This document shows, in pieces, positions 1 through 49,253 of a stretch of 49,253 nt of DNA. Positions within the stretch are counted from its first letter, which is position 1, and each line of letters begins with the position of its first letter. Source of the DNA: Candidatus Nealsonbacteria bacterium (GTDB taxonomy: Bacteria > Patescibacteriota > Minisyncoccia > Minisyncoccales > MHMH01); contig JACOYG010000020.1 of assembly GCA_016181985.1 (NCBI GenBank), positions 1 through 49,253 on the forward strand, given 5' to 3'. The notes under the pieces were generated by a model that saw only the letters and a list, made by a program, of their open reading frames with translations, was not told where the DNA came from and did not search any database. The position numbers were made by a program, and so were the translations under genes.

Positions 1-11
1 ACTTTACTCAC

Positions 12-43
12 TATCCGTTCCGTGCCATGGCACGGAACGGATA
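12..43. repeat. Cistron-junction palindrome, copy A (type I): perfect 32-nt dyad TATCCGTTCCGTGCCATGGCACGGAACGGATA
   Basis: Read directly. Perfect reverse-complement symmetry centred on CCATGG. Lies 4 nt downstream of the stop of CDS 48..629. Related copies at 640..674, 26405..26439 and 43660..43691. Confidence 0.9.
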
Positions 44-47
44 TAGC

Positions 48-629
48 TCAAGTTAATTTAAATATCCCTCTCCATTCCCTATCGTCACCGATATGTTCGA
101 CTATAATCAATCTCAATTCTTTATCGGACAAATTGAAAAAATTTTTTAATAATTCTATTTCCGCTTCACAATCAAATGGGTGGATCCAAATACTTTTTTG
201 AAAAGGACAAAAGCCTATTTCTTTTAGTTTTCCTCGCAAAGCCTCTCTGGAAAGTTTTTTTGTTTGAGCGATATCAAACATTATCATTCTCCATTTTTTG
301 TCCCACTTTTTTGGTTTAGTTATCTTTAAGCTATCAATTTGCAGCCAGCCGGCCTTTTTCTTTCCTTCGGTGGTCAAGGAAATATATATCTGATGATTTT
401 CTTTTTTAATACTGATTAAGCCCTGCTTCCTGAACTTATAAAAAGTACTGCTGATTTTTTGTTTCGGATATTTATTGAATTTCTTGCGAGCCGTAAGAAG
501 ATTAGTTATAAAATATGGAGAAGTTGCCGCAATAGCAACCGCGCCGGTAATCATTAGCCATTTAAAAACGTCTTTGGTAATCTCCGATTTTGGTTTTTTA
601 AAATAGTATTTATATTTTCCGACAGCCAT
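48..629 (-). CDS. Membrane-anchored PaaX-like / Cas2-fold regulator-like protein
   Basis: 193-aa ORF. N-terminal TM helix (VFKWLMITGAVAIAATSPYFITNLL), a winged-helix-like segment (FYKFRKQGLISI...LTTEGKKKA), and a C-terminal WDKKWRMIMFDIAQTKKLSREALRGKLKEIGFCPFQKSIWIHPFDC matching the PaaX C-terminal / Cas2-like ferredoxin-fold pattern. Assigned by motif recall only. Confidence 0.55.
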   Translation of the reverse strand: MAVGKYKYYFKKPKSEITKDVFKWLMITGAVAIAATSPYFITNLLTARKKFNKYPKQKISSTFYKFRKQGLISIKKENHQIYISLTTEGKKKAGWLQIDSLKITKPKKWDKKWRMIMFDIAQTKKLSREALRGKLKEIGFCPFQKSIWIHPFDCEAEIELLKNFFNLSDKELRLIIVEHIGDDREWRGIFKLT

Positions 630-639
630 ACTTTAATCC

Positions 640-674
640 TATATCCTAATTGAAGCCATGGCAAGGAACGGATA
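640..674 (-). repeat. Cistron-junction element, copy B (type II): reverse complement reads TATCCGTTCCTTGCCATGGCTTCAATTAGGATATA
   Basis: Read directly. 33/35 identical to copy C (26405..26439) in the same orientation relative to the downstream gene. Ends 10 nt upstream of the ATG of CDS 48..629. Confidence 0.85.
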
Positions 675-680
675 GTCCAA

Positions 681-712
681 CAAAAAAGGCGAGTTAAAAA
701 CCCGCCTTTTCT
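681..712 (-). terminator. Intrinsic terminator candidate downstream of CDS 718..1305
   Basis: The minus-strand RNA reads GGCGGG-UUUUUAA-CUCGCC (6-bp stem including one G-U) followed by UUUUUU. Starts 6 nt after the stop codon. Confidence 0.55.
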
Positions 713-717
713 TATTT

Positions 718-1305
718 TTAATGTTGTCCGAGTTGGCTGAAAGTGCTCAATAAAAGAGCGTTTATCTTCGGCTCAACTCGCTTATACGCTTGGCTGTCAA
801 GATACAACACATCATACCTACCACCGCCGCCAATGGTCAACACGGCCGGCACAAAAAAGATAAAAAGTGATACAATTCCCAAACTTACCACCCACCAATT
901 GAAAGTTGATCCCATTAAAAAAAGTGGTAAATACAGACCCGCCGTAGCCGCCATGAAGCAAGATATCATCATCGCTATTCTTTTCTTGTTATCTCGCGGA
1001 GCAATCCGGGAAATACGATCCTGACTAATACTAACTTCTATACCAATAGTTCGTATATCATTTTCTCCCAAATCATCCACGTCCACGATCAGTTCTTCCT
1101 GAACCCGGGAAAATCTTGTTTGGCGCTCGCCAAGCGGAATCCGCATCATAAGCCCGCGGTTTATCTCCACTTTTTTGACGGATCCCGGAGCAAGCCCGAT
1201 TTCAGAGAATCTCTCCACTTGCCAGCCTTGGCCTTCGGCGATATCTGCAATCGCCTCTATTATTTTTCTTCCACTAATTGCTTTATTTAGAACTATGGGT
1301 ATCAT
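718..1305 (-). CDS. Hypothetical protein with a ~115-aa cytoplasmic N-domain and two C-terminal TM helices
   Basis: ORF track 718..1338. Start moved to ATG 1305 (MIPIVLNK), which is preceded by GGAGG and overlaps the upstream stop as ATGA. TM segments are ISCFMAATAGLYLPLFLMG and WWVVSLGIVSLFIFFVPAVLTIG. No recognisable family. Confidence 0.6.
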   Translation of the reverse strand: MIPIVLNKAISGRKIIEAIADIAEGQGWQVERFSEIGLAPGSVKKVEINRGLMMRIPLGERQTRFSRVQEELIVDVDDLGENDIRTIGIEVSISQDRISRIAPRDNKKRIAMMISCFMAATAGLYLPLFLMGSTFNWWVVSLGIVSLFIFFVPAVLTIGGGGRYDVLYLDSQAYKRVEPKINALLLSTFSQLGQH

Positions 1306-1850
1306 TTTGCCTCCTTTCCATGTCGTGGCCAGAAACAAACATTCAAATCTTTAACTTCGAAGGCTATGGGAATACTTTTTAGTTCTTCTCTTGTAAAAAA
1401 CTTTACTTCCGCAAATTCGGTTACCGGCTTTGGCAGATCATCAACTTCCCACTCGAGTCCGAAATAAACTTTCACCAAAAGGCTTTTTCCACCAAGCTGA
1501 CAAATCGGCTTCAGGGGAACCAACTGCTCAACTCCGATATTCGGAGGAAGCTCAATATACCATTTTGCTTCTGCCAGGGCGAAACCCGCAGGAGTCAGAA
1601 GGGCTTGCTTATGACTCTCCGACATGCCCTGGATCGCATTCACCGGATCTCTAAGCGTCGCCGGAGAGCCAAATGCTAACGCAGATGATATATCCCTGCG
1701 AATAACCCCGAGTCCTGTCGGCAAACACCATTTACCGGCCTCAAATCTTACCGAATGAAGCCCCAAAAGAACTTGGGGTTCGGGCTTGCGTCGGTAAATC
1801 ACCAATCCGGCGACAATCGTTACCCAACCCGGCACTATGTATGCTTCCAC
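1302..1850 (-). CDS. Nudix-fold-like protein with a degenerate Nudix box
   Basis: 182-aa ORF. The N-terminus VAGLVIYRR..QVLLGLH...GKWCLPTG resembles the Nudix beta-strand and GG motif, but no canonical GX5EX7REUXEEXGU box is visible. ATGA-coupled to the next gene. Confidence 0.35.
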   Translation of the reverse strand: MEAYIVPGWVTIVAGLVIYRRKPEPQVLLGLHSVRFEAGKWCLPTGLGVIRRDISSALAFGSPATLRDPVNAIQGMSESHKQALLTPAGFALAEAKWYIELPPNIGVEQLVPLKPICQLGGKSLLVKVYFGLEWEVDDLPKPVTEFAEVKFFTREELKSIPIAFEVKDLNVCFWPRHGKEAK

Positions 1851-1933
1851 TTCTTGCCTCCTTTCTTTCCTCTAGGCATATTACCACCGACTCTCAAAAA
1901 ATCAAGATAACTATCCGTTTCGCGCATATCCTC

Positions 1934-3418
1934 TTATTTAAAATATTTCTCTTGGTAGATTTTTTTATATTTTTCGAATATCCGATTCCCTTCTTCGTCA
2001 AATTTTTCGGCTATTTTTATCTCCGGCCATTCAGACTTGGGAAATCTGACATACAAAAGAAACGTTCTTTGAAGACCCTTCAATTCTTCATAGCTTACGG
2101 TGTTCATTCGCAGTCTGCCCCCGTCTAACACATGATGAACTCCGTCTCCTTCCTTAAAATATCCCCTCTCAATACAGTATTTATATAAATCTGTTCCCTT
2201 ATATGGAGCAAAGATATAACAATTGATGGTGCGGGAATTAATCTGACGGTTTAGCTCAATCGTATCAAAAATCAAATCTCTCGTTTCGTCGGGAAAACCC
2301 ACGATATTATTGATGGTATAGGGTATCTCATATTGATCCACTATTTTCAAAGCTTCCACTATTTGCCGATTTGATCCATAACGCTTAAGAACTCTTTTGC
2401 GAAATTCTTCGTTACCGTGCTCAATTCCGAAGTTCATGCTGTTGCAGCCCATTTGTTTCAAAATTTTTATTTTTTCTTCGGTCACGGTTTCCGGCCTTGT
2501 TTGACACCAAAAAGGAACCTTAATCTCTTCTTGATATCTAAGAGCGAGCTCCCTTAATTCTTCTACGGGCTTCGCCAAAAATGTTTCAGAATTAAAATTA
2601 ATGTAATCGGGATTATATTTTTTGACTAAATACTTTAATTCGGCTATAAGCCGGTCCGTGCCCTTCCTTCTATAATAGATACCGCAGCCTTCCTCTTGAA
2701 ACAACCGCATTAATTGTGAAGACTCGCAATAAGTGCATTGATAAGGACAGCCCCTGCCCATTTCAACGTGAATTAAGGCAAGAACTTTCCCGAACATCGG
2801 CCTAACTAATCTCTGCCGTCCAAAAATATCATAATCAAGGAAGGGAAGCTTATTGACGTCAACGAGAGGCCTTAGGGAATTTTTAATAATTTTGCCGTCT
2901 TTTTTAATCCAAAGATTCTTTACGGTTGAATAATCTTCGCCTTCGGACATTTTCTGGCAAAGCTCCACTAAGGCCTCTTCTCCCTCGCCCATGCAAATCA
3001 TATTGACAGCGGAGTGATTAATAACTTCTTCTGGAGAAAAGGTGACAAAAACTCCGCCGGCTATCACCGGAATATTAAAACTCTTTATTTTTTCCAGTAA
3101 AGATTGAGCCAATTTCCAGGTATCTTCAACCAGCGTGATGGCAATTAAGTCCGGCTTGAAATCAGCGACTTTTTCCGCCAAATCATCGCAAATATCGCTT
3201 TCCTTGAGAAAAATCCCCTTTTCGGCAAGATTAAAAGGCTTTAACTGCAAAAGCTCCACTCTTCTTTGGTCAAAACTCATTTCTTCCGTTTTGTAAAAAG
3301 TGGTGTCAAACAAATCAACTTCGAAGCCCTTTTCCTTCAAACAGGCGGACAGCAAAGGAAGGTGCACCGGCACCAAACTGTCAAGCATTATGTTCGGATA
3401 TATAAATAATATCTTCAT
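1934..3418 (-). CDS. B12-binding domain radical SAM protein (class B), paralogue 1
   Basis: 494 aa. N-terminal MKILFIYPN...PLLSACLKEKG Rossmann-like segment with a GEGE motif, a GRGCPYQCTYC CxxxCxxC cluster, and GIEHGNEEFRK. The tail WPEIKIAEKFDEEGN is shared with CDS 3539..5044. Confidence 0.85.
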   Translation of the reverse strand: MKILFIYPNIMLDSLVPVHLPLLSACLKEKGFEVDLFDTTFYKTEEMSFDQRRVELLQLKPFNLAEKGIFLKESDICDDLAEKVADFKPDLIAITLVEDTWKLAQSLLEKIKSFNIPVIAGGVFVTFSPEEVINHSAVNMICMGEGEEALVELCQKMSEGEDYSTVKNLWIKKDGKIIKNSLRPLVDVNKLPFLDYDIFGRQRLVRPMFGKVLALIHVEMGRGCPYQCTYCESSQLMRLFQEEGCGIYYRRKGTDRLIAELKYLVKKYNPDYINFNSETFLAKPVEELRELALRYQEEIKVPFWCQTRPETVTEEKIKILKQMGCNSMNFGIEHGNEEFRKRVLKRYGSNRQIVEALKIVDQYEIPYTINNIVGFPDETRDLIFDTIELNRQINSRTINCYIFAPYKGTDLYKYCIERGYFKEGDGVHHVLDGGRLRMNTVSYEELKGLQRTFLLYVRFPKSEWPEIKIAEKFDEEGNRIFEKYKKIYQEKYFK

Positions 3419-3487
3419 GTTTCAACTACTTAAAATTAACATTTTAGAAATTTTTTTGCAATAAGCGCAAAAATTCATAAAGTTCCC

Positions 3488-3516
3488 TTTACAAGTTCGC
3501 GCCAACGGGTTAAGAT
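3488..3516 (+). promoter_or_regulatory. Candidate sigma70-type promoter for CDS 3539..5044 within a 120-nt divergent intergenic region
   Basis: TTTACA (3488-3493), 17-nt spacer, TAAGAT (3511-3516), 22 nt before the ATG. The same region must also hold the promoter for 1934..3418 (possible TTGCGC-18-TAAAAT on the minus strand). Confidence 0.35.
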
Positions 3517-3538
3517 GAGCTAAATTTCAAATTAATTT

Positions 3539-5044
3539 ATGGACCAAGATAAAAAAACGGTGCTGATAATATATCCCGCGTCTTTCAAATTATCGGGATT
3601 GCATATCGGCATAGCTTCATTAAGCGGCGCCCTGAAAAAAAGAGGCTATTTTGTCAAAATTTTTGACACGGTTTTTTATGATTTATTCGGCCAGCAGGAA
3701 TGGGACAAGTTAAGGTCCGACAGGCTAATGTCTAAAAAAATTGTTAACGAAAAAGAACACTGGAAAGTTAAAACCACGGATATGAAAGAAGATCTGATAA
3801 GAATTCTTGACGAGTTTAAACCGAAAATAATCGGCTTATCAATGACAGAACCGGTTTATGACTTAAGTCTGACATTATCCCGCCTGGCAAAGGAAAGATG
3901 CCCGGACGCCATGATCGTAGCCGGCGGCGTTTTCCCTACCCTCTCACCGGACCTTGTCATTAAAGAAAACTCAATTGATGTTCTTTGCGTCGGCGAAGGC
4001 GAACTGGCCCTGCCCGAATTATGCGACAGAGTTTATGAAAAAAAAGATTTTTTTGACATTCCCGGATTATGGGTAAAAGACGGAGGGAAAATTTACAAAA
4101 ATAATCCGGCTAAACTCCAGGATATCAATGATCTGCCTCATCCGGACTTTTCTGTTTTTGACGAGCAAATATTTTATAAAGCGATGCAGGGGAAACTTTA
4201 TAAAATGGCGAATATTGAAACTTCGCGAGGCTGTCCCTATAACTGTTCTTACTGCTCCTCTCCTTACCTGAAAGAATTTTCTTTTAAAAATGAGATCGGC
4301 AGCTATTACAGAAATCTGAAAATGGAAAAAATTATCGAACAAATGCATTATCAGATAGAAAAACACTCCCCGGAATTTATTTATTTCTCAAGCGAAACAT
4401 TTCTGGCGATGCCAAAAAGAGATTTTGATATGTTCATTGAAGAGTATAAAAAAATCAGAATACCGTTTTGGTTCCAAACCCGTTTTGAAACAATAACCGA
4501 AGAGCGCATAAAAGCATTGAAAGACGTCGGCATGTTTTGGCTGACCATGGGAATTGAGCATGGCAACGAAGAATTTAGAAAAAATGTTTTAAAAAGGGCT
4601 TGTCCGGACAGGGTAATTATTGAAGGAGCCGGCATCCTGACAAAATGCGGCGTAGGGGCCTCCTTTAATAACATGATCGGATTCCCTTTCGAAAATCGGG
4701 AACTTATCTTTGAGACAATTAAGCTGAATAAAAAACTATTTGAAATCAGTCCCAATTTTGAATCCAATGTTTTTATGTTCCTCCCATATAAGGGAACTGA
4801 ACTATACGATCTTTGCCGGAGAAACGGCCTTTTGTCTGCTGAAATTTGTTCTCATGGACATAGTTTGAGCGATGAGAGTATTTTAAATTTTCCGGAAGAA
4901 TATAAGCAAGAGCTGAAGGGCTTAATGAAAACATTCAACCTTTACGTCAAGCTCCCCGAGAAATACTGGCCGGAAATAAAAATAGCCGAGCGTTCCGATG
5001 AGGAAGGTAATGCAACATTCAACCGCTTATCGCAATTGCTGTAG
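3539..5044 (+). CDS. B12-binding domain radical SAM protein (class B), paralogue 2
   Basis: 501 aa. VLIIYPASF...IASLSGALKKRG, GEGE, SRGCPYNCSYC, GIEHGNEEFRK, and the tail WPEIKIAERSDEEGN. Transcribed divergently from its closest paralogue, 1934..3418. Confidence 0.85.
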   Translation: MDQDKKTVLIIYPASFKLSGLHIGIASLSGALKKRGYFVKIFDTVFYDLFGQQEWDKLRSDRLMSKKIVNEKEHWKVKTTDMKEDLIRILDEFKPKIIGLSMTEPVYDLSLTLSRLAKERCPDAMIVAGGVFPTLSPDLVIKENSIDVLCVGEGELALPELCDRVYEKKDFFDIPGLWVKDGGKIYKNNPAKLQDINDLPHPDFSVFDEQIFYKAMQGKLYKMANIETSRGCPYNCSYCSSPYLKEFSFKNEIGSYYRNLKMEKIIEQMHYQIEKHSPEFIYFSSETFLAMPKRDFDMFIEEYKKIRIPFWFQTRFETITEERIKALKDVGMFWLTMGIEHGNEEFRKNVLKRACPDRVIIEGAGILTKCGVGASFNNMIGFPFENRELIFETIKLNKKLFEISPNFESNVFMFLPYKGTELYDLCRRNGLLSAEICSHGHSLSDESILNFPEEYKQELKGLMKTFNLYVKLPEKYWPEIKIAERSDEEGNATFNRLSQLL

Positions 5045-6211
5045 CAATGATTTATACCAAGAAAGAGTTTTAGCGACGTGGGTGTCTAAATTGAAATCCT
5101 TTTTAACTCGCTCGTAGCCGGCTTGGCCTAATTTTTTTGCCTTTTGCGGATGTTCCAGCAGATCAATGATTTTTTTTGCCATCAATTCGGCATTAAGCGG
5201 ATTGACCGCATAGCCGGTCAGGCCATCTTTCACTATCTCGGGACTGCCGCCGTAACAAGTAGCAATTACCGGCTTTTTACAGGCCATGGCTTCCAAATTG
5301 CTCCTGGGAAATGGATCTAAATAAATTGACGGCACGACAACAATATCGGCTGACCAGTAAGCGGCTTTTAATTCATCGCCCTCAAGCCAGCCAATACCTT
5401 CTTTTCCGGCAACCAATAAAACAGCTTTGGGCACTTCTTTTTTGACCATATCCATCGCCCGATCAATCTGGCCCAATCCCTTTAAGCCGGAAATTCGGCC
5501 GCCGAAAAAAACTATTTTTTTCCCTAGAAGCCCGCGCTTTTTCTTAAATTTCCTCACGGCATCTTGGCCTATCTTCCAATCGGCAACATCTATGCCCGTA
5601 TAAACGGTTTCCACGTTTTGTATGCCGTTTTGGTTTAAAGCATCTTTCAAGGCATTGCTCACGCTAAAAATTTTATCGGCGTTTTTCAAATATTTTCTGA
5701 TTAAAAAATTTCTAACGGGATTATATCTTTTTTGAGCTTGTTTTAAATTATCCAGCCAAGAAACCTTGGCATCAAAATTATTCAAATAACGTCGGGTCGC
5801 CAATTTACCGTAAGTAAACTCCATGGTGTCCCGCGCCGTGAAAAAAACCGGCTTCTTGAATTCTTTGGCTATTTTCAAGCAATGGTAAGAAAGATACCAA
5901 TTAATATTATGGGCGTGAATAACATCCGGGCTTATTTTTTCAATAAGATACCTGACTTTTCCGACTGCTTGGGGATTATATAAGCTTAAATACGCCCGCC
6001 ATCTTTCATGATAATTGGCGAAAATTCGGAAAATTTGCAAACCCTGATATTTAAAATTTTTCTCGCCGGATTTATCTTGGCAAGTGGTAACAACAAAAAC
6101 TTCGCAACCTGCCTTTTGCAATCCGCGGGCCAAACCAAAAACGGAAAAACCGGCCCCTCCCATGCTTAGGGGCGGAAAATTACCGGCTAAAATTAAAATC
6201 TTAATCCTCAT
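5027..6211 (-). CDS. Glycosyltransferase family 4 (GT-B, retaining type)
   Basis: 394 aa. N-terminal GGAGFSVFGLARGLQKAGCEV and a C-terminal E-x7-E region NLEAMACKKPVIATCYGGSPEIVKDGLTGY. ATGA overlap with the upstream gene. Confidence 0.85.
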   Translation of the reverse strand: MRIKILILAGNFPPLSMGGAGFSVFGLARGLQKAGCEVFVVTTCQDKSGEKNFKYQGLQIFRIFANYHERWRAYLSLYNPQAVGKVRYLIEKISPDVIHAHNINWYLSYHCLKIAKEFKKPVFFTARDTMEFTYGKLATRRYLNNFDAKVSWLDNLKQAQKRYNPVRNFLIRKYLKNADKIFSVSNALKDALNQNGIQNVETVYTGIDVADWKIGQDAVRKFKKKRGLLGKKIVFFGGRISGLKGLGQIDRAMDMVKKEVPKAVLLVAGKEGIGWLEGDELKAAYWSADIVVVPSIYLDPFPRSNLEAMACKKPVIATCYGGSPEIVKDGLTGYAVNPLNAELMAKKIIDLLEHPQKAKKLGQAGYERVKKDFNLDTHVAKTLSWYKSLLQQLR

Positions 6212-7563
6212 GTCTTTAAAAGCGACCCCGCTGACTTATAAATAAATTTGGCGAAAAATCGCAGCCGCGGCCTGGAAATGACAAAATTCTTCAGTTGCTC
6301 CTTTTTTTCTAAAATAGCCTTCTTAACATCGTAATGCTTATAAATGTTGAATTTAAAATTTTGGACGGCCAACTCTATTTCTTTTCTGGAAATAGTGGGA
6401 AGTTCCAGAATAGATTTTTTAAAATAAGTGTCGGCTGAACCGCTCCCTATAAGGCCTTCCTTTATGCATTTTTCCCCTAAAATTGTCCCGGGGCGAAGCC
6501 GAATATTTAAATTAACGGCCTCTTCTATGCTCTTTTTTGTCTCGCCGGGAATGCCGATAATATTAAAAGAATATGTTTTTAATCCGAGGTTTTTCGCTTT
6601 TTTGAAAAGTTCAATAATATCTTGATTGCTGATGCTCCTGCCTAGGGCCTCTTTCCTTAATAATTCATTGCCCGATTCAACGCCAACCTTAATCATGCTG
6701 CAGCCCCCTGCCTTAAGAGCGGCCAGTGATTCGTCGTCCACGCTGCCCGGCCGGATATTGCATTCAAAAGTCATATTAAAATTCTTAGGAAACTTGCCGC
6801 AGAATTCCAGCAGCCAATTTTTGTTTAAAGAAAAGGTGTCATCATCGAGTTTAATATGGCGGAAATTATAATTTTTCTTAAGATCCGCGATCTCTTCAAT
6901 TGCTTTATCCACGCTGCGGAATCTCAAATATTTTCCCAAGCCGGCATATTTTTTATTTAAAGCATGATTGCAGCAGTAAGTGCAATTAAACGGACAGCCC
7001 CGGGAAAAAATGAACCTGGGCATTATCTCTTTTTGTTCATATTTTTTGAAATAACGGAAAATGCGCCTATCGGGAAAAGGAAGTTTATCCAAATCCTCCA
7101 TTAATTTTCGGGATTCATTTTTAATAATTTCCCGGCCCCGCCGAAACCAAAAATTTTTAGTATTAAAATAATCCTCTCCTTTCTGCATCTTATCAATCAA
7201 CTCCAAAAATGATTCCTCTCCCTCCCCCAAACAGACTCCGTCAAATGCCTCCTCTTTCTCTAATGACTCCGGAAATAAAATTATATGTGTCCCTCCGACA
7301 AAAATAGGAATCTGCCGCGCTTTTTTTATAGTTCGGGCGATTTCCCGGGCATGAGAAAATTGATGGGAATTAGTGGAAATACCTATCACATCCGGCCGGC
7401 TTTCTTCTATTCGCTTCAAAAGTTCTGCTTGCTGGCTTAAATTATCTATTTCAAATAAATCAACTTTATGCCCGGCCTTTTTCAAAACTGCCGACATTGA
7501 GGCAATGCCGACGCTCCAAAGGCCGGCTGACCCGATTTGGGGAAAAATAAATAATATTTTCAT
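6208..7563 (-). CDS. B12-binding domain radical SAM protein (class B), paralogue 3
   Basis: Track ORF 6208..7578 begins at a TTG. I prefer ATG 7563 (MKILFIFPQIG), 1 nt after the upstream stop. Motifs GEGE, SRGCPFNCTYC, GVESGNELLRK. The region around the usual PYPGT motif looks shortened (RLRPGTILGEK). Confidence 0.8.
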   Translation of the reverse strand: MKILFIFPQIGSAGLWSVGIASMSAVLKKAGHKVDLFEIDNLSQQAELLKRIEESRPDVIGISTNSHQFSHAREIARTIKKARQIPIFVGGTHIILFPESLEKEEAFDGVCLGEGEESFLELIDKMQKGEDYFNTKNFWFRRGREIIKNESRKLMEDLDKLPFPDRRIFRYFKKYEQKEIMPRFIFSRGCPFNCTYCCNHALNKKYAGLGKYLRFRSVDKAIEEIADLKKNYNFRHIKLDDDTFSLNKNWLLEFCGKFPKNFNMTFECNIRPGSVDDESLAALKAGGCSMIKVGVESGNELLRKEALGRSISNQDIIELFKKAKNLGLKTYSFNIIGIPGETKKSIEEAVNLNIRLRPGTILGEKCIKEGLIGSGSADTYFKKSILELPTISRKEIELAVQNFKFNIYKHYDVKKAILEKKEQLKNFVISRPRLRFFAKFIYKSAGSLLKT

Positions 7564-7564
7564 T

Positions 7565-8371
7565 TTACTTAATTGCAATGAATACCGTGTGCCGCTTATT
7601 ATAAAAACGCCCTTCCTGAAAAATACGCGAAAGAAGGACTCCCAAAGATTCTCTGAATAAGCCGCCGCAGCCGCGCTGTTTTTTTATCTCGAAAATTCTG
7701 GTAATTTTATTTTGGGACTTAAAAGGTATTGCGTCTTTTTCTTTGTTATCGCCGATTACGCCTTTTAAATTATCGCTCTCGTTGAATATTTTTATTATCT
7801 TAAAACCGGTTCCGCCGACAATCTTTTTCGCCTCATTGCGAGTAAAAGCGTAAGGGTGTCCCCAGTTGCCCCTGCCTATGCTTTCTAAAAATACCTTGAC
7901 CGGCTTGACCCACCAAGGAAAAGTATCAACCGTTAAAAACAAGAAGCCCTGCCTTTTTGCGGCTCTGCGCATTTCGGATAAAGTTTTGAGAGGATCTTGA
8001 ATATGATCTATAAAATTCGTAGAAATTATCACATCAAAAAAATCATCGGGGAACGGCAAATTCTCTCCGCGTCCTTCCACCCATCTAACCTCTTTATGCA
8101 TATCAAAATTCTGCAGAAAATAATTCATCAGCGTATCCAAGCCGTACCTTTCTCCTTGATCAAGGTAATTAATCAAGCCGCCCAGTCCGCAACCTACATC
8201 TAAAATTTTACTATCGGGGCCGAAATTTACGTATTTTTTTAACAAATCTGCCTGGTATCTGCGGTATTCGCCGGTTCTTTCTTGCCGCTCGCGATTGCCC
8301 TTCCATCTCTTTTCCCAGTGGTCCTTATGGGCTTTTTGAGCCAATTCGTATCTTTGGTTTGAAATAATCAT
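7565..8371 (-). CDS. Class I SAM-dependent methyltransferase (Methyltransf_11-like)
   Basis: Motif I ILDVGCGLGGLINYL, plus FDVIISTNFIDHIQDP and RQGFLFLTV. Start set at ATG 8371 (MIISNQRYEL), which forms an ATGA overlap with the stop of 8368..9306. The track start 8407 would overlap the upstream gene by 40 nt. Confidence 0.8.
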   Translation of the reverse strand: MIISNQRYELAQKAHKDHWEKRWKGNRERQERTGEYRRYQADLLKKYVNFGPDSKILDVGCGLGGLINYLDQGERYGLDTLMNYFLQNFDMHKEVRWVEGRGENLPFPDDFFDVIISTNFIDHIQDPLKTLSEMRRAAKRQGFLFLTVDTFPWWVKPVKVFLESIGRGNWGHPYAFTRNEAKKIVGGTGFKIIKIFNESDNLKGVIGDNKEKDAIPFKSQNKITRIFEIKKQRGCGGLFRESLGVLLSRIFQEGRFYNKRHTVFIAIK

Positions 8372-9306
8372 TTGCGTAAAGGAAAATATCTTCTGGAAAA
8401 ATAACAATTAATGCACGAAGGGAAACTCTTATAATTTATTTCGGAAAACTTCTCTCTTATTTCATTAAATTCTTTGCCGTTCCATAAATCATACAGATTA
8501 TAATTTTCCGTCATGCGTCCTGCGATAAGATCATCCGCCATCATGGCATTGCAGCAAAGGCGAACTTCGCCGTCCCAATCAACGGTCATACGGCTGAAAG
8601 GAAAAGAGCAAGGCACCTGCATATATGTGCCCCTCAACAGCTTGGGAAGTTTTAAGAAACCCGCCCAGTTTGCCATTATTTTCGGCTCATGAGTATCAAA
8701 ATTCAAATTGTTATATTTTTGATAAAACTCTTTTTGATAGGCGGGTATTTCTTCTAAAAAATCGCTGAACGGCCTTAATCTGATCTGCCCCTTAAAACCG
8801 GCTTTTTCGGCGGCGGCTAAAAACGAATGTATGTTTTTTAAAACATTGTCATATGCCCCGACGCCGACTATTTTATTATAATTTTCCCTGTTGAGCGTAT
8901 AAAAAGAAACTTCCACCAAGTCGGTTTTAGCGTCAATGAGAGCTTGGGATATTTCCCGGCTGACGCTTAAAAAATTCGTGGAAATATGTATTTTTAAGCC
9001 GCGGGAAGAAGCGTAGTTGAGAAAATCAATAAACTTAGGATGCAAAGTGGCTTCGCCGAATAAGCCAAATCCCAAATTGGTTTTTGAATGAAATTTATCC
9101 GCTAGGCAATCCGCCAAAGACCTAAAAAGGGATTCTTCCATAAATCCCCTGTTCTTTTTTATGCTGCCGTTCAGACAAAAAGAGCACTTCAGATTGCAGG
9201 AATTAGTCAGCCCAATATCAACCTCTCTGGGAAACTGCAGAACAATCGGCTTGTCGGCCATGCCTGCTTTTCTGGCAATTTTGTAAAAAATATCCGGTAT
9301 TCTCAT
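8368..9306 (-). CDS. Radical SAM protein with a Cys-rich C-terminal SPASM/twitch-like region
   Basis: N-terminal cluster TNSCNLKCSFC. C-terminal VPCSF...VRLCCNAMM...FPSCINC. Start set at ATG 9306 (MRIPDIF), an ATGA overlap with the stop of 9303..10268. Confidence 0.75.
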   Translation of the reverse strand: MRIPDIFYKIARKAGMADKPIVLQFPREVDIGLTNSCNLKCSFCLNGSIKKNRGFMEESLFRSLADCLADKFHSKTNLGFGLFGEATLHPKFIDFLNYASSRGLKIHISTNFLSVSREISQALIDAKTDLVEVSFYTLNRENYNKIVGVGAYDNVLKNIHSFLAAAEKAGFKGQIRLRPFSDFLEEIPAYQKEFYQKYNNLNFDTHEPKIMANWAGFLKLPKLLRGTYMQVPCSFPFSRMTVDWDGEVRLCCNAMMADDLIAGRMTENYNLYDLWNGKEFNEIREKFSEINYKSFPSCINCYFSRRYFPLRK

Positions 9307-10268
9307 ATTAGCTCCGGTCTCCAATAGTCTAAAGTATCTTTTAAAGTTTTATCAAAATTAATTTCAGGATACCAGCCGGTGGCTTCTTTAAACTTGCTTG
9401 AATCGCAAATAAGAACCGGCACGTCGCTGGGCCTCATCAAATTTTGGTCTTGCATTATCTCAACCTTGACTCCTGAAAAAGCAACCAAAGTATTAAGGAC
9501 TTCACTGATACGATGGCCCTGGCCCGAGCCGATGTTATAGGGCTCGCCGAACTTGCATTTTTCGGTCGCCAGCCAATAAGCCCTGACCATGTCTCGGACG
9601 TCTGAAAAATCGCGGATTGCTTCCAAATTTCCCACTCTCATTATCGGCTCCTGCTTGCCTTTTTCTATGCTGGCTATTTGCGACGCAAAAGCGGAAGTGA
9701 CGTATTGTTTTCCTCTCCTCGGACCCTCATGATTAAAAGCGCGGGTTATGACAGTTTTCAACCCATAACTTTTATAATACTGGCAAGCCAGCATATCTTG
9801 AGTAACTTTTGATACCGCATAAGGAGAAAGAGGCCTTAAAGGATTGGTTTCTTTGATCGGCAATTCATTTTCGTAAACTAAGCCATATTCTTCGGAAGAT
9901 CCAGCAATGTGGATAACCGGATTAAGTTTTAATTCTCTTAAAACTTCGAAAATATTCAATTCGGCGATAATGTTATTGCACAAGGTATGTTCCGGCGACG
10001 CCCACGAAGACGGTACGAAAGCTTGAGCGGCCAAATGAAAAATCTTGTCGGGTCTTACCTGACTAATGACTCTGGCAACGCCGACTCTATTTGTGAGGTC
10101 GCATTCCAAAAGCTTAATCTTGTCTTTTATTCGCTCAATTCTTTTGAGTTCGTCTCCGAGATGGTGCGACAACACCGTGCCGAAGACCTCCACATCGGGC
10201 AAACCCAAACAATACTCAGCCAGGTGAGATCCCACGAAACCAGTTATGCCTGTGATTAAAATTTTCAT
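9303..10268 (-). CDS. SDR of the GDP-mannose 4,6-dehydratase / GDP-4-keto-6-deoxy-D-mannose reductase (Gmd/Rmd) branch
   Basis: 321 aa. GITGFVGSHL Rossmann motif, YAVSK catalytic Y-x3-K, and NHEGPRRG plus GNLEAIRDFSDVRD, motifs typical of the Gmd/Rmd family. Confidence 0.75.
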   Translation of the reverse strand: MKILITGITGFVGSHLAEYCLGLPDVEVFGTVLSHHLGDELKRIERIKDKIKLLECDLTNRVGVARVISQVRPDKIFHLAAQAFVPSSWASPEHTLCNNIIAELNIFEVLRELKLNPVIHIAGSSEEYGLVYENELPIKETNPLRPLSPYAVSKVTQDMLACQYYKSYGLKTVITRAFNHEGPRRGKQYVTSAFASQIASIEKGKQEPIMRVGNLEAIRDFSDVRDMVRAYWLATEKCKFGEPYNIGSGQGHRISEVLNTLVAFSGVKVEIMQDQNLMRPSDVPVLICDSSKFKEATGWYPEINFDKTLKDTLDYWRPELI

Positions 10269-11350
10269 AAAATAGATTTATATACTTTAAAATATTGATC
10301 GACTGTTTTGTCCCAATTCATTTCTTTGGCAACCGCCATGCCATTTTCTCCCAATTTTTTGGCAAAATCCTGATTATCAAATAATTTTATTATTGCCTTA
10401 GCGGTGTTTTCAACGTCGTTTTGAGGCGCCAATAATCCGTTATAATTATCCTTGATGATATCTTCCGCCCCGCAGTCCGATGAGCCTATCACCGGCAATC
10501 CGGAAGCGTTGGCTTCAAGATAAACCAAGCCGAATCCTTCGAAATTATTTTCGATATTGATCGGGGTCAATAAAAATATATCCGCTTTGCCGTATAATCC
10601 GATCAATTCTTCATCTTCTATATTCTGCCAAAAAAAGATATTTTCTTCAAGCCCGAGATTTTTTGACAGTTCTTTCAATTTACTGAAATAAGCCGTATGA
10701 GACTGATCTCCTACGATGTGATATTTAATGTCCGGATATTTTTCTTTCGCTTTAGCTACCGCCCGAATCGCAACATGATAGCCCTTTCTCGGTTTCAGGG
10801 CTCCTACGCTGAGAATAATCCTGCTTGCCTGCCCCGAGCGAAGCCGAGGAGCTCCGGCAAATCTCCCGCAATCTACGCCCAAATTAACAACTTCTATATT
10901 ATTTAATTTAATTCTTTTTAAAATTTCTTTTTGAGTGAAATTACTGATGCATAAAATCTTGTCGGCTTTTTTATAGGCCCACTTCAGCAAATTCTTTATC
11001 GGAAATTGCTCGAGCGGCAAAACGGAATAAGTGCCGACACCGTTAATAACCAAACGTTTTTTTAAGCCGATGCCCGCCAAAGCTCCGATAACGCCGTAAG
11101 GATACCCGTCAAAAGCGTGAATAATGTCGCATTGCTTTGCGTATCGCCTGATTTTACGAAGCGGCGAAAAAATTCCTTTCGAAGAAAAGGTATCAGGCAG
11201 AACCTGTTTTACAAAATCGAGATCGCTTTTTCTTCTTGTTAAAACAATAACTTCAGCGCCCCTTTCTTTAACTCTCCGAATAATTTCCCAAGCATAACGG
11301 CCGATGCCGGACTTTACGTCCACGCTATCGTTTAGAAACAAAATCTTCAT
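10265..11350 (-). CDS. Glycosyltransferase family 4
   Basis: 361 aa. C-terminal EGFGLVYLEANASGLPVIGSSDCGAEDIIKDNYNGLL (E-x7-E). First gene of the ATGA-coupled minus-strand operon 11350->5027. Confidence 0.85.
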   Translation of the reverse strand: MKILFLNDSVDVKSGIGRYAWEIIRRVKERGAEVIVLTRRKSDLDFVKQVLPDTFSSKGIFSPLRKIRRYAKQCDIIHAFDGYPYGVIGALAGIGLKKRLVINGVGTYSVLPLEQFPIKNLLKWAYKKADKILCISNFTQKEILKRIKLNNIEVVNLGVDCGRFAGAPRLRSGQASRIILSVGALKPRKGYHVAIRAVAKAKEKYPDIKYHIVGDQSHTAYFSKLKELSKNLGLEENIFFWQNIEDEELIGLYGKADIFLLTPINIENNFEGFGLVYLEANASGLPVIGSSDCGAEDIIKDNYNGLLAPQNDVENTAKAIIKLFDNQDFAKKLGENGMAVAKEMNWDKTVDQYFKVYKSIL

Positions 11351-11409
11351 ATGATTCTATCGTAGAAAAAACCGGCGAAGGTGTCAACAGGTGCCAAAAT
11401 GGTTCACAA

Positions 11410-11450
11410 GTAAAATAAAAAGGTTTGGCCGTAAATGCGACCGAACCTTC
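11410..11450 (-). terminator. Intrinsic terminator candidate after the Cys-repeat protein gene
   Basis: The minus-strand RNA reads AAGGUUCGGUC-GCAUUUAC-GGCCAAACCUU (11-position stem with one mismatch and one wobble) followed by UUUUUAUUUU. It lies between the stop at 11477 and the next start at 11350. Confidence 0.6.
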
Positions 11451-11476
11451 TATTTTTTTAATTAACTTTACCTGTT

Positions 11477-13156
11477 TTAGTGGACTAAAAAATTAAGAGC
11501 TTGAACAACTGAAGATAAGAAAGAATTTGAGTTAAGAGAACCGCTGGGCGCCGGAGCGGGTTCAGGAAAAGATCCCGGCGCCGAATTCTGTTCTGGAGCA
11601 GGCGGCAGTTGAAATTCGGCTGGCGGTTGCTGATATTCGGCGGGAGCTTGGCAACCCTCACCCTCGCAAGGAATGGGATTCATGGGATATTGCTGGCCTG
11701 GCCCAAATTCACCGGAAGAAGGCGGCATGCCCGGACCCGATCCTCCGGACTGAAAATTATCTGATGGTTCATTGGGATATTGAGGCTGGTCCATAGGCGA
11801 TTGTTGCTGCGGAGGAGCGCCGCATTCTTCCTGGTGCGATTGGCAGTAATCCTCGCATTCTTCCGGACTTTGGCATCCGCCCGGGCCCGTTTGCTTTTGA
11901 AATTCGTCTCCCGGAGGTATAGATCCTCCTTCACTGTATCCTCCCTCTCCTTGGGGCGGCCCCATTTTTTCAAAACAAGCGCGGACTTTCTCGCCATTAT
12001 CTTGAAAAGGCATCATCTCTCCGCTTTTTATTTTTTCCATCGTATCAGCCCCAATTTCGAAATTAAGACAATTAATTACCTCGGACGGCGCCTGCTGCAG
12101 CGACTCATTAAATCTTTGATTGCCTTCTTCCATTTGTTTTAAATCTTCTTCGGATATCAATCCATTGTCTTTTGCAAAATTAAAACAGGCTTGCTGATTG
12201 GCTAGGTCATTGCAAAATGCCTCGCACTCTTCTTTTCCCTTGCAATCACCCGGTCCCTTGCCTCCCGTTTTACGCGCCATGGCGGCGTCTTCTTCCGACA
12301 TAAATCCGGCAGCTACGGCAAAATTAGTGCACTCCTCAAAATGCTCTTCTTGCCCGCAATAATTATCACACCCTTCCTTACCCTTGCACTTCGGCGGATT
12401 TATCCCATTTTTGATTGCCGCTAACATCTTCTGCGAGTTAGCTTTTTCCTGGTCCGACATCATTCCGGCTTCCATCGCAAAATTCATGCAAACTTCCATA
12501 TTATCCGGAGCGCTGCAATAGGCATCACAAGCATCTTTGCCCCTGCAAGGCGGCGGCTTCACCCCTCTCTTAACTGCCGCCAATACTTTTTCGGCGCCTT
12601 CAAGCTCCTCGCCTTCCAAAAAACCAGCTTCTTTGGCAAAAATAATGCATTCTTCCATATGATCCGATTCTTCGCAATAAGCATCGCAGGCTTTCTTATT
12701 GCCGCACGGCGGAGCTTTTACGCCGCTGGCGATAGCTTTTTGAACTTTTTTAGCTTCCGCCAGTTCTTGAGGCGACATCAAATTATTTTTTTCTGCAAAA
12801 GACACGCATTCATCCAAATGATTCATATCATTACAGTATGTTTCGCAGGAATCTTTTGTGCCGCATCCGCCGGGACCCTTGCCGCCGGCTTTAATAAAAT
12901 TATTAGCCATCTCAACTTCTTCTTCCGACATTAAATTGTTCTCTTCAGCAAAGTCCACGCAAGCTCTAAGATTTTCCGGATTATCACAGTAAGATTTGCA
13001 ATCATCTTTGCTTTTACAATCACCGAGCTCCTGAACGGGATATTGTATGCCCGCTTCGCCGGCTGTTTCTTGGCCGAAAACATTATTAACAAAAATAAAT
13101 GCGCCTACGGCCGCAAACCCCATAATAAGAAAACTAAAAAAATGCTTTGTTCTCAT
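11477..13156 (-). CDS. Secreted or membrane-anchored Cys-rich tandem-repeat protein with a Pro/Gln-rich C-terminal region
   Basis: 559 aa. N-terminal hydrophobic signal/anchor FFSFLIMGFAAVGAFIFVNNVFG, six 44-53-aa modules each with Cx5Cx3Cx8C, a seventh degenerate Cx5Cx3Cx6C, then a low-complexity P/Q/G-rich tail. Confidence 0.8.
   Translation of the reverse strand: MRTKHFFSFLIMGFAAVGAFIFVNNVFGQETAGEAGIQYPVQELGDCKSKDDCKSYCDNPENLRACVDFAEENNLMSEEEVEMANNFIKAGGKGPGGCGTKDSCETYCNDMNHLDECVSFAEKNNLMSPQELAEAKKVQKAIASGVKAPPCGNKKACDAYCEESDHMEECIIFAKEAGFLEGEELEGAEKVLAAVKRGVKPPPCRGKDACDAYCSAPDNMEVCMNFAMEAGMMSDQEKANSQKMLAAIKNGINPPKCKGKEGCDNYCGQEEHFEECTNFAVAAGFMSEEDAAMARKTGGKGPGDCKGKEECEAFCNDLANQQACFNFAKDNGLISEEDLKQMEEGNQRFNESLQQAPSEVINCLNFEIGADTMEKIKSGEMMPFQDNGEKVRACFEKMGPPQGEGGYSEGGSIPPGDEFQKQTGPGGCQSPEECEDYCQSHQEECGAPPQQQSPMDQPQYPNEPSDNFQSGGSGPGMPPSSGEFGPGQQYPMNPIPCEGEGCQAPAEYQQPPAEFQLPPAPEQNSAPGSFPEPAPAPSGSLNSNSFLSSVVQALNFLVH
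12113..13018 (-). repeat. Six tandem protein-level repeats (aa 47-348) inside CDS 11477..13156
   Basis: Modules begin CKSKDDCKSYC, CGTKDSCETYC, CGNKKACDAYC, CRGKDACDAYC, CKGKEGCDNYC and CKGKEECEAFC. Each is followed by ...C.(N/I/S/D)FA.(E/K/D/A)(N/A)G(L/F/M)(M/L/I)S. The codon of Cys47 was verified at 13018-13016. Confidence 0.85.
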
Positions 13157-13158
13157 GT

Positions 13159-13422
13159 TTATTCAAAAGGATTAGTTTTAATATTTTGATACGGATTAAT
13201 TTTATCGACCGGGTTAATATCGGGCTTATTTTCTAAGGGGTTCGTCTGCAATGACGGTAAAACTCCCTGCGTGGCGCTATCCTTTATTTTATTTGCCGCT
13301 TCGTTTATTTTATCTAAAGCATTTGTTTCGGTATTCTTTTTATTCCAATAAAAATAACCGCCGGCGGCAGCTCCCGCAATTGATAGAATAATAATCGCTA
13401 AAATGATTTTTTTATTAACCAT
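13159..13422 (-). CDS. Small N-terminally anchored hypothetical protein
   Basis: 87 aa. TM segment IILAIIILSIAGAAAGGYFYW and an NP-rich tail (TNPLENKPDINPVDKINPYQNIKTNPFE). Its stop is 2 nt before the start of the Cys-repeat gene. Confidence 0.55.
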   Translation of the reverse strand: MVNKKIILAIIILSIAGAAAGGYFYWNKKNTETNALDKINEAANKIKDSATQGVLPSLQTNPLENKPDINPVDKINPYQNIKTNPFE

Positions 13423-13477
13423 GGTGTTTAATTAATTATACTCTGATTTTTATTCCAACTCCACTATCTATGATTTT

Positions 13478-13504
13478 ATTATACCAAAAAATCTTGCCTG
13501 TCGA
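13478..13504 (-). promoter_or_regulatory. Candidate promoter with an extended -10 for the operon 13422->11477
   Basis: The minus strand reads TCGACA, 15-nt spacer, TGgTATAAT. The -35 lies inside the 16-nt palindrome TGCCTGTCGACAGGCA (13495-13510). Confidence 0.45.
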
Positions 13505-13585
13505 CAGGCAGGCGCTTCTTTTGAAGATTACGAGAGAGCAGTACTTCACGATAAAGCAAGAAAAGAGATAAAAATTTAGCCGAAA

Positions 13586-13622
13586 AACAAACACCGCCGG
13601 AAAAAATAGGCGGTGTTTTTAT
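13586..13622 (-). terminator. Intrinsic terminator after CDS 13652..13843
   Basis: 10-bp stem AAACACCGCC/GGCGGTGTTT (13588-13597 and 13609-13618) followed on the minus strand by GUUUUUC. T-runs flank it on both strands. Confidence 0.7.
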
Positions 13623-13651
13623 CTAAAGATGCGAATCTTTTATCTTGGCAA

Positions 13652-13843
13652 TTAACAGCATTTGCAATGACCCATCATTTTCTTGAGACCCATCACGATC
13701 ACGATAGACGGCCAAATAACGTTTGCCGCGCCAACGCTTAGGGTGCCGAGCTCTTTGAACAAGAAGGTGAGCCCAAGCAATACTATCAGCATCGGCATAA
13801 CTTTATGATGCGCGCATTTGCAGGTATTTTGCGTATTTTCCAT
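13652..13843 (-). CDS. Small two-TM membrane protein with Cys/His-rich termini
   Basis: 63 aa. N-terminal CKCAHH, two hydrophobic helices, and C-terminal GHCKCC. It has its own candidate promoter and terminator. Confidence 0.6.
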   Translation of the reverse strand: MENTQNTCKCAHHKVMPMLIVLLGLTFLFKELGTLSVGAANVIWPSIVIVMGLKKMMGHCKCC

Positions 13844-13882
13844 AAAATTTATTTATTATTAATAATAATGGACCTTTAATAT

Positions 13883-13910
13883 ATTATACCATTTTAAAGA
13901 ATAATTTAAA
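13883..13910 (-). promoter_or_regulatory. Candidate promoter with an extended -10 for CDS 13652..13843
   Basis: The minus strand reads TTTAAA, 16-nt spacer, TGgTATAAT. It overlaps the stop codon of 13906..14550. Confidence 0.4.
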
Positions 13911-14550
13911 ATTTCCTGAATTCGCCCGGACCTACGAATTTTACTTTTCCGCTTTCAACCGATATCGCTTGAAAATCGGTTATGGCAAAAATCGGATAAG
14001 AAACTTTATTCTTATTCTCTTTTATAATAACTTCATATTCTGTAATATAATGAGGAACAATAATAAAATCGACTAATCCTATCCCTCGCAAATCTTTCAA
14101 CCCCACAGCATTTTCATCCCAATCTGGAGACCACCCGGCCGATGAAATATCTTTACCGATAATTATACTGCCCGCGCTAACGCCAACATAAATTCCTCCC
14201 CTGTCTAAAAATGATCCGAGCGCCTTATCGAATCCGCTCTCTCTTGCGTATTTCATCAAATAAAAAGTGTTCCCGCCTCCCACAAAAACTACGTCAAAAT
14301 TTTCTAATTTTTCTTTTAAGGATTCCCCATTTTCTTTTCTTAAATCAACATCCGTTATGTTTTTAAATCCCAATTCCGACAATCGGTTCTTTCCCTCTTT
14401 TATGTAGGGCGCATTTCCTTCAGGATAATGGTCAAACGAAGCGGTGGAAATAAGGCACATTCTTGTTTCTTCCGGCTTCTTATCGAGTAATTTTAAAAAT
14501 ACCGCAGTTGTTTCCGGAACTAATCCCGCCGATGTTAAAAATAATTTCAT
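13906..14550 (-). CDS. Peptidase family S51 (dipeptidase E-like)
   Basis: 214 aa. MKLFLTSAG..., VVFVGGGNTFYLM and GGIYVGVSAGSII (nucleophile Ser context) match the PepE/cyanophycinase-type fold. Confidence 0.75.
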   Translation of the reverse strand: MKLFLTSAGLVPETTAVFLKLLDKKPEETRMCLISTASFDHYPEGNAPYIKEGKNRLSELGFKNITDVDLRKENGESLKEKLENFDVVFVGGGNTFYLMKYARESGFDKALGSFLDRGGIYVGVSAGSIIIGKDISSAGWSPDWDENAVGLKDLRGIGLVDFIIVPHYITEYEVIIKENKNKVSYPIFAITDFQAISVESGKVKFVGPGEFRKF

Positions 14551-14554
14551 AAAC

Positions 14555-14821
14555 CTAAATTTTGATTATCAAGTAAATTATCAAAATGATAAACGCTAAT
14601 CCCCAATAAGCGGTCCAAAATCGATCATATATCTTCCGCCGGTTTTCTCTCTGGACTGGTCCGTTCAGAGTTTTTTTCCAATAGAGATGGGGAAAGTAAT
14701 AGGAAAATATCGACTTACTTCTGGTAAGCTTTACTTCCCACCCAAACAACATAATTACATGGAGAGAAAAATCCCAAAAAATCATTACGGCTAAAAAGTA
14801 TAAAACAAAATCTAAATTCAT
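14555..14821 (-). CDS. Small hypothetical membrane protein
   Basis: 88 aa, with hydrophobic segments at both ends. No recognisable motifs. Confidence 0.45.
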   Translation of the reverse strand: MNLDFVLYFLAVMIFWDFSLHVIMLFGWEVKLTRSKSIFSYYFPHLYWKKTLNGPVQRENRRKIYDRFWTAYWGLAFIILIIYLIIKI

Positions 14822-14837
14822 AATTTAACTATATTAG

Positions 14838-14866
14838 ATTATAATAGATTACAATCTCTACATCAA
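14838..14866 (-). promoter_or_regulatory. Candidate promoter for 14821->13906
   Basis: The minus strand reads TTGATG, 17-nt spacer, TATAAT (plus-strand attata at 14838-14843). It lies directly after the recQ stop. Confidence 0.4.
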
Positions 14867-16123
14867 CTACTTTCTAAGTCCGAGGCAGTAATCACAGCCT
14901 TGGCAATTATCGTGCTTGTCGGAGCTTTCGTCTCCGAAATAGTCCAGAATTATTTTTCTTTTGCAGGAATTCGCCATAACATATTTTTCTACCTGCTTGA
15001 GCTTGTGATATTTCAGATCGCGCACGCGGCAGGCCTCTTCCTCCGGTTTGCCGCGTTCCACCGAATCTTCGTAGCTTTTGCGGATAAAATAATTTTGAAG
15101 CGCGCTGTCTGCTCCGCTGTGCAGCAAAACGCAGGTGGCCGGTTTGGAATCGCGGCCCGCGCGTCCGGCTTCCTGGTAATACCTTTCCAGGGTTCCGGGC
15201 ATGCCGGCGTGTATAACAAATCGCACATCGGACTTATCAATGCCCATGCCAAAAGCGATGGTGGCTACGATTACGGATAATTTATCTTTCATAAATGCTT
15301 CCTGGATAACCGTTCTGTCGTCTGTTTTTAAACCCGCGTGATAAGGCAAAGCGGAAATTCCGGCACCGGTTAAAAACGCGGCGAGCTCCTCTGCTTTGTC
15401 GCGCTTGCCCACATACACAATGCCGGGCTTTGGCAGGGATTTTACCAAGCGCAAAACTTCCGAGTCGCGCGAAAACTCATCCATCCAGCCGCAAGTTAAA
15501 AATCGCAAATTGGGCCTATCAAAACCTCTGATAAAAATCTGCGGATTTTTGAGGCCCAAACGCTCGGCGATATCGTCTCTCACCTCGGGGGTAGCCGTAG
15601 CGGTAAAGCCGGCGACAATGGGTCGTTTAGGCAAAGAATCGATGCGTTCTTTAATAACGCGGTAATCGGGGCGGAAATCATGGCCCCATGTTGAAACGCA
15701 ATGCGCCTCGTCAATTGCTACGAAATTTATCGGCATTTCCTGCAAAATCGAACTAAAATCGCTATTAAAGCGCTCGGGCGCAATATAGAGAATCTTTATT
15801 TTCCCATTTATCGCCTCGCCGATCGTCTTCTTAACTTCTTTTTCTGTGAGCGATGAATTGATAAAGGAAGCTAAAATTTTCCTTTTTCGCAAAACATCAA
15901 CCTGATCTTTCATGAGCGCGATTAAAGGAGAAATCACCAGCGTTATTCCTTCAAGAATTAACGCGGGCAATTGGTAACAAAGCGATTTGCCGCCTCCGGT
16001 AGGCATGACGGCCAAAGTGTCGCGGCCGTCTAAAATGCTTTGGATAATTTCTTCCTGTCCCGGCCGGAATTGATTAAACTTGTAATATCGTTTAAGTAAA
16101 CTATTTATCGTATTTTCCTTCAT
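14867..16123 (-). CDS. recQ: RecQ-family ATP-dependent DNA helicase, minimal form (helicase core plus Zn-binding, no WH/HRDC)
   Basis: 418 aa. FRPGQEEII, Walker A MPTGGGKSLCYQLPA, DEAHC, and a RecQ-Ct zinc motif CKRKIILDYFGD...CQGCDYC. The protein ends 5 aa after that motif. Confidence 0.85.
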   Translation of the reverse strand: MKENTINSLLKRYYKFNQFRPGQEEIIQSILDGRDTLAVMPTGGGKSLCYQLPALILEGITLVISPLIALMKDQVDVLRKRKILASFINSSLTEKEVKKTIGEAINGKIKILYIAPERFNSDFSSILQEMPINFVAIDEAHCVSTWGHDFRPDYRVIKERIDSLPKRPIVAGFTATATPEVRDDIAERLGLKNPQIFIRGFDRPNLRFLTCGWMDEFSRDSEVLRLVKSLPKPGIVYVGKRDKAEELAAFLTGAGISALPYHAGLKTDDRTVIQEAFMKDKLSVIVATIAFGMGIDKSDVRFVIHAGMPGTLERYYQEAGRAGRDSKPATCVLLHSGADSALQNYFIRKSYEDSVERGKPEEEACRVRDLKYHKLKQVEKYVMANSCKRKIILDYFGDESSDKHDNCQGCDYCLGLRK

Positions 16124-16181
16124 GCTAATTAAATTAACGTGCTTATGCTTATTCTCGTATCATTTCGACATATCCATCGTA

Positions 16182-16745
16182 TCATATTGATACGATTACG
16201 GTAATAATGAAAAGCCGGGATAAAAGTATCCCGGCTATGGTTGGCAAATCTTTGATTTGTCTTTTTTTGATCATCTCCATTGCTTCGGAGGGCGTAACCT
16301 CCATAACATCGATTTCCCGATCTTCTTCCAGTAATTTCCTGTCTTCCACTTTCAGAAGATTCCAAGCCAGAAATAAATGGCAGGCACAGCCGACGAAACG
16401 CGAAGTATCCTGGCTGAAATCGGATATTTCCAACAGATTGCCGGGGAAATAACCGGTTTCCTCAAGTAATTCCCTTGAGGCCGCGCTTTCGGGCGTTTCA
16501 CGACTAATGGAACCGGCGGGCAATTCAATTGAGATGTCGCCGAGCCCGGGACGATAATGCTTAACCAGAACTATCTTACTATCCTTAGTGATGGCAACGA
16601 TATGAACAGAATGCGGTTTCTCAAATAAATAGTAGTCTTTAATAATGGTGCCATCGGGGCGACGAAAATCTTTCTTAAAAAGTTTAAAAAACGTCGTTCT
16701 GATGCTGATCCGAGAGACTAATTCTTGCCAGCCCTTATTCCTCAC
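16182..16745 (-). CDS. NUDIX hydrolase (ADP-ribose pyrophosphatase-like)
   Basis: 187 aa with a canonical Nudix box, GSISRETPESAASRELLEETGY. Confidence 0.8.
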   Translation of the reverse strand: MRNKGWQELVSRISIRTTFFKLFKKDFRRPDGTIIKDYYLFEKPHSVHIVAITKDSKIVLVKHYRPGLGDISIELPAGSISRETPESAASRELLEETGYFPGNLLEISDFSQDTSRFVGCACHLFLAWNLLKVEDRKLLEEDREIDVMEVTPSEAMEMIKKRQIKDLPTIAGILLSRLFIITVIVSI

Positions 16746-17715
16746 TCTTTAATTCCTCCCTCGTAAACAACCCTGCGAATTCCATGCCTTCGCCAATAAG
16801 ATTTTGAATGTTTCGATAAATCAAAGCGTGGGCTTTCCTTAATTCTTCTAGGCTCCCCCTGACTCCGAAAGGAAGGTCGAGCGTGTATCCGCTTTTTTCC
16901 TTGGTAACGATTTTGCAGTCCGATCCCAGCTGCCCATTGATTTCCGGAACTCTTTTGTTTATTTCCTGCCCAAGTTTATTTATCGAAGCAATGATCCTTT
17001 GGAAACCAAGCGGGAACACTCCGTATTTTTCATCCGTCAAATCAGTGGTCTTGCCCGTGACCGGATCAAACGCTAAGCACCCTTCCTCAAAAATTACCGG
17101 CGGCCAGGCAAACGGAGGCTTTTCTCGATGAAACTTTGCCGGAATATTCCTCTTATTCAGCTGAATATATTCCAACACTTTCATGGTCGATTCTCGAGAA
17201 GCGCCGGTGGCAATGGAAATTGGCGGATGAGCGGTGTAGGGCCCTTCGCAATTCTTGATATATTCGGCGATTATCTTGAGAAAAGGCAAATTTTCTTTTA
17301 ATCTTTCCGCTTCCCAAATAACGCCGTCTTTATCAAAATAAATGGAGTGAACCAAACCATGCTTATTGCGCCACTTAGGATAAACTTTCGTCAAAAATTC
17401 CGCTACGGCTTCTGCGCTTCTTTTTTGGGAAACAAATCCTCCGCTTTCTTTAACAAGCTTTTTCACTTCTTCTTGGGCATTCACGGGACACATCAAGAAA
17501 GCTCCCTGCTCGTAAAAGGGAATCATTGATAAAAGCATATCGTCGGCATAGACTATCCGCCCCAAGAGAGCGTTAAGCTCCATCAATTCGCCCATAGCAA
17601 ACTCAACTCCCATATGTCGGCTCATGCCCGATGGCTTAATGTCAAGGGACTGGGGCCCTGAAACATATCGTATTTTCATTTTCTTAAAAAATCCTCCCTT
17701 CTTTTCTTTGGACAT
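16735..17715 (-). CDS. HAD-superfamily-like protein with an unusual motif order
   Basis: Track start 17721 is a GTG. ATG 17715 gives MSKEKK. The N-terminal YADDMLLSMIPFYEQGAFLMCPVNA...GGFVSQKRSAEAVAEF resembles the C-terminal half (motif IV region) of KdsC-type HAD phosphatases. The motif I-like FDKDGVIW and motif II-like SIATGASR occur later in the sequence. Confidence 0.4.
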   Translation of the reverse strand: MSKEKKGGFFKKMKIRYVSGPQSLDIKPSGMSRHMGVEFAMGELMELNALLGRIVYADDMLLSMIPFYEQGAFLMCPVNAQEEVKKLVKESGGFVSQKRSAEAVAEFLTKVYPKWRNKHGLVHSIYFDKDGVIWEAERLKENLPFLKIIAEYIKNCEGPYTAHPPISIATGASRESTMKVLEYIQLNKRNIPAKFHREKPPFAWPPVIFEEGCLAFDPVTGKTTDLTDEKYGVFPLGFQRIIASINKLGQEINKRVPEINGQLGSDCKIVTKEKSGYTLDLPFGVRGSLEELRKAHALIYRNIQNLIGEGMEFAGLFTREELKSEE

Positions 17716-17746
17716 TAACACATCATCACCCTTACGTCAAATAGAA

Positions 17747-19804
17747 CTACTTCACTTTCCATAAATAAACTCCGCCTTTTTGGAAAATGAGCTCAAATAA
17801 ATCGGGCTGGATTTTAATTTTATTGTAAAAATTACCGGCCAAGGGATCGTAACGGCCGCTTTCTATAACATACTTTATGCCGCTTATTTTAAATAAATCG
17901 TAAATCTCTAAGGGGCTTGCGTTATTTTTATACTCTAAATTTGTAATAATATTGAAAGTGTAGCTTGCGGGCTGTATTATTTTAAAATTGCGATACCAGG
18001 CAAAATAAGAAGGGTTGTCGGCCAGGATATAAAAATTCTTGTTTGTTCCCTCCATTAACTCAATTAGGTCAGCCATCTCCGGTCTGAATTCGTAAGCTTC
18101 CTTAGAATTAGGAAAAACAAAACCGCCATGGGCCAGGGAATAAACAGCTGCCAATCCCCAACCGTTAATGATTAGCAAGATAATAATATAGCCTGAAATT
18201 AATCCGAAAAAAATACTCTCTTTCAATTTAATTATCAATCGCCAAATTAAAGTAATAAAAATCAATCCTAAAATCGGCAGCCAGATATTCAGCCACGACC
18301 CTAAATGAAAAACTTCCGCATTTACCAAATAAACGCACCCTGACAAAAAAATTAAATATCTTGATTGCCGCTTGCGAGGCGAAATCAAAAAGAAGAAAAA
18401 AATACCAAGAATCAAAGCCGCAACTAAATTATGATTGTGAATTAATTGGGACAGCGATCCAAGACCATGGAACATCTTCTCAATAGGAGCGAAAAGCTGA
18501 CTTTTGGAAAAAAATAATTTAGTAGAAAATAACCCCCAAAGATTAAGAAAAAACACGAGGGACGAAAATATTCTTGATTTTAAATCTTGCAATCCTAGGA
18601 TGGCGTAAACCGCAAAGATTGCCAAAAATGGCGCAAGGTAGCGGACGAAACCATCGCTCACATTCGGCTCTAAGAAGAAAACCGTGAAAAGCAGAAGGAA
18701 AAATAATAAAACATGCCGGACCTTTCTCTGTTTCCAAAACCCGTAAAAAGACAGGACTATCAGAGGAAAAAACGAAGAAATCAAGGAATATGACGTTTGG
18801 GCTATTTTGGCTAGAATATTGCCGCCGGAGAATAGATGAATCGGACTGGCTAAGCGATTAACCGCTAAAGTCAAGTCATAATACCTGCCTTTAAAAATTC
18901 CGTTAAGTTGAGGAATAAGCGGATTATCAAAAATAATATAATTTCTTAACAGCCATAAAAATAAGGGAAGAGCTAATAACAATAAGCAGCAGTAGGGTCT
19001 TTTCAGATATAACTTATCCTTGATAAAAATCCAACCGATAGGCAAAAATAAAATAAGTCCGGTTTCTTTTGAAACTGCCGCTAAAACAGCGCTTAAAAAC
19101 AATAATAGAAAATAACGGGGATTGATTTCCTTTTGATATTTTTCAAAATAATAGAAGAAGGCGGTGAAAAAAAATAAAATAAAAGGCTCCTGCAAAGGAT
19201 GGTACCCTATCTCCAAAAAAAGAGGACTGGTCAACAGCAATAATATGCCAAAAATTATATAATTTTTAACAACGGCTTTTTCTGAAAGCCAGAGATAAAT
19301 CAAAAAAGCGGTGAAAGAAGCAAAAAGAAAAGGCAAAATAGCGATAACCCAATCGGCGAAGCCAAAAACGCTGAAAATACCGGCATAAAATATCGGTACC
19401 AGTGGCATTCTGCTGGCAAGCCCCATTGAAATATTTAACAGAAAATCAGGCATTTTTCCGTTCAAAACAATTTCTTTGGCCCAAGGCAAATAGGAATTAA
19501 TGCCCATGCCCTCAAAATATCCCTTAATTAAAAGAATGCCGCTAAGAAAAAGGGGGATAAAAATGAAAAAATATAGGTAATGTTTTTTCCATTCGATCCT
19601 TTTCCAAAAAAGAACCCCAAAAAACAAAAAGCCGGCCAGCAGGCCGAATATGATGAGTCCCTTGTTCAGTAAACCTATTAAGCTTAAAAAAAGAAGCAGG
19701 GAAAAAAGAAAATAAGAAACGAAAACCATCAGATCAATGGGATTAAATTTTGGGAAATTGAAAATTGACGATTTTCGCAAATTAAGATATGATAAAAATA
19801 ACAT
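17747..19804 (-). CDS. Large polytopic membrane protein, GT-C (ArnT/PMT)-like glycosyltransferase candidate with a C-terminal soluble domain
   Basis: 685 aa, more than 12 predicted hydrophobic helices, then a ~130-aa hydrophilic C-terminus. Adjacent and divergent to a polyprenyl-phosphate GT2. The exact start is uncertain. Fold assignment rests on architecture only. Confidence 0.5.
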   Translation of the reverse strand: MLFLSYLNLRKSSIFNFPKFNPIDLMVFVSYFLFSLLLFLSLIGLLNKGLIIFGLLAGFLFFGVLFWKRIEWKKHYLYFFIFIPLFLSGILLIKGYFEGMGINSYLPWAKEIVLNGKMPDFLLNISMGLASRMPLVPIFYAGIFSVFGFADWVIAILPFLFASFTAFLIYLWLSEKAVVKNYIIFGILLLLTSPLFLEIGYHPLQEPFILFFFTAFFYYFEKYQKEINPRYFLLLFLSAVLAAVSKETGLILFLPIGWIFIKDKLYLKRPYCCLLLLALPLFLWLLRNYIIFDNPLIPQLNGIFKGRYYDLTLAVNRLASPIHLFSGGNILAKIAQTSYSLISSFFPLIVLSFYGFWKQRKVRHVLLFFLLLFTVFFLEPNVSDGFVRYLAPFLAIFAVYAILGLQDLKSRIFSSLVFFLNLWGLFSTKLFFSKSQLFAPIEKMFHGLGSLSQLIHNHNLVAALILGIFFFFLISPRKRQSRYLIFLSGCVYLVNAEVFHLGSWLNIWLPILGLIFITLIWRLIIKLKESIFFGLISGYIIILLIINGWGLAAVYSLAHGGFVFPNSKEAYEFRPEMADLIELMEGTNKNFYILADNPSYFAWYRNFKIIQPASYTFNIITNLEYKNNASPLEIYDLFKISGIKYVIESGRYDPLAGNFYNKIKIQPDLFELIFQKGGVYLWKVK

Positions 19805-19844
19805 ATTACTAGGATATTTGATCTAATCATAACTATATCACGCC

Positions 19845-20513
19845 ATGAAAACAGTAGCAATAATTCCTGCTTTCAATGAGGAAAAAACTCTGGGAGGAGT
19901 TATTTCGGACCTAAAAAAATATGTGAACCAAATTATCGTCATTGACGACGGCTCAACCGACAAAACCAATCAAATAGCTCGAAGTAAAAATATTAAAATT
20001 TATCGACACTTGATCAACCGGGGATTAGGCGGAGTCTTAAAAACAGGCATTGAAGCCGCCCTGCAAAATGGAGCCGACATTATCATTACTATAGATGCCG
20101 ATGGCCAGCATGATCCGAGTGAAATTCCCAAATTAATCAAGCCGATTATTGAACAAAAGGCGGATGCCGTAATTGGATCACGATTTCTCACCCGCCAGCC
20201 GATGCCTCTTTTTCGAAGAGTGGGCAACATTTTCTTTAATTTCGTTACTTTTTTTCTTTTCGGAGCCAAAACTACCGACAGCCAATCGGGAATGAGGGCT
20301 TTTAGCAAAAAAGGAGCTCAAAGCTTAGAGATCCACAGCAACGGCATGGAAGTTTCCTCGGAAATACTGAAAGAAATCAAAATCAAAAAAATAAGAATGA
20401 AAGAGGTGCCGATTAAATCCATCTATACCGACTATTCTCTTTCCAAGGGGCAAGGATTATTGCCGGGTATTAAAACTTTAATAAAAATTTTATGGTCTTT
20501 ATTCAATTTTTAA
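19845..20513 (+). CDS. GT2 glycosyltransferase (polyprenyl-phosphate sugar synthase-like, soluble form)
   Basis: 222 aa. IIPAFNEEKTLGGVI, IVIDDGSTDKT and TIDADGQHDP (DxD). Confidence 0.85.
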   Translation: MKTVAIIPAFNEEKTLGGVISDLKKYVNQIIVIDDGSTDKTNQIARSKNIKIYRHLINRGLGGVLKTGIEAALQNGADIIITIDADGQHDPSEIPKLIKPIIEQKADAVIGSRFLTRQPMPLFRRVGNIFFNFVTFFLFGAKTTDSQSGMRAFSKKGAQSLEIHSNGMEVSSEILKEIKIKKIRMKEVPIKSIYTDYSLSKGQGLLPGIKTLIKILWSLFNF

Positions 20514-20827
20514 TAATCGCTCTCTCTGCCTTCGTAATCAGCCGGATAATTTTAAGTTTTAGAAGAAATAAAATCGGCCTCAAGGGTTTGCTTTTTTGGC
20601 TGCTGATTTGGTCAACTATCCTCACCGTTGTTTTACTGCCAAAAACCACCGGCTTGCTGGCTAAAATATTAGGAGTCGGACGAGGAAGCGATGCGGCCGT
20701 TTATCTGTCGTTGGTTTTAATTTTTTATTTTATTTTTAGAATATTCGTAAGGCTTGAAAAAATTGAATCCGACATCACTGCTATCGTTCGGGGAATTGCC
20801 TTAAAAGATAAAGACAACAGAAAATGA
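20492..20827 (+). CDS. DUF2304-family small membrane protein
   Basis: 111 aa, three TM segments plus a C-terminal amphipathic tail. It follows a GT2 gene, which is the typical context for this family. Recalled family pattern. Confidence 0.6.
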   Translation: MVFIQFLIIALSAFVISRIILSFRRNKIGLKGLLFWLLIWSTILTVVLLPKTTGLLAKILGVGRGSDAAVYLSLVLIFYFIFRIFVRLEKIESDITAIVRGIALKDKDNRK

Positions 20828-22098
20828 TTGCGGTAATTTTAGCCGGGGGCTTCGGCACCAGGCTTAAAGAGAAAACAAAAAATATTCCCAAACCGATGTT
20901 AAAAATTGGCGGTTTGCCCATACTTGAACGCCAAATTAATTTATTAAAAAAATACGGCGTTAAAGAAATTATTATTCTCACGCATTATCTTTCTGAAGTT
21001 ATTGAAAAATATTTTAAAGATGGCGGCGGTTTTGGCGTAAAAATAAGCTATTTTAAAGAGAAAGAACCGTTGGGAACAGCCGGCGGCTTTAAGGAAATAG
21101 AAAACAAACTAAGGGATGACTTTCTAATTATTTACGGCGATACCATGCTCAATATCGATTTGAGCCGGCTCATCGCTTTCCACAAAAAAAATAACGGGCT
21201 TGCTACGCTGGTTCTGCACCCCACCGATCATCCCTACGACAGCGATTTAGTGGAAATAGATAAAAATCAAAGAATAATCGCCTTTCATCCAAAGCCTCAT
21301 TTCAAAAATCAATACTTCAGAAACTTGGTAAATACCGCCGTCTATGCAATGTCGCCAAAAATTTTAAGATATATCGAGAAGGGCGTGAAAGCCGATTTCG
21401 GAAAAAATATTTTTCCTAAAATTTTTAAAAAAGAAGCTCTTTACGGTTATCGGACAGCCGAATATATCAGAGACGTCGGAACCCCGGCCAGACTCCTTGA
21501 GGTTAATAGGGATTATAAAAGCGGAAAAACTGAAAGGCTTAATATAAAAAATAAAAGAGCGGCTATTTTTATAGATCGCGACGGCACCATCAACCGTCAC
21601 GTTGACCAGCTTTGCAAATTTGAAGATTTTCATCTTTTAAAAGAAACGGCCGAAGCCGTTGGAAGAATAAACGATTCAGAATTTCTGGCGATCGCTATTA
21701 CCAATCAGCCGATAGTGGCTATGGGCCTCTGCTCCATTGAAAAACTTGGACAAATCCATAATAAAATGGAAACTTTGCTCGGTAAAAAAGAGGCCAAACT
21801 GGATGGAATATATTTTTGCCCGCACCACCCCGATTACGGCGAAAAGTGCAACTGCCGCAAGCCGGAAATCGGTTTGGTCAAAATGGCTGAAAAAGATTTT
21901 AATATCGATTTAGAAAAATCTTATTTCATCGGCGACTCCTGGAGGGATATTCTTTGCGGAAAAAACGCCGGCCTAACCACTATCGGAGTAAGAACCGGCC
22001 GGGGGTGCCGAGGCATAAACATAAAGCCGGACTACTTTGCCAAAGATCTTCTTGCAGCGGTTAACTTAATCATTAATAAAAAACATGGAATTAAATAA
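20824..22098 (+). CDS. hddC-gmhB: Fusion protein: sugar-1-phosphate nucleotidyltransferase (HddC-like heptose-1-P guanylyltransferase) plus D,D-heptose 1,7-bisphosphate phosphatase (GmhB)
   Basis: N-terminal MIAVILAGGFGTRLKEKTKNIPKPML (NTP_transferase). C-terminal FIDRDGTIN (HAD motif I), ITNQP, CPHHPD...CNCRKPEIGL (GmhB Zn motif) and IGDSWRDILCGKNAG. ATGA overlap with the upstream gene. Confidence 0.85.
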   Translation: MIAVILAGGFGTRLKEKTKNIPKPMLKIGGLPILERQINLLKKYGVKEIIILTHYLSEVIEKYFKDGGGFGVKISYFKEKEPLGTAGGFKEIENKLRDDFLIIYGDTMLNIDLSRLIAFHKKNNGLATLVLHPTDHPYDSDLVEIDKNQRIIAFHPKPHFKNQYFRNLVNTAVYAMSPKILRYIEKGVKADFGKNIFPKIFKKEALYGYRTAEYIRDVGTPARLLEVNRDYKSGKTERLNIKNKRAAIFIDRDGTINRHVDQLCKFEDFHLLKETAEAVGRINDSEFLAIAITNQPIVAMGLCSIEKLGQIHNKMETLLGKKEAKLDGIYFCPHHPDYGEKCNCRKPEIGLVKMAEKDFNIDLEKSYFIGDSWRDILCGKNAGLTTIGVRTGRGCRGINIKPDYFAKDLLAAVNLIINKKHGIK

Positions 22099-22972
22099 AA
22101 AACGGATATTTATCACGGGCGGCGCGGGATTTATCGGCTCTAACTTAGTCGCTAGATTAAAAAAACAGAATAAAATTACCGTTTACGATAAAAAAAACGG
22201 CGATGATTTGCTTGATTTTATCAAACTAAAAAAAGCAATTAAGAACCATGATTTTGTTTTTCATTTGGCTTCCAACCCCGATATCGCTAAAAGCGAAAAA
22301 AATCCCAGATTGGACATAGATCAAGGCATTTTGACGGCCTTTAATGTTTTGGAAGCCATGAGGCTGAATGATATCAAAAAAATTGCCTATACTTCGGGCA
22401 GCGGAGTTTACGGCGACCAGGGAGTAAAATATACCAAAGAAAGCTTCGGCCCGCTTTTGCCGGTTTCAATGTATGGCGCCAGCAAGCTGGCTTGCGAGGG
22501 TTTAGTCTCCGCCTTTTGCCATATGTATAATATGCAAGCCTGGATTTTCCGACCGGCCAATATCGTCGGCAAGGGACAAACTCACGGCGTCGGCTACGAC
22601 TTTATTAAAAAATTAAGAAATAATCCTAGGGAATTGACGATTTTGGGAGATGGAACGCAAAGCAAGTCCTATCTATATATTAATGACCTGATTGAAGCCG
22701 TGCTCTTAGCTATTAAAAAAGCAAATGATGAAGTTAACTTATTTAATTTGGCTTCAAATGGTTTTACCGATGTAAACACTATCGCTAAAATCACGGTAAA
22801 AGAAATGGGGTTAAAAAACGTTAAATTCAATTACACTGGCGGTTCCCGCGGCTGGAAAGGCGATGTGCCCAAGGTCAGATTAGATGTGGCAAAAATAAAA
22901 AAACTTGGCTGGCAAGCCAAGTTAAATTCGAACCAAGCCATCAGGCAATCCATTAAGGATCTGCTCAAATAA
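22085..22972 (+). CDS. NAD-dependent epimerase/dehydratase (extended SDR)
   Basis: 295 aa. ITGGAGFIGSNL and YGASKLACE (Y-x3-K). Substrate unknown. Sits inside the heptose operon. Confidence 0.8.
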   Translation: MELNKKRIFITGGAGFIGSNLVARLKKQNKITVYDKKNGDDLLDFIKLKKAIKNHDFVFHLASNPDIAKSEKNPRLDIDQGILTAFNVLEAMRLNDIKKIAYTSGSGVYGDQGVKYTKESFGPLLPVSMYGASKLACEGLVSAFCHMYNMQAWIFRPANIVGKGQTHGVGYDFIKKLRNNPRELTILGDGTQSKSYLYINDLIEAVLLAIKKANDEVNLFNLASNGFTDVNTIAKITVKEMGLKNVKFNYTGGSRGWKGDVPKVRLDVAKIKKLGWQAKLNSNQAIRQSIKDLLK

Positions 22973-22996
22973 TAACGTACGCGTTTAACAGTAAAT

Positions 22997-23028
22997 AAAA
23001 ATCCCATCCTTATTCGGATCGGATTTTT
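22997..23028 (+). terminator. Weak hairpin / attenuator candidate between the SDR gene and hddA
   Basis: AAAAATCC...GGATTTTT 8-bp AT-rich stem with a 16-nt loop that holds a nested ATCC/GGAT stem. Low GC, so function is doubtful. Confidence 0.2.
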
Positions 23029-23089
23029 AACAATTGCGTCAATATGGAGGCTATTGTCAAAAAATAGGCGTTATACTAGCATTAAATAT

Positions 23090-24073
23090 ATGATTATTGT
23101 CCGGGCGCCGTTAAGAATACCTCTTGGAGGAGGCGGTACCGACCTCCCTTTTTACTACTCTCAATTTGGCGGAGAGTGGATTTCGGCTGCTATTGATAAA
23201 TACGTTTACGTTGCTATTAACAAGGGCTTTAGCAAGGGTTTTAAAATCCGCTATTCTAAAACCGAAGAGGTGGAAAAGCCGGATCAAATCCAACATCCCA
23301 TATTCAAAGAAGCCATTAAGTTACTAAATATACCCGGCGGAATAGAAATTGTTTCAGTAGCCGACGTGCCGACAAATACCGGACTGGGAAGCTCGGGAAG
23401 TTTTACCGTTGCCTTGCTTATGGCCCTCCACGCCTTTTTGAGAGATACCGGGCACGACGATCTTCCTGCAAAAAAAGACATTGCCGAACAAGCCTGCCAT
23501 ATTGCCATGAATTTGCTGAAAGAGCCATCGGGCAAGCAGGATGAATATATTGCCGCTTATGGCGGCGTTAACAATTTTTTTATCTCGCAAAACGGCGAAG
23601 TTACGGTAGAGCCGTTTTATCCTCAAAAAATTTCCACGCAAACTCTTGAAAAATTGGAAAGCAATCTTTTGATGTTCTATACCGGCATACAAAGAGCATC
23701 CGGACCCGTTTTGAAAGCTCAAACTCAAGCTATTGAAAATTTTCACCGTGTCAAAGAAATCGGCAGAGAAATTAAAGGCGCTTTGAAAAGAAATGACCTG
23801 CGCAAATTCGGAGAATTATTGGATGTCCATTGGCAGGAAAAAATAAAAAGGGGCGGGACATCAGACCCGCAAATTAACAGCTGGTACCAAATTGCCAAAG
23901 AAAACGGCGCCCTCGGCGGAAAATTGATGGGCGCAGGCGGCGGCGGATTTTTCCTGTTCTACTGCGATAACCAAAAAGAAAAATTGAGAAAAGCCATGCA
24001 AGAGCAGGGCCTAAAAGAACAGCTGTTCCATTTTGATACGGAAGGCGCCAAAGTAATTGTTGATTTTAAATAA
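23090..24073 (+). CDS. hddA: GHMP kinase, D-glycero-alpha-D-manno-heptose 7-phosphate kinase (HddA-like)
   Basis: Track start 23054 is a TTG. ATG 23090 gives MIIVRAPLRIPLGGGGTD, matching HddA-type N-termini. GHMP motifs PTNTGLGSSGSF and GGKLMGAGGGGFFLFY. Confidence 0.8.
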   Translation: MIIVRAPLRIPLGGGGTDLPFYYSQFGGEWISAAIDKYVYVAINKGFSKGFKIRYSKTEEVEKPDQIQHPIFKEAIKLLNIPGGIEIVSVADVPTNTGLGSSGSFTVALLMALHAFLRDTGHDDLPAKKDIAEQACHIAMNLLKEPSGKQDEYIAAYGGVNNFFISQNGEVTVEPFYPQKISTQTLEKLESNLLMFYTGIQRASGPVLKAQTQAIENFHRVKEIGREIKGALKRNDLRKFGELLDVHWQEKIKRGGTSDPQINSWYQIAKENGALGGKLMGAGGGGFFLFYCDNQKEKLRKAMQEQGLKEQLFHFDTEGAKVIVDFK

Positions 24074-24074
24074 T

Positions 24075-24689
24075 ATGATTGATGATTTTATATCGGAATT
24101 ACAAAGAATAATTAAAGAAACTGACAAGCAAAAAATTCAGGAGGCGGTTAACATTTTGTTTGACGCCTGGGAAAAGAATAAAACCGTTTTTGTCATAGGC
24201 TGCGGCGGCTCGGCTTCAACCGCCACTCATTTTGCCGCCGACCTCTCCAAAACCATCCTCGTGCCGGGAGCTAAGGGATTAAAGGCAATGGCCTTGGTTG
24301 ATAATATTCCCCTGGTTTCGGCCTGGATCAACGATTACGGCTGGAATTCTATTTTTAAAGAACAACTGGAGCCCTGGATTCAAAAAGACGATGTTTTGGT
24401 CGGTTTTTCGGTACATGGCGGTTCCGTCGGCGAAGGCGTAAATATCTGGTCGCAAAATTTAAATCAAGCCATGAAGCTGGCCAAAGAAACCAAGGCGAAG
24501 ATAATCGGCTTCAGCGGCTTTGACGGAGGAGCCATGTCTCAAATGGCGAATGTCAACATCATCGTTCCGGTGAATGCAGAACCCTTGGGCACTCCCCTGA
24601 TTGAAGGCTTTCATGTGGTCTTGAATCATTTGATTATTGCTTCTTTAAAAGATAAAATTAAAAATTATTTGCGAAGCTACGAAATTTAA
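24075..24689 (+). CDS. gmhA: SIS-domain phosphoheptose isomerase (GmhA-like)
   Basis: ATG 24075 lies 1 nt after the hddA stop (track start 24057 is a TTG). Motifs VIGCGGSASTATHFAADL, VLVGFSVHGGS, IIGFSGFDGG and IEGFHVVLNHL. Confidence 0.75.
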   Translation: MIDDFISELQRIIKETDKQKIQEAVNILFDAWEKNKTVFVIGCGGSASTATHFAADLSKTILVPGAKGLKAMALVDNIPLVSAWINDYGWNSIFKEQLEPWIQKDDVLVGFSVHGGSVGEGVNIWSQNLNQAMKLAKETKAKIIGFSGFDGGAMSQMANVNIIVPVNAEPLGTPLIEGFHVVLNHLIIASLKDKIKNYLRSYEI

Positions 24690-24708
24690 AAATTAACTTC
24701 GAAAGCTT

Positions 24709-25428
24709 ATGGTTAAAAAAATAGATGAATTAAAAATAAAAATTTTCGCCGATGGCGCCGATCAAAAAGCCATGGCGGAGTTTAACAAAAGCCCTTTGAT
24801 TAAAGGATTTACCACCAACCCCTCTTTAATGAAAGAAAGCGGGGTAATGAATTACACGGAATTTGCCAAGGGAATATTGAACGAGATAAAAGAAAAACCC
24901 GTTTCTTTTGAAGTTTTCGGCGATGATTTCAATGAAATGGAAAGGCAGGCAAAAATAATCAGCTCTTGGGGGAATAATGTTTATGTCAAAATCCCCATAT
25001 CCAACACCAAGGGAGAGTCGCCTTTTGACCTGATAAAAAATCTGTCGGCGCGGGGAATAAAAATAAACCTTACGGCTATTTTGGACTTTGACCAGGTTAA
25101 ACATATCGCCCCCGCTTTCCATCCCGGTACGCCGGCTATTATTTCTGTTTTTGCCGGCAGAATAGCCGATACTGGCAGAAATCCCGTACCCATAATGAAA
25201 GATGCCAAGGAATTTTTAAGCAACTATAAAAATTTAGAACTTTTGTGGGCAAGCCCGCGGCAAGTTTTTGATATTTTCCAAGCAGAAGAAGCCAATTCTG
25301 ACATTATCACCGTTCTGCCAGGTTTCCTGAATAAACTGGATAAGATTGGCAAAGATTTAAAAGAGTACTCCTTGGAAACGGTCAAAATGTTTTACGAAGA
25401 TGCTAAAAATAAAGGATACCAGCTTTAA
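24709..25428 (+). CDS. tal: Small transaldolase / fructose-6-phosphate aldolase family protein
   Basis: 239 aa. GFTTNPSL, the Schiff-base lysine context VYVKIP, NLTAI and ISVFAGRIADTG. Confidence 0.75.
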   Translation: MVKKIDELKIKIFADGADQKAMAEFNKSPLIKGFTTNPSLMKESGVMNYTEFAKGILNEIKEKPVSFEVFGDDFNEMERQAKIISSWGNNVYVKIPISNTKGESPFDLIKNLSARGIKINLTAILDFDQVKHIAPAFHPGTPAIISVFAGRIADTGRNPVPIMKDAKEFLSNYKNLELLWASPRQVFDIFQAEEANSDIITVLPGFLNKLDKIGKDLKEYSLETVKMFYEDAKNKGYQL

Positions 25429-25431
25429 TCG

Positions 25432-26448
25432 ATGAAACTTAACAATCCTTTTGTTTCCATAATTATTCCCACCAGAAATGTCGGGAAATTCATCAGTAAA
25501 TGCCTGGAAAGCTTAAATAATCTTGATTATCCCAAAGACAAATACGAAGTTATTATCGCTGACAGCGAGTCAACCGACGAAACTCCCTCAATCGCCCGAA
25601 AATACGGGGCTATTTTAGTTTCCACCGCGAAAAGAAGCGTTTGCGCGGGCAGAAACGAAGGATTTAAAATAGCCAAGGGTGAAATTATCGCTTTTTCGGA
25701 TGCCGATTGTGTCATGGATAAAAATTGGATTAAAAACAGCATTAAATATTTTGAAGATTCAGTTGTCGGCGGAGTCGGCGGACCAAATCTTTCTCCAGCC
25801 GATGACACGAGTTTCGCCAAGGCGGTGAGCTTTGTTCTTGACCAGCCGTTATTTTTAGCCGGCTCGGTTTACGGCCGAGTTCTAAAAAATATCAAAGAAG
25901 TCAAAAGCCTGCCCGGCTGCAATATCATTCTCAGAAGAGAGACCCTAGATAAGGTGATGCCGATAGACGAAACGATATTGGGAGGGGAAGATTTTTTCAT
26001 GAATCAAAAGATACGCCAGCTTGGATACCGTTTGCTTTATACGCCCGATACCTTTGTGTGGCACTATCACAGGGCTGCTCCCAAGAAATTTTTTAAACAA
26101 ATTTACCGCTACGGGATAAGCCGGCTCATCATCGGCAAAAAAGACCGCCGAATGATAAATCCAATGCACATCATAGTTGGCTTTGGCGTCCCCATCTTAG
26201 CGGCAACTGCCTTTTCTTTGATTATTTTTTCCCCGGTATTGCTGGCATATATAGCTTTATCCGCCGCAGTATTTATGTTAATCTATACTGTGCTGGCCTG
26301 GTTCAAATTAAAATCGTTCCGAGCGGCCCTTTGGGTGCCGACGGTCATAGTCATTATTTTTTGTTCTTGGTCGTTGGGTTTTTTAAGAGAATTGTTTTGT
26401 CCTATATCCGTTCCTTGCCATGGCTTCAATTCGGACATAACGAAATAA
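25432..26448 (+). CDS. GT2 glycosyltransferase with C-terminal TM helices
   Basis: 338 aa. VSIIIPTRN, IIADSESTDET, FSDADCVM, and two or three C-terminal TM segments. The last 15 codons read through junction element copy C. Confidence 0.85.
   Translation: MKLNNPFVSIIIPTRNVGKFISKCLESLNNLDYPKDKYEVIIADSESTDETPSIARKYGAILVSTAKRSVCAGRNEGFKIAKGEIIAFSDADCVMDKNWIKNSIKYFEDSVVGGVGGPNLSPADDTSFAKAVSFVLDQPLFLAGSVYGRVLKNIKEVKSLPGCNIILRRETLDKVMPIDETILGGEDFFMNQKIRQLGYRLLYTPDTFVWHYHRAAPKKFFKQIYRYGISRLIIGKKDRRMINPMHIIVGFGVPILAATAFSLIIFSPVLLAYIALSAAVFMLIYTVLAWFKLKSFRAALWVPTVIVIIFCSWSLGFLRELFCPISVPCHGFNSDITK
26405..26439 (+). repeat. Cistron-junction element, copy C (type II): TATCCGTTCCTTGCCATGGCTTCAATTCGGACATA
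   Basis: Read directly. 33/35 identical to the reverse complement of copy B. Ends 12 nt before the ATG of CDS 26452..27420 and overlaps the 3' end of CDS 25432..26448. Confidence 0.85.
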
Positions 26449-26451
26449 ATT

Positions 26452-27420
26452 ATGACGAACAAAATTTCCGTTTCTGCGATTATCCCCTGTTTTGAAAGAG
26501 CCGACGAGCTGCGGCGGCTTTTAATTTCTTTGAAAAAACAGGACTTTCCCAATCCTTGGGAAATTATCGTGGTGGATGATGGCAGTAAAAACGCCGCGGA
26601 AATAAAAACAGCCGCAGAAGAATTTCAGTGCTCCTTAATCCGTCTTGATGAAAATGTTGGACCAGCTGAAGCCAGAAATATCGGAGTAAAAAAAGCTAAT
26701 GGTGAATTTTTATGGTTCCTTGACTCAGACAGCGAAGCGGAAAACCAATTATTACTGAATAATTTAGCAAGTTGCCTCAGACAAAACAAATCATTGGCGG
26801 GAGTTGGCGGAGAAGCGGCTGAAATAAACGGGACGCTCTATTCCAACAGCCTTCACCCTCTTCCCAATTGGCTTCCTCTCGCGAAATATCTGCCGCTGAA
26901 TAAACCATTTGAACTGCGCCCTAAATTTATCTCCACTAATAATTTATTAATTTCAAAAAATGATTTTTGGAAATGCGGCGGTTTTGATCCGTATTTTGAT
27001 ATGTGCGAAGATCAGGACTTATGCCTGCGCTTAGCTAAGGGAGGAAAATTTTTCTTAGTCAGAAATGACACTTGCGCCATTCATCACCACTCTCCTGCGG
27101 GCAGAGAAGGCGGAACTTTTTGGTTTTTTAATAATGCCTGGAATTATGCTAAAAATATGCATCAAAGCAGGATGAAAATGATTTTTCGGCATTTTCCATA
27201 TCTACTGCCCGTCCTGCCCCTGCTTGACGTAATTTTTACTCCGATAGTTTTTATCGCTCAAATGTTTTTTGTTAAAAGACGAAGCAGCGACCTGCTGAAA
27301 GAAAAAATAAAAAACGGCTTCCGAGGTTTTCCCGTATTTGTTTTATTCAACTTAGCAGCCATGTTTTTAGCTTGGTTAACGGCCGGAAAAATGATACTTA
27401 AACTTATTATAAAGCCATGA
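26452..27420 (+). CDS. GT2 glycosyltransferase
   Basis: 322 aa. VSAIIPCFERADEL, IIVVDDGS, LDSDS and CEDQDLCLRL, with a C-terminal TM region. Confidence 0.85.
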   Translation: MTNKISVSAIIPCFERADELRRLLISLKKQDFPNPWEIIVVDDGSKNAAEIKTAAEEFQCSLIRLDENVGPAEARNIGVKKANGEFLWFLDSDSEAENQLLLNNLASCLRQNKSLAGVGGEAAEINGTLYSNSLHPLPNWLPLAKYLPLNKPFELRPKFISTNNLLISKNDFWKCGGFDPYFDMCEDQDLCLRLAKGGKFFLVRNDTCAIHHHSPAGREGGTFWFFNNAWNYAKNMHQSRMKMIFRHFPYLLPVLPLLDVIFTPIVFIAQMFFVKRRSSDLLKEKIKNGFRGFPVFVLFNLAAMFLAWLTAGKMILKLIIKP

Positions 27421-28568
27421 TTCTTTACCCGATTCAAAAAAATTGGAAATACTTGGCGCCGATAATCGCCAAGGTCCCCGGCCGATTATTAAAATTAGGA
27501 GCCGGAGTTTTTGTCCAATTTCAAAAAAAAGAAATGATGGGCGATAAACTCCCCAAGAGGATTGTGCTTTTTGTAACTAAAAAGTGCAATCTCAAGTGCC
27601 GGCACTGTTTCTATATCCCCAATGTTTCTTCGGAGCGGGAGATGTCTTTAAATCAAATTCAAAAAATCGCCGATTCCGCCAAAAATAGTTTGAGCCAAAT
27701 AATTTTTACCGGCGGCGAACCTTTCGCGAGGAAAGATTTTTTTGAGATTGTCTTATCTTTTGTAAAAAAAGGCTGCAAAACCGTCAATGTCATCACTAAC
27801 GGCACCATGCCGGAAAAAGTTCGCCTATTTTTGGATAAAATGCTTAAAGAAACTAGAGTTCAATTAATTTTTATGGTTTCGGTGGATGGGCCGCAAGAAA
27901 TACATGACAAAATCAGGGCGGTGCCCGGGTCCTTCCGGAAAACCATAGAAACTTTAGCCCTGCTTTCTGATTATTATCAAAAATACCCGAAAAGATTCGG
28001 CAATGTCTTTGCTTCAACCACGGTCAGTAAATTAAATCTCGCATATCTGCCGCAAACCATCGCTCAAATAAAAACTTTTAAAAATATCCATCATTCATTC
28101 AGCTTCGCCCGTTCGGCTGATTTGCACACCATCGGAGTTAAAAAAGAATATCTCAGCGGATTTGACGTTGATAATGGCATTATTTTAGATATCAATAAAA
28201 TGAAGGAGGCGCTAGAATATCTGGATAAAGAATTTTGGAATAAAAATCCCTCGTTATTTTCACTAATCAATCGCCAGGTTATGATAGAAACCGTCAAAAT
28301 TCTAGAAAAAAAGGCAACCAATTTTACCTGCATTGCCGGCAAATCGGAAATAATAATTTATCCCGAAGGAGATGTGGGGATTTGCGAAATGTTAAAACCG
28401 GTCGGCAATTTAGATGAAACCGATTACGACCTGGTAAAATTCTATCAAAATCACAGGAACCGATTTCAGGCTAAAAAATCATGCCGCTGCACCCACGATT
28501 GCGCGCTCCTTTCTTCAATCAGATTTTCTCCGGAATCATTAGTTGAGATAATAAAACATGCCCAATAA
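27417..28568 (+). CDS. Radical SAM / SPASM-domain protein
   Basis: 383 aa. TKKCNLKCRHCFY cluster, IFTGGEP, and C-terminal CIAGKSEIIIYPEGDVGICEM...CRCTHDC (SPASM-like). ATGA overlap with the upstream GT2. Confidence 0.8.
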   Translation: MILYPIQKNWKYLAPIIAKVPGRLLKLGAGVFVQFQKKEMMGDKLPKRIVLFVTKKCNLKCRHCFYIPNVSSEREMSLNQIQKIADSAKNSLSQIIFTGGEPFARKDFFEIVLSFVKKGCKTVNVITNGTMPEKVRLFLDKMLKETRVQLIFMVSVDGPQEIHDKIRAVPGSFRKTIETLALLSDYYQKYPKRFGNVFASTTVSKLNLAYLPQTIAQIKTFKNIHHSFSFARSADLHTIGVKKEYLSGFDVDNGIILDINKMKEALEYLDKEFWNKNPSLFSLINRQVMIETVKILEKKATNFTCIAGKSEIIIYPEGDVGICEMLKPVGNLDETDYDLVKFYQNHRNRFQAKKSCRCTHDCALLSSIRFSPESLVEIIKHAQ

Positions 28569-29955
28569 ATCAAAAACGCTGATTATAAATCCGCCCTGCG
28601 AGCAGGGATTCGACCGCAGCGGCCGCTGGCCGGCAAAAACCGTAGCCGGCACGGTCATTGAGCCGTTATTTCTGGCTTATGCGGCCGCGGTTTTGGAAAA
28701 GGAATCTTTGCCGGTTGAGCTGATTGATTGCCGGCCTTTTTATATTTCCATAGAATCTCTGCTGAAAAAATTTGACGATAATGTTGCCTTGGCCGTTATT
28801 CAAACATCCACCGCTTCCATCAATCAGGACTTAGCGGCCGCCAAAAAAATTAAGGATGCCTTTCCCGAAACGAAAATCGCCTTGGTCGGTTCCCATGTTT
28901 CCGTCTTGGGAAAAGAAATATTGGAGAATAACCGCTATATTGATTTTATCGCCAAGGGAGAATACGAATATACGATCAGGGACTTGGCAAAATCTCTCAT
29001 AAAGGGAGAAAATACCGCCAATATTGCCGGCCTTATCGGCAACGCCGACCGTCCTTATATTGAAAACCTCGACGAACTGCCTTTGCCGGCCCGTCATTTC
29101 CTGCCGCTGGACGCTTATTTTGAGCCCTTATTTAAATCAAAACGCACCCTGAGACTGATGGGAAGCAGGGGGTGCCCCTATCAATGCACTTTTTGCCTTT
29201 GGCCGCAGACAATGTACGGCAGAAAGGTAAGATTCCGCAGTCCTGAAAAAATAGCCGATGAAATTGAATACCTAATCAATTCATGCGGAGCTAAGGGCCT
29301 TTACTTTGAAGACGATACTTTCGCCCTGATCCCGGAAAGAGTGATCAAAATTTGCCAAGAGATTATAAATAGGAAAATAAATATCCCATGGACATGCATG
29401 GGCAGAGTTGACACGGTCAATGAAGAAATGTTAAAAATAATGGAAAAAGCCGGCTGTTATATGATACGCTTCGGAGTGGAAAGTTCCTCGCAGGAAATTC
29501 TCAATGGAATAAAAAAGGGCACTACCATTGAAAAAATAATAAAAGCGTTTGATATTACGAAAAAGGCCGGAATTGAAACTCACGCCTCTTACACTTTGGG
29601 CTTGCCGGGAGAAACCAAAAAAACAATGGAAGAAACAATAAGGTTCTCCGTAAAATTAAATTCTGACTATGCTCAATTCGGCATTGCTATGCCGTACCCC
29701 GGCACAGAACTTTATCAGGAAGCCGAAAAAAACGGCTGGTTGAAAACTCATAATTGGCAAAAATTTGAAGCATCGGAAAATTCGGTCTTGGAGTATCCTA
29801 ATTTAAAAGCAAAAGATATTATTGAAGCGCACAAAAAAGCTTACAGGGAATTCTATTTCAGGCCGGGCTATGCGCTCAAAAGAATTGTCAGCGTCAAGTC
29901 TTACACTGAACTGTGCCAATTGATCAAAAGCGCGGTTAACATGATTTCCCGATAA
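28558..29955 (+). CDS. B12-binding domain radical SAM protein (class B), paralogue 4
   Basis: 465 aa. LIINPP, SRGCPYQCTFC, FGVESSSQEIL, LGLPGETKKT and MPYPGTELY. Confidence 0.85.
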   Translation: MPNKSKTLIINPPCEQGFDRSGRWPAKTVAGTVIEPLFLAYAAAVLEKESLPVELIDCRPFYISIESLLKKFDDNVALAVIQTSTASINQDLAAAKKIKDAFPETKIALVGSHVSVLGKEILENNRYIDFIAKGEYEYTIRDLAKSLIKGENTANIAGLIGNADRPYIENLDELPLPARHFLPLDAYFEPLFKSKRTLRLMGSRGCPYQCTFCLWPQTMYGRKVRFRSPEKIADEIEYLINSCGAKGLYFEDDTFALIPERVIKICQEIINRKINIPWTCMGRVDTVNEEMLKIMEKAGCYMIRFGVESSSQEILNGIKKGTTIEKIIKAFDITKKAGIETHASYTLGLPGETKKTMEETIRFSVKLNSDYAQFGIAMPYPGTELYQEAEKNGWLKTHNWQKFEASENSVLEYPNLKAKDIIEAHKKAYREFYFRPGYALKRIVSVKSYTELCQLIKSAVNMISR

Positions 29956-29961
29956 ATAATT

Positions 29962-31788
29962 ATGTCTATGCATATTTTAGGAATTTCAGCTTTTTATCAT
30001 GATAGCGCCGCTTGCTTAGTTAAAGACGGCAAAATAATGGCGGCTGCCCAAGAGGAACGCTTCACCAGAAAAAAGCATGACCACTCCTTCCCGGCTAAAG
30101 CTATTGATTACTGCCTTAAAAATAGCGGCATTTCAAGCAAAGATCTTAATTTGGTTGTTTTTTACGAAAAACCGTTCTTGAAATTTGAAAGAATTCTGGA
30201 AACCTACCTAAGTTTTGCCCCCCGAGGAATCATTTCTTTCTTAAGGGCAATGCCTGTCTGGATAAAAGAAAAACTCTGGATAAAGGAATGTCTTGAAAAA
30301 GAGCTGAATTTTCACGGTAAAATAATCTTTCCCGAACATCATCAGTCGCACGCAGCCTCTGCTTTTTTCCCGTCTCCTTTTAAAAGAGCGGCTTTTCTCG
30401 TGATGGATGCAGTTGGAGAAAAAAGCTGCACTAGTTTTGGCGTCGGCATTGATAATCAAATAAATATTATGGGGGAAATGAATTTTCCCCACTCTTTAGG
30501 CCTGCTCTATTCCGCCTTCACTTATTTTACCGGCTTTAAGGTAAATTCCGGAGAATATAAAATGATGGGATTGGCGCCTTACGGCAACCCCAAATACAAA
30601 GATTTAATACTTTCGGAACTGATCGATTTAAAGGAAGACGGTTCTTTTAAGATGAATATGAAATATTTTAATTACTGCTCCGGCCTGACTATGACCAATA
30701 AAAATTTCGAAAAACTGTTCGATGGCCCTCCCCGCCAGCCGGAAAAAAAACTGACTCAAAGAGAAATGGATTTGGCCCGTTCTATCCAGGACGTAACCGA
30801 GGAAATAGTCATAAGAATGGCCCGTTACGTCAGGAAAAAAACCGGTGAAAATAAATTATGCTTAGCCGGAGGAGTAGCCCTAAATTGCGTATCTAACGGC
30901 CGCCTTCTGCGAGAAAAACTGTTTGAAGATATCTGGATTCAGCCGGCCTCGGGCGATGCCGGAGGGGCATTGGGAGCTGCTTTATTCGCCTGGCACCAAT
31001 ACTTGGATAATCAAAGAAAAACTGATGAAAAAACCGATTCTCAACAAGGTTCCTATTTGGGTCCGGAATACAGCAATGAAAGTATTCTCCAATTCTTAAA
31101 CAGGGAAGGGGCTGATTTTACCAAACTAAATGACGAAGAAATTCCTCAAAAAATCGCCGGCTTGATCGCCGAAGAAAAGGTAATCGGCTTATTCGCAGGC
31201 AGAATGGAATTTGGTCCGAGAGCTCTGGGAAACCGTTCAATTATCGGCGATGCCCGCTCATCTGAAATGCAAAAAACCATGAATTTGAAAATTAAGTTCA
31301 GGGAAAGCTTCCGGCCGTTTGCCCCAACGGTCTTAATGGAACACGCCTCGGAATATTTCGAAATTGACAGAGAAAGCCCTTACATGTTATTGACCGCTCA
31401 AGTTAAAGAAAGAATTAAAATAAAAACTTCGGAAAATGAAATGAAAAATCATATCGGGGTTGATAGGGTAAATGTCATCCGCTCAACCATTCCCGCGGTC
31501 ACTCACTTGGATTACTCCGCCAGGGTTCAGACTATTAACAAGGAGACCAATCCCCTGTATCATAAAATTATTGAAGAATTTTATAAAAAGTGCGGCTGCC
31601 CAATCATTATTAATACCTCTTTCAATGTTCGGGGCGAACCGATTGTTTGCGCTCCGGATGACGCATATAGATGCTTTTTGCGCACAAATATGGATTATTT
31701 ACTAATGGGAAACTTCCTGTTAGATAAGAAGGGACAAAAACCGCTGACAGAAGATAAGGATTGGCAAAAAGAATTCGCCCTAGATTAA
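29962..31788 (+). CDS. Carbamoyltransferase (NodU/CmcH/TobZ family)
   Basis: 608 aa. N-terminal ILGISAFYHDSAACLVKDGKIMAAAQEERFTRKKHD, HHQSHAASAF, and C-terminal PIIINTSFNVRGEPIV. Confidence 0.9.
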   Translation: MSMHILGISAFYHDSAACLVKDGKIMAAAQEERFTRKKHDHSFPAKAIDYCLKNSGISSKDLNLVVFYEKPFLKFERILETYLSFAPRGIISFLRAMPVWIKEKLWIKECLEKELNFHGKIIFPEHHQSHAASAFFPSPFKRAAFLVMDAVGEKSCTSFGVGIDNQINIMGEMNFPHSLGLLYSAFTYFTGFKVNSGEYKMMGLAPYGNPKYKDLILSELIDLKEDGSFKMNMKYFNYCSGLTMTNKNFEKLFDGPPRQPEKKLTQREMDLARSIQDVTEEIVIRMARYVRKKTGENKLCLAGGVALNCVSNGRLLREKLFEDIWIQPASGDAGGALGAALFAWHQYLDNQRKTDEKTDSQQGSYLGPEYSNESILQFLNREGADFTKLNDEEIPQKIAGLIAEEKVIGLFAGRMEFGPRALGNRSIIGDARSSEMQKTMNLKIKFRESFRPFAPTVLMEHASEYFEIDRESPYMLLTAQVKERIKIKTSENEMKNHIGVDRVNVIRSTIPAVTHLDYSARVQTINKETNPLYHKIIEEFYKKCGCPIIINTSFNVRGEPIVCAPDDAYRCFLRTNMDYLLMGNFLLDKKGQKPLTEDKDWQKEFALD

Positions 31789-31790
31789 AA

Positions 31791-32198
31791 ATGACCGGCT
31801 CAAATCAAACGGAAAAACCAAAGATGAAAGAATTCGGCCTAACGATGTCTATCGCAATCAACGCGATAAATTTGTTTTGGTTTTGGAAAAAAAGCGAACC
31901 GCTGATACCGGCTGTTCTTATCTCTTTTTTATTCTTACTTTTTAGTTTTATCAAATCGGGCGTTTTATTAAAACCCCTGCATAAAGCATGGATGACCCTA
32001 TCTTTAATGATGAGTAAAATCACTTCCGCGTTAATTTTATCAGTCATATTTTATCTGATCATAACCCCTTTAAAATTAGCCGTGAAATTATCCGGCAAGG
32101 ATCCGCTTAATTTGAAATTCAATAAAAATAACGGGGCGAACAGCTATTGGCTTGAAAAAAAACCAAATCAAAAGACGTCTTATGAAAAACAATCTTAA
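31791..32198 (+). CDS. SxtJ-family small membrane protein
   Basis: Track start 31761 is a TTG inside the carbamoyltransferase gene. ATG 31791 is 3 nt after that gene's stop. Two or three TM helices, then GKDPLNLKFNKNNGANSYWLEKK, which matches the recalled SxtJ C-terminal pattern (GKDPL.L.F....SYW). Confidence 0.7.
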   Translation: MTGSNQTEKPKMKEFGLTMSIAINAINLFWFWKKSEPLIPAVLISFLFLLFSFIKSGVLLKPLHKAWMTLSLMMSKITSALILSVIFYLIITPLKLAVKLSGKDPLNLKFNKNNGANSYWLEKKPNQKTSYEKQS

Positions 32199-33450
32199 AT
32201 TTTTAATCATCGGAATTTTTCTTTTAGCGGCTGGACTTGGTTTCAATCAATGGATTTTAACAAAATTATTCCCTTTTTTGGGTCCGAGATTAAGCTTGCC
32301 CAGAGGAGTATTGATAGCCATTTTTAATGTTGTTTTTGCCGGACTCGGCATTTTATTTATTATTTTGAAAAACAACGGGAAAAAACTTTTATTCTCCGCT
32401 GTAATTTTTTTGTGTTCTTTGGCTGTTCTTTTGGGAGGAACGGAAATATTAACAAAATTTCTTTCTCCCATAATTAAATACTACCCGATGACTTCGCCTG
32501 GCAATGTTTTTAAATTCGGCCCTCCAACCGGCGTAATTTTTACGCCCAATTATCGGGGAAATCATAAAAGCGGAGAATTTGACGTCTCCCTTAAAATTAA
32601 CAGCGAGGGCTTTAGGTCAAACCAAGAATTTATCATCGGTTCAAAAGACCAAAAAATAATCGCCGTACTGGGCGATTCAATCACGGCCGCCCGCGAAGTG
32701 GCAGAAGAAAAAACCTTCGTAAAAATTCTCGAATCAAATTTAAGCGATGCCGGAATAAAACAAGTCCAAAATTACGGCATGCCCGGCACAGGCATTGATT
32801 ACTATCTGCAAACATACAAATATTATGCGAAACAGCATAAACCCGATATTGTAATAATCGCCGTTTTTTTAAACGACATAGCCGACTCCGGCTCTTTTAA
32901 GGCGCTCGCCAATTACTCCAGCTACGGTTTTCTGAATAAAGCCGATTCTTTTTTGCAAAAGCGCTCCGCCCTTTATAAATTTATCTACTTGCAGTACGAA
33001 CAAAGTCGATTGGAAGTTCTGCATGATTTTCCCAAAGACGGCTATCTTTACGAAAATCCGCGAAGCAACGGTATTAATGAAATTTACGGAAAATTTTCGG
33101 AAAAACTTTTCCAATTGACGGCGGCAATAAAAAACGACGGGGCTATCCCGCTTATTGCATTGATGCCTTCATATATGGAATCATCCGATAATGTTTGGCG
33201 GGAATTGGAAAAAAGCTATAATCTTATCGGCGGCAAGAATACTCTGGATAGGGATATGCTAAGAAATGAACTGCGGATTTTTGCCGGCCAGGCAGCTGCA
33301 GAATTTTTTGACCCAAGCGGCAGCTTCAGGGAATCATATAATGCCGGGGAACGGCTGCATTACATTTACGACCATCATTTTAATCCGGCGGGCCATTTTC
33401 TAATCGCCGAAATGTTAAAAGAAAAAATTTCTGATATTTTAAGAAAATAA
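32182..33450 (+). CDS. Membrane-anchored SGNH/GDSL-family hydrolase or acyltransferase
   Basis: Start set at ATG 32182 (MKNNLKFLIIG; the track start is a TTG). Three N-terminal TM helices, block I IIAVLGDSITAA, and block V YDHHFNPAGH. Confidence 0.7.
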   Translation: MKNNLKFLIIGIFLLAAGLGFNQWILTKLFPFLGPRLSLPRGVLIAIFNVVFAGLGILFIILKNNGKKLLFSAVIFLCSLAVLLGGTEILTKFLSPIIKYYPMTSPGNVFKFGPPTGVIFTPNYRGNHKSGEFDVSLKINSEGFRSNQEFIIGSKDQKIIAVLGDSITAAREVAEEKTFVKILESNLSDAGIKQVQNYGMPGTGIDYYLQTYKYYAKQHKPDIVIIAVFLNDIADSGSFKALANYSSYGFLNKADSFLQKRSALYKFIYLQYEQSRLEVLHDFPKDGYLYENPRSNGINEIYGKFSEKLFQLTAAIKNDGAIPLIALMPSYMESSDNVWRELEKSYNLIGGKNTLDRDMLRNELRIFAGQAAAEFFDPSGSFRESYNAGERLHYIYDHHFNPAGHFLIAEMLKEKISDILRK

Positions 33451-33471
33451 TAATTAATAATATTAAAAAAC

Positions 33472-33630
33472 ATGTCTAAAATAGCTATTATCAAAGAATT
33501 TTTAAGTTTTGCGAAGAACAATAAAAAATGGTGGCTGCTGCCGATCTTTATTATCTTAATACTATTCGGGGCGCTCATCGTATCCTTGGGGGGATCGGCC
33601 ATAGCGCCGTTTATTTATACTTTATTTTAA
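33472..33630 (+). CDS. DUF5989-family (SxtK-like) 52-aa membrane protein, absent from the ORF track
   Basis: My own translation is MSKIAIIKEFLSFAKNNKKWWLLPIFIILILFGALIVSLGGSAIAPFIYTLF*. The KKWWLLPI...GSA.APFIYTLF pattern is the recalled DUF5989 signature, and the family normally accompanies carbamoyltransferase plus SxtJ. Confidence 0.8.
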   Translation: MSKIAIIKEFLSFAKNNKKWWLLPIFIILILFGALIVSLGGSAIAPFIYTLF

Positions 33631-33686
33631 AAATTGTGATAGAAAAAATAGTAAAAAACAGGTCGGCTTACCGGCTATTTAAAAAA

Positions 33687-34370
33687 ATGGCGCTAGTTGT
33701 TCACTTTTTTCGAGGGCTGGCGATATTAAAAGAGGCGGGAAGCTTAAAACCGAAATCAGTATTCGTATCGGATTTGCCCCAAGAACTTGAAAATTTTGAA
33801 GATTTGTCCTGGTTATTCTTCAATAATTTTACCAATGGAGGAATCATCAGAATGTGCTTTAACGAAGCGGCTTATGCATTCAAAACGGTGCGGAAAAATC
33901 AACCCCGCTGTCTGCTGGAAATCGGCAGATATGAGGGAGGTTCAACAATGCTCATCTCTGTGGCAAAATCAAAAGAAGCCAAATTTATCAGTTTGGACAT
34001 AGAAGATAGATGCAATGAAACAATTAAAAAAACTCTCGATAAAAATACTTCCTTAATTATGGGTGATTCAAAAAAATTCATCCCTCCCTGCAAGCTTGAC
34101 TTCATCTTCATTGACGGCGATCATGGTTTTAACGGAGTAAAAGCTGATTTTGAACATTATTTTCCTTATTTAAATAACGGGGCGGATATTTTATTTCATG
34201 ATGCGGTTCGTTCGGGAAAATATATTCTTAACGAGCCGGCCGTCAATTATTTTGTCAAAACGCTTGAAGCTAATCCAAGCTTAAAATTCATAAAAGATGT
34301 TGGAAGCATCAGGCATTTCAAAAAAAATGATGACAATAAAAGGTTCTCATCCAAAAATCCTTCTGATTAA
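33687..34370 (+). CDS. Class I SAM-dependent methyltransferase (Methyltransf_24 / CmcI-TylF-like)
   Basis: LEIGRYEGGSTMLIS, FISLDIEDR, DFIFIDGDHGFNGVKADFE and ILFHD. Track start 33528 overlaps the DUF5989 gene out of frame, so I use ATG 33687. GTG 33636 is also possible. Confidence 0.75.
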   Translation: MALVVHFFRGLAILKEAGSLKPKSVFVSDLPQELENFEDLSWLFFNNFTNGGIIRMCFNEAAYAFKTVRKNQPRCLLEIGRYEGGSTMLISVAKSKEAKFISLDIEDRCNETIKKTLDKNTSLIMGDSKKFIPPCKLDFIFIDGDHGFNGVKADFEHYFPYLNNGADILFHDAVRSGKYILNEPAVNYFVKTLEANPSLKFIKDVGSIRHFKKNDDNKRFSSKNPSD

Positions 34371-35751
34371 TCCTCCCAGCGAATTCAAAACGCCGGTTCT
34401 GCCTTTAGGGTTAGCATCCATCGTCGCTTACCTTAAAGAAAAAAATAATGAAATCGGCGTTTTTGTTATTGACGCATGGGCTGAAAATCTGGAATCTGAA
34501 GAATTAAAAGATAGAATAGCAAAAACAGGAGCTGATATTGCCGGTATTTATATGGTGAGCCCGCGCTACGATCAGGCAAAAAAAACCATCGAAATCTGCC
34601 GCCAAGCTCTGCCCGGATCGCTTATTATAGCCGGAGGTCCCCATCCGTCGGCTATGCCTCGAGAAACCCTGGAAGATATTCCCTATTTGGATGTTTGCGC
34701 CATTGGCGAGGGAGAGGAAATAATGCTGGAACTGGCCAATAACAATCCCTTGTCGGACATTAGGGGCATCTCATACAGAAAAAATGGAAATATTGTCACG
34801 ACTCCCGCCAGAGAGCTTATCAATGACCTGGATAGTCTTCCCATACCCGATCGCGAACTCTTTCCTATCGAAAAATATTGCACTCATCCGCCTTATGGGA
34901 GAAAAAAACCGTACTTTACGATGATTACCTCAAGAGGCTGCCCTTTCCGATGCGCTTATTGCTCAAAAGATGTTTTCAGGCAAAATTACCGGGCAAAATC
35001 TCCCGGCAAAGTGTGCGACGAAATCGAAGAACTAATTTTAAAATACGGAGCCAAAGAAACGCATTTTTATGACGATGACTTCACCCTGGACATGAAAAGG
35101 GCGGAAGAAATCTGCAACGAAATAATAAGGCGAAGGATAAAAATTATTTGGTCGTGCACCACCAGAGTTGATCTGGTAAATGAAAACTTGCTAAAAAAAA
35201 TGAAGGAAGCCGGCTGCTGGCTTATATCTTACGGCGTAGAATCCGGCAATCAAAAAATCTTAGACGCCATCAATAAGGGATTCACCGTAAAACAAATAAT
35301 GTCCGCCTTTGAAATGACGAGAAAAATTGGCATATCAACTGTCGGATTTTTTATGGTAGGACTTCCCGGCGAGACCGAAGAAACAATCAAAGAAACGCTC
35401 GCTTTGTCAAAAAAAATAAAGCCGAATTTTGTAAGCTGGGGGATCTTAGTGGCATATCCTGGCAGCAGTTTCTATAAAGACATCCAAGCCGGCAAATATC
35501 GCGGCAGATTGAGGATTTTAGGCAGAGATAAGGGAGAAGATTTAACCGGAACTTTCTTCGGCAAAGGCAATTATATCGTCTTTGAAGATAGTTTGACTTT
35601 TGAACAATTACAGACAATAATTAAAAAGGCGAACTGGGAATTTTATTTTCGTCCAGCTTATCTTTTGCAGGCCGCAAGCTCTATTCGGTCTTTCTCCGAT
35701 TTGAATTATTACTTAAGAGCGGCCGCCGGACTGATACAGTCAATCATATGA
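34327..35751 (+). CDS. B12-binding domain radical SAM protein (class B), paralogue 5
   Basis: Start at ATG 34327 (MMTIKGSHPKILLINPP), chosen by alignment with the paralogue at 37160. GGPHPS, GEGE, SRGCPFRCAYC, YGVESGNQKIL, GLPGETEET. Confidence 0.85.
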   Translation: MMTIKGSHPKILLINPPSEFKTPVLPLGLASIVAYLKEKNNEIGVFVIDAWAENLESEELKDRIAKTGADIAGIYMVSPRYDQAKKTIEICRQALPGSLIIAGGPHPSAMPRETLEDIPYLDVCAIGEGEEIMLELANNNPLSDIRGISYRKNGNIVTTPARELINDLDSLPIPDRELFPIEKYCTHPPYGRKKPYFTMITSRGCPFRCAYCSKDVFRQNYRAKSPGKVCDEIEELILKYGAKETHFYDDDFTLDMKRAEEICNEIIRRRIKIIWSCTTRVDLVNENLLKKMKEAGCWLISYGVESGNQKILDAINKGFTVKQIMSAFEMTRKIGISTVGFFMVGLPGETEETIKETLALSKKIKPNFVSWGILVAYPGSSFYKDIQAGKYRGRLRILGRDKGEDLTGTFFGKGNYIVFEDSLTFEQLQTIIKKANWEFYFRPAYLLQAASSIRSFSDLNYYLRAAAGLIQSII

Positions 35752-37163
35752 TCTTACTCATTGAACCTCCTCATGTCAGCTTAGGAAATATCAGCAGATT
35801 CTACGGGGCCTTTGGCACAAGCAAGGCCGATTTTGTTTGGCCGCCGCTGGAATTAATGAGCATCGCCGGTTATTTAGATAAATTCCAAATAAAAAATGCT
35901 GTTTATGACGCCGGGGGATTGAAAAAAAATTACGGCGATATTCAGGAATTTATTGAAAAAGAAAAACCGGAGATGATTATTTTTTCCACTTCAACCACCG
36001 CTATTTATTCAGATGTGCTCACGGCCGCCAAAGCGAAAGAAATATCCAAAGATATTATTACAGTAGCCGTGGGAACTTTTGTTATGACCCTTCCTAAAGA
36101 AACCCTGGAATTAAACCGATCAATTGACGTTGTCGTTTACAGCGACGACGAGGAAATAGTCGTGAAAAATTTAATTGAATCTCGCGGTAATTTTTCTCAA
36201 GTAAGAGGAATCTGTTACCGAGCAAAAAACGGCGAAATTATAAAAAATCCGCCCCAGGAGGTAATCAAAAATTTAGATGAGCTTGGCTTCCCCGCCCATG
36301 ATAAAATCGAAAAAGAAATTTACCGCGACGCCATGAATAAAAGGTGGCCCATGACTTTAGTTATGGCCCAGCGGGGATGCGTCAACCATTGTTCGTTTTG
36401 CATCTGCCCCGCTTTATATAAATATCGGGAAAGGAGCGTTGAACATGTGCTTGAAGAATTAAAATGGATCGCAAAACTCGGCTATAAAGAATTCAAATTC
36501 GTTAATTCCGGCATTACTTATAACTTGCCATGGATCAATAAATTGACGGATGAAATGATCAAAGCCAAACTTGATCTTACGTGGATGACCAATGTGAGGG
36601 CCGACAGGCTGAACCAGGAAATACTTGACAAGATGAAAATGGCCGGCTGCCATACCTTAGCCATCGGACTTGAAACGGCCAGCCCGGAAATATTAAAAAA
36701 TGTCGGCAAAAATATTACTATCGAAAAAGCGCGGGATGCCGTGATTATGGCAAAAAAAACCGGCCTTAGAACAATCGTCTACTTTATTTTGGGACTGCCC
36801 GGAGAAACAAAAGAAACCCTGCAAAAAACCATTGATTTTGCCAAATCCGTAGGATCGGATTTCGTGACAATGGGCGTAGCCCAGCCCTTGCCCGGCACTA
36901 AATTTTATAATGACTTGAAAGAAAAGGGCCTCCTTTTAACTGACGATTGGTCAAAATACGACCCGATTAAGCCGCCGGTTTATCAATATCCCGATTTAAC
37001 TTCAAAAGAAATTTTCCTGGCCGCCAGAAAAGGCTATCGCCAATTTTATTTAAAGCCGAGCTATATCTTAAAAAGAATAAGCCAAATACGGTCTTTTAAC
37101 GAACTTGGGGATAATTTTAAGAATTTTTTAGGCTTTATTAAGCGCTACGTTCTGCCTCTATGA
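35748..37163 (+). CDS. B12-binding domain radical SAM protein (class B), paralogue 6 (divergent)
   Basis: 471 aa. MILLIEPP, QRGCVNHCSFC, IGLETASPEIL and GLPGETKET. It lacks the GEGE motif (YSDDEE instead). ATGA overlaps at both ends. Confidence 0.8.
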   Translation: MILLIEPPHVSLGNISRFYGAFGTSKADFVWPPLELMSIAGYLDKFQIKNAVYDAGGLKKNYGDIQEFIEKEKPEMIIFSTSTTAIYSDVLTAAKAKEISKDIITVAVGTFVMTLPKETLELNRSIDVVVYSDDEEIVVKNLIESRGNFSQVRGICYRAKNGEIIKNPPQEVIKNLDELGFPAHDKIEKEIYRDAMNKRWPMTLVMAQRGCVNHCSFCICPALYKYRERSVEHVLEELKWIAKLGYKEFKFVNSGITYNLPWINKLTDEMIKAKLDLTWMTNVRADRLNQEILDKMKMAGCHTLAIGLETASPEILKNVGKNITIEKARDAVIMAKKTGLRTIVYFILGLPGETKETLQKTIDFAKSVGSDFVTMGVAQPLPGTKFYNDLKEKGLLLTDDWSKYDPIKPPVYQYPDLTSKEIFLAARKGYRQFYLKPSYILKRISQIRSFNELGDNFKNFLGFIKRYVLPL

Positions 37164-38563
37164 CAAACAAAAAAATTCTTTTTGTTAATCCTCTTAGCGA
37201 ATTTAAAAATCCGATTATGCCTTTAGGGCTGGCTTCTATTGCCGCCTATCTGAAAAATAAGGAAAAAAATATCGACATTCAAGTTATAGACGCCTGGGCG
37301 GAAAACTTAAGCTTTGAAAATTTAAAAATCAGAGTTTCCAAAACTAAGGCCGATGTCATCGGCATCTATATGCTCAGCCCTCGCTACGACCAAGCAAAAA
37401 AAACCATTGAGGTTTGCAGGCAAGCCCTGCCCAACTCCCTGATCATGGCCGGAGGCCCGCACGCCTCGGCTCTGCCGGTTGAGACATTACAAGAAATTCC
37501 CCAGCTGGATATCGCCGCTGTCGGCGAAGGCGAAATCACTATGCTGGAATTGATTTCCGGCCTTCCTTATTCAAAAATTGACGGCATCGCTTATAGGGAA
37601 AACGGAGAAATAAAAACGACCAAGCCCAGAGACTTTATAAAAAACCTCGATGAACTGCCTTTTCCTAACAGGGATCTTTTCCCGTTGAAAAAATACATCT
37701 CCCCGCCCCCTTACGGCAGAAAAAATCCTTATTTCATTATGATTACCGGCCGCGGCTGCCCTTTCCATTGCGCCTATTGCTGTAAAAATGTTTTCAACGA
37801 CAATTACCGCGCCAGATCTCCTAAGAATGTCTGCGAAGAAATAGAGAACTTGATTGTAAAATACGGCGCCAAGGAAATAATGTTCACCGATGACGATTTT
37901 ACCTTAAATATGAAAAGAGCCGAGGAAATCTGCGACGAAATGATAAAAAGAGGCATAAAAATACGCTGGTCTTGCTTGACGCGGGTTGATTTGGTGACAG
38001 AGCGCCTTTTAAATAAAATGAAAAATGCCGGCTGCTGGCTGATAGCTTACGGACTGGAATCCGGCAATCAGGCAATTTTAGACACGGTTGATAAGGGCAT
38101 TAAAATAAGCCAAATAATCTCCGCCTTTGAGATAACCAGAAAAGCGGGCATCATGATTTACGCCAGCTTTGTCGTCGGCCTGCCGGGCGAAACCAAAGAA
38201 ACCATCAACGATACCTTTAATCTAGTCAAAAAAGTGAAGCCGAATTTTATCAGCGGCACGACTCTGATAGTTTATCCGGGCAGCCGTTTCGCCAAATTAA
38301 TTCAAGAGGGGCATTACAAGGGAAAAACAAGAACTCTGAAAAAAAATGAAGGCATGCCCGGTTTTTCCTATAAGGGAAACTATACCATCTTTGAGGATAA
38401 ATTGACTTACGAGGAATTGAGAGAAGCCGTAAAAATAAACGAAAGAAATTTTTATTTCAGACCGCAATATATCCTTCAAACCCTGAAGGATATTAGGTCT
38501 TTTTCTGACGCTGTCTATTTTTTTAAAGCCGGGTTCGCTGTCATGCGGTCTTTTTTAAAATAA
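37160..38563 (+). CDS. B12-binding domain radical SAM protein (class B), paralogue 7 (close copy of paralogue 5)
   Basis: 467 aa. KILFVNP, GGPHAS, GEGE, GRGCPFHCAYC and YGLESGNQAIL. Long blocks are identical to 34327..35751. Confidence 0.85.
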   Translation: MTNKKILFVNPLSEFKNPIMPLGLASIAAYLKNKEKNIDIQVIDAWAENLSFENLKIRVSKTKADVIGIYMLSPRYDQAKKTIEVCRQALPNSLIMAGGPHASALPVETLQEIPQLDIAAVGEGEITMLELISGLPYSKIDGIAYRENGEIKTTKPRDFIKNLDELPFPNRDLFPLKKYISPPPYGRKNPYFIMITGRGCPFHCAYCCKNVFNDNYRARSPKNVCEEIENLIVKYGAKEIMFTDDDFTLNMKRAEEICDEMIKRGIKIRWSCLTRVDLVTERLLNKMKNAGCWLIAYGLESGNQAILDTVDKGIKISQIISAFEITRKAGIMIYASFVVGLPGETKETINDTFNLVKKVKPNFISGTTLIVYPGSRFAKLIQEGHYKGKTRTLKKNEGMPGFSYKGNYTIFEDKLTYEELREAVKINERNFYFRPQYILQTLKDIRSFSDAVYFFKAGFAVMRSFLK

Positions 38564-39501
38564 TTAACGAAAATCAATCCAAGCAAGCCCGAAATGAAAA
38601 GGGTGCCCGTCAAAAATACTCTGGCTAAAATAACCGAGCTGGCCGCTGAAACCGTAGAGTATCCGAATAAACCAAAAAGATAAGCTACGCCTACTTCAAT
38701 TACGCCTATCCCCCCGGGGATAAAGGTCGCGAAAGTAGCGGCTCCCGTAACCATGGAAATCGAGGCGGAAATTAAAAATGGCGCAGGAAAAACTGAATTA
38801 TACATCAGATAAGACGATGATATCTCGAAAAACCAGCAAAGAACGGTGAGAGGCGTTAAAAATAAATACGCCTTTTTATTTTTTAACAACGGCAGGGCAT
38901 CGTAAAAAGCGTCCGTCTCTTTTTCCGCGAATCTTATAATTCTGAAGAATTTTAACATTCTCAAAGTTATTCTTTTTGAAATAAGGGCCGCGACCATCAA
39001 AAACAGCGCTAAAAAAATCACGGCAAGCGCTCCTCTGAAAAAACGCAGGAGCAAATCATTTTGGATGCCGGAGTTTAATATGTAAACAATGGAGGCCGTT
39101 AAAACAAGAGTAAAAATAGCCAATTCAAAAAATCTGTCCAAAACAATTACGGAAAATCCGCGGCCAACCGGTATTTTAAAATACTTATTAAATAAAACCG
39201 GGGTTATCGCCTCGCCTGATTTTAAGGGAGTGATGCTGCCCATCAGGGAATTGAACAAATAAATTGGCAGGAATTGCCTGTATTTTATTTTATTTTCAAA
39301 AATCCTGACCATTAAAAACCATTTCAGCGACCGCGTTGCGATCAATAATATGTAAACAAAAACGGCCGAAACTATGTAATATAATTTCGCTTCAGAAAAC
39401 GCTTTAACGATTTCCGACGGCCCCACCCGGTAAATCAGGAAGAAGAGAAGACCGAGGCCGATTAAAAAAATAATTAATTTGGCGATTTTTGATAAGCTCA
39501 T
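38515..39501 (-). CDS. Flippase-like membrane protein (LPG-synthase TM / UPF0104-type domain)
   Basis: Start set at ATG 39501 (MSLSKIAKLII), an ATGA overlap with the stop of 39498..40850. About 8 TM helices. The N-terminus ...LFFLIYRVGPSEIVKAFSEAKLYYIVSAVFVYILLIATRSLKW is typical of this family. The 3' end overlaps the convergent gene 37160..38563 by 49 nt. Confidence 0.65.
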   Translation of the reverse strand: MSLSKIAKLIIFLIGLGLLFFLIYRVGPSEIVKAFSEAKLYYIVSAVFVYILLIATRSLKWFLMVRIFENKIKYRQFLPIYLFNSLMGSITPLKSGEAITPVLFNKYFKIPVGRGFSVIVLDRFFELAIFTLVLTASIVYILNSGIQNDLLLRFFRGALAVIFLALFLMVAALISKRITLRMLKFFRIIRFAEKETDAFYDALPLLKNKKAYLFLTPLTVLCWFFEISSSYLMYNSVFPAPFLISASISMVTGAATFATFIPGGIGVIEVGVAYLFGLFGYSTVSAASSVILARVFLTGTLFISGLLGLIFVNYFKKDRMTANPALKK

Positions 39502-40850
39502 TTCAAATATTTTACGAATCTCAAAATGTCCATCAACTGTCCGAAATTTCTGATGCTTAAAATAGTCCTCAGCCAAAGAGACGGCCTTAAATAAAATTTT
39601 CTATAAATATATTTTTGGGCCAAAACCAATTCCCGCGAAGTAAGATATTCGGTCCGCAGGGCGGGCATCTGGCCGGCGCAGTAACCATCGTATCCGGAAA
39701 AAGAATAATCCTCAACGAGCAATCCCTTTTCTTTTATTTCGTCGTAAAGTTTTGTGCCGGGATATGGAGTCAAAATAACAAACTGGGCTCGGTGCGGGTT
39801 TATTTTTTTAGCGGCATCGAGAGTTTGTTTCACCGTTTCCATTGATTCTTCGGGCATGCCCAGCATAAAGGAAGCGGTAACTTTAATGCCGTTTTTTTGG
39901 CAAAAATCAACCGCCTCCATCGCTTTGGTTAAGGTAGTTCCTTTATTAGCTTCTTTCAGTAGTCCTTCGGAACCGCATTCTATGCCGAACATCACATTCC
40001 AACAGCCGGCTTTTTTCATCATTTTGATTGTTTCTTCATCAAGCGTATCAGCCCTGCCGTTGCAGGACCACTCAAACTTCAATCCTTTTTCAATAATCAT
40101 TTTGCAAAGACTCTTAACTCTCTCCCTGTCTGCGGTAAAAGTTTCATCAAAAAAATAAATACTCCTTATGCCTAAATTTAACAGATGCTTTATCTCTTCT
40201 AAAATTTTCGAGGCGCTTTTAAATTTCCAAATTTTACCGTATCCCCTGTCCACCGTAGCTCCTCCGATAATGCAAAAATTACAGCGATTCGGACAGCCAA
40301 CGCTGGTAATCAAGGAAGCAAACGGTTTTTTTCTCGTAAAACTCAAAGAAAAATATTTTTTAACGGGCAATAAATCGTAGGCCGGTAAGGGATGATTCTC
40401 AATTTCCGCTATTCCTGGAAATCCCAATAAACCGGGAATTTCCAAAAGCGGCTCCCTGCTTACCAAATAATCTATTTTCGGAAAATTTTGCCTCACTCGC
40501 TCGGGCATGGCCGGAGAAATGTGAGAATCCAATAAAATAGTTTTAATCTGATCATCAGCTTCTTTGGCGATTTTGGCGATTTGCGCGTCAGCGGTGAAAG
40601 TAGTCGGTGAGATTGTAAAAATAACGGCTTGGGGCTTAAATTGCCTGATTTCAGTTTCAATATCTTTGAAATTTCTGTCCAGGGCATTGGCGTCTAAAAT
40701 TTTAACTTCGGCGTATTGCCTCAAAACTCCCGCTAAATAAGCGAGCTCGATCGGCGGAAATATTGAAACGGTCGCCAAATTGGCGCAGCGCATTTCCCTC
40801 ACTACCGCGTGGCCGTTAAATCTCGGCGGATTAATAAGCAAGATACGCAT
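39498..40850 (-). CDS. B12-binding domain radical SAM protein (class B), paralogue 8
   Basis: 450 aa. MRILLINPP, SVGCPNRCNFC, FGIECGSEGLL, LGMPEESMET and TPYPGTKLY. No GEGE motif. Confidence 0.8.
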   Translation of the reverse strand: MRILLINPPRFNGHAVVREMRCANLATVSIFPPIELAYLAGVLRQYAEVKILDANALDRNFKDIETEIRQFKPQAVIFTISPTTFTADAQIAKIAKEADDQIKTILLDSHISPAMPERVRQNFPKIDYLVSREPLLEIPGLLGFPGIAEIENHPLPAYDLLPVKKYFSLSFTRKKPFASLITSVGCPNRCNFCIIGGATVDRGYGKIWKFKSASKILEEIKHLLNLGIRSIYFFDETFTADRERVKSLCKMIIEKGLKFEWSCNGRADTLDEETIKMMKKAGCWNVMFGIECGSEGLLKEANKGTTLTKAMEAVDFCQKNGIKVTASFMLGMPEESMETVKQTLDAAKKINPHRAQFVILTPYPGTKLYDEIKEKGLLVEDYSFSGYDGYCAGQMPALRTEYLTSRELVLAQKYIYRKFYLRPSLWLRTILSIRNFGQLMDILRFVKYLK

Positions 40851-40863
40851 ATTAATAAAAAAA

Positions 40864-42255
40864 TTAAATAGAAATCTTCTTAATTACGGCAAAAACTCCC
40901 CTTCTTTCGCTCCAGAGTAATTTTAAAAATTCCCAAAACCTCCTGTTTTTAAAATAAAACAAACAATATCCCATTACCTGAAGTTTCTCCATCTCTTTTC
41001 TGGACAATGTCGTAAGTTCCAAGCTGGAGCCGATGGTTTTATTGAAGTCGGCCCAATCCGAAGAAATTATCCGATAATTTCCTTCTCCCTTAAGGGCCAT
41101 TTCATATATTCTTGTGCCCGGATACGGAACCATAATACCGAAGGCAATGCTGGAAGTATTTAATTTAGCGGCGAATCTTACGGTATCTAAAGCGGTTTCT
41201 CTGGTCTCATTGGGATGTCCGATGATGAAAAAACTGCTGGTTTTAAGTCCCGCCTTTTTAGCTAAAAAAACGCTTTCCTCGGCTTTTTTCAGCGTTATGC
41301 CTTTGCCCGTTTTCTTGAGAATTTCTTCGTTGCCCGATTCCACTCCGAATCCTATTCTGGAACAACCGGCCGCTTTAAGTTTTTGAAGCAATGGCTCATC
41401 TACCAAATCCACTCTGGTGGTTACGATTAATTTTACCTTCCGATTAAGATTACTTTCAATCAACCCCGACAATAAAGCATCCGTTTGTTCTTTGTCTATG
41501 CCGAAACTTTCGTCATGAATATTGAATATATTGGCTCCGTACCGTTCTACGCCTAATTTAATCTCTTGCAAAATCATTTTGGGGCTGCGCTTCCTGATCA
41601 TACGGCCGGAAATTCTCATGCAGAAATTGCAATCAAAGGGACAGCCTCGAACGGTTAATAATGGATATTCTTCGCTCAAGGGAAACATATCCCATGCCGG
41701 AAAAGGCAGAGAATCCAAATCTGCTAAAAAATAGCGCTGCCCGTTAAAAACAATCCGGCCCGAAGGCGAGCGGAAAACCAGGCCGGCCACTTTGGAAAAA
41801 TCTCCTTTCTGAAAAATAGCATTAACCGTTTCTAAAAAAGTAATTTCTCCTTCGCCGGCGACTAACATATCAAATTCAGGGAACTGTTCTAGGGTTGCTT
41901 CGGGCAGAGCGGTAGCATGCGGACCGCCTAAAACAATTAAAACGCCCGGGAAAAATTCCTTTGCCAAGCGAGCCACCCGAGCGGCTTGCTTCACTTCGTG
42001 GGTAAAAGCGGTTATGCCTATTATGCCGGGATTATATTGCTTTAACCGCTGCTTTAATCCTTCCATGTTTATATCTTCAAATTTGGCGTCTATTGCCCGG
42101 CATTCAAAACCGCTCTGCCTTAAATAAGCGCTGATATAAGCCAGCCCTATGTGAGGATAGTCGGTATGATCGTGGGGATCGCGCCTGATAAAAGGCGGGG
42201 GATTTATCAATAAAATCTCCTCCCTTATTTTTGTTCCGTTTTCGTGGTGAGCCAT
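40864..42255 (-). CDS. B12-binding domain radical SAM protein (class B), paralogue 9
   Basis: 463 aa. ILLINPPP, GGPHAT, GEGE, VRGCPFDCNFC, FGVESGNEEIL and VPYPGTRIY. Confidence 0.85.
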   Translation of the reverse strand: MAHHENGTKIREEILLINPPPFIRRDPHDHTDYPHIGLAYISAYLRQSGFECRAIDAKFEDINMEGLKQRLKQYNPGIIGITAFTHEVKQAARVARLAKEFFPGVLIVLGGPHATALPEATLEQFPEFDMLVAGEGEITFLETVNAIFQKGDFSKVAGLVFRSPSGRIVFNGQRYFLADLDSLPFPAWDMFPLSEEYPLLTVRGCPFDCNFCMRISGRMIRKRSPKMILQEIKLGVERYGANIFNIHDESFGIDKEQTDALLSGLIESNLNRKVKLIVTTRVDLVDEPLLQKLKAAGCSRIGFGVESGNEEILKKTGKGITLKKAEESVFLAKKAGLKTSSFFIIGHPNETRETALDTVRFAAKLNTSSIAFGIMVPYPGTRIYEMALKGEGNYRIISSDWADFNKTIGSSLELTTLSRKEMEKLQVMGYCLFYFKNRRFWEFLKLLWSERRGVFAVIKKISI

Positions 42256-43649
42256 TTTTTTATGGTTTTGCGATGCTTAAAAACTGTTCTTAAAAGATTG
42301 AAGGGGTGTCTTAAAAAATAAGCGAATTTGGCTCTCTTCACATAACTATAAATTTGCTCATAGGTCAAATCCGGCTGCTCAAAAACCGGCATAAAAATAC
42401 AGGGATCCAGGGGCGGGTAAGACCTGTCCCTTTCGTAATACTTTGCCCAAGAAAAATTTTGAGGCAGGGTTCCCATTTCTTTGGCCATCGTTTCCAATTC
42501 CGTGCCGGGGTAAATTACGGATATCCCCTGGGTGGTGCCCTCAACTCCTAAATTATAATACAAATATCGGCTTAAAAAAACCGTCTTTTTAATATCCTCG
42601 TAAGTTTCTCCCGGCAGACCATGCATAAAAAAAGCCTTGAGGCCGATGCCCGCTTTTTTGATAATTTTTGCGGCCTCAATCGCCTGCTCCACGGTTATGC
42701 TTTTTTTAATATTTTTCAAAATCCTGTCGCTGCCCGATTCAACGCCAAGGTCAATAAATTCGCAGCCGGCTTTTTTCATGGCCATGATAATTTCCTCATC
42801 AACGGTATTGGCCCTCACTTCGCATTCCCAGACAAAATTAAGCTTTCTCTTTACGATTTCATCGCATATCGCCAAAACCCTTTTTTTATCCATAGTCAGA
42901 ACATCATCAAAAAATCTTATTCCCTCAATAAAGGAGTACTCTTTCAAGATGAGCTCGATTTCATCAACCACATTCTTGGGCGACCTGTGCCTGATTTGAT
43001 GCCCCCATTGTTCCGAAGTTGAGCAATAAACGCACCAATAGGGACATCCGCGGCTGGTCATCACGTTTAATGTCCTTTTATTTGATAAAGTAGTGGTCTT
43101 GTCGTATTTTTCTATGGGCAAAAGGTCCCTGGCCGGCAAGGGCAAACCGTCTAAATCATGGATCGGCAATTCCGGAGGATTATGAACAATCATTCCATCT
43201 TTATTGCGGAAAGAGATGCCTTTAACGCCTGAAAAATCTTTCCCCGCTTCAATGCTTTTAACTAAATTCAAAAAAGAAATTTCTCCTTCACCTCTCACGA
43301 TAACGTCAATTTCTGGAATATTTTCCAGGGTATCTTGGGGAGTAAGGGTCGGATGGGGGCCGCCGGCCGCAATGGGAGCTTTCGGGAATTCTTTTTTGAT
43401 TAATCTTGCCAATTCAAAGGCCGAAAATCTGATCTGCGTGCCAAAAGATATGCCGATTAAATCCGGCCCCTCTTTTTTCAGCAATTCAATAATGTTTTCA
43501 TTGGAATAATGGTTAGCCATGCTGTCAATTAAAACGATATCCTTAAAGCCGTTTTGCCTTAAAAACGCGGCCAGCCAAGCAATGCCGAGAGGCGGCATGC
43601 TTTGTTTTGTCTGGTAAATATTCGGGGGAAAAATTAAAACAATTTTCAT
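42225..43649 (-). CDS. B12-binding domain radical SAM protein (class B), paralogue 10
   Basis: Track start 43676 is the ATG at the centre of palindrome copy D. I use ATG 43649 (MKIVLIFPP), consistent with the paralogue N-termini. GGPHPT, GEGE, SRGCPYWCVYC, LGVESGSDRIL. Confidence 0.85.
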   Translation of the reverse strand: MKIVLIFPPNIYQTKQSMPPLGIAWLAAFLRQNGFKDIVLIDSMANHYSNENIIELLKKEGPDLIGISFGTQIRFSAFELARLIKKEFPKAPIAAGGPHPTLTPQDTLENIPEIDVIVRGEGEISFLNLVKSIEAGKDFSGVKGISFRNKDGMIVHNPPELPIHDLDGLPLPARDLLPIEKYDKTTTLSNKRTLNVMTSRGCPYWCVYCSTSEQWGHQIRHRSPKNVVDEIELILKEYSFIEGIRFFDDVLTMDKKRVLAICDEIVKRKLNFVWECEVRANTVDEEIIMAMKKAGCEFIDLGVESGSDRILKNIKKSITVEQAIEAAKIIKKAGIGLKAFFMHGLPGETYEDIKKTVFLSRYLYYNLGVEGTTQGISVIYPGTELETMAKEMGTLPQNFSWAKYYERDRSYPPLDPCIFMPVFEQPDLTYEQIYSYVKRAKFAYFLRHPFNLLRTVFKHRKTIKKWLTTKTEQK

Positions 43650-43659
43650 CTTGTATCTA

Positions 43660-43691
43660 TATCCGTTCCTTGCCATGGCAAGGAACGGATA
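43660..43691. repeat. Cistron-junction palindrome, copy D (type I): perfect 32-nt dyad TATCCGTTCCTTGCCATGGCAAGGAACGGATA
   Basis: Read directly. It lies between the stop at 43706 and the start at 43649 of two radical SAM genes. It differs from copy A only at one symmetric position pair (T..A versus G..C). Confidence 0.9.
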
Positions 43692-43705
43692 GTATTCTAA
43701 CTTTA

Positions 43706-45091
43706 TTATATTGAAAATATAGCCAGAGCTCCCCTGATATATCTTTTTAAATCTTCAAAGCTTCTGACTGAAATCAATTTCGGTATAATATATCCCCAAC
43801 GGAAGTAAAATTTTATGAAAGCGTATTTTTTCATCTCTTGCAATTCGTTTATACTTTTATATCCCGAAGGCAAAAATGTCGCAAAATAACCGGTGAGCTT
43901 ATCGTACGATTCATCTAAAATTTTCCCCCATTTTCCTTCTTTGATCTCTTTATAAATAACCGTGCCGGGATAGGGCGTCAAGATATTAAACTTAACATAA
44001 TCCGGGTTTAAAGCGCAAAGTATTTTGAGTGATTTTCTGACTTTTTCCGGAGTTTCTTTGGGCAAGCCCAAAATTAAGTTTGCCCTGATTTCAATTCCGG
44101 CTTCTCTCGTCCATTTAAAAGCGGCGGATATTTTTTCTAATGTTATTTTTTTATTGATAGCGTCCAATATTTCCTGATCCAAGCTTTCTATCCCAAAAAA
44201 AATGCACCAGCAGCCGGCTTTTTTCATCTTTTTCAGCAGTTCGCCGTCTACGGTATCAACCCGGCATTCGCAAGACCAGGTGATATCTATTTTTTCAGTT
44301 AAAATTTGACTGCAAAAATCATCAATCCATGCCTTATTGATCCCCCAAACGTCATCCCAAAAATTCACCTCCTTTATGCCGTAATCTTTGATCAGATGCT
44401 TGATTTCGCCGATAACATTGCCGACCGATCTCGACCTGTAGAGCCGCGTCCAAAGCGTTTCTACGTCGCAAAAAGTGCAATTAAACGGACAGCCGCGGCT
44501 CACCATCATCGTAGTCATGGGCAATCTTTTATATTGGTTAGGCGAGGGCTTGTATTTGCCGACAGGAACCAGGTGCCTGGCAGGCAAAGGCAGAGAATCA
44601 AGATTTTTTATCAATTCCCTGGCGGGATTTATTATTGCTTTTCCGTTTTGCTTAAAACCGACGCCTTTGACCATTTCCGGATTATTTATCGATCTCAATA
44701 ATTCAACGGCGCTGATTTCCCCTTCCCCTACTACCACATAATCAACCTGTCTATTGCTTAAAACCTCCATGGGTTTTGTTGTCACATGGGGGCCTCCAAA
44801 AATGACGGGGACGTCAAGATTATCCTTTATTTCTTCAGCTAATTCAAGGGCTTTGCGATAATTTGACGTGTTGCAATAAATGCCGATAATATCGGGATTC
44901 CCCGCTTCTTTTATATCCCAAGTTTGAATTTGAGTGTCGAAAATCTTAACGCGATACCCTTCTTTCTCCAAAGCCGCGCCTATGTAGAGCAAACCGAGCG
45001 GCGGCAAAGAACTGCCTATCTTCTCTATCCCCCGGCCATATCTCTCTTTCATGGAGAATGGCGGCATAATCAGTAAGATATCTTTAATCAT
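43706..45091 (-). CDS. B12-binding domain radical SAM protein (class B), paralogue 11
   Basis: 461 aa. ILLIMPP, GGPHVT, GEGE, SRGCPFNCTFC, FGIESLDQEIL and TPYPGTVIY. Confidence 0.85.
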   Translation of the reverse strand: MIKDILLIMPPFSMKERYGRGIEKIGSSLPPLGLLYIGAALEKEGYRVKIFDTQIQTWDIKEAGNPDIIGIYCNTSNYRKALELAEEIKDNLDVPVIFGGPHVTTKPMEVLSNRQVDYVVVGEGEISAVELLRSINNPEMVKGVGFKQNGKAIINPARELIKNLDSLPLPARHLVPVGKYKPSPNQYKRLPMTTMMVSRGCPFNCTFCDVETLWTRLYRSRSVGNVIGEIKHLIKDYGIKEVNFWDDVWGINKAWIDDFCSQILTEKIDITWSCECRVDTVDGELLKKMKKAGCWCIFFGIESLDQEILDAINKKITLEKISAAFKWTREAGIEIRANLILGLPKETPEKVRKSLKILCALNPDYVKFNILTPYPGTVIYKEIKEGKWGKILDESYDKLTGYFATFLPSGYKSINELQEMKKYAFIKFYFRWGYIIPKLISVRSFEDLKRYIRGALAIFSI

Positions 45092-45780
45092 TTTTTCTTG
45101 CCCAAGTAATAAAAACTAAAAGCGATATTTTCTGCAGGGCCGTATCTGTAAAATAAATAATCTAGAAACTTTAGCGGGAAAGTTAGCGCCGTAAAAATTA
45201 TCAGCCATAATTGATACGTCTTGTCAGACCCGAAACAAAAAATCATAGCCAGCCATTGATTGAATACGGAAAGAAAACCGGAGGTCGGGCCGTGCCGGAT
45301 GCCGCTTTTCAATTTTAAAAATCCGGCGCTTTCCATGGTCGCCTCTAGCCCGTTTTTGGTAAAACGATAATAATCATCGGGAGAGGAATGATACCCGGCT
45401 ACGAATGGAACGGCAATATAAATCAATCCTCCCGGCTTCAGCGCTCTAGCCATCTCAAGCAAAGCCCTGTCCGGATTATTGAGGTGTTCCAAAACCTGAT
45501 CGCAAATTACGGCATCTGCTTCATTCTCGGCAAAAGGCAAATTATAAATATCCCCCACGATATCCACATTATGATAAGCATGGATATCCATATTGATGAC
45601 ATCTTTCCTGATTCTTTGGGTACCCGAACCTAAATTGACAATCTTGCCGCTTATCCCCTTGATGGCTTCTTCTGGTCCCAAACCGACTTTCAATGCCCCA
45701 AAAAGCCAACGGGCGGTTTTGAATAAAAAAACATGTTCCTTGAGAAGATTTTTAAAATTATATATGATATTATCTTTCAT
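45088..45780 (-). CDS. Class I SAM-dependent methyltransferase (Methyltransf_11-like) with a hydrophobic C-terminus
   Basis: 230 aa. IVNLGSGTQ, ADAVICDQVLEHLNNPDRALLEMARALKPGGLIYI. ATGA overlap with the downstream radical SAM gene. Confidence 0.8.
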   Translation of the reverse strand: MKDNIIYNFKNLLKEHVFLFKTARWLFGALKVGLGPEEAIKGISGKIVNLGSGTQRIRKDVINMDIHAYHNVDIVGDIYNLPFAENEADAVICDQVLEHLNNPDRALLEMARALKPGGLIYIAVPFVAGYHSSPDDYYRFTKNGLEATMESAGFLKLKSGIRHGPTSGFLSVFNQWLAMIFCFGSDKTYQLWLIIFTALTFPLKFLDYLFYRYGPAENIAFSFYYLGKKK

Positions 45781-47470
45781 AAATTATGAATTCCCCGATT
45801 TCGGCAGCTTTTTTTAAAAACGGGTACTGATCGAGCTGCCATTTAGGATTGGATTCTTTATCCCAAATTAAATAATTTACTTCGTATTTTTGCAGCATTT
45901 CATTGAATAAATCGGGGGTTGCCGCGGCAAAAGATTCTTGATATCTCCGGACTAAATCCAAAACGACTCCGTCCGGTATATTTTCATATTCTCCAAAAAG
46001 ATCGCGGTAATATATTCCATAGATTGCCCAGGATATGTTTTCTTTGTCCCCCAAAAAGACATCTTTTGCCTGCGCTTCAGCGACACCATCTAATCTGTAG
46101 TATAAAAAGAAGGTATTTATCAGGCGTTCGGTCGTAGCGGACAAAGAATATTTCGCCGAATGGTGATAGAAAACATTCAAGGATGTGTGAGTAACGATTA
46201 AATTGGCGATCGCGTCGTTGCTGAAAACAACCTCTTCTTTTTTGGCGTTTTTATTAAACCAATCCATTAAGGGGCCGTATTTTTGAATTTTAACGATCGT
46301 CTCTTTGCTGGCGGAATAAGAAATGCTCTGAACAAAAATACCCAGGGAAATGCTGATGACAATAAAAAAAATAGCCAGCGCCTTTTTGGCAAATTGCCAT
46401 TTTCTTAAAGAAAGAACGGAAAAAAGGATGATTAAGAGAATGATCAGGGCTAAGGGTTTGTGATAATACCAATGATAATGAGAAGGACTCAGGGCCTTGC
46501 CGGTGATTAATTGCTGATTTAAAACCACAAAAGGCGCGATAACCAAAGCCAGGGCAAAATAATACCGTTCCTTCCATTTTCTGGGAAATAAAATCAAGAA
46601 AAGAACAAGAAGCATGGGAGGCAAAATTCCCATAGATAATTCGCGGCCCCCCATCAAACCGGCCCTTGCCCCCACATCGCCAAAGGTCGGATAAGCAGCT
46701 GCCCGATAGAGATTAATAAAATAAGGAATGGCAATTAAAATTGCCCCCAAAAGAACGACGGCAATCCTTTTAATGTCCTGCCATTTTTTTTGACAAAGGA
46801 ATATCAGAATAAGAATACCGCAAAAAGCATATAAAAAAGTCCAGGTGTAAAGAAAATCGTAGAAAGACAATCCTAATATTAAAGCGCTTAAAATTCCCCA
46901 GCGCCATTGCTTCCTTTCTATAAAAAGCCAAAAAAACAATAAAAACCCGAAAAAGAAAATCCAAGTCAGGGCCGGGTTAACCGGGCGGGTGAGCAATAAA
47001 TAGTATGGCTTTAGTGTCGCCCCGCGGTTAAAAATAGAGATAGCCAAAAGAAAAACCGATGGGATAGACAGAGAGATTATTTTTTCCTTGGTAAAGAAAA
47101 ACAAGAAAGCGTAAATTATTAAAAAAAGCAGGGAAGTAAAAAACAATCGGGAAAATAAAATTGTATCATTAATGTTCAAAGAAAAAAGTTGGCCCGAATA
47201 AGCCACGATTATTGTTCCGAGCGGCTGAAAAAGATAGGGATCGCTTTTGCCGTCTTTAAAATAAGTTGAACTGAAAGCGGGGTGCCCATCCTGAACCTCT
47301 TTAACGCGCGACATCCAAGCGCTTTCGTCATCGGAAGCTCCCATTAGCCCGATTCCTTGGTAGGAATCGCCTAAATCCCAACGCGAATAAATCTGGGGAT
47401 AAGCAACGACGATGGCTGTCGCTAAAGCAAGAAAAATTGCCCACTTATGATTTTTAAAAATTTGCGCCAT
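45770..47470 (-). CDS. Polytopic membrane protein with a C-terminal soluble domain, GT-C-like candidate
   Basis: 566 aa. The first loop after TM1 has an acidic motif (GASDDESAW), there are about 11 TM helices, and a ~170-aa hydrophilic C-terminal domain. Assigned by architecture only. Confidence 0.45.
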   Translation of the reverse strand: MAQIFKNHKWAIFLALATAIVVAYPQIYSRWDLGDSYQGIGLMGASDDESAWMSRVKEVQDGHPAFSSTYFKDGKSDPYLFQPLGTIIVAYSGQLFSLNINDTILFSRLFFTSLLFLIIYAFLFFFTKEKIISLSIPSVFLLAISIFNRGATLKPYYLLLTRPVNPALTWIFFFGFLLFFWLFIERKQWRWGILSALILGLSFYDFLYTWTFLYAFCGILILIFLCQKKWQDIKRIAVVLLGAILIAIPYFINLYRAAAYPTFGDVGARAGLMGGRELSMGILPPMLLVLFLILFPRKWKERYYFALALVIAPFVVLNQQLITGKALSPSHYHWYYHKPLALIILLIILFSVLSLRKWQFAKKALAIFFIVISISLGIFVQSISYSASKETIVKIQKYGPLMDWFNKNAKKEEVVFSNDAIANLIVTHTSLNVFYHHSAKYSLSATTERLINTFFLYYRLDGVAEAQAKDVFLGDKENISWAIYGIYYRDLFGEYENIPDGVVLDLVRRYQESFAAATPDLFNEMLQKYEVNYLIWDKESNPKWQLDQYPFLKKAAEIGEFIIYER

Positions 47471-48879
47471 TAGATTTTAATCAAATCGCAAAAAGATTTC
47501 ACCGACCTTTCCACGTCATAATATGTTCTGATCTTTAAAAGATACTTTAATAAATAAGCGGGTCTAAGGTAAAAACCCTTATTAGCTTCTTTAACAAGTT
47601 TTGTTTGCTTGGCTGGCGGAAAATTTTTAAGGTTTAAATTTCCGCTGGCTTCTCTGGCGTCGGAAGAAACCGCAACTCTCTTCATATACCAAAATCTGTC
47701 CGGCAAGGCATTGTTTTCAACGGCCCATTTATAAAGTTCGGTTCCGGGATAAGCCGCTGTTGTCCCAAAAGTGGCTAAATCCAAACCAAGTTTTTGCGAA
47801 AATTTTATCGTCTCCCTGGCATCGTCTTCGGTTTCTGTCGGATTGCCAATCATAAAATAACCCATGGCTTCAATCCCTGATTTTTTACAAAGAGAGATCG
47901 CCCGCTCTACCTGTTCAAGGGTGATTCCTTTGCGCATAACATCCAAAATTCGCTGGCTGCCCGATTCTATGCCGAATGAAATCATATAACATCCGCTTTT
48001 TTTCATGGTTTTGAACAGTTCTTCGTCAACTAAGTCAACCCTGGTATTGCAAGTCCATGTTATTCGAATATTTCTTTTATCGATTTCGGAGCAAATTTCT
48101 CGAACCCAATTCTTATTTAATGTAAGATCGCTGTCTTTGAACATGAATTGTTTTATTCCGTATTTTCGATGATTATTTTCTATTTCATCAACAATATTTT
48201 CAGGAGTTCTTAATCTTAATATCTTGCCGTGAGTCAAATGAGCATCGCAAAAAATACAACCGTAAGGGCATCCTCGCGATGCCATTAAAGACGCCAAGGG
48301 AAGAGATTTGGCGAAATAACTGTCATATTTCTTGATATCTAACAATGCCAAATCAGGAAAAGGAAGATCGTCTAACTCCCGTATTAGCTGAGGCGGGCTG
48401 TTAATTATTATTTTGTTCCCATTTTTATAAATCAATCCGTTAATTTCTTCTAGGGGCTGGCCGGCAGCTAATTTATAAAAATTCTCCTCTCCTTCGCCAT
48501 AAAACAAAAAATCTATATCTTCGCTAAAATTGAATATTTCGTCTTTAGTCGAACTGATGTGCGGACCGCCAACGGCAATTTTTAAAGAGGGGCAGCGTTT
48601 TTTTAATTCGGCGGCGGCCTCTAAAACGGCTTTTGCTTGGCAAGACATTGCGCTAAACCCCACTAATGACGGATTTTCTTTTAGGATAATTTCCACAAGT
48701 TCATCTAAGGTATACCCATTAACAAAGGAATCGATGATCTTCACGGCAATCCCATTTTTTTGCAGAAAAGCTGCTATATAAAGGATGCCCAGCAAGGGAT
48801 AGGCGAAATTTTTACCCTTTCCAAAAATTATCGAAGGAGAAACCAAAACAACCGTATTTACTGGCTTTATGCCGGTCAT
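47470..48879 (-). CDS. B12-binding domain radical SAM protein (class B), paralogue 12
   Basis: 469 aa. GGPHIS, GEGE, SRGCPYGCIFC, FGIESGSQRIL and AAYPGTELY. ATGA overlap with the upstream GT2 and a TAATG overlap with the downstream gene. Confidence 0.85.
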   Translation of the reverse strand: MTGIKPVNTVVLVSPSIIFGKGKNFAYPLLGILYIAAFLQKNGIAVKIIDSFVNGYTLDELVEIILKENPSLVGFSAMSCQAKAVLEAAAELKKRCPSLKIAVGGPHISSTKDEIFNFSEDIDFLFYGEGEENFYKLAAGQPLEEINGLIYKNGNKIIINSPPQLIRELDDLPFPDLALLDIKKYDSYFAKSLPLASLMASRGCPYGCIFCDAHLTHGKILRLRTPENIVDEIENNHRKYGIKQFMFKDSDLTLNKNWVREICSEIDKRNIRITWTCNTRVDLVDEELFKTMKKSGCYMISFGIESGSQRILDVMRKGITLEQVERAISLCKKSGIEAMGYFMIGNPTETEDDARETIKFSQKLGLDLATFGTTAAYPGTELYKWAVENNALPDRFWYMKRVAVSSDAREASGNLNLKNFPPAKQTKLVKEANKGFYLRPAYLLKYLLKIRTYYDVERSVKSFCDLIKI

Positions 48880-49253
48880 AAATTTATTTTCTCTTTAATG
48901 GAATATGAGGTCTTCTCGCGCGGTTCATAGTAAATTCTAATTAAAATTTCAGCCAAAAGACCCATCAATATAAACTGAATGCCCGTAATGATGAAAAATA
49001 TGGTAAGTAACGGCAATTGAGTCGTGGAAATTGGTATATTAAGAATAAATTTGTATACTAAAGTTGCCAAGCCCCCTAAAAATCCCAAAAATAACAACAG
49101 AAGACCGGCCTGGCCGAAAAAATGGATTGGTCTCGTTAAATATGCCATTAAAAATTTAACCGTAAGCAAATCAAGAAATCCCTTAAAGATTCTAGCGGGC
49201 CCATATTTAGACTTGCCGTATTTTCTCGGATAATGCTTAACTTTTATCTCTGA
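48876..49253 (-). CDS. GT2 polyprenyl-phosphate glycosyltransferase (GtrB/ArnC-like), C-terminal part only (5' end lies outside the window)
   Basis: The frame stays open to the window edge (SEIKVKHYPRKYGKSKYGPARIFKGFLDLLTVKF...). Two C-terminal TM helices and LMGLLAEILIRIYYEPREK are typical of this family. The track TTG start at 49169 is internal. Confidence 0.75.
   Translation of the reverse strand, partial: SEIKVKHYPRKYGKSKYGPARIFKGFLDLLTVKFLMAYLTRPIHFFGQAGLLLLFLGFLGGLATLVYKFILNIPISTTQLPLLTIFFIITGIQFILMGLLAEILIRIYYEPREKTSYSIKEKINL

Follow-up and report, generated by a model that had tools for sequence, protein, structure and literature searches.

What do fourteen radical SAM enzymes act upon when their genes lie crowded among glycosyltransferase genes in a single region of a bacterial genome? 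The window analysed here, i.e. the entire stretch of 49,253 nucleotides, is a complete contig of a metagenome-assembled genome (MAG) of Candidatus Nealsonbacteria (Parcubacteria, CPR/Patescibacteria), ultra-small and uncultured bacteria from groundwater, which agrees with the CPR-like host considered in a preliminary description of the sequence. That description portrayed a surface-glycan island saturated with radical SAM genes, and twelve class B ORFs together with two further radical SAM genes indeed make up 38.9% of the window; by coordinate sum they amount to 19,137 nt, which amends the former figure of 19,047 nt and leaves its share of about 39% intact. The frequent ATGA coupling mentioned there was recovered as well, with a radical SAM gene at five of the seven ATGA start/stop overlaps in the window.

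Domain assignments were made for all 43 genes (Pfam, NCBIfam), and the density of class B genes was compared with that in 35 metagenomic loci, 12 kb or longer, which had been sampled around class B relatives. These loci contain one to five class B genes (median 2; n=35), as against nine within the most crowded 20.3 kb of the window. In accordance with the earlier statement that no characterised glycan pathway is known to employ so many class B enzymes, literature searches found neither a characterised equivalent nor a published description of such a locus. The region is probably a chromosomal cell-surface glycoconjugate locus whose radical SAM enzymes tailor sugars, the substrate being assigned by gene neighbourhood and fusions. 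This reading is favoured because the glycan linkage is conserved, relatives carry fusions to GT4, GT-C and methyltransferase domains, and a sulfotransferase swap occurs among them. Fourteen radical enzymes in one sugar-coat region, in an arrangement kept in relatives, would point to surface-sugar chemistry that was not previously described.

At the left margin, a small PaaX_M-domain protein (48..629, minus strand; Pfam PaaX_M 66 bits) flanks the locus as a possible regulator. At the right margin, the contig end truncates a GT2 gene (48879..49253, minus strand), of which the C-terminal 125 aa remain, hence the locus extends beyond the window; these residues are 85.6% identical to the GT2 following the 47470 orthologue in the related locus L014 (tblastn).

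Radical SAM enzymes of the locus

The twelve class B ORFs (450-501 aa; genes are named by their first coordinate) were recovered at unchanged positions, each with exactly the CxxxCxxC string first read from it, and the class B layout ascribed to them holds throughout. The N-terminal domains do match B12-binding models, as all twelve exceed the gathering score of PF02310 (35.2-90.4 bits; cut-off 32.1) in addition to that of Radical_SAM PF04055 (76.5-108.2 bits; cut-off 29.5), and the AlphaFold model of 42225 (pLDDT 93.7) agrees, matching OxsB, TsrM, QCMT, TokK, CysS and AprD4 at a TM of ~0.7. The motifs described as shared are less uniform: GEGE occurs in nine paralogues, as counted before, and is missing from 28558, 35748 and 39498, whereas GGPHx(S/T), GLPGET and PYPGT represent a consensus rather than universal features. 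Strict GGPHx[ST] is found in six of the twelve and the GG dipeptide in nine, while G[VIL]ESG, GLPGET and PYPGT each occur, with variants, in about four to six. Pairwise identities range from 22 to 39%, besides the pair 34297/37160 (62%). Sequence comparison suggests that all twelve class B-type enzymes diverged long ago as paralogues, and every one of them has separate orthologues in other CPR genomes.

Three members form subgroup A: 1934 (1934..3418, minus strand, 494 aa, GCPYQCTYC; B12-binding 53.4, Radical_SAM 76.5 bits), 3539 (3539..5044, plus strand, 501 aa; 55.7 and 77.2 bits), which is 39% identical to 1934, and 6208 (6208..7578, minus strand, 456 aa; 72.4 and 91.1 bits), which is ATGA-coupled to the GT4 gene 5027. 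Subgroup B2 comprises the HpnJ-like 28558 (28558..29955, plus strand; 35.2 and 88.6 bits), 35748 (35748-37163, plus strand) with degenerate B12 motifs, and 39498 (39498-40850, minus strand). Subgroup B1 includes 34297 (34297-35751) and 37160 (37160-38563), which on the plus strand enclose 35748 in an ATGA-coupled trio, and, on the minus strand, 40864 (40864-42255), 42225 (42225-43676), 43706 (43706-45091) and 47470 (47470..48879, 469 aa; B12-binding 65, Radical_SAM 102.9 bits).

Cobalamin dependence of all twelve, as previously envisaged, was not upheld. The three B2 enzymes lack both GG and GEGE and have the lowest B12-domain scores of the twelve, hence cobalamin use by the whole set is unproven. 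Moreover, the best PDB match of 28558 and 42225 is AprD4, which does not bind cobalamin according to a 2026 review (PMC12931638). Since the 42225 model is matched equally well by the structures of AprD4 and of true cobalamin enzymes, cobalamin binding is not readable from sequence or fold; a search of the window for a cobalamin riboswitch yielded none. C-methylation as the general activity fared no better. The best curated NCBIfam family is HpnJ for nine paralogues, BchE for two and the ladderane-lipid enzyme for one (6208), the equivalog cut-off being reached by none (highest score: HpnJ, 344 bits, 343.9 for 28558, versus 577.6), and none of the nearest families, HpnJ, BchE, AprD4 and the ladderane-lipid enzyme, is a methylase. 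Plausibly, cobalamin serves the nine paralogues retaining GG and GEGE in C-methylation or in a different step that it assists; for the three HpnJ/AprD4-like paralogues, rearrangement, ring contraction or deoxygenation is more likely, and these enzymes may act without cobalamin.

The two remaining ORFs, formerly designated SPASM-type, are both radical SAM proteins, with a SPASM score above the cut-off (21.5 bits) in one of them only. The twitch-type enzyme 8368 (8368..9324, minus strand, CNLKCSFC; Radical_SAM 50, SPASM 40.9 bits) carries auxiliary cysteines spaced C239-x17-C257 ... C304-x2-C307, whereas 27417 (27417..28568, plus strand, CNLKCRHC; Radical_SAM 73.2, Fer4_12 39.2 bits) possesses a partial SPASM/twitch C-terminus (16.9 bits) with cysteines 305, 323, 356, 358 and 362. 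Both have five C-terminal cysteines as opposed to seven in the full SPASM domain.

Proposed glycan assembly and heptose supply

The accompanying GT2, GT4, GT-C, carbamoyltransferase, flippase-like and three methyltransferase genes were all confirmed. GT4 enzymes are encoded by 5027 (5027..6211, minus strand; Glycos_transf_1 101.9, Glyco_transf_4 82.6 bits) and 10265 (10265..11350, minus strand; Glycos_transf_1 144.9 bits), two GT2 enzymes by 25432..27420 (plus strand; Glycos_transf_2 97.5 and 90 bits), and a polyprenyl-phosphate sugar synthase-like GT2 together with a small DUF2304 membrane protein by 19845..20827 (plus strand; Glycos_transf_2 103, DUF2304 79.3 bits). The best NCBIfam matches of GT2 19845 are PpgS (159 bits; cut-off 370), AglJ and a Dol-P hexose transferase. 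The GT-C membrane glycosyltransferase 17747 (17747..19804, minus strand; PMT_2 33.2 bits, cut-off 26.1), named GT39 by NCBI, has 12 hydrophobic segments.

A second GT-C-fold enzyme, 45770 (45770..47470, minus strand), is without a Pfam match and was recognised from its predicted structure (ten hydrophobic segments; pLDDT 91.6): all 25 top PDB matches in Foldseek are GT-C enzymes, among them AftA, PglB, STT3, DPY19, ArnT, Pmt4 and ALG12. Its relatives form more than 120 clusters at at least 42% identity, the named ones being exclusively Parcubacteria/Patescibacteria or unclassified 'bacterium'. On the evidence of this model, 45770 is a newly recognised family of GT-C-fold glycosyltransferases, named only in CPR genomes.

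Methyltransferases are encoded at 7565..8407 (minus strand, class I; Methyltransf_11 59.2 bits), 33528..34370 (plus strand; Methyltransf_24 52.8 bits) and 45088..45780 (minus strand, class I; Methyltransf_11 55 bits), the last being ATGA-coupled to class B 43706. An O-carbamoyltransferase, an SxtJ-like membrane protein and an SGNH/GDSL esterase-like protein occupy 29962..33450 on the plus strand (Carbam_trans_N 348.6, Carbam_trans_C 241.3, SxtJ 28.2, Lipase_GDSL_2 38.2 bits), and the flippase-like membrane protein lies at 38515..39576 (minus strand; LPG_synthase_TM 126.9 bits, flippase-like domain TIGR00374 101 bits, above its cut-off of 43). Further members are an SDR resembling NDP-sugar 4,6-dehydratases (9303..10268, minus strand; GDP_Man_Dehyd 268.6 bits), whose best NCBIfam matches LegB, Gmd and RmlB all remain below cut-off, and a secreted protein with six Cys-rich repeats (11477-13156) heading the left-arm operon. 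As judged by gene context, a NudE/NudK-like NUDIX hydrolase and a conserved 328-aa protein (16182..17721, minus strand; NUDIX 48.5, NudE 53 bits) also belong to the locus.

The presumed heptose pathway is represented by NDP-heptose supply genes at 20824..25428 (plus strand), encoding an HddC-like nucleotidyltransferase fused to a GmhB-like phosphatase, an SDR, an HddA-like GHMP kinase, a GmhA-like SIS isomerase and a transaldolase. The four heptose enzymes are best NCBIfam matches, each below its equivalog cut-off (GmhB 140.7 versus 178 bits, HddC 110 versus 300, HddA 134 versus 600, GmhA 91 versus 209), and the transaldolase exceeds its cut-off (312.6 versus 282). No GT9 heptosyltransferase was found in the window.

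In the pathway proposed from these genes, transaldolase would supply sedoheptulose-7-phosphate, which the GmhA-like, HddA-like and GmhB-HddC-like enzymes would convert into NDP-heptose, while SDR dehydratases/epimerases and the twitch enzyme 8368 would remodel nucleotide sugars. GT2 and GT4 enzymes would then build an oligosaccharide on a carrier, probably polyprenyl-phosphate, with the PpgS-like GT2 and its DUF2304 partner providing polyprenyl-phosphate monosaccharide; the flippase-like protein would move lipid-linked intermediates outward and the GT-C enzymes 17747 and 45770 would pass sugars to a surface acceptor. The twelve class B-type and two twitch/SPASM enzymes are envisaged to tailor nucleotide- or lipid-linked sugars, each through hydrogen-atom abstraction by a 5'-deoxyadenosyl radical, and methyl, carbamoyl and acyl groups (as well as sulfate in relatives) would complete the decoration.

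Conservation in relatives and alternative substrates

Orthologues of single paralogues (55-92% identity) are spread across Parcubacteria, and the association of class B genes with glycan genes noticed in the window is kept in every relative's neighbourhood examined, where GT9, GT4, GT2 and GT-C genes, Wzx and GDP- or ADP-type heptose pathways adjoin them; gene fusions reinforce it. One related MAG, represented by L004 and L103, packs eight class B genes into 19 kb and carries a GT4-SDR-twitch-methyltransferase-class B-GT4 arm in an order identical to the window, with L103 orthologues of GT4 5027, methyltransferase 7565 and class B 6208 (863 bits; 562 bits for the 6208 orthologue in L104). L014 reproduces the order of the right arm including the class B trio 34297..38563, and 47470 has orthologues in L004 and L014. 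L105 keeps the window's order of heptose genes, DUF2304, GT2, GT-C, 328-aa protein, NUDIX, GT4, SDR, twitch and class B genes, comprising orthologues of class B 1934 (850 bits) and 3539 (967 bits), of GT-C 17747 (724 bits) with the NUDIX and 328-aa proteins in the same position beside it (220 and 525 bits), and of the PaaX_M protein (329 bits) adjoining the 3539 orthologue. The GT4-SDR-twitch triad is common to L103 and L105.

Orthologues of GT4 5027 are present in L019, L103 and L105, the one in L105 bearing a fused sulfotransferase domain, which stands in place of the module of methyltransferase and class B 6208. On the 414-kb contig L019, a core block of GT-C (45770), methyltransferase (45088) and the class B genes 43706 and 42225 (800 and 810 bits) is followed by a GT9 heptosyltransferase, and the same block contains GmhA, a PfkB kinase, an adenylyltransferase-like+HAD protein, the twitch gene (8368) adjoining these heptose genes, a methyltransferase and GT4 (5027). 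By its gene content, the heptose pathway is here of the ADP type, in a setting where the window has one of the GDP type. Fusions unite GT4, B12-binding and Radical_SAM domains in a single ORF in L020, and PMT_2 (GT-C), Radical_SAM and SPASM as well as B12 radical SAM and methyltransferase domains in L018. Those orthologues of 42225 that carry a taxon name belong almost without exception to Nealsonbacteria, Buchananbacteria, Portnoybacteria, Falkowbacteria or the 'Patescibacteria group', and one (49%) belongs to a Chloroflexota MAG. Distant homologues (45-49% identity), in a Chloroflexota MAG and beside an STT3/AglB gene, likewise have GT4, SDR, DegT and UDP-glucose dehydrogenase genes as neighbours.

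Because the substrates of the nearest curated families are a lipid-linked sugar (HpnJ), a porphyrin (BchE) and a lipid (ladderane-lipid enzyme), a lipid substrate has to be weighed, in which case the radical SAM enzymes would methylate, cyclise or cross-link a polyprenyl carrier or host-derived membrane lipids and the glycosyltransferases would build a glycolipid head group. Such a role is consistent with the top ranks of hopanoid-associated HpnJ and of the ladderane-lipid enzyme, the LPG_synthase_TM protein, weak HpnL and HpnB matches and the tetraether synthase 7TOL among the weak PDB matches of 27417, and yet we consider it unlikely: lipid-family scores all fall 2- to 6-fold under their cut-offs, lipid-synthesis genes are absent from the window and all related loci, the action credited to HpnJ is on the sugar portion of its substrate, and fusions to GT4, GT-C and methyltransferase domains as well as a sulfotransferase as swap partner are features of sugar decoration. 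Proteins or peptides, either RiPP-like or secreted glycoproteins such as the Cys-rich protein 11477-13156, which the glycosyltransferases would then glycosylate, are quite improbable targets. The RiPP enzyme ApyD and rSAM_ocin_1 do appear as mid-ranking NCBIfam matches and the peptide maturases SkfB and CteB as best PDB matches of 27417, but the RiPP scores are far under cut-off. Likewise, the Cys-rich protein heads the left-arm operon, and in L103 its orthologue lies ~6 kb away from this arm, but unrelated genes intervene there and the protein is absent from L105, L019, L018 and L020, all of which keep radical SAM/GT modules. In addition, the listed ORFs cover 96.5% of the window (overlaps counted twice) with a single intergenic gap above 320 bp, hence there is no space for small precursor-peptide genes near the radical SAM genes.

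A soluble secreted small molecule of the aminoglycoside, cyclitol or heptose-nucleoside type, instead of a surface polymer, might be suggested by the closest solved structures by sequence, AprD4 and BtrN, which belong to aminoglycoside pathways, and by the carbamoyltransferase with its SxtJ-like partner and the heptose genes, which also occur in natural-product clusters (septacidin heptose pathway). This has little probability in view of two GT-C transferases, the PpgS-like GT2 with DUF2304, the flippase-like protein and Wzx in relatives, which speak for assembly on a lipid carrier and transport to the cell surface; moreover, 2-deoxy-scyllo-inosose synthase, aminotransferase and exporter/resistance genes are absent from the window. 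Of the heptose-glycan tailoring proposed at the outset, membership in a glycan locus and the heptose pathway are supported, as opposed to C-methylation and cobalamin use by all twelve.

Relation to known systems

The hopanoid-associated HpnJ (TIGR03471), which acts downstream of a GT2, is credited with forming a cyclitol ether from the glucosamine unit of a lipid-linked sugar. The paralogues share its two-domain layout, with 28558 aligning to model positions 2-462 of 472; however, they score 95-344 bits against the cut-off of 577.6, and they lie among heptose, GT4 and GT-C genes of a CPR bacterium, with neither squalene-hopene cyclase nor hpn genes close by. AprD4, a radical SAM 1,2-diol dehydratase, carries out a sugar deoxygenation on the way to apramycin. 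Its structure (PDB 6FD2) is the top PDB sequence match of both searched paralogues (28558, E 4e-34; 42225, E 7e-25) and reaches a TM of about 0.70-0.75 to the 42225 model, and its substrate is a carbohydrate; on the other hand, the sequence alignment is restricted to the radical SAM core plus the C-terminal region, scores with the NCBIfam AprD4 model (54-133 bits) stay below its cut-off of 500, and AprD4 binds no cobalamin (PMC12931638), in contrast to the B12-domain motifs kept in nine paralogues. GenK, GenD1/GntE, Fms7 and MoeK5 are cobalamin-dependent Csp3-methyltransferases (PMC12931638), alike by description in being class B enzymes that tailor sugar carbons alongside glycosyltransferases. 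Such C-methylases number one or two per actinomycete antibiotic cluster, as opposed to twelve in this CPR surface-glycan locus.

BtrN, a twitch-domain radical SAM dehydrogenase of butirosin biosynthesis, is the sole PDB sequence match of 8368, and the auxiliary-cluster spacing of the latter presumably resembles that of BtrN, but the match is weak (E 7e-5) and confined to the cluster-binding loop. Since 8368 is conserved beside the 4,6-dehydratase-like SDR and GT4, its context suggests a nucleotide sugar rather than an aminocyclitol as substrate. The GDP-D-glycero-alpha-D-manno-heptose pathway of S-layer glycan and capsule loci is matched by four adjacent domains (GmhA, HddA, GmhB, HddC), with a transaldolase to supply sedoheptulose-7-phosphate; it differs in that the four scores stay below cut-offs, HddC and GmhB are fused here, and relatives have an ADP-type pathway and GT9 in the same context. 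Finally, polyprenyl-phosphate sugar synthases operate with a small membrane partner and a GT-C enzyme in systems such as mycobacterial PpgS/Rv3632/Rv3779 and ArnC/ArnT. Despite scoring 159 bits against the PpgS cut-off of 370, GT2 19845 resembles PpgS best; a DUF2304 protein is encoded after it, and a GT-C gene points away from it on the other strand.

Genomic organization and glycan machinery

The window comprises 43 tightly packed ORFs in four transcription blocks, whose summed lengths correspond to ~96.5% of the sequence when overlaps are counted twice. Their products match exactly the NCBI entries MBI2041581-MBI2041621 (HYT20_* locus tags) from a 49,253-bp MAG contig, among which the radical SAM proteins carry generic annotations. 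The host lineage (Patescibacteria group; Parcubacteria group; Candidatus Nealsoniibacteriota) proves right the guess of a CPR-like organism made in a preliminary description from the sequence, the host being Candidatus Nealsonbacteria of the Parcubacteria group. Radical SAM genes occupy 19,137 nt, i.e., 38.9% of the window, in line with the share of about 39% estimated there, and the ATGA coupling ascribed to these genes is found at five of the seven gene junctions featuring such overlaps. At two sites, the 3' ends of convergent genes overlap, namely 3539-5044(+) with 5027-6211(-) by 18 nt (5027-5044) and, with ORF starts as listed here, 37160-38563(+) with 38515-39576(-) by 49 nt (38515-38563), leaving no space for terminators between the opposing units.

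A mobile island is ruled out by the uniform GC content (0.36-0.44), the lack of tRNAs and of an integrase in the window, and the gene order kept in relatives; the window is a chromosomal locus. Since its final 375 bases encode the C-terminal end of another GT2, which is cut by the contig end, the locus extends beyond the window. Rfam yielded no match in the window, which therefore contains no cobalamin riboswitch.

Among the glycan genes, a PpgS/AglJ-like GT2 with its DUF2304 partner is divergent from the PMT_2-type GT-C gene 17747, which scores 33.2 bits for PMT_2 (cut-off 26.1). The heptose block encodes a fusion of an HddC-like nucleotidyltransferase with a GmhB-like phosphatase, along with an SDR, a GHMP kinase resembling HddA, an isomerase resembling GmhA and a transaldolase. 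The last of these exceeds its equivalog cut-off; the heptose enzymes are the best or near-best NCBIfam matches of adjacent genes, all scoring below cut-off (GmhA 91/209, HddA 134/600, GmhB 141/178, HddC 110/300). In addition, the window encodes two further GT2 and two GT4 enzymes, a 4,6-dehydratase-like SDR, an O-carbamoyltransferase with SxtJ-like and SGNH partners, three SAM methyltransferases and one flippase-like LPG_synthase_TM protein.

The 566-aa membrane protein encoded by 45770-47470(-), annotated as 'hypothetical', belongs to a family for which no model was found in Pfam or NCBIfam and which displays 36 invariant columns in 44 sequences. The best 25 PDB matches of its structural model (pLDDT 91.6) are all GT-C enzymes (TM 0.37-0.57), including AftA, PglB, STT3, DPY19, ArnT, Pmt4 and ALG12, and its homologues form >120 clusters, the names of which comprise only Parcubacteria/Patescibacteria or unclassified 'bacterium'. 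As a by-product of the analysis, 45770 is thereby predicted to be a GT-C-fold glycosyltransferase of a previously unannotated family, named only in CPR genomes.

Architecture of the radical SAM proteins

The architecture of all twelve paralogues (450-501 aa) is that of class B enzymes. Each contains the CxxxCxxC [4Fe-4S] motif, in strings identical to those of the preliminary description, and each exceeds the Pfam gathering scores for both PF04055 Radical_SAM (76.5-108.2 bits, cut-off 29.5) and PF02310 B12-binding (35.2-90.4 bits, cut-off 32.1), as that description had anticipated. Regarding the shared motif set it proposed, the occurrence of GEGE in nine of the twelve is exact, while the others are consensus features, the strict GGPHx[ST] being present in just six. 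Pairwise identities among the paralogues amount to 22-39%, and three subgroups can be discerned: A (1934, 3539, 6208), B1 (34297, 37160, 40864, 42225, 43706, 47470), which retains both GGPHx[ST] and GEGE, and B2 (28558, 35748, 39498), from which the GG dipeptide found in the other nine, GEGE and an upstream G-x-S strand motif are all gone. At the lost GG site, the B2 sequences read LVGSHVS, AVGTFVM and LLDSHIS, and their B12-domain scores (35-45 bits) are the lowest of the twelve. The exception to the low pairwise identities is the sole recent duplication, 34297-35751(+) and 37160-38563(+), which share 62% identity and flank the divergent B2 paralogue 35748; since L004, a locus of a related MAG, holds two copies that both score best with 37160, this duplication is older than the split of these genomes.

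Each paralogue has orthologues elsewhere that are much closer than any paralogue in the window. For instance, 42225 scores 654-810 bits with its orthologues in the related loci L018-L020 as opposed to at most ~290 bits with window paralogues, and comparable orthologue scores are obtained for 43706 in L019 (800 bits), 6208 in L103 (863 bits), 3539 and 1934 in L105 (967 and 850 bits), as well as 28558, 39498 and 47470 in L004 (720, 781 and 917 bits). The paralogues therefore represent twelve distinct, separately conserved functions; recent tandem amplification is ruled out on the same grounds, and from sequence comparison the paralogues appear to be old.

Family placement relied on NCBIfam and PDB profile scores as a proxy for a phylogeny with characterised enzymes, and none of the twelve reached any NCBIfam equivalog cut-off. 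HpnJ (TIGR03471) ranks first for nine of them, with HpnJ scores across the paralogues (95-344 bits) staying short of the cut-off of 577.6; the highest is that of 28558 (343.9 bits), the other paralogues ranging from 95 to 238 bits, and the B2 members score strongest (28558) or joint-strongest. BchE (TIGR02026) is the best family for two, at most with 232.6 bits (37160) against a cut-off of 481, and the ladderane-lipid enzyme for 6208 (134 bits, cut-off 360). For the AprD4 family (NF033070), the top score is 133 bits (28558) against a cut-off of 500, and B2 members hold three of the five highest. The window contains no hopanoid synthesis genes; matches to HpnA, HpnB and HpnL are only weak and sub-threshold, and concern SDR, GT2 and flippase-like proteins of a generic kind.

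Among solved structures, AprD4 is the best match by sequence for 28558 and 42225, the two paralogues searched, followed by QCMT (9CCB), OxsB, TokK, CysS and TsrM. The AlphaFold model of 42225, built from 53 sequences (pLDDT 93.7, pTM 0.90), superimposes on AprD4, OxsB, TsrM, QCMT, TokK and CysS with TM ~0.7, the N-terminal Rossmann domain included. The structural check proposed earlier hence upheld the class B fold of 42225, while on the cobalamin pocket it does not discriminate, fold similarity being equally high for AprD4 as for OxsB, TsrM and TokK. AprD4 and ArsL homologues fall within the B12 radical SAM similarity network, yet do not bind cobalamin (PMC12931638). Moreover, the non-methylating enzymes BchE, HpnJ and the ladderane enzyme belong to its largest and least explored group, and methylases share no structural feature that would set them apart from the members that do not methylate (PMC12931638, section 6). 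Class B architecture thus implies neither cobalamin use by all twelve proteins nor C-methylation; for the nine that retain the motifs, cobalamin use is plausible.

The two further radical SAM ORFs with Cys-rich C-termini that had been noted before are present as well. The protein encoded by 8368-9324(-) matches SPASM PF13186 with 40.9 bits (cut-off 21.5), while 27417-28568(+) remains below this cut-off with 16.9 bits and also matches Fer4_12. A full SPASM domain, with its two auxiliary clusters, has seven Cys residues, whereas each of these two proteins contains five at the C-terminus, and the spacing in 8368 (C-x17-C ... C-x2-C) is twitch-like. Its only PDB sequence match, a weak one, is BtrN.

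Related loci, gene fusions and class B gene density

The linkage of radical SAM and glycan genes, on which the preliminary description had built its reading, is kept in every relative's neighbourhood examined. L004 and L103, which belong to one related MAG, reproduce both arms of the window and contain 8 class B genes in 19 kb, and L014 features the right arm in unchanged order. In L019 (414-kb contig), orthologues from both arms are joined in one block consisting of GT-C (45770), MT (45088), class B (43706), class B (42225), GT9 heptosyltransferase, GmhA, PfkB kinase, adenylyltransferase-like+HAD, twitch (8368), MT and GT4 (5027). Here, heptose activation is of the ADP-type (L019:11472-15234; PfkB kinase, adenylyltransferase-/cytidylyltransferase-like protein with HAD) and accompanied by GT9, whereas the window (20824-24689) features a GDP-type set (GHMP kinase, NTP_transferase with HAD) and no GT9; an HMM derived from three GT9 proteins of relatives found no match in the window. 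From gene content, this difference appears to be a non-orthologous replacement in the same locus context and provides good evidence for the importance of heptose itself. L018 (Buchananbacteria) and L020 encode GT9, Wzx and additional class B enzymes.

At 45-49% identity, remoter homologues in a Chloroflexota MAG and beside an STT3/AglB gene likewise reside among GT4, SDR, DegT and UDP-glucose dehydrogenase genes. Similarly, matches of 28558 in the genome collection (Woesearchaeota, Peribacteria, Nitrospirae and others) mostly neighbour GT, SDR or nucleotidyltransferase genes, the closest among GTDB species representatives sharing 68% identity. On a Candidatus Woesearchaeota contig (L005, JAGVXQ010000031), GT2 and GT4 genes are interspersed with radical SAM ORFs, of which three are class B-type and four SPASM-like; as this contig is of DPANN archaeal origin, similar loci exist in ultra-small archaea, too.

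L105 retains, in window order, the same heptose gene set, DUF2304, GT2, GT-C, the 328-aa protein, NUDIX, GT4, SDR, twitch and class B genes, while those for the S51 peptidase, RecQ and the Cys-rich protein are absent. Therefore, NUDIX and the 328-aa protein belong to the locus, the latter (16735-17721(-)) being probably a component of it to judge from its conservation (525 bits) between the GT-C and NUDIX genes of L105; it has no match in Pfam or NCBIfam. By the same token, the other three represent insertions. The S51 peptidase and a short RecQ helicase (13906-16123(-); RecQ of 418 aa with a Zn-binding domain and no HRDC match) interrupt the glycan locus.

The Cys-rich protein (11477-13156(-)) is a secreted protein of 559 aa, heading the left-arm operon, that lacks a Pfam match and comprises an N-terminal hydrophobic segment, six repeats of ~51-53 aa and a Pro/Gln-rich tail. 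Its repeats follow the pattern C-x6-C-x2-[YF]C-x8-C-x2-F[AN], with 32 Cys in total, and in L103 an orthologue (791 bits) lies at a distance of ~6 kb from the corresponding arm. The protein may serve as a glycoprotein acceptor or else be cargo without relation to the locus. No RiPP precursor genes were found: the only sizeable gap (13157-13905) contains two small membrane-protein ORFs, neither precursor-like, namely 13159-13422(-) (87 aa, a single hydrophobic segment) and 13652-13843(-) (63 aa), a possible metal-binding membrane peptide given its N-terminal CKCAHH, hydrophobic core and C-terminal HCKCC.

Several relatives display domain fusions. In L020 (1-2766), GT4, B12-binding and Radical_SAM domains are combined in a single ORF, the full called gene of which additionally encodes an N-terminal methyltransferase. 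In L018, one gene (6072-8636) unites PMT_2 (GT-C), Radical_SAM and SPASM domains and another (3-2108) a B12 radical SAM enzyme with a MetW-like methyltransferase. Furthermore, a sulfotransferase domain fused to GT4 in L105 (10936-12939) takes the place of the module that follows the twitch gene and consists of MT and class B 6208. Sulfotransferases are classic sugar-decorating enzymes. The glycosyltransferase fusions and this interchange constitute the strongest available arguments that the radical SAM enzymes tailor sugars.

For an estimate of background clustering, 35 metagenomic loci of at least 12 kb were sampled, each anchored on a class B relative with 29-41% identity; as the scan pattern collapsed to the generic RGCP[YFN]xCx[YF]C, these loci represent a sample of clustering rather than orthologues. 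At least two class B genes occur in 20 of the 35 loci, with a maximum of 5 per ~21 kb, and at least two glycan-type genes in 15. Of the window's class B genes, 9 fall within the densest 20.3 kb and all 12 within 47 kb, compared with 8 per 19-21 kb in its close relatives. Hence, the window marks the extreme end of a real tendency and is not qualitatively isolated.

Proposed function and comparison with known systems

On balance, a surface-glycan locus in which radical SAM enzymes tailor sugars appears somewhat more probable than all other accounts combined. In the cytoplasm, NDP-heptose and other nucleotide sugars would be made and remodelled, and GT2 and GT4 enzymes would build a lipid-linked oligosaccharide, with the radical SAM enzymes abstracting hydrogen atoms on nucleotide- or lipid-linked sugars. 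The nine motif-retaining enzymes may catalyze C-methylation or other steps, plausibly with cobalamin, while rearrangement, ring contraction or deoxygenation would be more plausible for the three HpnJ/AprD4-like B2 enzymes. The twitch enzyme 8368, which is kept beside the 4,6-dehydratase-like SDR, would plausibly oxidise or epimerise a nucleotide sugar. Methyl, carbamoyl and acyl groups would be added, and intermediates would be flipped outward and transferred to a surface acceptor by the two GT-C enzymes.

Three other readings each find some support in the data. That the radical SAM enzymes act on a lipid is improbable, and still less probable are action on proteins or peptides, including the Cys-rich repeat protein nearby, and, to the same degree, a soluble natural product as the outcome of the pathway. 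All three account less well than the tailoring of sugars for the fusions, for synteny and for the machinery of membrane export. Along with the heptose and glycosyltransferase setting, the fusions point to nucleotide- or lipid-linked sugars as substrates.

A more far-reaching picture, to which we assign less than an even chance, is that of a heptose-containing surface glycoconjugate of Parcubacteria, subject to up to a dozen distinct radical reactions on sugars (C-methylation, deoxygenation, ring contraction, carbon-carbon bond formation), most of them requiring cobalamin that these reduced-genome episymbionts would scavenge. If true, this would constitute glycan chemistry without characterised precedent and a vitamin dependency, unrecognised so far, that is linked to the cell surface and possibly also to attachment to the host; a genuine cobalamin requirement would add a dependency absent from current descriptions of CPR metabolism. 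The CPR cell surface mediates the episymbiotic lifestyle, and to our knowledge its chemistry is uncharacterised. That ~39% of a 49-kb region is devoted to radical tailoring in a genome of small size suggests that surface chemistry is under strong selection.

Class B radical SAM proteins are among the largest pools of enzymes of unknown function. They comprise ~83,600 sequences in >100 groups, the largest of which are unexplored (PMC12931638, 2026 review). The locus and its relatives place them in a genomic context that is well defined and recurs, characterized by heptose supply, GT9, GT4 and GT-C enzymes and glycosyltransferase fusions, with at least twelve distinct orthologous groups open to testing.

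The literature searched, including that on cobalamin in CPR, describes class B radical SAM enzymes neither in CPR glycan loci nor in any pathway for surface polysaccharides, and no characterised equivalent pathway was found in it, in agreement with the preliminary description. The known sugar-acting relatives, i.e., GenK, GenD1, Fms7, MoeK5, HpnJ, AprD4 and BtrN, belong to antibiotic or hopanoid pathways and occur singly. Next to these systems, the locus would represent a glycan pathway equipped with tailoring enzymes that stands out by its scale, its taxon, its fusions and the putative chemistry it implies.

Follow-up and report, generated by a model that had tools for sequence, protein, structure and literature searches.

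The window analysed here is an entire contig of 49,253 nt (JACOYG010000020.1, assembly GCA_016181985.1) from Candidatus Nealsonbacteria bacterium, an uncultivated ultra-small bacterium. Between 34327 and 48879 lie eight genes whose products each combine a B12-binding with a radical SAM domain (B12-type). They surround a flippase-like protein, F (TIGR00374), a class I methyltransferase, MT, and a membrane protein of 566 aa, MEM. The initial annotation counted eight class B radical SAM genes here, and the count holds for this stretch: PF02310 (B12-binding) and PF04055 (Radical_SAM) score above the Pfam cut-offs in 8/8 proteins. It understates the contig, however, which by Pfam scans has twelve B12-type genes (the others at 1934-3418, 3539-5044, 6208-7578 and 28558-29955) and two SPASM radical SAM genes (8368-9324 and 27417-28568). 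Genes of a heptose pathway lie on it too, as does a second set of GT2 and GT-C. The three radical SAM genes on the plus strand, A1 to A3, are the tail of a 17-gene operon headed by nucleotide-heptose biosynthesis (20824..25428, plus strand: NTP-transferase+HAD, epimerase, GHMP kinase, SIS isomerase and transaldolase), so the boundary at 34327-48879 is an arbitrary cut and too narrow. The gene at 28558..29955, X4, belongs to the same operon and is the most HpnJ-like radical SAM gene on the contig.

On the plus strand A1 (34327..35751), A2 (35748..37163) and A3 (37160..38563, the last gene of its operon) are joined by ATGA-type overlaps, as first described. A longer reading frame for A1 begins at 34297. 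The facing minus-strand operon is transcribed in the order GT2, B5, MEM, MT, B4, B3, B2, B1, F, also as described. It opens with the C-terminal 125 aa of GT2 (48876..49253), including two transmembrane helices; the contig end cuts the gene. B5 (47470..48879) lies between GT2 and MEM (45770..47470), and then come MT (45088..45780), the core members B4 (43706..45091) and B3 (42225..43649), B2 (40864..42255), B1 (39498..40850) and, as the final gene, F (38515..39501). Judged from the coordinates, GT2/B5, MT/B4 and B1/F also have ATGA-type overlaps, B5/MEM, MEM/MT and B3/B2 overlap by 1, 11 and 31 nt, and B2 and B1 are 13 nt apart. The sole longer gap is the 56 nt between B4 and B3 (43650-43705). 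The convergent A3 and F share 49 nt at their 3' ends. Two starts needed a decision. For B3 we reject 43676, taken from a mechanical ORF list, since it falls inside a palindrome and the ATG at 43649 (MKIVLIFPP) matches the paralogues; for F the TTG at 39576 is disfavoured and 39501 is most likely (328 aa, as annotated in the relative L005). The palindrome itself is perfect, 32 nt long (43660..43691), and is predicted to form a 14-bp RNA hairpin (-23.5 kcal/mol). The contig carries a family of such repeats, and this copy is unchanged in the relatives L005 and L006 and missing from L007.

The radical SAM paralogues

The cluster motif CxxxCxxC is intact in all eight proteins. Six canonical copies (A1, A3, B2, B3, B4 and B5) also retain GG and GEGE in the B12-binding domain, A1 for instance having CPFRCAYC, GGPH and GEGE. 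The other two do not, and here the initial annotation had noted the loss of GEGE correctly. A2 carries VGTF and YSDDEE in place of GGPH and GEGE, and replacement of both motifs is common to A2, X4 and authentic HpnJ, so that A2 falls in an HpnJ-like subclass. B1 (450 aa) lacks GG, GEGE and a hairpin of about 20 aa. These deletions are kept in its orthologues, and of some 50 database clusters that are 60-73% identical to B1, nearly all measure 431-462 aa.

Pairwise identity among the eight is only 28-38%, apart from 62% for A1/A3. dN/dS against a relative lies between 0.055 and 0.094 in the seven copies measured (A2 0.074, A3 0.065, B1 0.067, B2 0.092, B3 0.055 and B5 0.094 among them), A1 being left out because L005 ends inside A2; the range widens to 0.055-0.12 over the full set of ten measured genes, which contains A2 and B1. 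The paralogues are separate, old orthogroups under purifying selection. This supports the earlier suggestion of subfunctionalisation and sharpens it, with HpnJ-like replacements in A2 and conserved deletions in B1.

All of the radical SAM proteins score below the NCBIfam equivalog cut-offs, which does not allow a reaction to be assigned to any of them. The best-scoring named family is HpnJ for X4 and seven of the eight (B2 scores higher with BchE), at 170-238 bits for the eight and 344 bits for X4 against a cut-off of 577.6; weaker matches are to HpnR and to TIGR04072, a lipid-biosynthesis B12/radical SAM family. The AlphaFold model of B4 (pLDDT 89.5) is closest in fold to AprD4 (TM 0.78-0.80, E 8e-28), with the cobalamin enzymes TsrM, MgmA, CysS, OxsB and TokK next, and AprD4 (PDB 6fd2) is also the best PDB sequence match of B3 (6.7e-25). 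AprD4 is a radical SAM 1,2-diol dehydratase of apramycin biosynthesis that acts on a sugar, and it shares the compact build of about 460 aa with an N-terminal Rossmann domain and a radical SAM barrel. There are differences as well: the NCBIfam AprD4 model gives 70-125 bits where 500 are required, identity is about 20%, the window holds no aminoglycoside genes, and six of the eight enzymes retain GG and GEGE. The class B methylases (TokK, CysS, MgmA, TsrM, GenK, HpnP/HpnR) have the same domain order, PF02310 then PF04055, and methylate unactivated carbons, some iteratively. The enzymes of this locus fall below those family cut-offs as well, and their cobalamin binding is putative; the known class B substrates are antibiotics, peptides, proteins and hopanoids, not carrier-linked surface sugars. 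The six canonical copies most likely act as C-methylases or alkylases that depend on cobalamin, and A2 and B1 may catalyse reactions of another kind than methylation, for example a rearrangement or a dehydration. The use of cobalamin is uncertain, since to our knowledge its synthesis is not known in Patescibacteria and AprD4, the nearest structure, does not use it.

Membrane components and conserved linkage

The full-length orthologue of the cut GT2 in L005 aligns end to end with ArnC (9e-56) and GtrB (2.6e-48) and has no detectable similarity to HpnI. The cut gene encodes a polyprenyl-phosphate GT2 of the ArnC/GtrB type. F has multiple hydrophobic segments, scores above the TIGR00374 cut-off (101 bits against 43), contains PF03706, the MprF flippase domain, and weakly matches two NCBIfam families, HpnL and a GlcN-phosphatidylglycerol flippase. 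We know of no characterised three-component glycosylation system whose flippase is of the PF03706 type; the PF03706 proteins we know of serve phospholipid or glycolipid head groups, not polyprenyl-phosphate sugars. A gene for a small SMR/EamA-like protein lies upstream of GT2 in relatives and could encode the actual flippase.

The sequence of MEM has no match in Pfam, NCBIfam or PDB, nor does it detectably resemble the PMT_2 GT-C encoded elsewhere on the contig. Its AlphaFold model (pLDDT 92) resembles the GT-C enzymes AftA, PglB, DPY19, STT3 and ArnT (E 6.6e-7 to 1e-3, TM 0.45-0.57), and the first external loop of MEM holds an invariant E58 and a nearly invariant D61. The family numbers 2213 representative clusters and has no Pfam model. 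We believe, on the predicted structure, that MEM is a GT-C glycosyltransferase of a new family. MT is a Methyltransf_11 protein with a hydrophobic C-terminal region. The initial annotation, made from the sequence without database searches, had anticipated all four of these assignments.

Six of the eight radical SAM copies have orthologues at 59-75% identity, largely in syntenic positions, in relatives where MEM is only about 51-53% identical. This group covers B4, B3, B1, A2 and A1/A3, and X4 besides. A1 is 68% identical in L160 and L161, A2 66% in L160, B3 72-75% in L001, L008 and L160, and X4 67-70% in L160 and L161. B4 is 70-72% identical in relatives and still 55-59% in L077 and in L076, a DPANN archaeon of the Aenigmarchaeota. 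F is 90% identical in L005 and 47% in L160. Orthologues of B2 and B5 were found only in the closest relatives (L005 and L006 for B2), and the stretch compared in the close relative L007 lacks both B2 and F. L160 repeats the convergent layout, with GT2-MEM-B4-B1-F facing A2-A1-A1/A3-MT24-X4-GT2-epimerase-SIS-GHMP. In L076 a GT2, a flippase-like gene, the B4 homologue (59% identical by BLASTP), a methyltransferase and a PMT_2 GT-C are adjacent, and in L082 and L090 a flippase-like gene adjoins a radical SAM gene. The genes stay linked in relatives rather than scattering.

GT2 followed by MEM, and often then by MT, recurs in most of about 50 Patescibacteria loci. In the majority, no radical SAM gene lies closer than 10 kb, so the radical enzymes are accessory and are tied to the GT2/GT-C pair by neighbourhood only. 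A flippase-like gene is present in 4/7 MEM loci with radical SAM genes and in 1/24 without (Fisher p=0.005, from few and phylogenetically related loci). Heptose genes also recur near the module or the radical SAM genes, in L001 (ADP-heptose type, with a GT9), L160, L161, L096 and L159, the last being a Lawsonia intracellularis plasmid.

What the enzymes may act on

Our preferred reading, to which we give an even chance, is that the region forms the centre of a locus for surface glycans, in which a three-component extracytoplasmic glycosylation system is combined with multi-step radical tailoring. In the scheme we infer, from the carrier-linked substrate to the order of steps and each reaction, the ArnC/GtrB-type GT2, working on the cytoplasmic side of the membrane, would place a sugar on polyprenyl phosphate; this sugar may be a heptose that the locus itself supplies. 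The radical SAM enzymes, cytoplasmic, distinct from one another, non-redundant and putatively using cobalamin, would tailor the carrier-linked sugar together with the methyltransferase. F would carry the product across the membrane, or present it to the enzymes, and MEM would transfer it to an acceptor outside the cell. Known three-component systems (GtrA/GtrB/Gtr*, ArnC/ArnEF/ArnT and the GT136 pentofuranose systems) likewise pair a GT-C transferase with a polyprenyl-phosphate GT2 that has a transmembrane hairpin at its C-terminus, with a translocation step between the two. Changes to the sugar within such systems have precedent: ArnD deformylates a carrier-linked sugar. In the GT136 systems an auxiliary epimerase changes sugar identity (PMC11127046). 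What differs here is that the flippase candidate is PF03706, not GtrA, SMR or MATE, and that the GT-C comes from a family without a Pfam model. A search of the literature found no description of a system like the one proposed and no three-component system with radical SAM enzymes; we know of none with such enzymes.

A different substrate is possible, though we think it rather unlikely. The radical SAM enzymes would tailor a soluble nucleotide-activated sugar before transfer, most likely GDP- or ADP-heptose, giving C-methyl, deoxy or rearranged heptoses for ordinary glycosyltransferases, and GT2, flippase and GT-C would be merely co-located without handling the enzymes' substrate. A1-A3 and X4 share an operon headed by NTP-transferase/HAD, GHMP kinase, SIS and transaldolase genes, so A1-A3 could act on nucleotide-heptose instead; the recurrence of heptose genes near radical SAM genes points the same way, as does the soluble sugar substrate of AprD4. 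Against this, B5, B4, B3, B2 and B1 are embedded in the operon that runs from GT2, MEM and MT to F and not in the heptose operon, archaeal L076 has the flippase-like, radical SAM, MT and GT-C genes with no heptose genes listed, and HpnJ takes a lipid-bound sugar as its substrate (PMC13459092). HpnJ also leads to the idea, which we consider improbable, that the enzymes remodel lipids, whether by methylating, cyclising or cross-linking scavenged membrane lipids or polyprenol, or by converting a glycolipid head group to a cyclitol, with F flipping the finished lipid. Ring contraction of a lipid-linked sugar has been proposed for HpnJ and for calditol synthase (Cds) of Sulfolobus, a radical SAM enzyme that would make a carbocycle from a lipid-linked hexose head group (PMC13459092). 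We liken Cds to these enzymes by description; it is a single enzyme and its substrate is an archaeal tetraether lipid. A preprint (bioRxiv 10.1101/465690) describes CPR bacteria as putative symbionts that cannot synthesise membrane lipids, in which case lipid remodelling would make sense. HpnJ is the best named match, with TIGR04072 and HpnR behind it, F weakly matches HpnL and the GlcN-phosphatidylglycerol flippase, and the hopanoid side-chain module (hpnI-hpnJ-hpnK-hpnL), which converts bacteriohopanetetrol glucosamine to a cyclitol ether, holds the same trio side by side: in the authentic locus hpnI (GT), hpnJ (radical SAM) and hpnK are followed by a PF03706 protein. However, the contig enzymes score 170-344 bits, far under the HpnJ cut-off, and are 25-33% identical to authentic HpnJ. 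There are no lipid-synthesis or hopanoid genes in the window and no HpnK, GT2 is not of the HpnI type, glycan genes fill the surroundings, and where the hpn module has one radical enzyme there are eight to twelve here plus a GT-C transferase.

Two further readings carry far less weight. Repeated C-methylation to mature a ribosomal peptide, in the manner of polytheonamide-type proteusins, would explain secondary NCBIfam matches to ApyD (117-178 bits) and rSAM_ocin_1 (60-121 bits), but these too are far under their cut-offs and we regard it as highly improbable. The junctions leave no space for a precursor gene, the 56-nt gap being filled by the palindrome, protease, cyclase and peptide-exporter genes are absent from the Pfam results for the window, and the small ORFs in its larger gaps resemble membrane proteins, not precursors. 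That the copies are redundant or decaying duplicates without separate functions deserves the least credence of all. The similarity of A1 to A3 and the variable gene content of close relatives (L007 without B2 and F) speak for it, but the tests already run contradict it: the cluster motifs are intact, dN/dS is low, the paralogues are divergent while their orthogroups persist across relatives, and the deletions in B1 are conserved. The packing of these enzymes around genes that would build a sugar on a lipid carrier, flip it and attach it outside the cell points to undescribed radical chemistry on surface sugars.

The array and the contig around it

The gene layout in the initial annotation of 34327-48879 is reproduced by our ORF list and translations. 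Three B12-type radical SAM genes on the plus strand (A1, A2 and A3, 34327-38563) run toward a minus-strand operon that reads, in order of transcription, the C-terminal fragment of a GT2 gene, the radical SAM gene B5, a 566-aa membrane protein (MEM), a methyltransferase (MT), four more radical SAM genes (B4, B3, B2 and B1) and a flippase-like protein (F). Each of the eight radical enzymes exceeds the Pfam gathering scores for PF02310 (B12-binding) and PF04055 (Radical_SAM), with A2 and B1 lowest for PF02310 (44 and 44.6 bits against a gathering score of 32.1). The 230-aa ORF taken for MT is a Methyltransf_11 protein, and the junctions are as tight as claimed. The region of eight genes is therefore real, but it was drawn too narrowly. 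Pfam scans of the rest of the contig add B12-type genes at 1934-3418, 3539-5044, 6208-7578 and 28558-29955 (the last called X4 here), two SPASM radical SAM genes, two GT4, three further GT2, methyltransferases, a carbamoyltransferase and a GDSL protein. Base composition is even, with G+C near 0.41 along the window and no compositional island. MEM is 100% identical to the NCBI protein with locus tag HYT20_01195, from a Candidatus Nealsonbacteria MAG, and the window is one entire contig of this Patescibacteria (CPR) genome.

The plus-strand genes from 20824 to 38563 overlap or are separated by gaps of at most 82 nt, and A1-A3 are therefore the final three genes of a 17-gene operon that also holds X4 and is headed by heptose biosynthesis. 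This is a complete nucleotide-heptose pathway of the GDP-heptose type (20824-25428: NTP-transferase+HAD, GHMP kinase, SIS isomerase) with its own transaldolase, which presumably supplies sedoheptulose 7-phosphate. Two related loci, L001 and L161, have the ADP-heptose type in its place (PfkB kinase, cytidylyltransferase-like+HAD, GT9), and transaldolase and SIS genes also adjoin MEM in L038 and L044. The terminal genes of the convergent operons overlap at their 3' ends by 49 nt, both in the window (38515-38563) and in the close relative L005 (14859-14907), and by 80 nt in the more distant L160 (12195-12274). There is no intergenic terminator between the operons, and a 10-bp hairpin (38469-38493) lies within the 3' end of A3. 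The most probable start of B3 is the ATG at 43649, not within the palindrome described below, and that of F is 39501, which yields the 328 aa called in L005 rather than the 353-aa ORF. Rfam and tRNA scans of the window returned no matches, and a promoter/terminator consensus scan was uninformative in its AT-rich DNA.

The one long gap in the array, between B4 and B3, holds a perfect 32-nt palindrome as reported, TATCCGTTCCTTGCCATGGCAAGGAACGGATA at 43660-43691. A second full copy (12-43) differs by a T-to-G and a compensating A-to-C, which leave the hairpin intact, and half-copies at 656-674 and 26405-26423 each continue with GCTTCAATT; the family has six matches against 0 expected. As RNA the palindrome would form a 14-bp hairpin (-23.5 kcal/mol, z = -5.7), with no T-run downstream. 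It is 32/32 identical in L005 (9730-9761) and in L006, despite a dS of 0.7-0.9 in the flanking genes. In L007, where it is absent, the B3 ATG comes immediately after the B4 stop, and the copy in the gap therefore looks like an insertion of about 45 nt. A REP/MITE-like element is one possibility, an RNA-stabilising hairpin another. Two copies adjoin the gene (48-629, minus strand) of a 193-aa protein whose domain is PaaX_M (Cas2-like).

Other genes of the contig deserve mention. A second GT-C, a 685-aa PMT_2 protein (17747-19804, minus strand), lies next to a divergent 222-aa GT2 (19845-20513) and a 111-aa membrane ORF (20492-20827) in the same place as the DUF2304 genes that follow a 39% identical GT2 on a Lawsonia plasmid; together, 17747-20827 is a candidate second three-component set. 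Genes for a carbamoyltransferase, an SxtJ-like small membrane protein and a GDSL protein (29962-33450) recur as a trio in L026 (Kaiserbacteria), directly upstream of GT2-MT-MEM, and a carbamoyltransferase is also found near MEM in L012 and L030. A 63-aa ORF (13652-13843, minus strand) has a hydrophobic core and Cys-rich ends (CKC...CKCC). Neither Pfam nor NCBIfam matches the 559-aa (11477-13156) and 328-aa (16735-17721) proteins of the window, nor the 507- and 687-aa proteins (8485-10008 and 11737-13800) that flank MEM in L003 (Zambryskibacteria). These large proteins may be further membrane glycosyltransferases.

Motifs and maintenance of the radical enzymes

GEGE is absent from A2 and B1, as the initial annotation stated. 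Six of the eight copies keep both GGPH and GEGE; the motifs are missing from A2, B1 and X4, and also from authentic HpnJ. In our alignment the reference, an annotated, authentic HpnJ from Mycetohabitans rhizoxinica, has VGAKVA and REEFDY at the positions of the canonical GGPH and GEGE. This HpnJ-type pattern is common to X4 (VGSH / KGEYEY), A2 (VGTF / YSDDEE) and a homologue from Lawsonia. The replacements in A2 match HpnJ, and the GEGE-less A2 therefore belongs to a distinct HpnJ-like subclass and is not damaged. B1 lacks the motif-bearing segment entirely. Its deletions are identical in orthologues of 93% and 72% identity. Searching databases with B1 (450 aa) gives about 50 clusters that are 60-73% identical, almost all of similar length (431-462 aa), as well as archaeal homologues at 44-48%. 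The gap in B1 is thus a conserved deletion.

Could some of these genes simply be decaying duplicates? The initial annotation proposed disrupted Fe-S motifs as the sign of decay, and CxxxCxxC, the motif of the SAM-binding 4Fe-4S cluster, is intact in all twelve B12-type copies on the contig. Against the L005 orthologues (82-94% identical), dN/dS is 0.055-0.094 for seven radical SAM genes, A2 and B1 included (L005 ends inside A2, so A1 is left out), and 0.082-0.118 for MEM, MT and F. The intact clusters, the low dN/dS and the conserved B1 deletions together rule out decay. The same comparison divides the array by dS, with 0.34-0.49 for A2, A3, F, B1 and B2 and 0.73-1.17 for B3, B4, MT, MEM and B5. 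This split points to recombination with a breakpoint close to the boundary of B3 and B2, and thus to a mosaic history.

The eight proteins are 28-38% identical to each other, except A1 and A3 at 62%, and all fall short of the NCBIfam equivalog cut-offs. Scores are highest for HpnJ (TIGR03471, cut-off 577.6 bits), where the eight reach 171.6-237.8 and X4 343.9, and for BchE (TIGR02026, cut-off 481 bits), where they reach 143-233; the window holds no chlorophyll genes. Scores for the AprD4 family (NF033070, cut-off 500 bits) are only 70-125 bits, though fold similarity is high. AprD4 is the nearest solved sequence to B3 (6.7e-25) and the closest fold (TM 0.78-0.80) to the predicted model of B4, the one copy modelled (pLDDT 89.5). 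The cobalamin enzymes TsrM, MgmA, CysS, OxsB and TokK come next, and the query-normalised TM across all six is 0.68-0.78. On this model B4 is predicted to have the class B fold. The six canonical copies are probably C-methylases or alkylases, and A2 and B1, with X4, would carry out another reaction.

The proposed glycosylation module and its relatives

MEM has no sequence match in Pfam, NCBIfam or the PDB, even when the PDB is searched with a MEM profile. The initial annotation called it GT-C-like, and its predicted fold bears this out. An AlphaFold model built from a 49-sequence alignment has a mean pLDDT of 92 and a pTM of 0.90, and its best solved-structure matches are all GT-C enzymes: AftA, PglB, DPY19, STT3 and ArnT (E 6.6e-7 to 1e-3, TM 0.45-0.57). 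GT-C enzymes have their catalytic acidic residues in the first external loop. In MEM an invariant E58 and a D61 conserved in more than 90% of sequences lie in the loop after the first transmembrane helix, a putative catalytic pair in a protein predicted to be a GT-C by both fold and acidic motif. A search of 1.84 billion representatives at E <=1e-3 gives 2213 representative clusters for the family, and the family profile shows no similarity to the PMT_2 GT-C of the same contig (hhalign probability 0.7%).

The other parts of the module were also named correctly. Only the last 125 aa of the GT2 lie in the window, with two hydrophobic helices that form a C-terminal transmembrane hairpin. The full-length L005 orthologue aligns end to end with ArnC (9e-56) and GtrB (2.6e-48), and the GT2 is therefore a polyprenyl-phosphate glycosyltransferase; the orthologue scores 216 bits against the ArnC equivalog, below the cut-off of 529. 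F is a PF03706 protein that hits the "flippase-like domain" model TIGR00374 with 101 bits against a cut-off of 43. It belongs to none of the flippase types known from three-component systems (GtrA, SMR/ArnEF and MATE). Relatives have an SMR/EamA-like membrane protein of 125 aa upstream of GT2, past the end of this contig. In L005 this possible ArnE/F-type flippase shares the stretch 947-3578 with a nitroreductase and with a 535-aa protein whose pectate-lyase-like match is weak. L003 has a nitroreductase between GT2 and MEM.

The initial annotation asked whether these genes stay linked in relatives, and they largely do. The closest relatives (L005, L006 and L007, MEM 84-86% identical) keep the order GT2-B5-MEM-MT-B4-B3-..., with L007 lacking B2 and F in the available stretch and having an X4-like copy instead. 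The convergent architecture is repeated in the far more distant L160 (MEM 51% identical). One side reads GT2-MEM-B4(71%)-B1(67%)-F(47%) and the facing side A2(66%)-A1(68%)-A1/A3(59%)-MT24(58%)-X4(70%)-GT2(64%)-epimerase-SIS-GHMP kinase; B3 (73%) lies a few genes upstream, bringing the B12-type genes to seven within 21 kb. In L161, orthologues of B1, A3, A1, X4 and A2 are accompanied by an ADP-heptose pathway, GT9, a PMT_2 GT-C, GT2 and an EamA-like small protein, and L001 and L008 retain only MEM(-MT)-B4-B3 at 70-75% identity. Orthologues of B5 and B2 are found in the closest relatives only. Judging from L001, L008, L160 and L161, stable orthogroups thus account for six of the eight paralogues, and these six are more strongly conserved than the GT-C. 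Species-representative genomes had seemed to confine the arrays and the orthologues of B1 and A1-A3 to the closest relatives, a view overturned by the B1 search and by L160 and L161.

It is important to realize that the radical enzymes are an accessory layer upon a widespread GT2-MEM module. About 50 Patescibacteria loci with a MEM homologue share a core of GT2 then MEM, often followed by MT, and only about 10 of them have radical SAM genes within 10 kb. PF03706 genes, which single-sequence phmmer with F missed and for which a small HMM was used instead, occur in 4 of 7 MEM loci with radical SAM genes and 1 of 24 without (Fisher p=0.005, in a small sample of non-independent loci); they adjoin a radical SAM gene in L082 and L090. 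Beyond bacteria, Aenigmarchaeota, Woesearchaeota and Nanoarchaeota have homologues of B4 (49-59% identical). The one in L076, from Aenigmarchaeota, sits between a PF03706 protein and a methyltransferase plus PMT_2 GT-C, with GT2 just upstream and a second B12-type gene further downstream. The B4 alignment was also run against metagenomes with generic patterns, and the matches (28-42% identical, outside the B4 orthogroup) serve as a background sample only. Among its 43 long loci, 20 have at least two B12-type genes, 5 at least four, and 18 a GT2. Background arrays are thus common, but they are not one-to-one orthologous to the Nealsonbacteria array.

Precedents, substrate and significance

The skeleton of a three-component extracytoplasmic glycosylation pathway is supported. 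GT2 would put a sugar on polyprenyl phosphate, the loaded product would then cross the membrane, and the GT-C would transfer the sugar on the outer side. The radical enzymes have no strong hydrophobic segments (a single borderline window, in B1) and need a reducing cytoplasm, and would therefore act before translocation. They may well tailor the sugar while it is on its carrier. The main rival to a carrier-linked sugar is a nucleotide-heptose, favored by the fact that the heptose pathway shares its operon with A1-A3. On the side of the carrier-linked sugar there is precedent: HpnJ and calditol synthase are radical SAM enzymes that act on a sugar already attached to lipid (PMC13459092), and three-component systems accept auxiliary enzymes that change the identity of the sugar, such as an epimerase (PMC11127046). 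A RiPP maturation cluster was also considered and is rejected, as the array has no free coding space and Pfam scans of the window find no protease or peptide exporter. The small ORFs in larger gaps of the window resemble membrane proteins rather than precursor peptides.

Two other loci resemble the module. In the hopanoid locus of the HpnJ reference, hpnI, hpnJ and hpnK are followed by a PF03706 protein, neighbours like those seen here. However, HpnI has no similarity to the GT2 of the Nealsonbacteria locus, and Pfam scans of the window find no hopanoid context (hpnI, hpnK, squalene-hopene cyclase). The recurrent pairing of PF03706 with an HpnJ-like radical SAM enzyme may bear on the role of HpnL. 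A related module lies on plasmid 1 of a cultured pathogen, Lawsonia intracellularis (NC_008012.1, 27 kb, 8091-25515). It has GT2, two DUF2304 genes, SIS, two radical SAM enzymes (one of them HpnJ-like and 35% identical to X4), five class I methyltransferases, of which one separates the radical SAM pair, another GT2, NTP-transferase/HAD (43%), GHMP kinase and DUF2142, and may provide an experimentally tractable relative.

The components all come from known superfamilies. We found no earlier description of their combination, of the GT-C family or of an array on this scale. Our literature search gave no account of such arrays for the glycan loci of CPR or DPANN, and neither radical SAM nor cobalamin occurs in the full text of the paper on the closed Nealsonbacteria genome. 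A bolder reading, and one we consider unlikely, is an episymbiont-specific radical SAM "assembly line" shared by CPR and DPANN. Starting from a heptose or hexose on polyprenyl phosphate, up to 12 distinct enzymes using scavenged cobalamin would make a heavily C-alkylated or carbocyclic (cyclitol-like) unit, which would be moved by MprF-type translocation and installed on the surface by the new GT-C.

Cell-surface glycans are almost uncharted ground for radical SAM chemistry, the class B substrates known so far being antibiotics, peptides, cofactors and hopanoids. As many as 12 conserved, non-redundant enzymes tied to lipid-carrier glycosylation suggest a class of chemically unseen sugar modifications, such as C-methylated or rearranged sugars. 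The orthogroups of B4, B3, B1, A2 and X4 are defined, testable material, and MEM represents a new GT-C family of about 2200 representative clusters without a Pfam model. CPR bacteria and DPANN archaea have tiny genomes and attach to host cells via their surface. Devoting this much of such a genome to radical enzymes implies strong selection.

Follow-up and report, generated by a model that had tools for sequence, protein, structure and literature searches.

Palindromes bracketing a PaaX_M-family gene of Candidatus Nealsonbacteria are probable cognate operators of the encoded protein

REP/RAYT systems consist of one gene between palindromic repeats, of which further copies lie dispersed in intergenic regions. 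A second system that resembles the locus described here is that of the E. coli repressor PaaX, whose binding site is TGATTC-N27-GAATCA and which hinders RNA polymerase at its own promoter, Px, thereby repressing it (review, PMC9493321). The searchable literature returned nothing relevant on PaaX in CPR, Parcubacteria or Patescibacteria.

The stretch of DNA analysed in this work, referred to as the window throughout, is one entire contig of 49,253 nt from a Candidatus Nealsonbacteria MAG (locus tags HYT20_). According to the domain annotation of all window genes it carries a large cluster of the surface-glycan type, which includes glycosyltransferases, sugar-nucleotide enzymes and methyltransferases. 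The radical SAM expansion in this cluster is unusually dense, with 12 B12-binding paralogues and 2 other radical SAM genes within 49 kb. Four copies of a palindromic element are found on the contig (copies A to D; Table 1), and the sequences and coordinates given for all four in the first-pass annotation are correct. Copies A and D are indeed perfect 32-nt palindromes, which differ solely in one symmetric pair, G/C in A and T/A in D, located 6 nt from the centre, and match at 95% over 37 nt when their asymmetric flanks are included. Copies B and C retain one arm, TATCCGTTCCTTG, together with the CCATGG core and differ in the second arm, which reads CTTCAATT[A/C]GGA[T/C]ATA. The distance to the downstream ATG is 10 nt for B, 12 nt for C and 10 nt for D, and 11 nt separate copy A from the contig end; A and D have no U-tract, in line with what had been noted for all four copies. 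The 19-nt pattern has six arm matches in the window as compared to 0.02 expected from shuffles, and the GCCATGGC octamer occurs seven times as compared to 0.3 expected from composition; the three additional ones lack arms and encode Ala-Met-Ala. Exact-pattern scans of representative genome contigs, which do not include the source species, and of viral contigs returned chance matches only, none of them extending into the palindrome. A Shine-Dalgarno role of the palindrome was considered and rejected, because Shine-Dalgarno sequences are absent from all gene starts in the window and the element does not lie at the corresponding distance.

Table 1. Coordinates of the palindrome copies and of the genes and signals associated with them in the window
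Feature	Coordinates	Strand	Remarks
Copy A	12..43	.	Perfect 32-bp dyad, 4 nt past the stop codon of the PaaX_M gene; downstream member of the putative cognate pair
PaaX_M-family gene HYT20_00980, 193 aa	48..629	-	Pfam PaaX_M; proposed dyad binder
Promoter-like signal TTGCCA (664-659), 17-nt spacer, TAGGAT (641-636)	636..664	-	Promoter scan; consensus-based prediction
Copy B	640..674	-	Upstream dyad with non-complementary spacers; overlaps the promoter-like signal of its own gene
Terminator-like hairpin with A and U tracts	683..711	-	-21.4 kcal/mol, z = -6.25
Radical SAM genes, examples	1934-3418, 3539-5044, 6208-7578, 28558-29955, 34297-38563, 39498-45091, 47470-48879		
Copy C	26405..26439	+	B-type satellite site, in the last 14 codons of the GT2 gene 25432..26448
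Family 2 glycosyltransferase gene	26452..27420	+	Directly downstream of copy C
B12-binding radical SAM gene	42225..43649	-	Directly downstream of copy D
Copy D	43660..43691	.	Perfect palindrome, satellite site, between two B12-radical-SAM genes

The MAG contig (window 1-11) and an independent Logan contig from run SRR12113383 (L007 1533-1567) both break off at copy A or within it. Evidently, assemblies are broken by perfect palindromes this long, whose true genomic copy number may therefore be under-counted. Moreover, the ATG within the CCATGG core of copy D (43674-43676) shares its reading frame with the true start codon at 43649, and mechanical ORF calling (42225..43676) starts inside the palindrome and adds nine spurious codons (MARNGYRYK). 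Interrupted contigs and start codons misplaced by an internal ATG are thus what annotators should expect of such elements.

The gene between copies A and B encodes a protein whose sole reported Pfam domain is PaaX_M (PF20803; 66.2 bits versus a gathering score of 24). The NCBIfam equivalog model of PaaX, TIGR02277, matches it with 35.4 bits as opposed to a cut-off of 264.55 and only within residues 57-161, and profile alignment of these same residues with residues 55-156 of PaaX gives only E = 0.39. The best structural match in Foldseek is PaaX of E. coli (8a39, E = 1e-4), followed by many Cas2 chains and VapD, and weak matches to Cas2 are reported by PADLOC as well. The AF2 model, of poor overall quality (pLDDT 57), has the topology of three helices (residues 15-34, 38-51 and 61-68), a beta hairpin (72-85) and then a beta-alpha-beta-beta-alpha-beta unit. 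As the model was built on 18 sequences and has a pLDDT below 50 for residues 1-60, the winged helix and its 'recognition helix' are read from topology, and residue-level docking arguments were dropped as asking too much of an 18-sequence model. The protein is thus predicted to combine a winged helix with a Cas2-like domain. The latter carries the Cas2 signature FDI...R..L...GF...Q.S, in which Asp119 is invariant across the family, and the protein stops at residue 193 just past this domain, so that the helical PaaX_C domain, which binds phenylacetyl-CoA, is absent. In an alignment with OXA beta-lactamases (E = 0.005), the hydrophobic N-terminal stretch of residues 21-45 is matched to their signal/lipobox region, and it may represent either a membrane anchor or buried helices of the winged helix. 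PaaX_M proteins of this kind form a large family with more than 518 members among species representatives and several members per genome.

The palindromes had been described in the first-pass annotation as lying at cistron junctions. They are indeed located near gene boundaries, but the primary pattern that emerges from a comparison of related loci is a pair of sites bracketing the gene of the putative regulator, the downstream site being tied to the stop codon of this gene and not to the start of the next one. In orthologues of 87%, 76%, 70% and 66% identity that were compared together with their flanks, the gene is bracketed in every one of the four independent lineages by GCCATGGC-centred inverted repeats, one of which lies shortly 5' of the ATG and the other of which begins 0-10 nt past the stop codon. 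The outer arms vary between lineages and the symmetry is kept. The neighbourhoods of these genes are unrelated (a glycan cluster here, ftsZ and ribonucleotide reductase in the related Nealsonbacteria genome L018, murB in L020), and the downstream repeat stays with the stop codon also in loci whose next gene follows only after 138-220 nt. Over 80 loci from many Patescibacteria, 63 of 95 GCCATGGC octamers are located within 90 nt of the gene ends, that is, in about 1.4% of the sequence. Members of the family without a GCCATGGC centre have other dyads in the same two places (GCTATAGC, ACGATCGT, GCGATCGC, GCGGTCGC, GCGTACGC, ACCATGGT and GCATATGC). Arm identity is 83% between the two dyads that belong to one gene as opposed to 43% between loci, and in genomes with multiple paralogues a distinct dyad type is found beside each of them. 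In a set of 33 previously unseen proteins, dyads of at least 13 out of 20 pairs are present on 20 of the upstream and 17 of the downstream flanks, the null rate for such a dyad being 1.9% per 110 nt. By the criteria of this analysis a strong dyad is found in only about 60% of the family members.

Two observations were made in passing on these related contigs. A window-type site, TACCCGAATTGAAGCCATGGCAAGGAACGGATA, lies near NUDIX and HAD genes in L015 (2518-2550), where the syntenic PaaX_M gene carries different arms (AATCCCA...); this site may belong to another paralogue. In L018, a NifU-like gene (18770-20245) has weak intein-splicing and LAGLIDADG matches between its two NifU_N matches, which suggests the insertion of an intein.

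What, then, would the members of this family recognise in their dyads? Across 87 distinct dyads, symmetry amounts to 0.93-0.97 at 15-16 nt from the centre and to 0.80-0.87 at 9-11 nt, and falls to 0.47-0.57 at 6-8 nt. This drop points to three contact boxes and not to a continuous stem, and the half-site consensus reads a-CGT-nn-TAA-nnn-TGCCA. The class of the centre (CATG, TATA or GATC) associates with residue 122 of the adjacent protein (z = 17; like all covariation statistics given here, without phylogenetic correction), which is Q in 38 of 40 members of the CATG class and E in 15 of 19 members of the TATA and GATC classes; residue 125 is likewise associated with the centre class. The signal is confined to the block of residues 121-130, which has a mean z of 4.4 as compared to 1.1 or less for all other blocks, and this argues against a purely phylogenetic origin. 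A tree from which residues 119-130 had been excluded shows about 17 switches of the centre and about 14 of residue 122. The outer box in turn associates with residues 56-65 in the predicted third helix, with K65 accompanying boxes ending in CC and N65 those ending in GTA in the discovery set; the window protein has K65, paired with a TATCC box. For replication we seeded a search with non-CATG paralogues and kept only the 33 unseen proteins. In this set a CATG centre is found with Q or H at position 122 in 10 of 12 cases and with E122 in none of 9 (p = 2e-4), and K65 again goes with xCC boxes (p = 0.002), whereas the R125-GATC and N65-GTA links, both significant in the discovery set, failed to replicate. 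Over about 90 loci, the unseen set included, the sequence of the dyad follows residues 122 and 65 of the gene next to it. The rule of recognition in this family would thus be partly decodable, with residue 122 corresponding to the centre and residue 65 to the outer box.

The upstream dyads have a further, asymmetric property. A TAnnnT hexamer is located +17 to +19 from the centre on 28 of 44 gene-proximal sides of upstream dyads, and on the other three flanks in 3 of 42, 10 of 40 and 7 of 32 cases. This hexamer lies 17 nt past the TTGCCA half-centre, which is a -35/-10 arrangement, and the ATG codons cluster at +27 to +38 from the centre of the dyad. An ATG so close to the -10-like hexamer places the predicted transcription start of the regulator gene on the ATG or a few nucleotides from it, implies leaderless mRNAs or mRNAs with a very short leader, and suggests that leaderless mRNAs are present in this lineage. 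At copy B, the -35 element is one half of the dyad centre and the ATG follows 6 nt beyond TAGGAT. The strong terminator-like hairpin at 683..711 closes the preceding gene, 718..1338, and ends 9 nt before copy B, which leaves the dyad as the only room for a promoter. This hairpin was overlooked by the consensus terminator scan, presumably because its U-tract pairs with its A-tract.

We suggest that the four copies are probably cognate DNA operators of the adjacent PaaX-like protein, with copy B as a self-repressed promoter, copy A as a second site and copies C and D as satellites. A DNA operator of this protein was the last of the roles put forward in the first-pass annotation and is the one favoured by the architecture and conservation of the sites, their cognate pairing with the gene, the protein-DNA covariation and the promoter-like geometry, from which we infer binding and repression. 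The protein, presumably as a symmetric dimer, would recognise the dyad as double-stranded DNA. The first helix of the Cas2-like domain would apparently read the centre, GCCATGGC, with its beginning (residue 122), and the recognition helix of the predicted winged helix (residue 65) would apparently read the outer box, about 14-16 bp from the centre, with the middle A/T box located in between at about 9-11 bp. At copy B, where the TTGCCA half-centre would serve as the -35 element, the bound protein would block RNA polymerase and thereby repress its own gene, as does PaaX of E. coli at Px. The absence of the C-terminal ligand-binding domain of PaaX counts against this reading.

For copy A, possible roles are that of an auxiliary operator, which would allow cooperative binding or a loop of about 640 bp, and that of a roadblock. 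No helical phasing of the two sites that would speak for looping was detected in the family (Rayleigh p = 0.35-0.46), and a simple operator model does not call for the downstream dyad to lie so tightly against the stop codon. Terminators or antisense promoters in the downstream dyads were considered and rejected, as T-runs follow only 5 of 42 of them and -10-like boxes are found in just 3 of 42 and 7 of 32 cases. Copies C and D could place two points of the surface-glycan cluster under control of the same protein, by occlusion of a weak internal promoter or by acting as roadblocks. Judged by their position, the glycosyltransferase gene 26452..27420 and the radical SAM gene 42225..43649 are candidate regulated genes. 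Toward these genes, C and D have poor -10-like elements and the promoter scan calls no promoter in that direction; at copy D a promoter-like signal is called on the opposite strand only. The better -10-like hexamer of D, TATTCT (signal at 43670-43698 on the plus strand), faces the 3' end of the upstream gene in antisense direction, and an extra satellite of the sister species (L112 7632-7660) has a likewise antisense-facing TAACTT, which hints at antisense transcription at both sites.

Cognate satellite sites number 10 in 834 kb as compared to 0-2 for non-cognate controls and are intergenic, close to gene boundaries; copy C itself is not purely intergenic (Table 1). In a sister population revealed by a metagenome scan, B, C and D have orthologues at the corresponding places, arranged in the same order and orientation where this can be compared. 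Copy B has the identical layout in the sister species, copy C is conserved (L115) and copy D is conserved to 100% (L113) between flanks that have acquired substitutions and a 6-nt indel. The position of copy A is occupied in the orthologous loci of relatives. One additional site of the sister population, in L112, overlaps the stop of a GT4 glycosyltransferase gene, and at copy C as well as at its counterpart in L115 the operator-like site is superimposed on coding sequence. The sister species is without the two ORFs at 718-1850 (206 and 182 aa; no Pfam, NCBIfam or PADLOC match) at this position, and homology between the two species picks up again exactly at the left edge of copy B.

Could the unit of dyad, gene and dyad be something other than a repressor with its operators? 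One alternative, which we consider unlikely, extends the reading of the centre by the Cas2-like domain: this domain would read and possibly also cut the dyad centre, and the unit as a whole would be a self-contained, duplicating or mobile element that has diversified into many orthogonal protein-site pairs within the Patescibacteria. If this were true, an element based on the Cas2 fold would constitute a REP/RAYT-like or homing-like system and not a plain repressor. Quite unlikely in our view is the related explanation that the unit is a selfish or mobile cassette and that the dyads are sites of recombination or cleavage for a nuclease- or integrase-like activity of the Cas2-like domain (Asp119). 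The arrangement can be likened to that of RAYT genes between REP palindromes, with satellites dispersed in the genome, the bracketing is precise to the point that the downstream dyad keeps to the stop codon irrespective of the next gene, and the unit is found in unrelated neighbourhoods. Moreover, homology between related genomes often reaches no further than 0-25 nt beyond a dyad, in L068 (~10520-10720) the downstream dyad and the final ~40 nt of a PaaX_M-family gene are tandemly duplicated, the contig ends at copy A, and the layout of 13+6+13 resembles the core sites of tyrosine recombinases. The Cas2-like FDI motif with its invariant Asp is retained too, and the fold matches the Cas2 and VapD nucleases. 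However, the module and copies B, C and D occupy orthologous positions in close relatives, most module pairs of at least 75% protein identity are syntenic on at least one side, and the satellites are sparse. Domain annotation found no transposase, integrase or recombinase in any window ORF, nor a HUH/Y1 or DDE transposase domain; phage matches were not obtained, and the single plasmid match is a weak one (28% identity) to a Streptomyces plasmid. The promoter-like asymmetry of the upstream dyad is not needed by a recombination site and PaaX, which has the two domains predicted here, is a repressor. With no transposase, a low copy number and orthologous positions in the sister species, the elements also do not behave as terminal repeats of an insertion sequence or MITE, the case that the first-pass annotation had named as speaking against its interpretation. 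That B and C are recombination hybrids was considered and rejected, since their second arm is the ancestral AATT-type arm across the family and no recombinase is present. The overall pattern fits a constrained unit of dyad, gene and dyad that is inherited vertically while the genomes around it rearrange fast, and that might occasionally be duplicated or moved.

Very unlikely is a function of the palindrome as a hairpin on the transcript, be it as a REP-like 3' stem, as an RNase III site or as a means of occluding the initiation region. Copies A and D do fold strongly (-26.1 and -23.5 kcal/mol, respectively, z about -7), and D ends so close to its ATG that, in a host whose genes lack Shine-Dalgarno sequences, a stem could hinder initiation. 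Copies B and C, however, keep the centre and the outer box but have non-complementary spacers and fold no better than shuffles (-6.2 and -5.7 kcal/mol, respectively, z of at least -0.1), and this includes the upstream copy, which is conserved in several species. The RNA roles proposed in the first-pass annotation, as a REP-like stabiliser, RNase III hairpin or translational operator, are therefore not a common property of the element. The compensatory double change between A and D is real, but a protein site with two-fold symmetry would account for it no less than pairing would. The position concerned is the least symmetric one in the profile of the family, where pairing is about 0.5 family-wide and a continuous stem is thus lacking. 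Mismatches of the G.T type outnumber those of the A.C type on the sense strand (82 versus 49), as would be expected of an RNA stem; this wobble bias was rejected as evidence for RNA, since the excess matches the strand composition (TT 91 versus AA 58, GG 17 versus CC 12). Furthermore, a -35 element in the dyad centre would leave the upstream dyad not fully transcribed, T-runs are rare after the downstream dyads, nothing within the window reaches an Rfam gathering score, and a pure RNA role leaves the covariation with two protein residues unexplained. Then again, transcripts of A and D would fold into highly stable hairpins, and RNA-level side effects might accompany their putative role as operators. 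Hardly probable at all is that the copies are operators of a different protein, either a paralogue or an unrelated regulator, and lie next to the PaaX_M gene through shared regulation: the MAG does contain at least one paralogue (P0083, HYT20_02925) and the window-type site of L015 lies in a genome whose syntenic PaaX_M gene has other arms, but the dyad tracks residues 122 and 65 of the adjacent gene over the many loci analysed and each paralogue of a multi-paralogue genome has a dyad type of its own.

If the four copies are cognate operators of the PaaX_M protein, as we believe is probable, a large family of regulators gains predicted cognate sites, together with predicted promoters that are self-regulated and leaderless or nearly so. 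The Patescibacteria (Candidate Phyla Radiation) are uncultivated and their gene regulation is essentially unknown. The sites would thus provide a first readable piece of it, and the proposed protein-site pairs are accessible in vitro without cultivation, given a single purified protein and short probes of DNA. In the window, the putative regulator would be tied to a large surface-glycan cluster and hence to a trait likely to be relevant to the attachment of episymbionts to their hosts.

How does this locus compare with systems already described? We found no description of the family and its sites in the searchable literature; the kind of system to which we assign them, a PaaX-type repressor with a long inverted-repeat operator, is already known. 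Like PaaX of E. coli, which acts at the Pa, Pz and Px promoters, the window protein is predicted to have an N-terminal winged helix followed by a Cas2-like PaaX_M domain, as judged from the Foldseek match to 8a39, and in both cases the inverted repeat is long, about 32-40 bp, with widely spaced outer half-sites. PaaX, however, has about 316 amino acids and a C-terminal domain that binds phenylacetyl-CoA, whereas the window protein has 193 and lacks that domain, scores far below the TIGR02277 cut-off and has no paa-pathway genes among the annotated genes of the window. Different from PaaX too, the putative operators also have a centre, strongly conserved and co-varying with the Cas2-like domain, the sites bracket the gene on both sides and several orthogonal paralogues are found per genome. 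With REP/RAYT the locus shares the single gene with flanking palindromes and dispersed intergenic copies. It differs in that it has no HUH/Y1 transposase, a very low copy number and sites at orthologous positions in sister species, and in that its symmetry is that of three boxes and not of a stem, with half of the window copies failing to fold. Similarly, copies A and D resemble intrinsic terminators and REP-type stabilising hairpins in being perfect, GC-containing palindromes at gene ends with a very negative folding energy, but have no U-tract, are accompanied by the unfolded copies B and C, and are separate from the genuine terminator-like hairpin at 683-711. The core sites of tyrosine recombinases (loxP, FRT, dif) have comparable 13-bp inverted arms and a 6-bp centre, and two 'hybrid' copies in the window share one arm and the core; here, however, there is no recombinase gene, the centre is symmetric and the 'hybrid' arm is the ancestral, AATT-containing one. 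Finally, the C-terminal domain shares with Cas2 the ferredoxin-like fold, the signature and the conserved Asp, but is fused to a predicted DNA-binding domain, and neither a CRISPR array nor cas1 is present in the window. To our knowledge, the sequence-specific reading of DNA is not a described property of Cas2. If the Cas2-like domain truly reads the centre of the dyad, as its covariation with this centre suggests, it would represent a hitherto unrecognised role of the Cas2 fold in DNA recognition.
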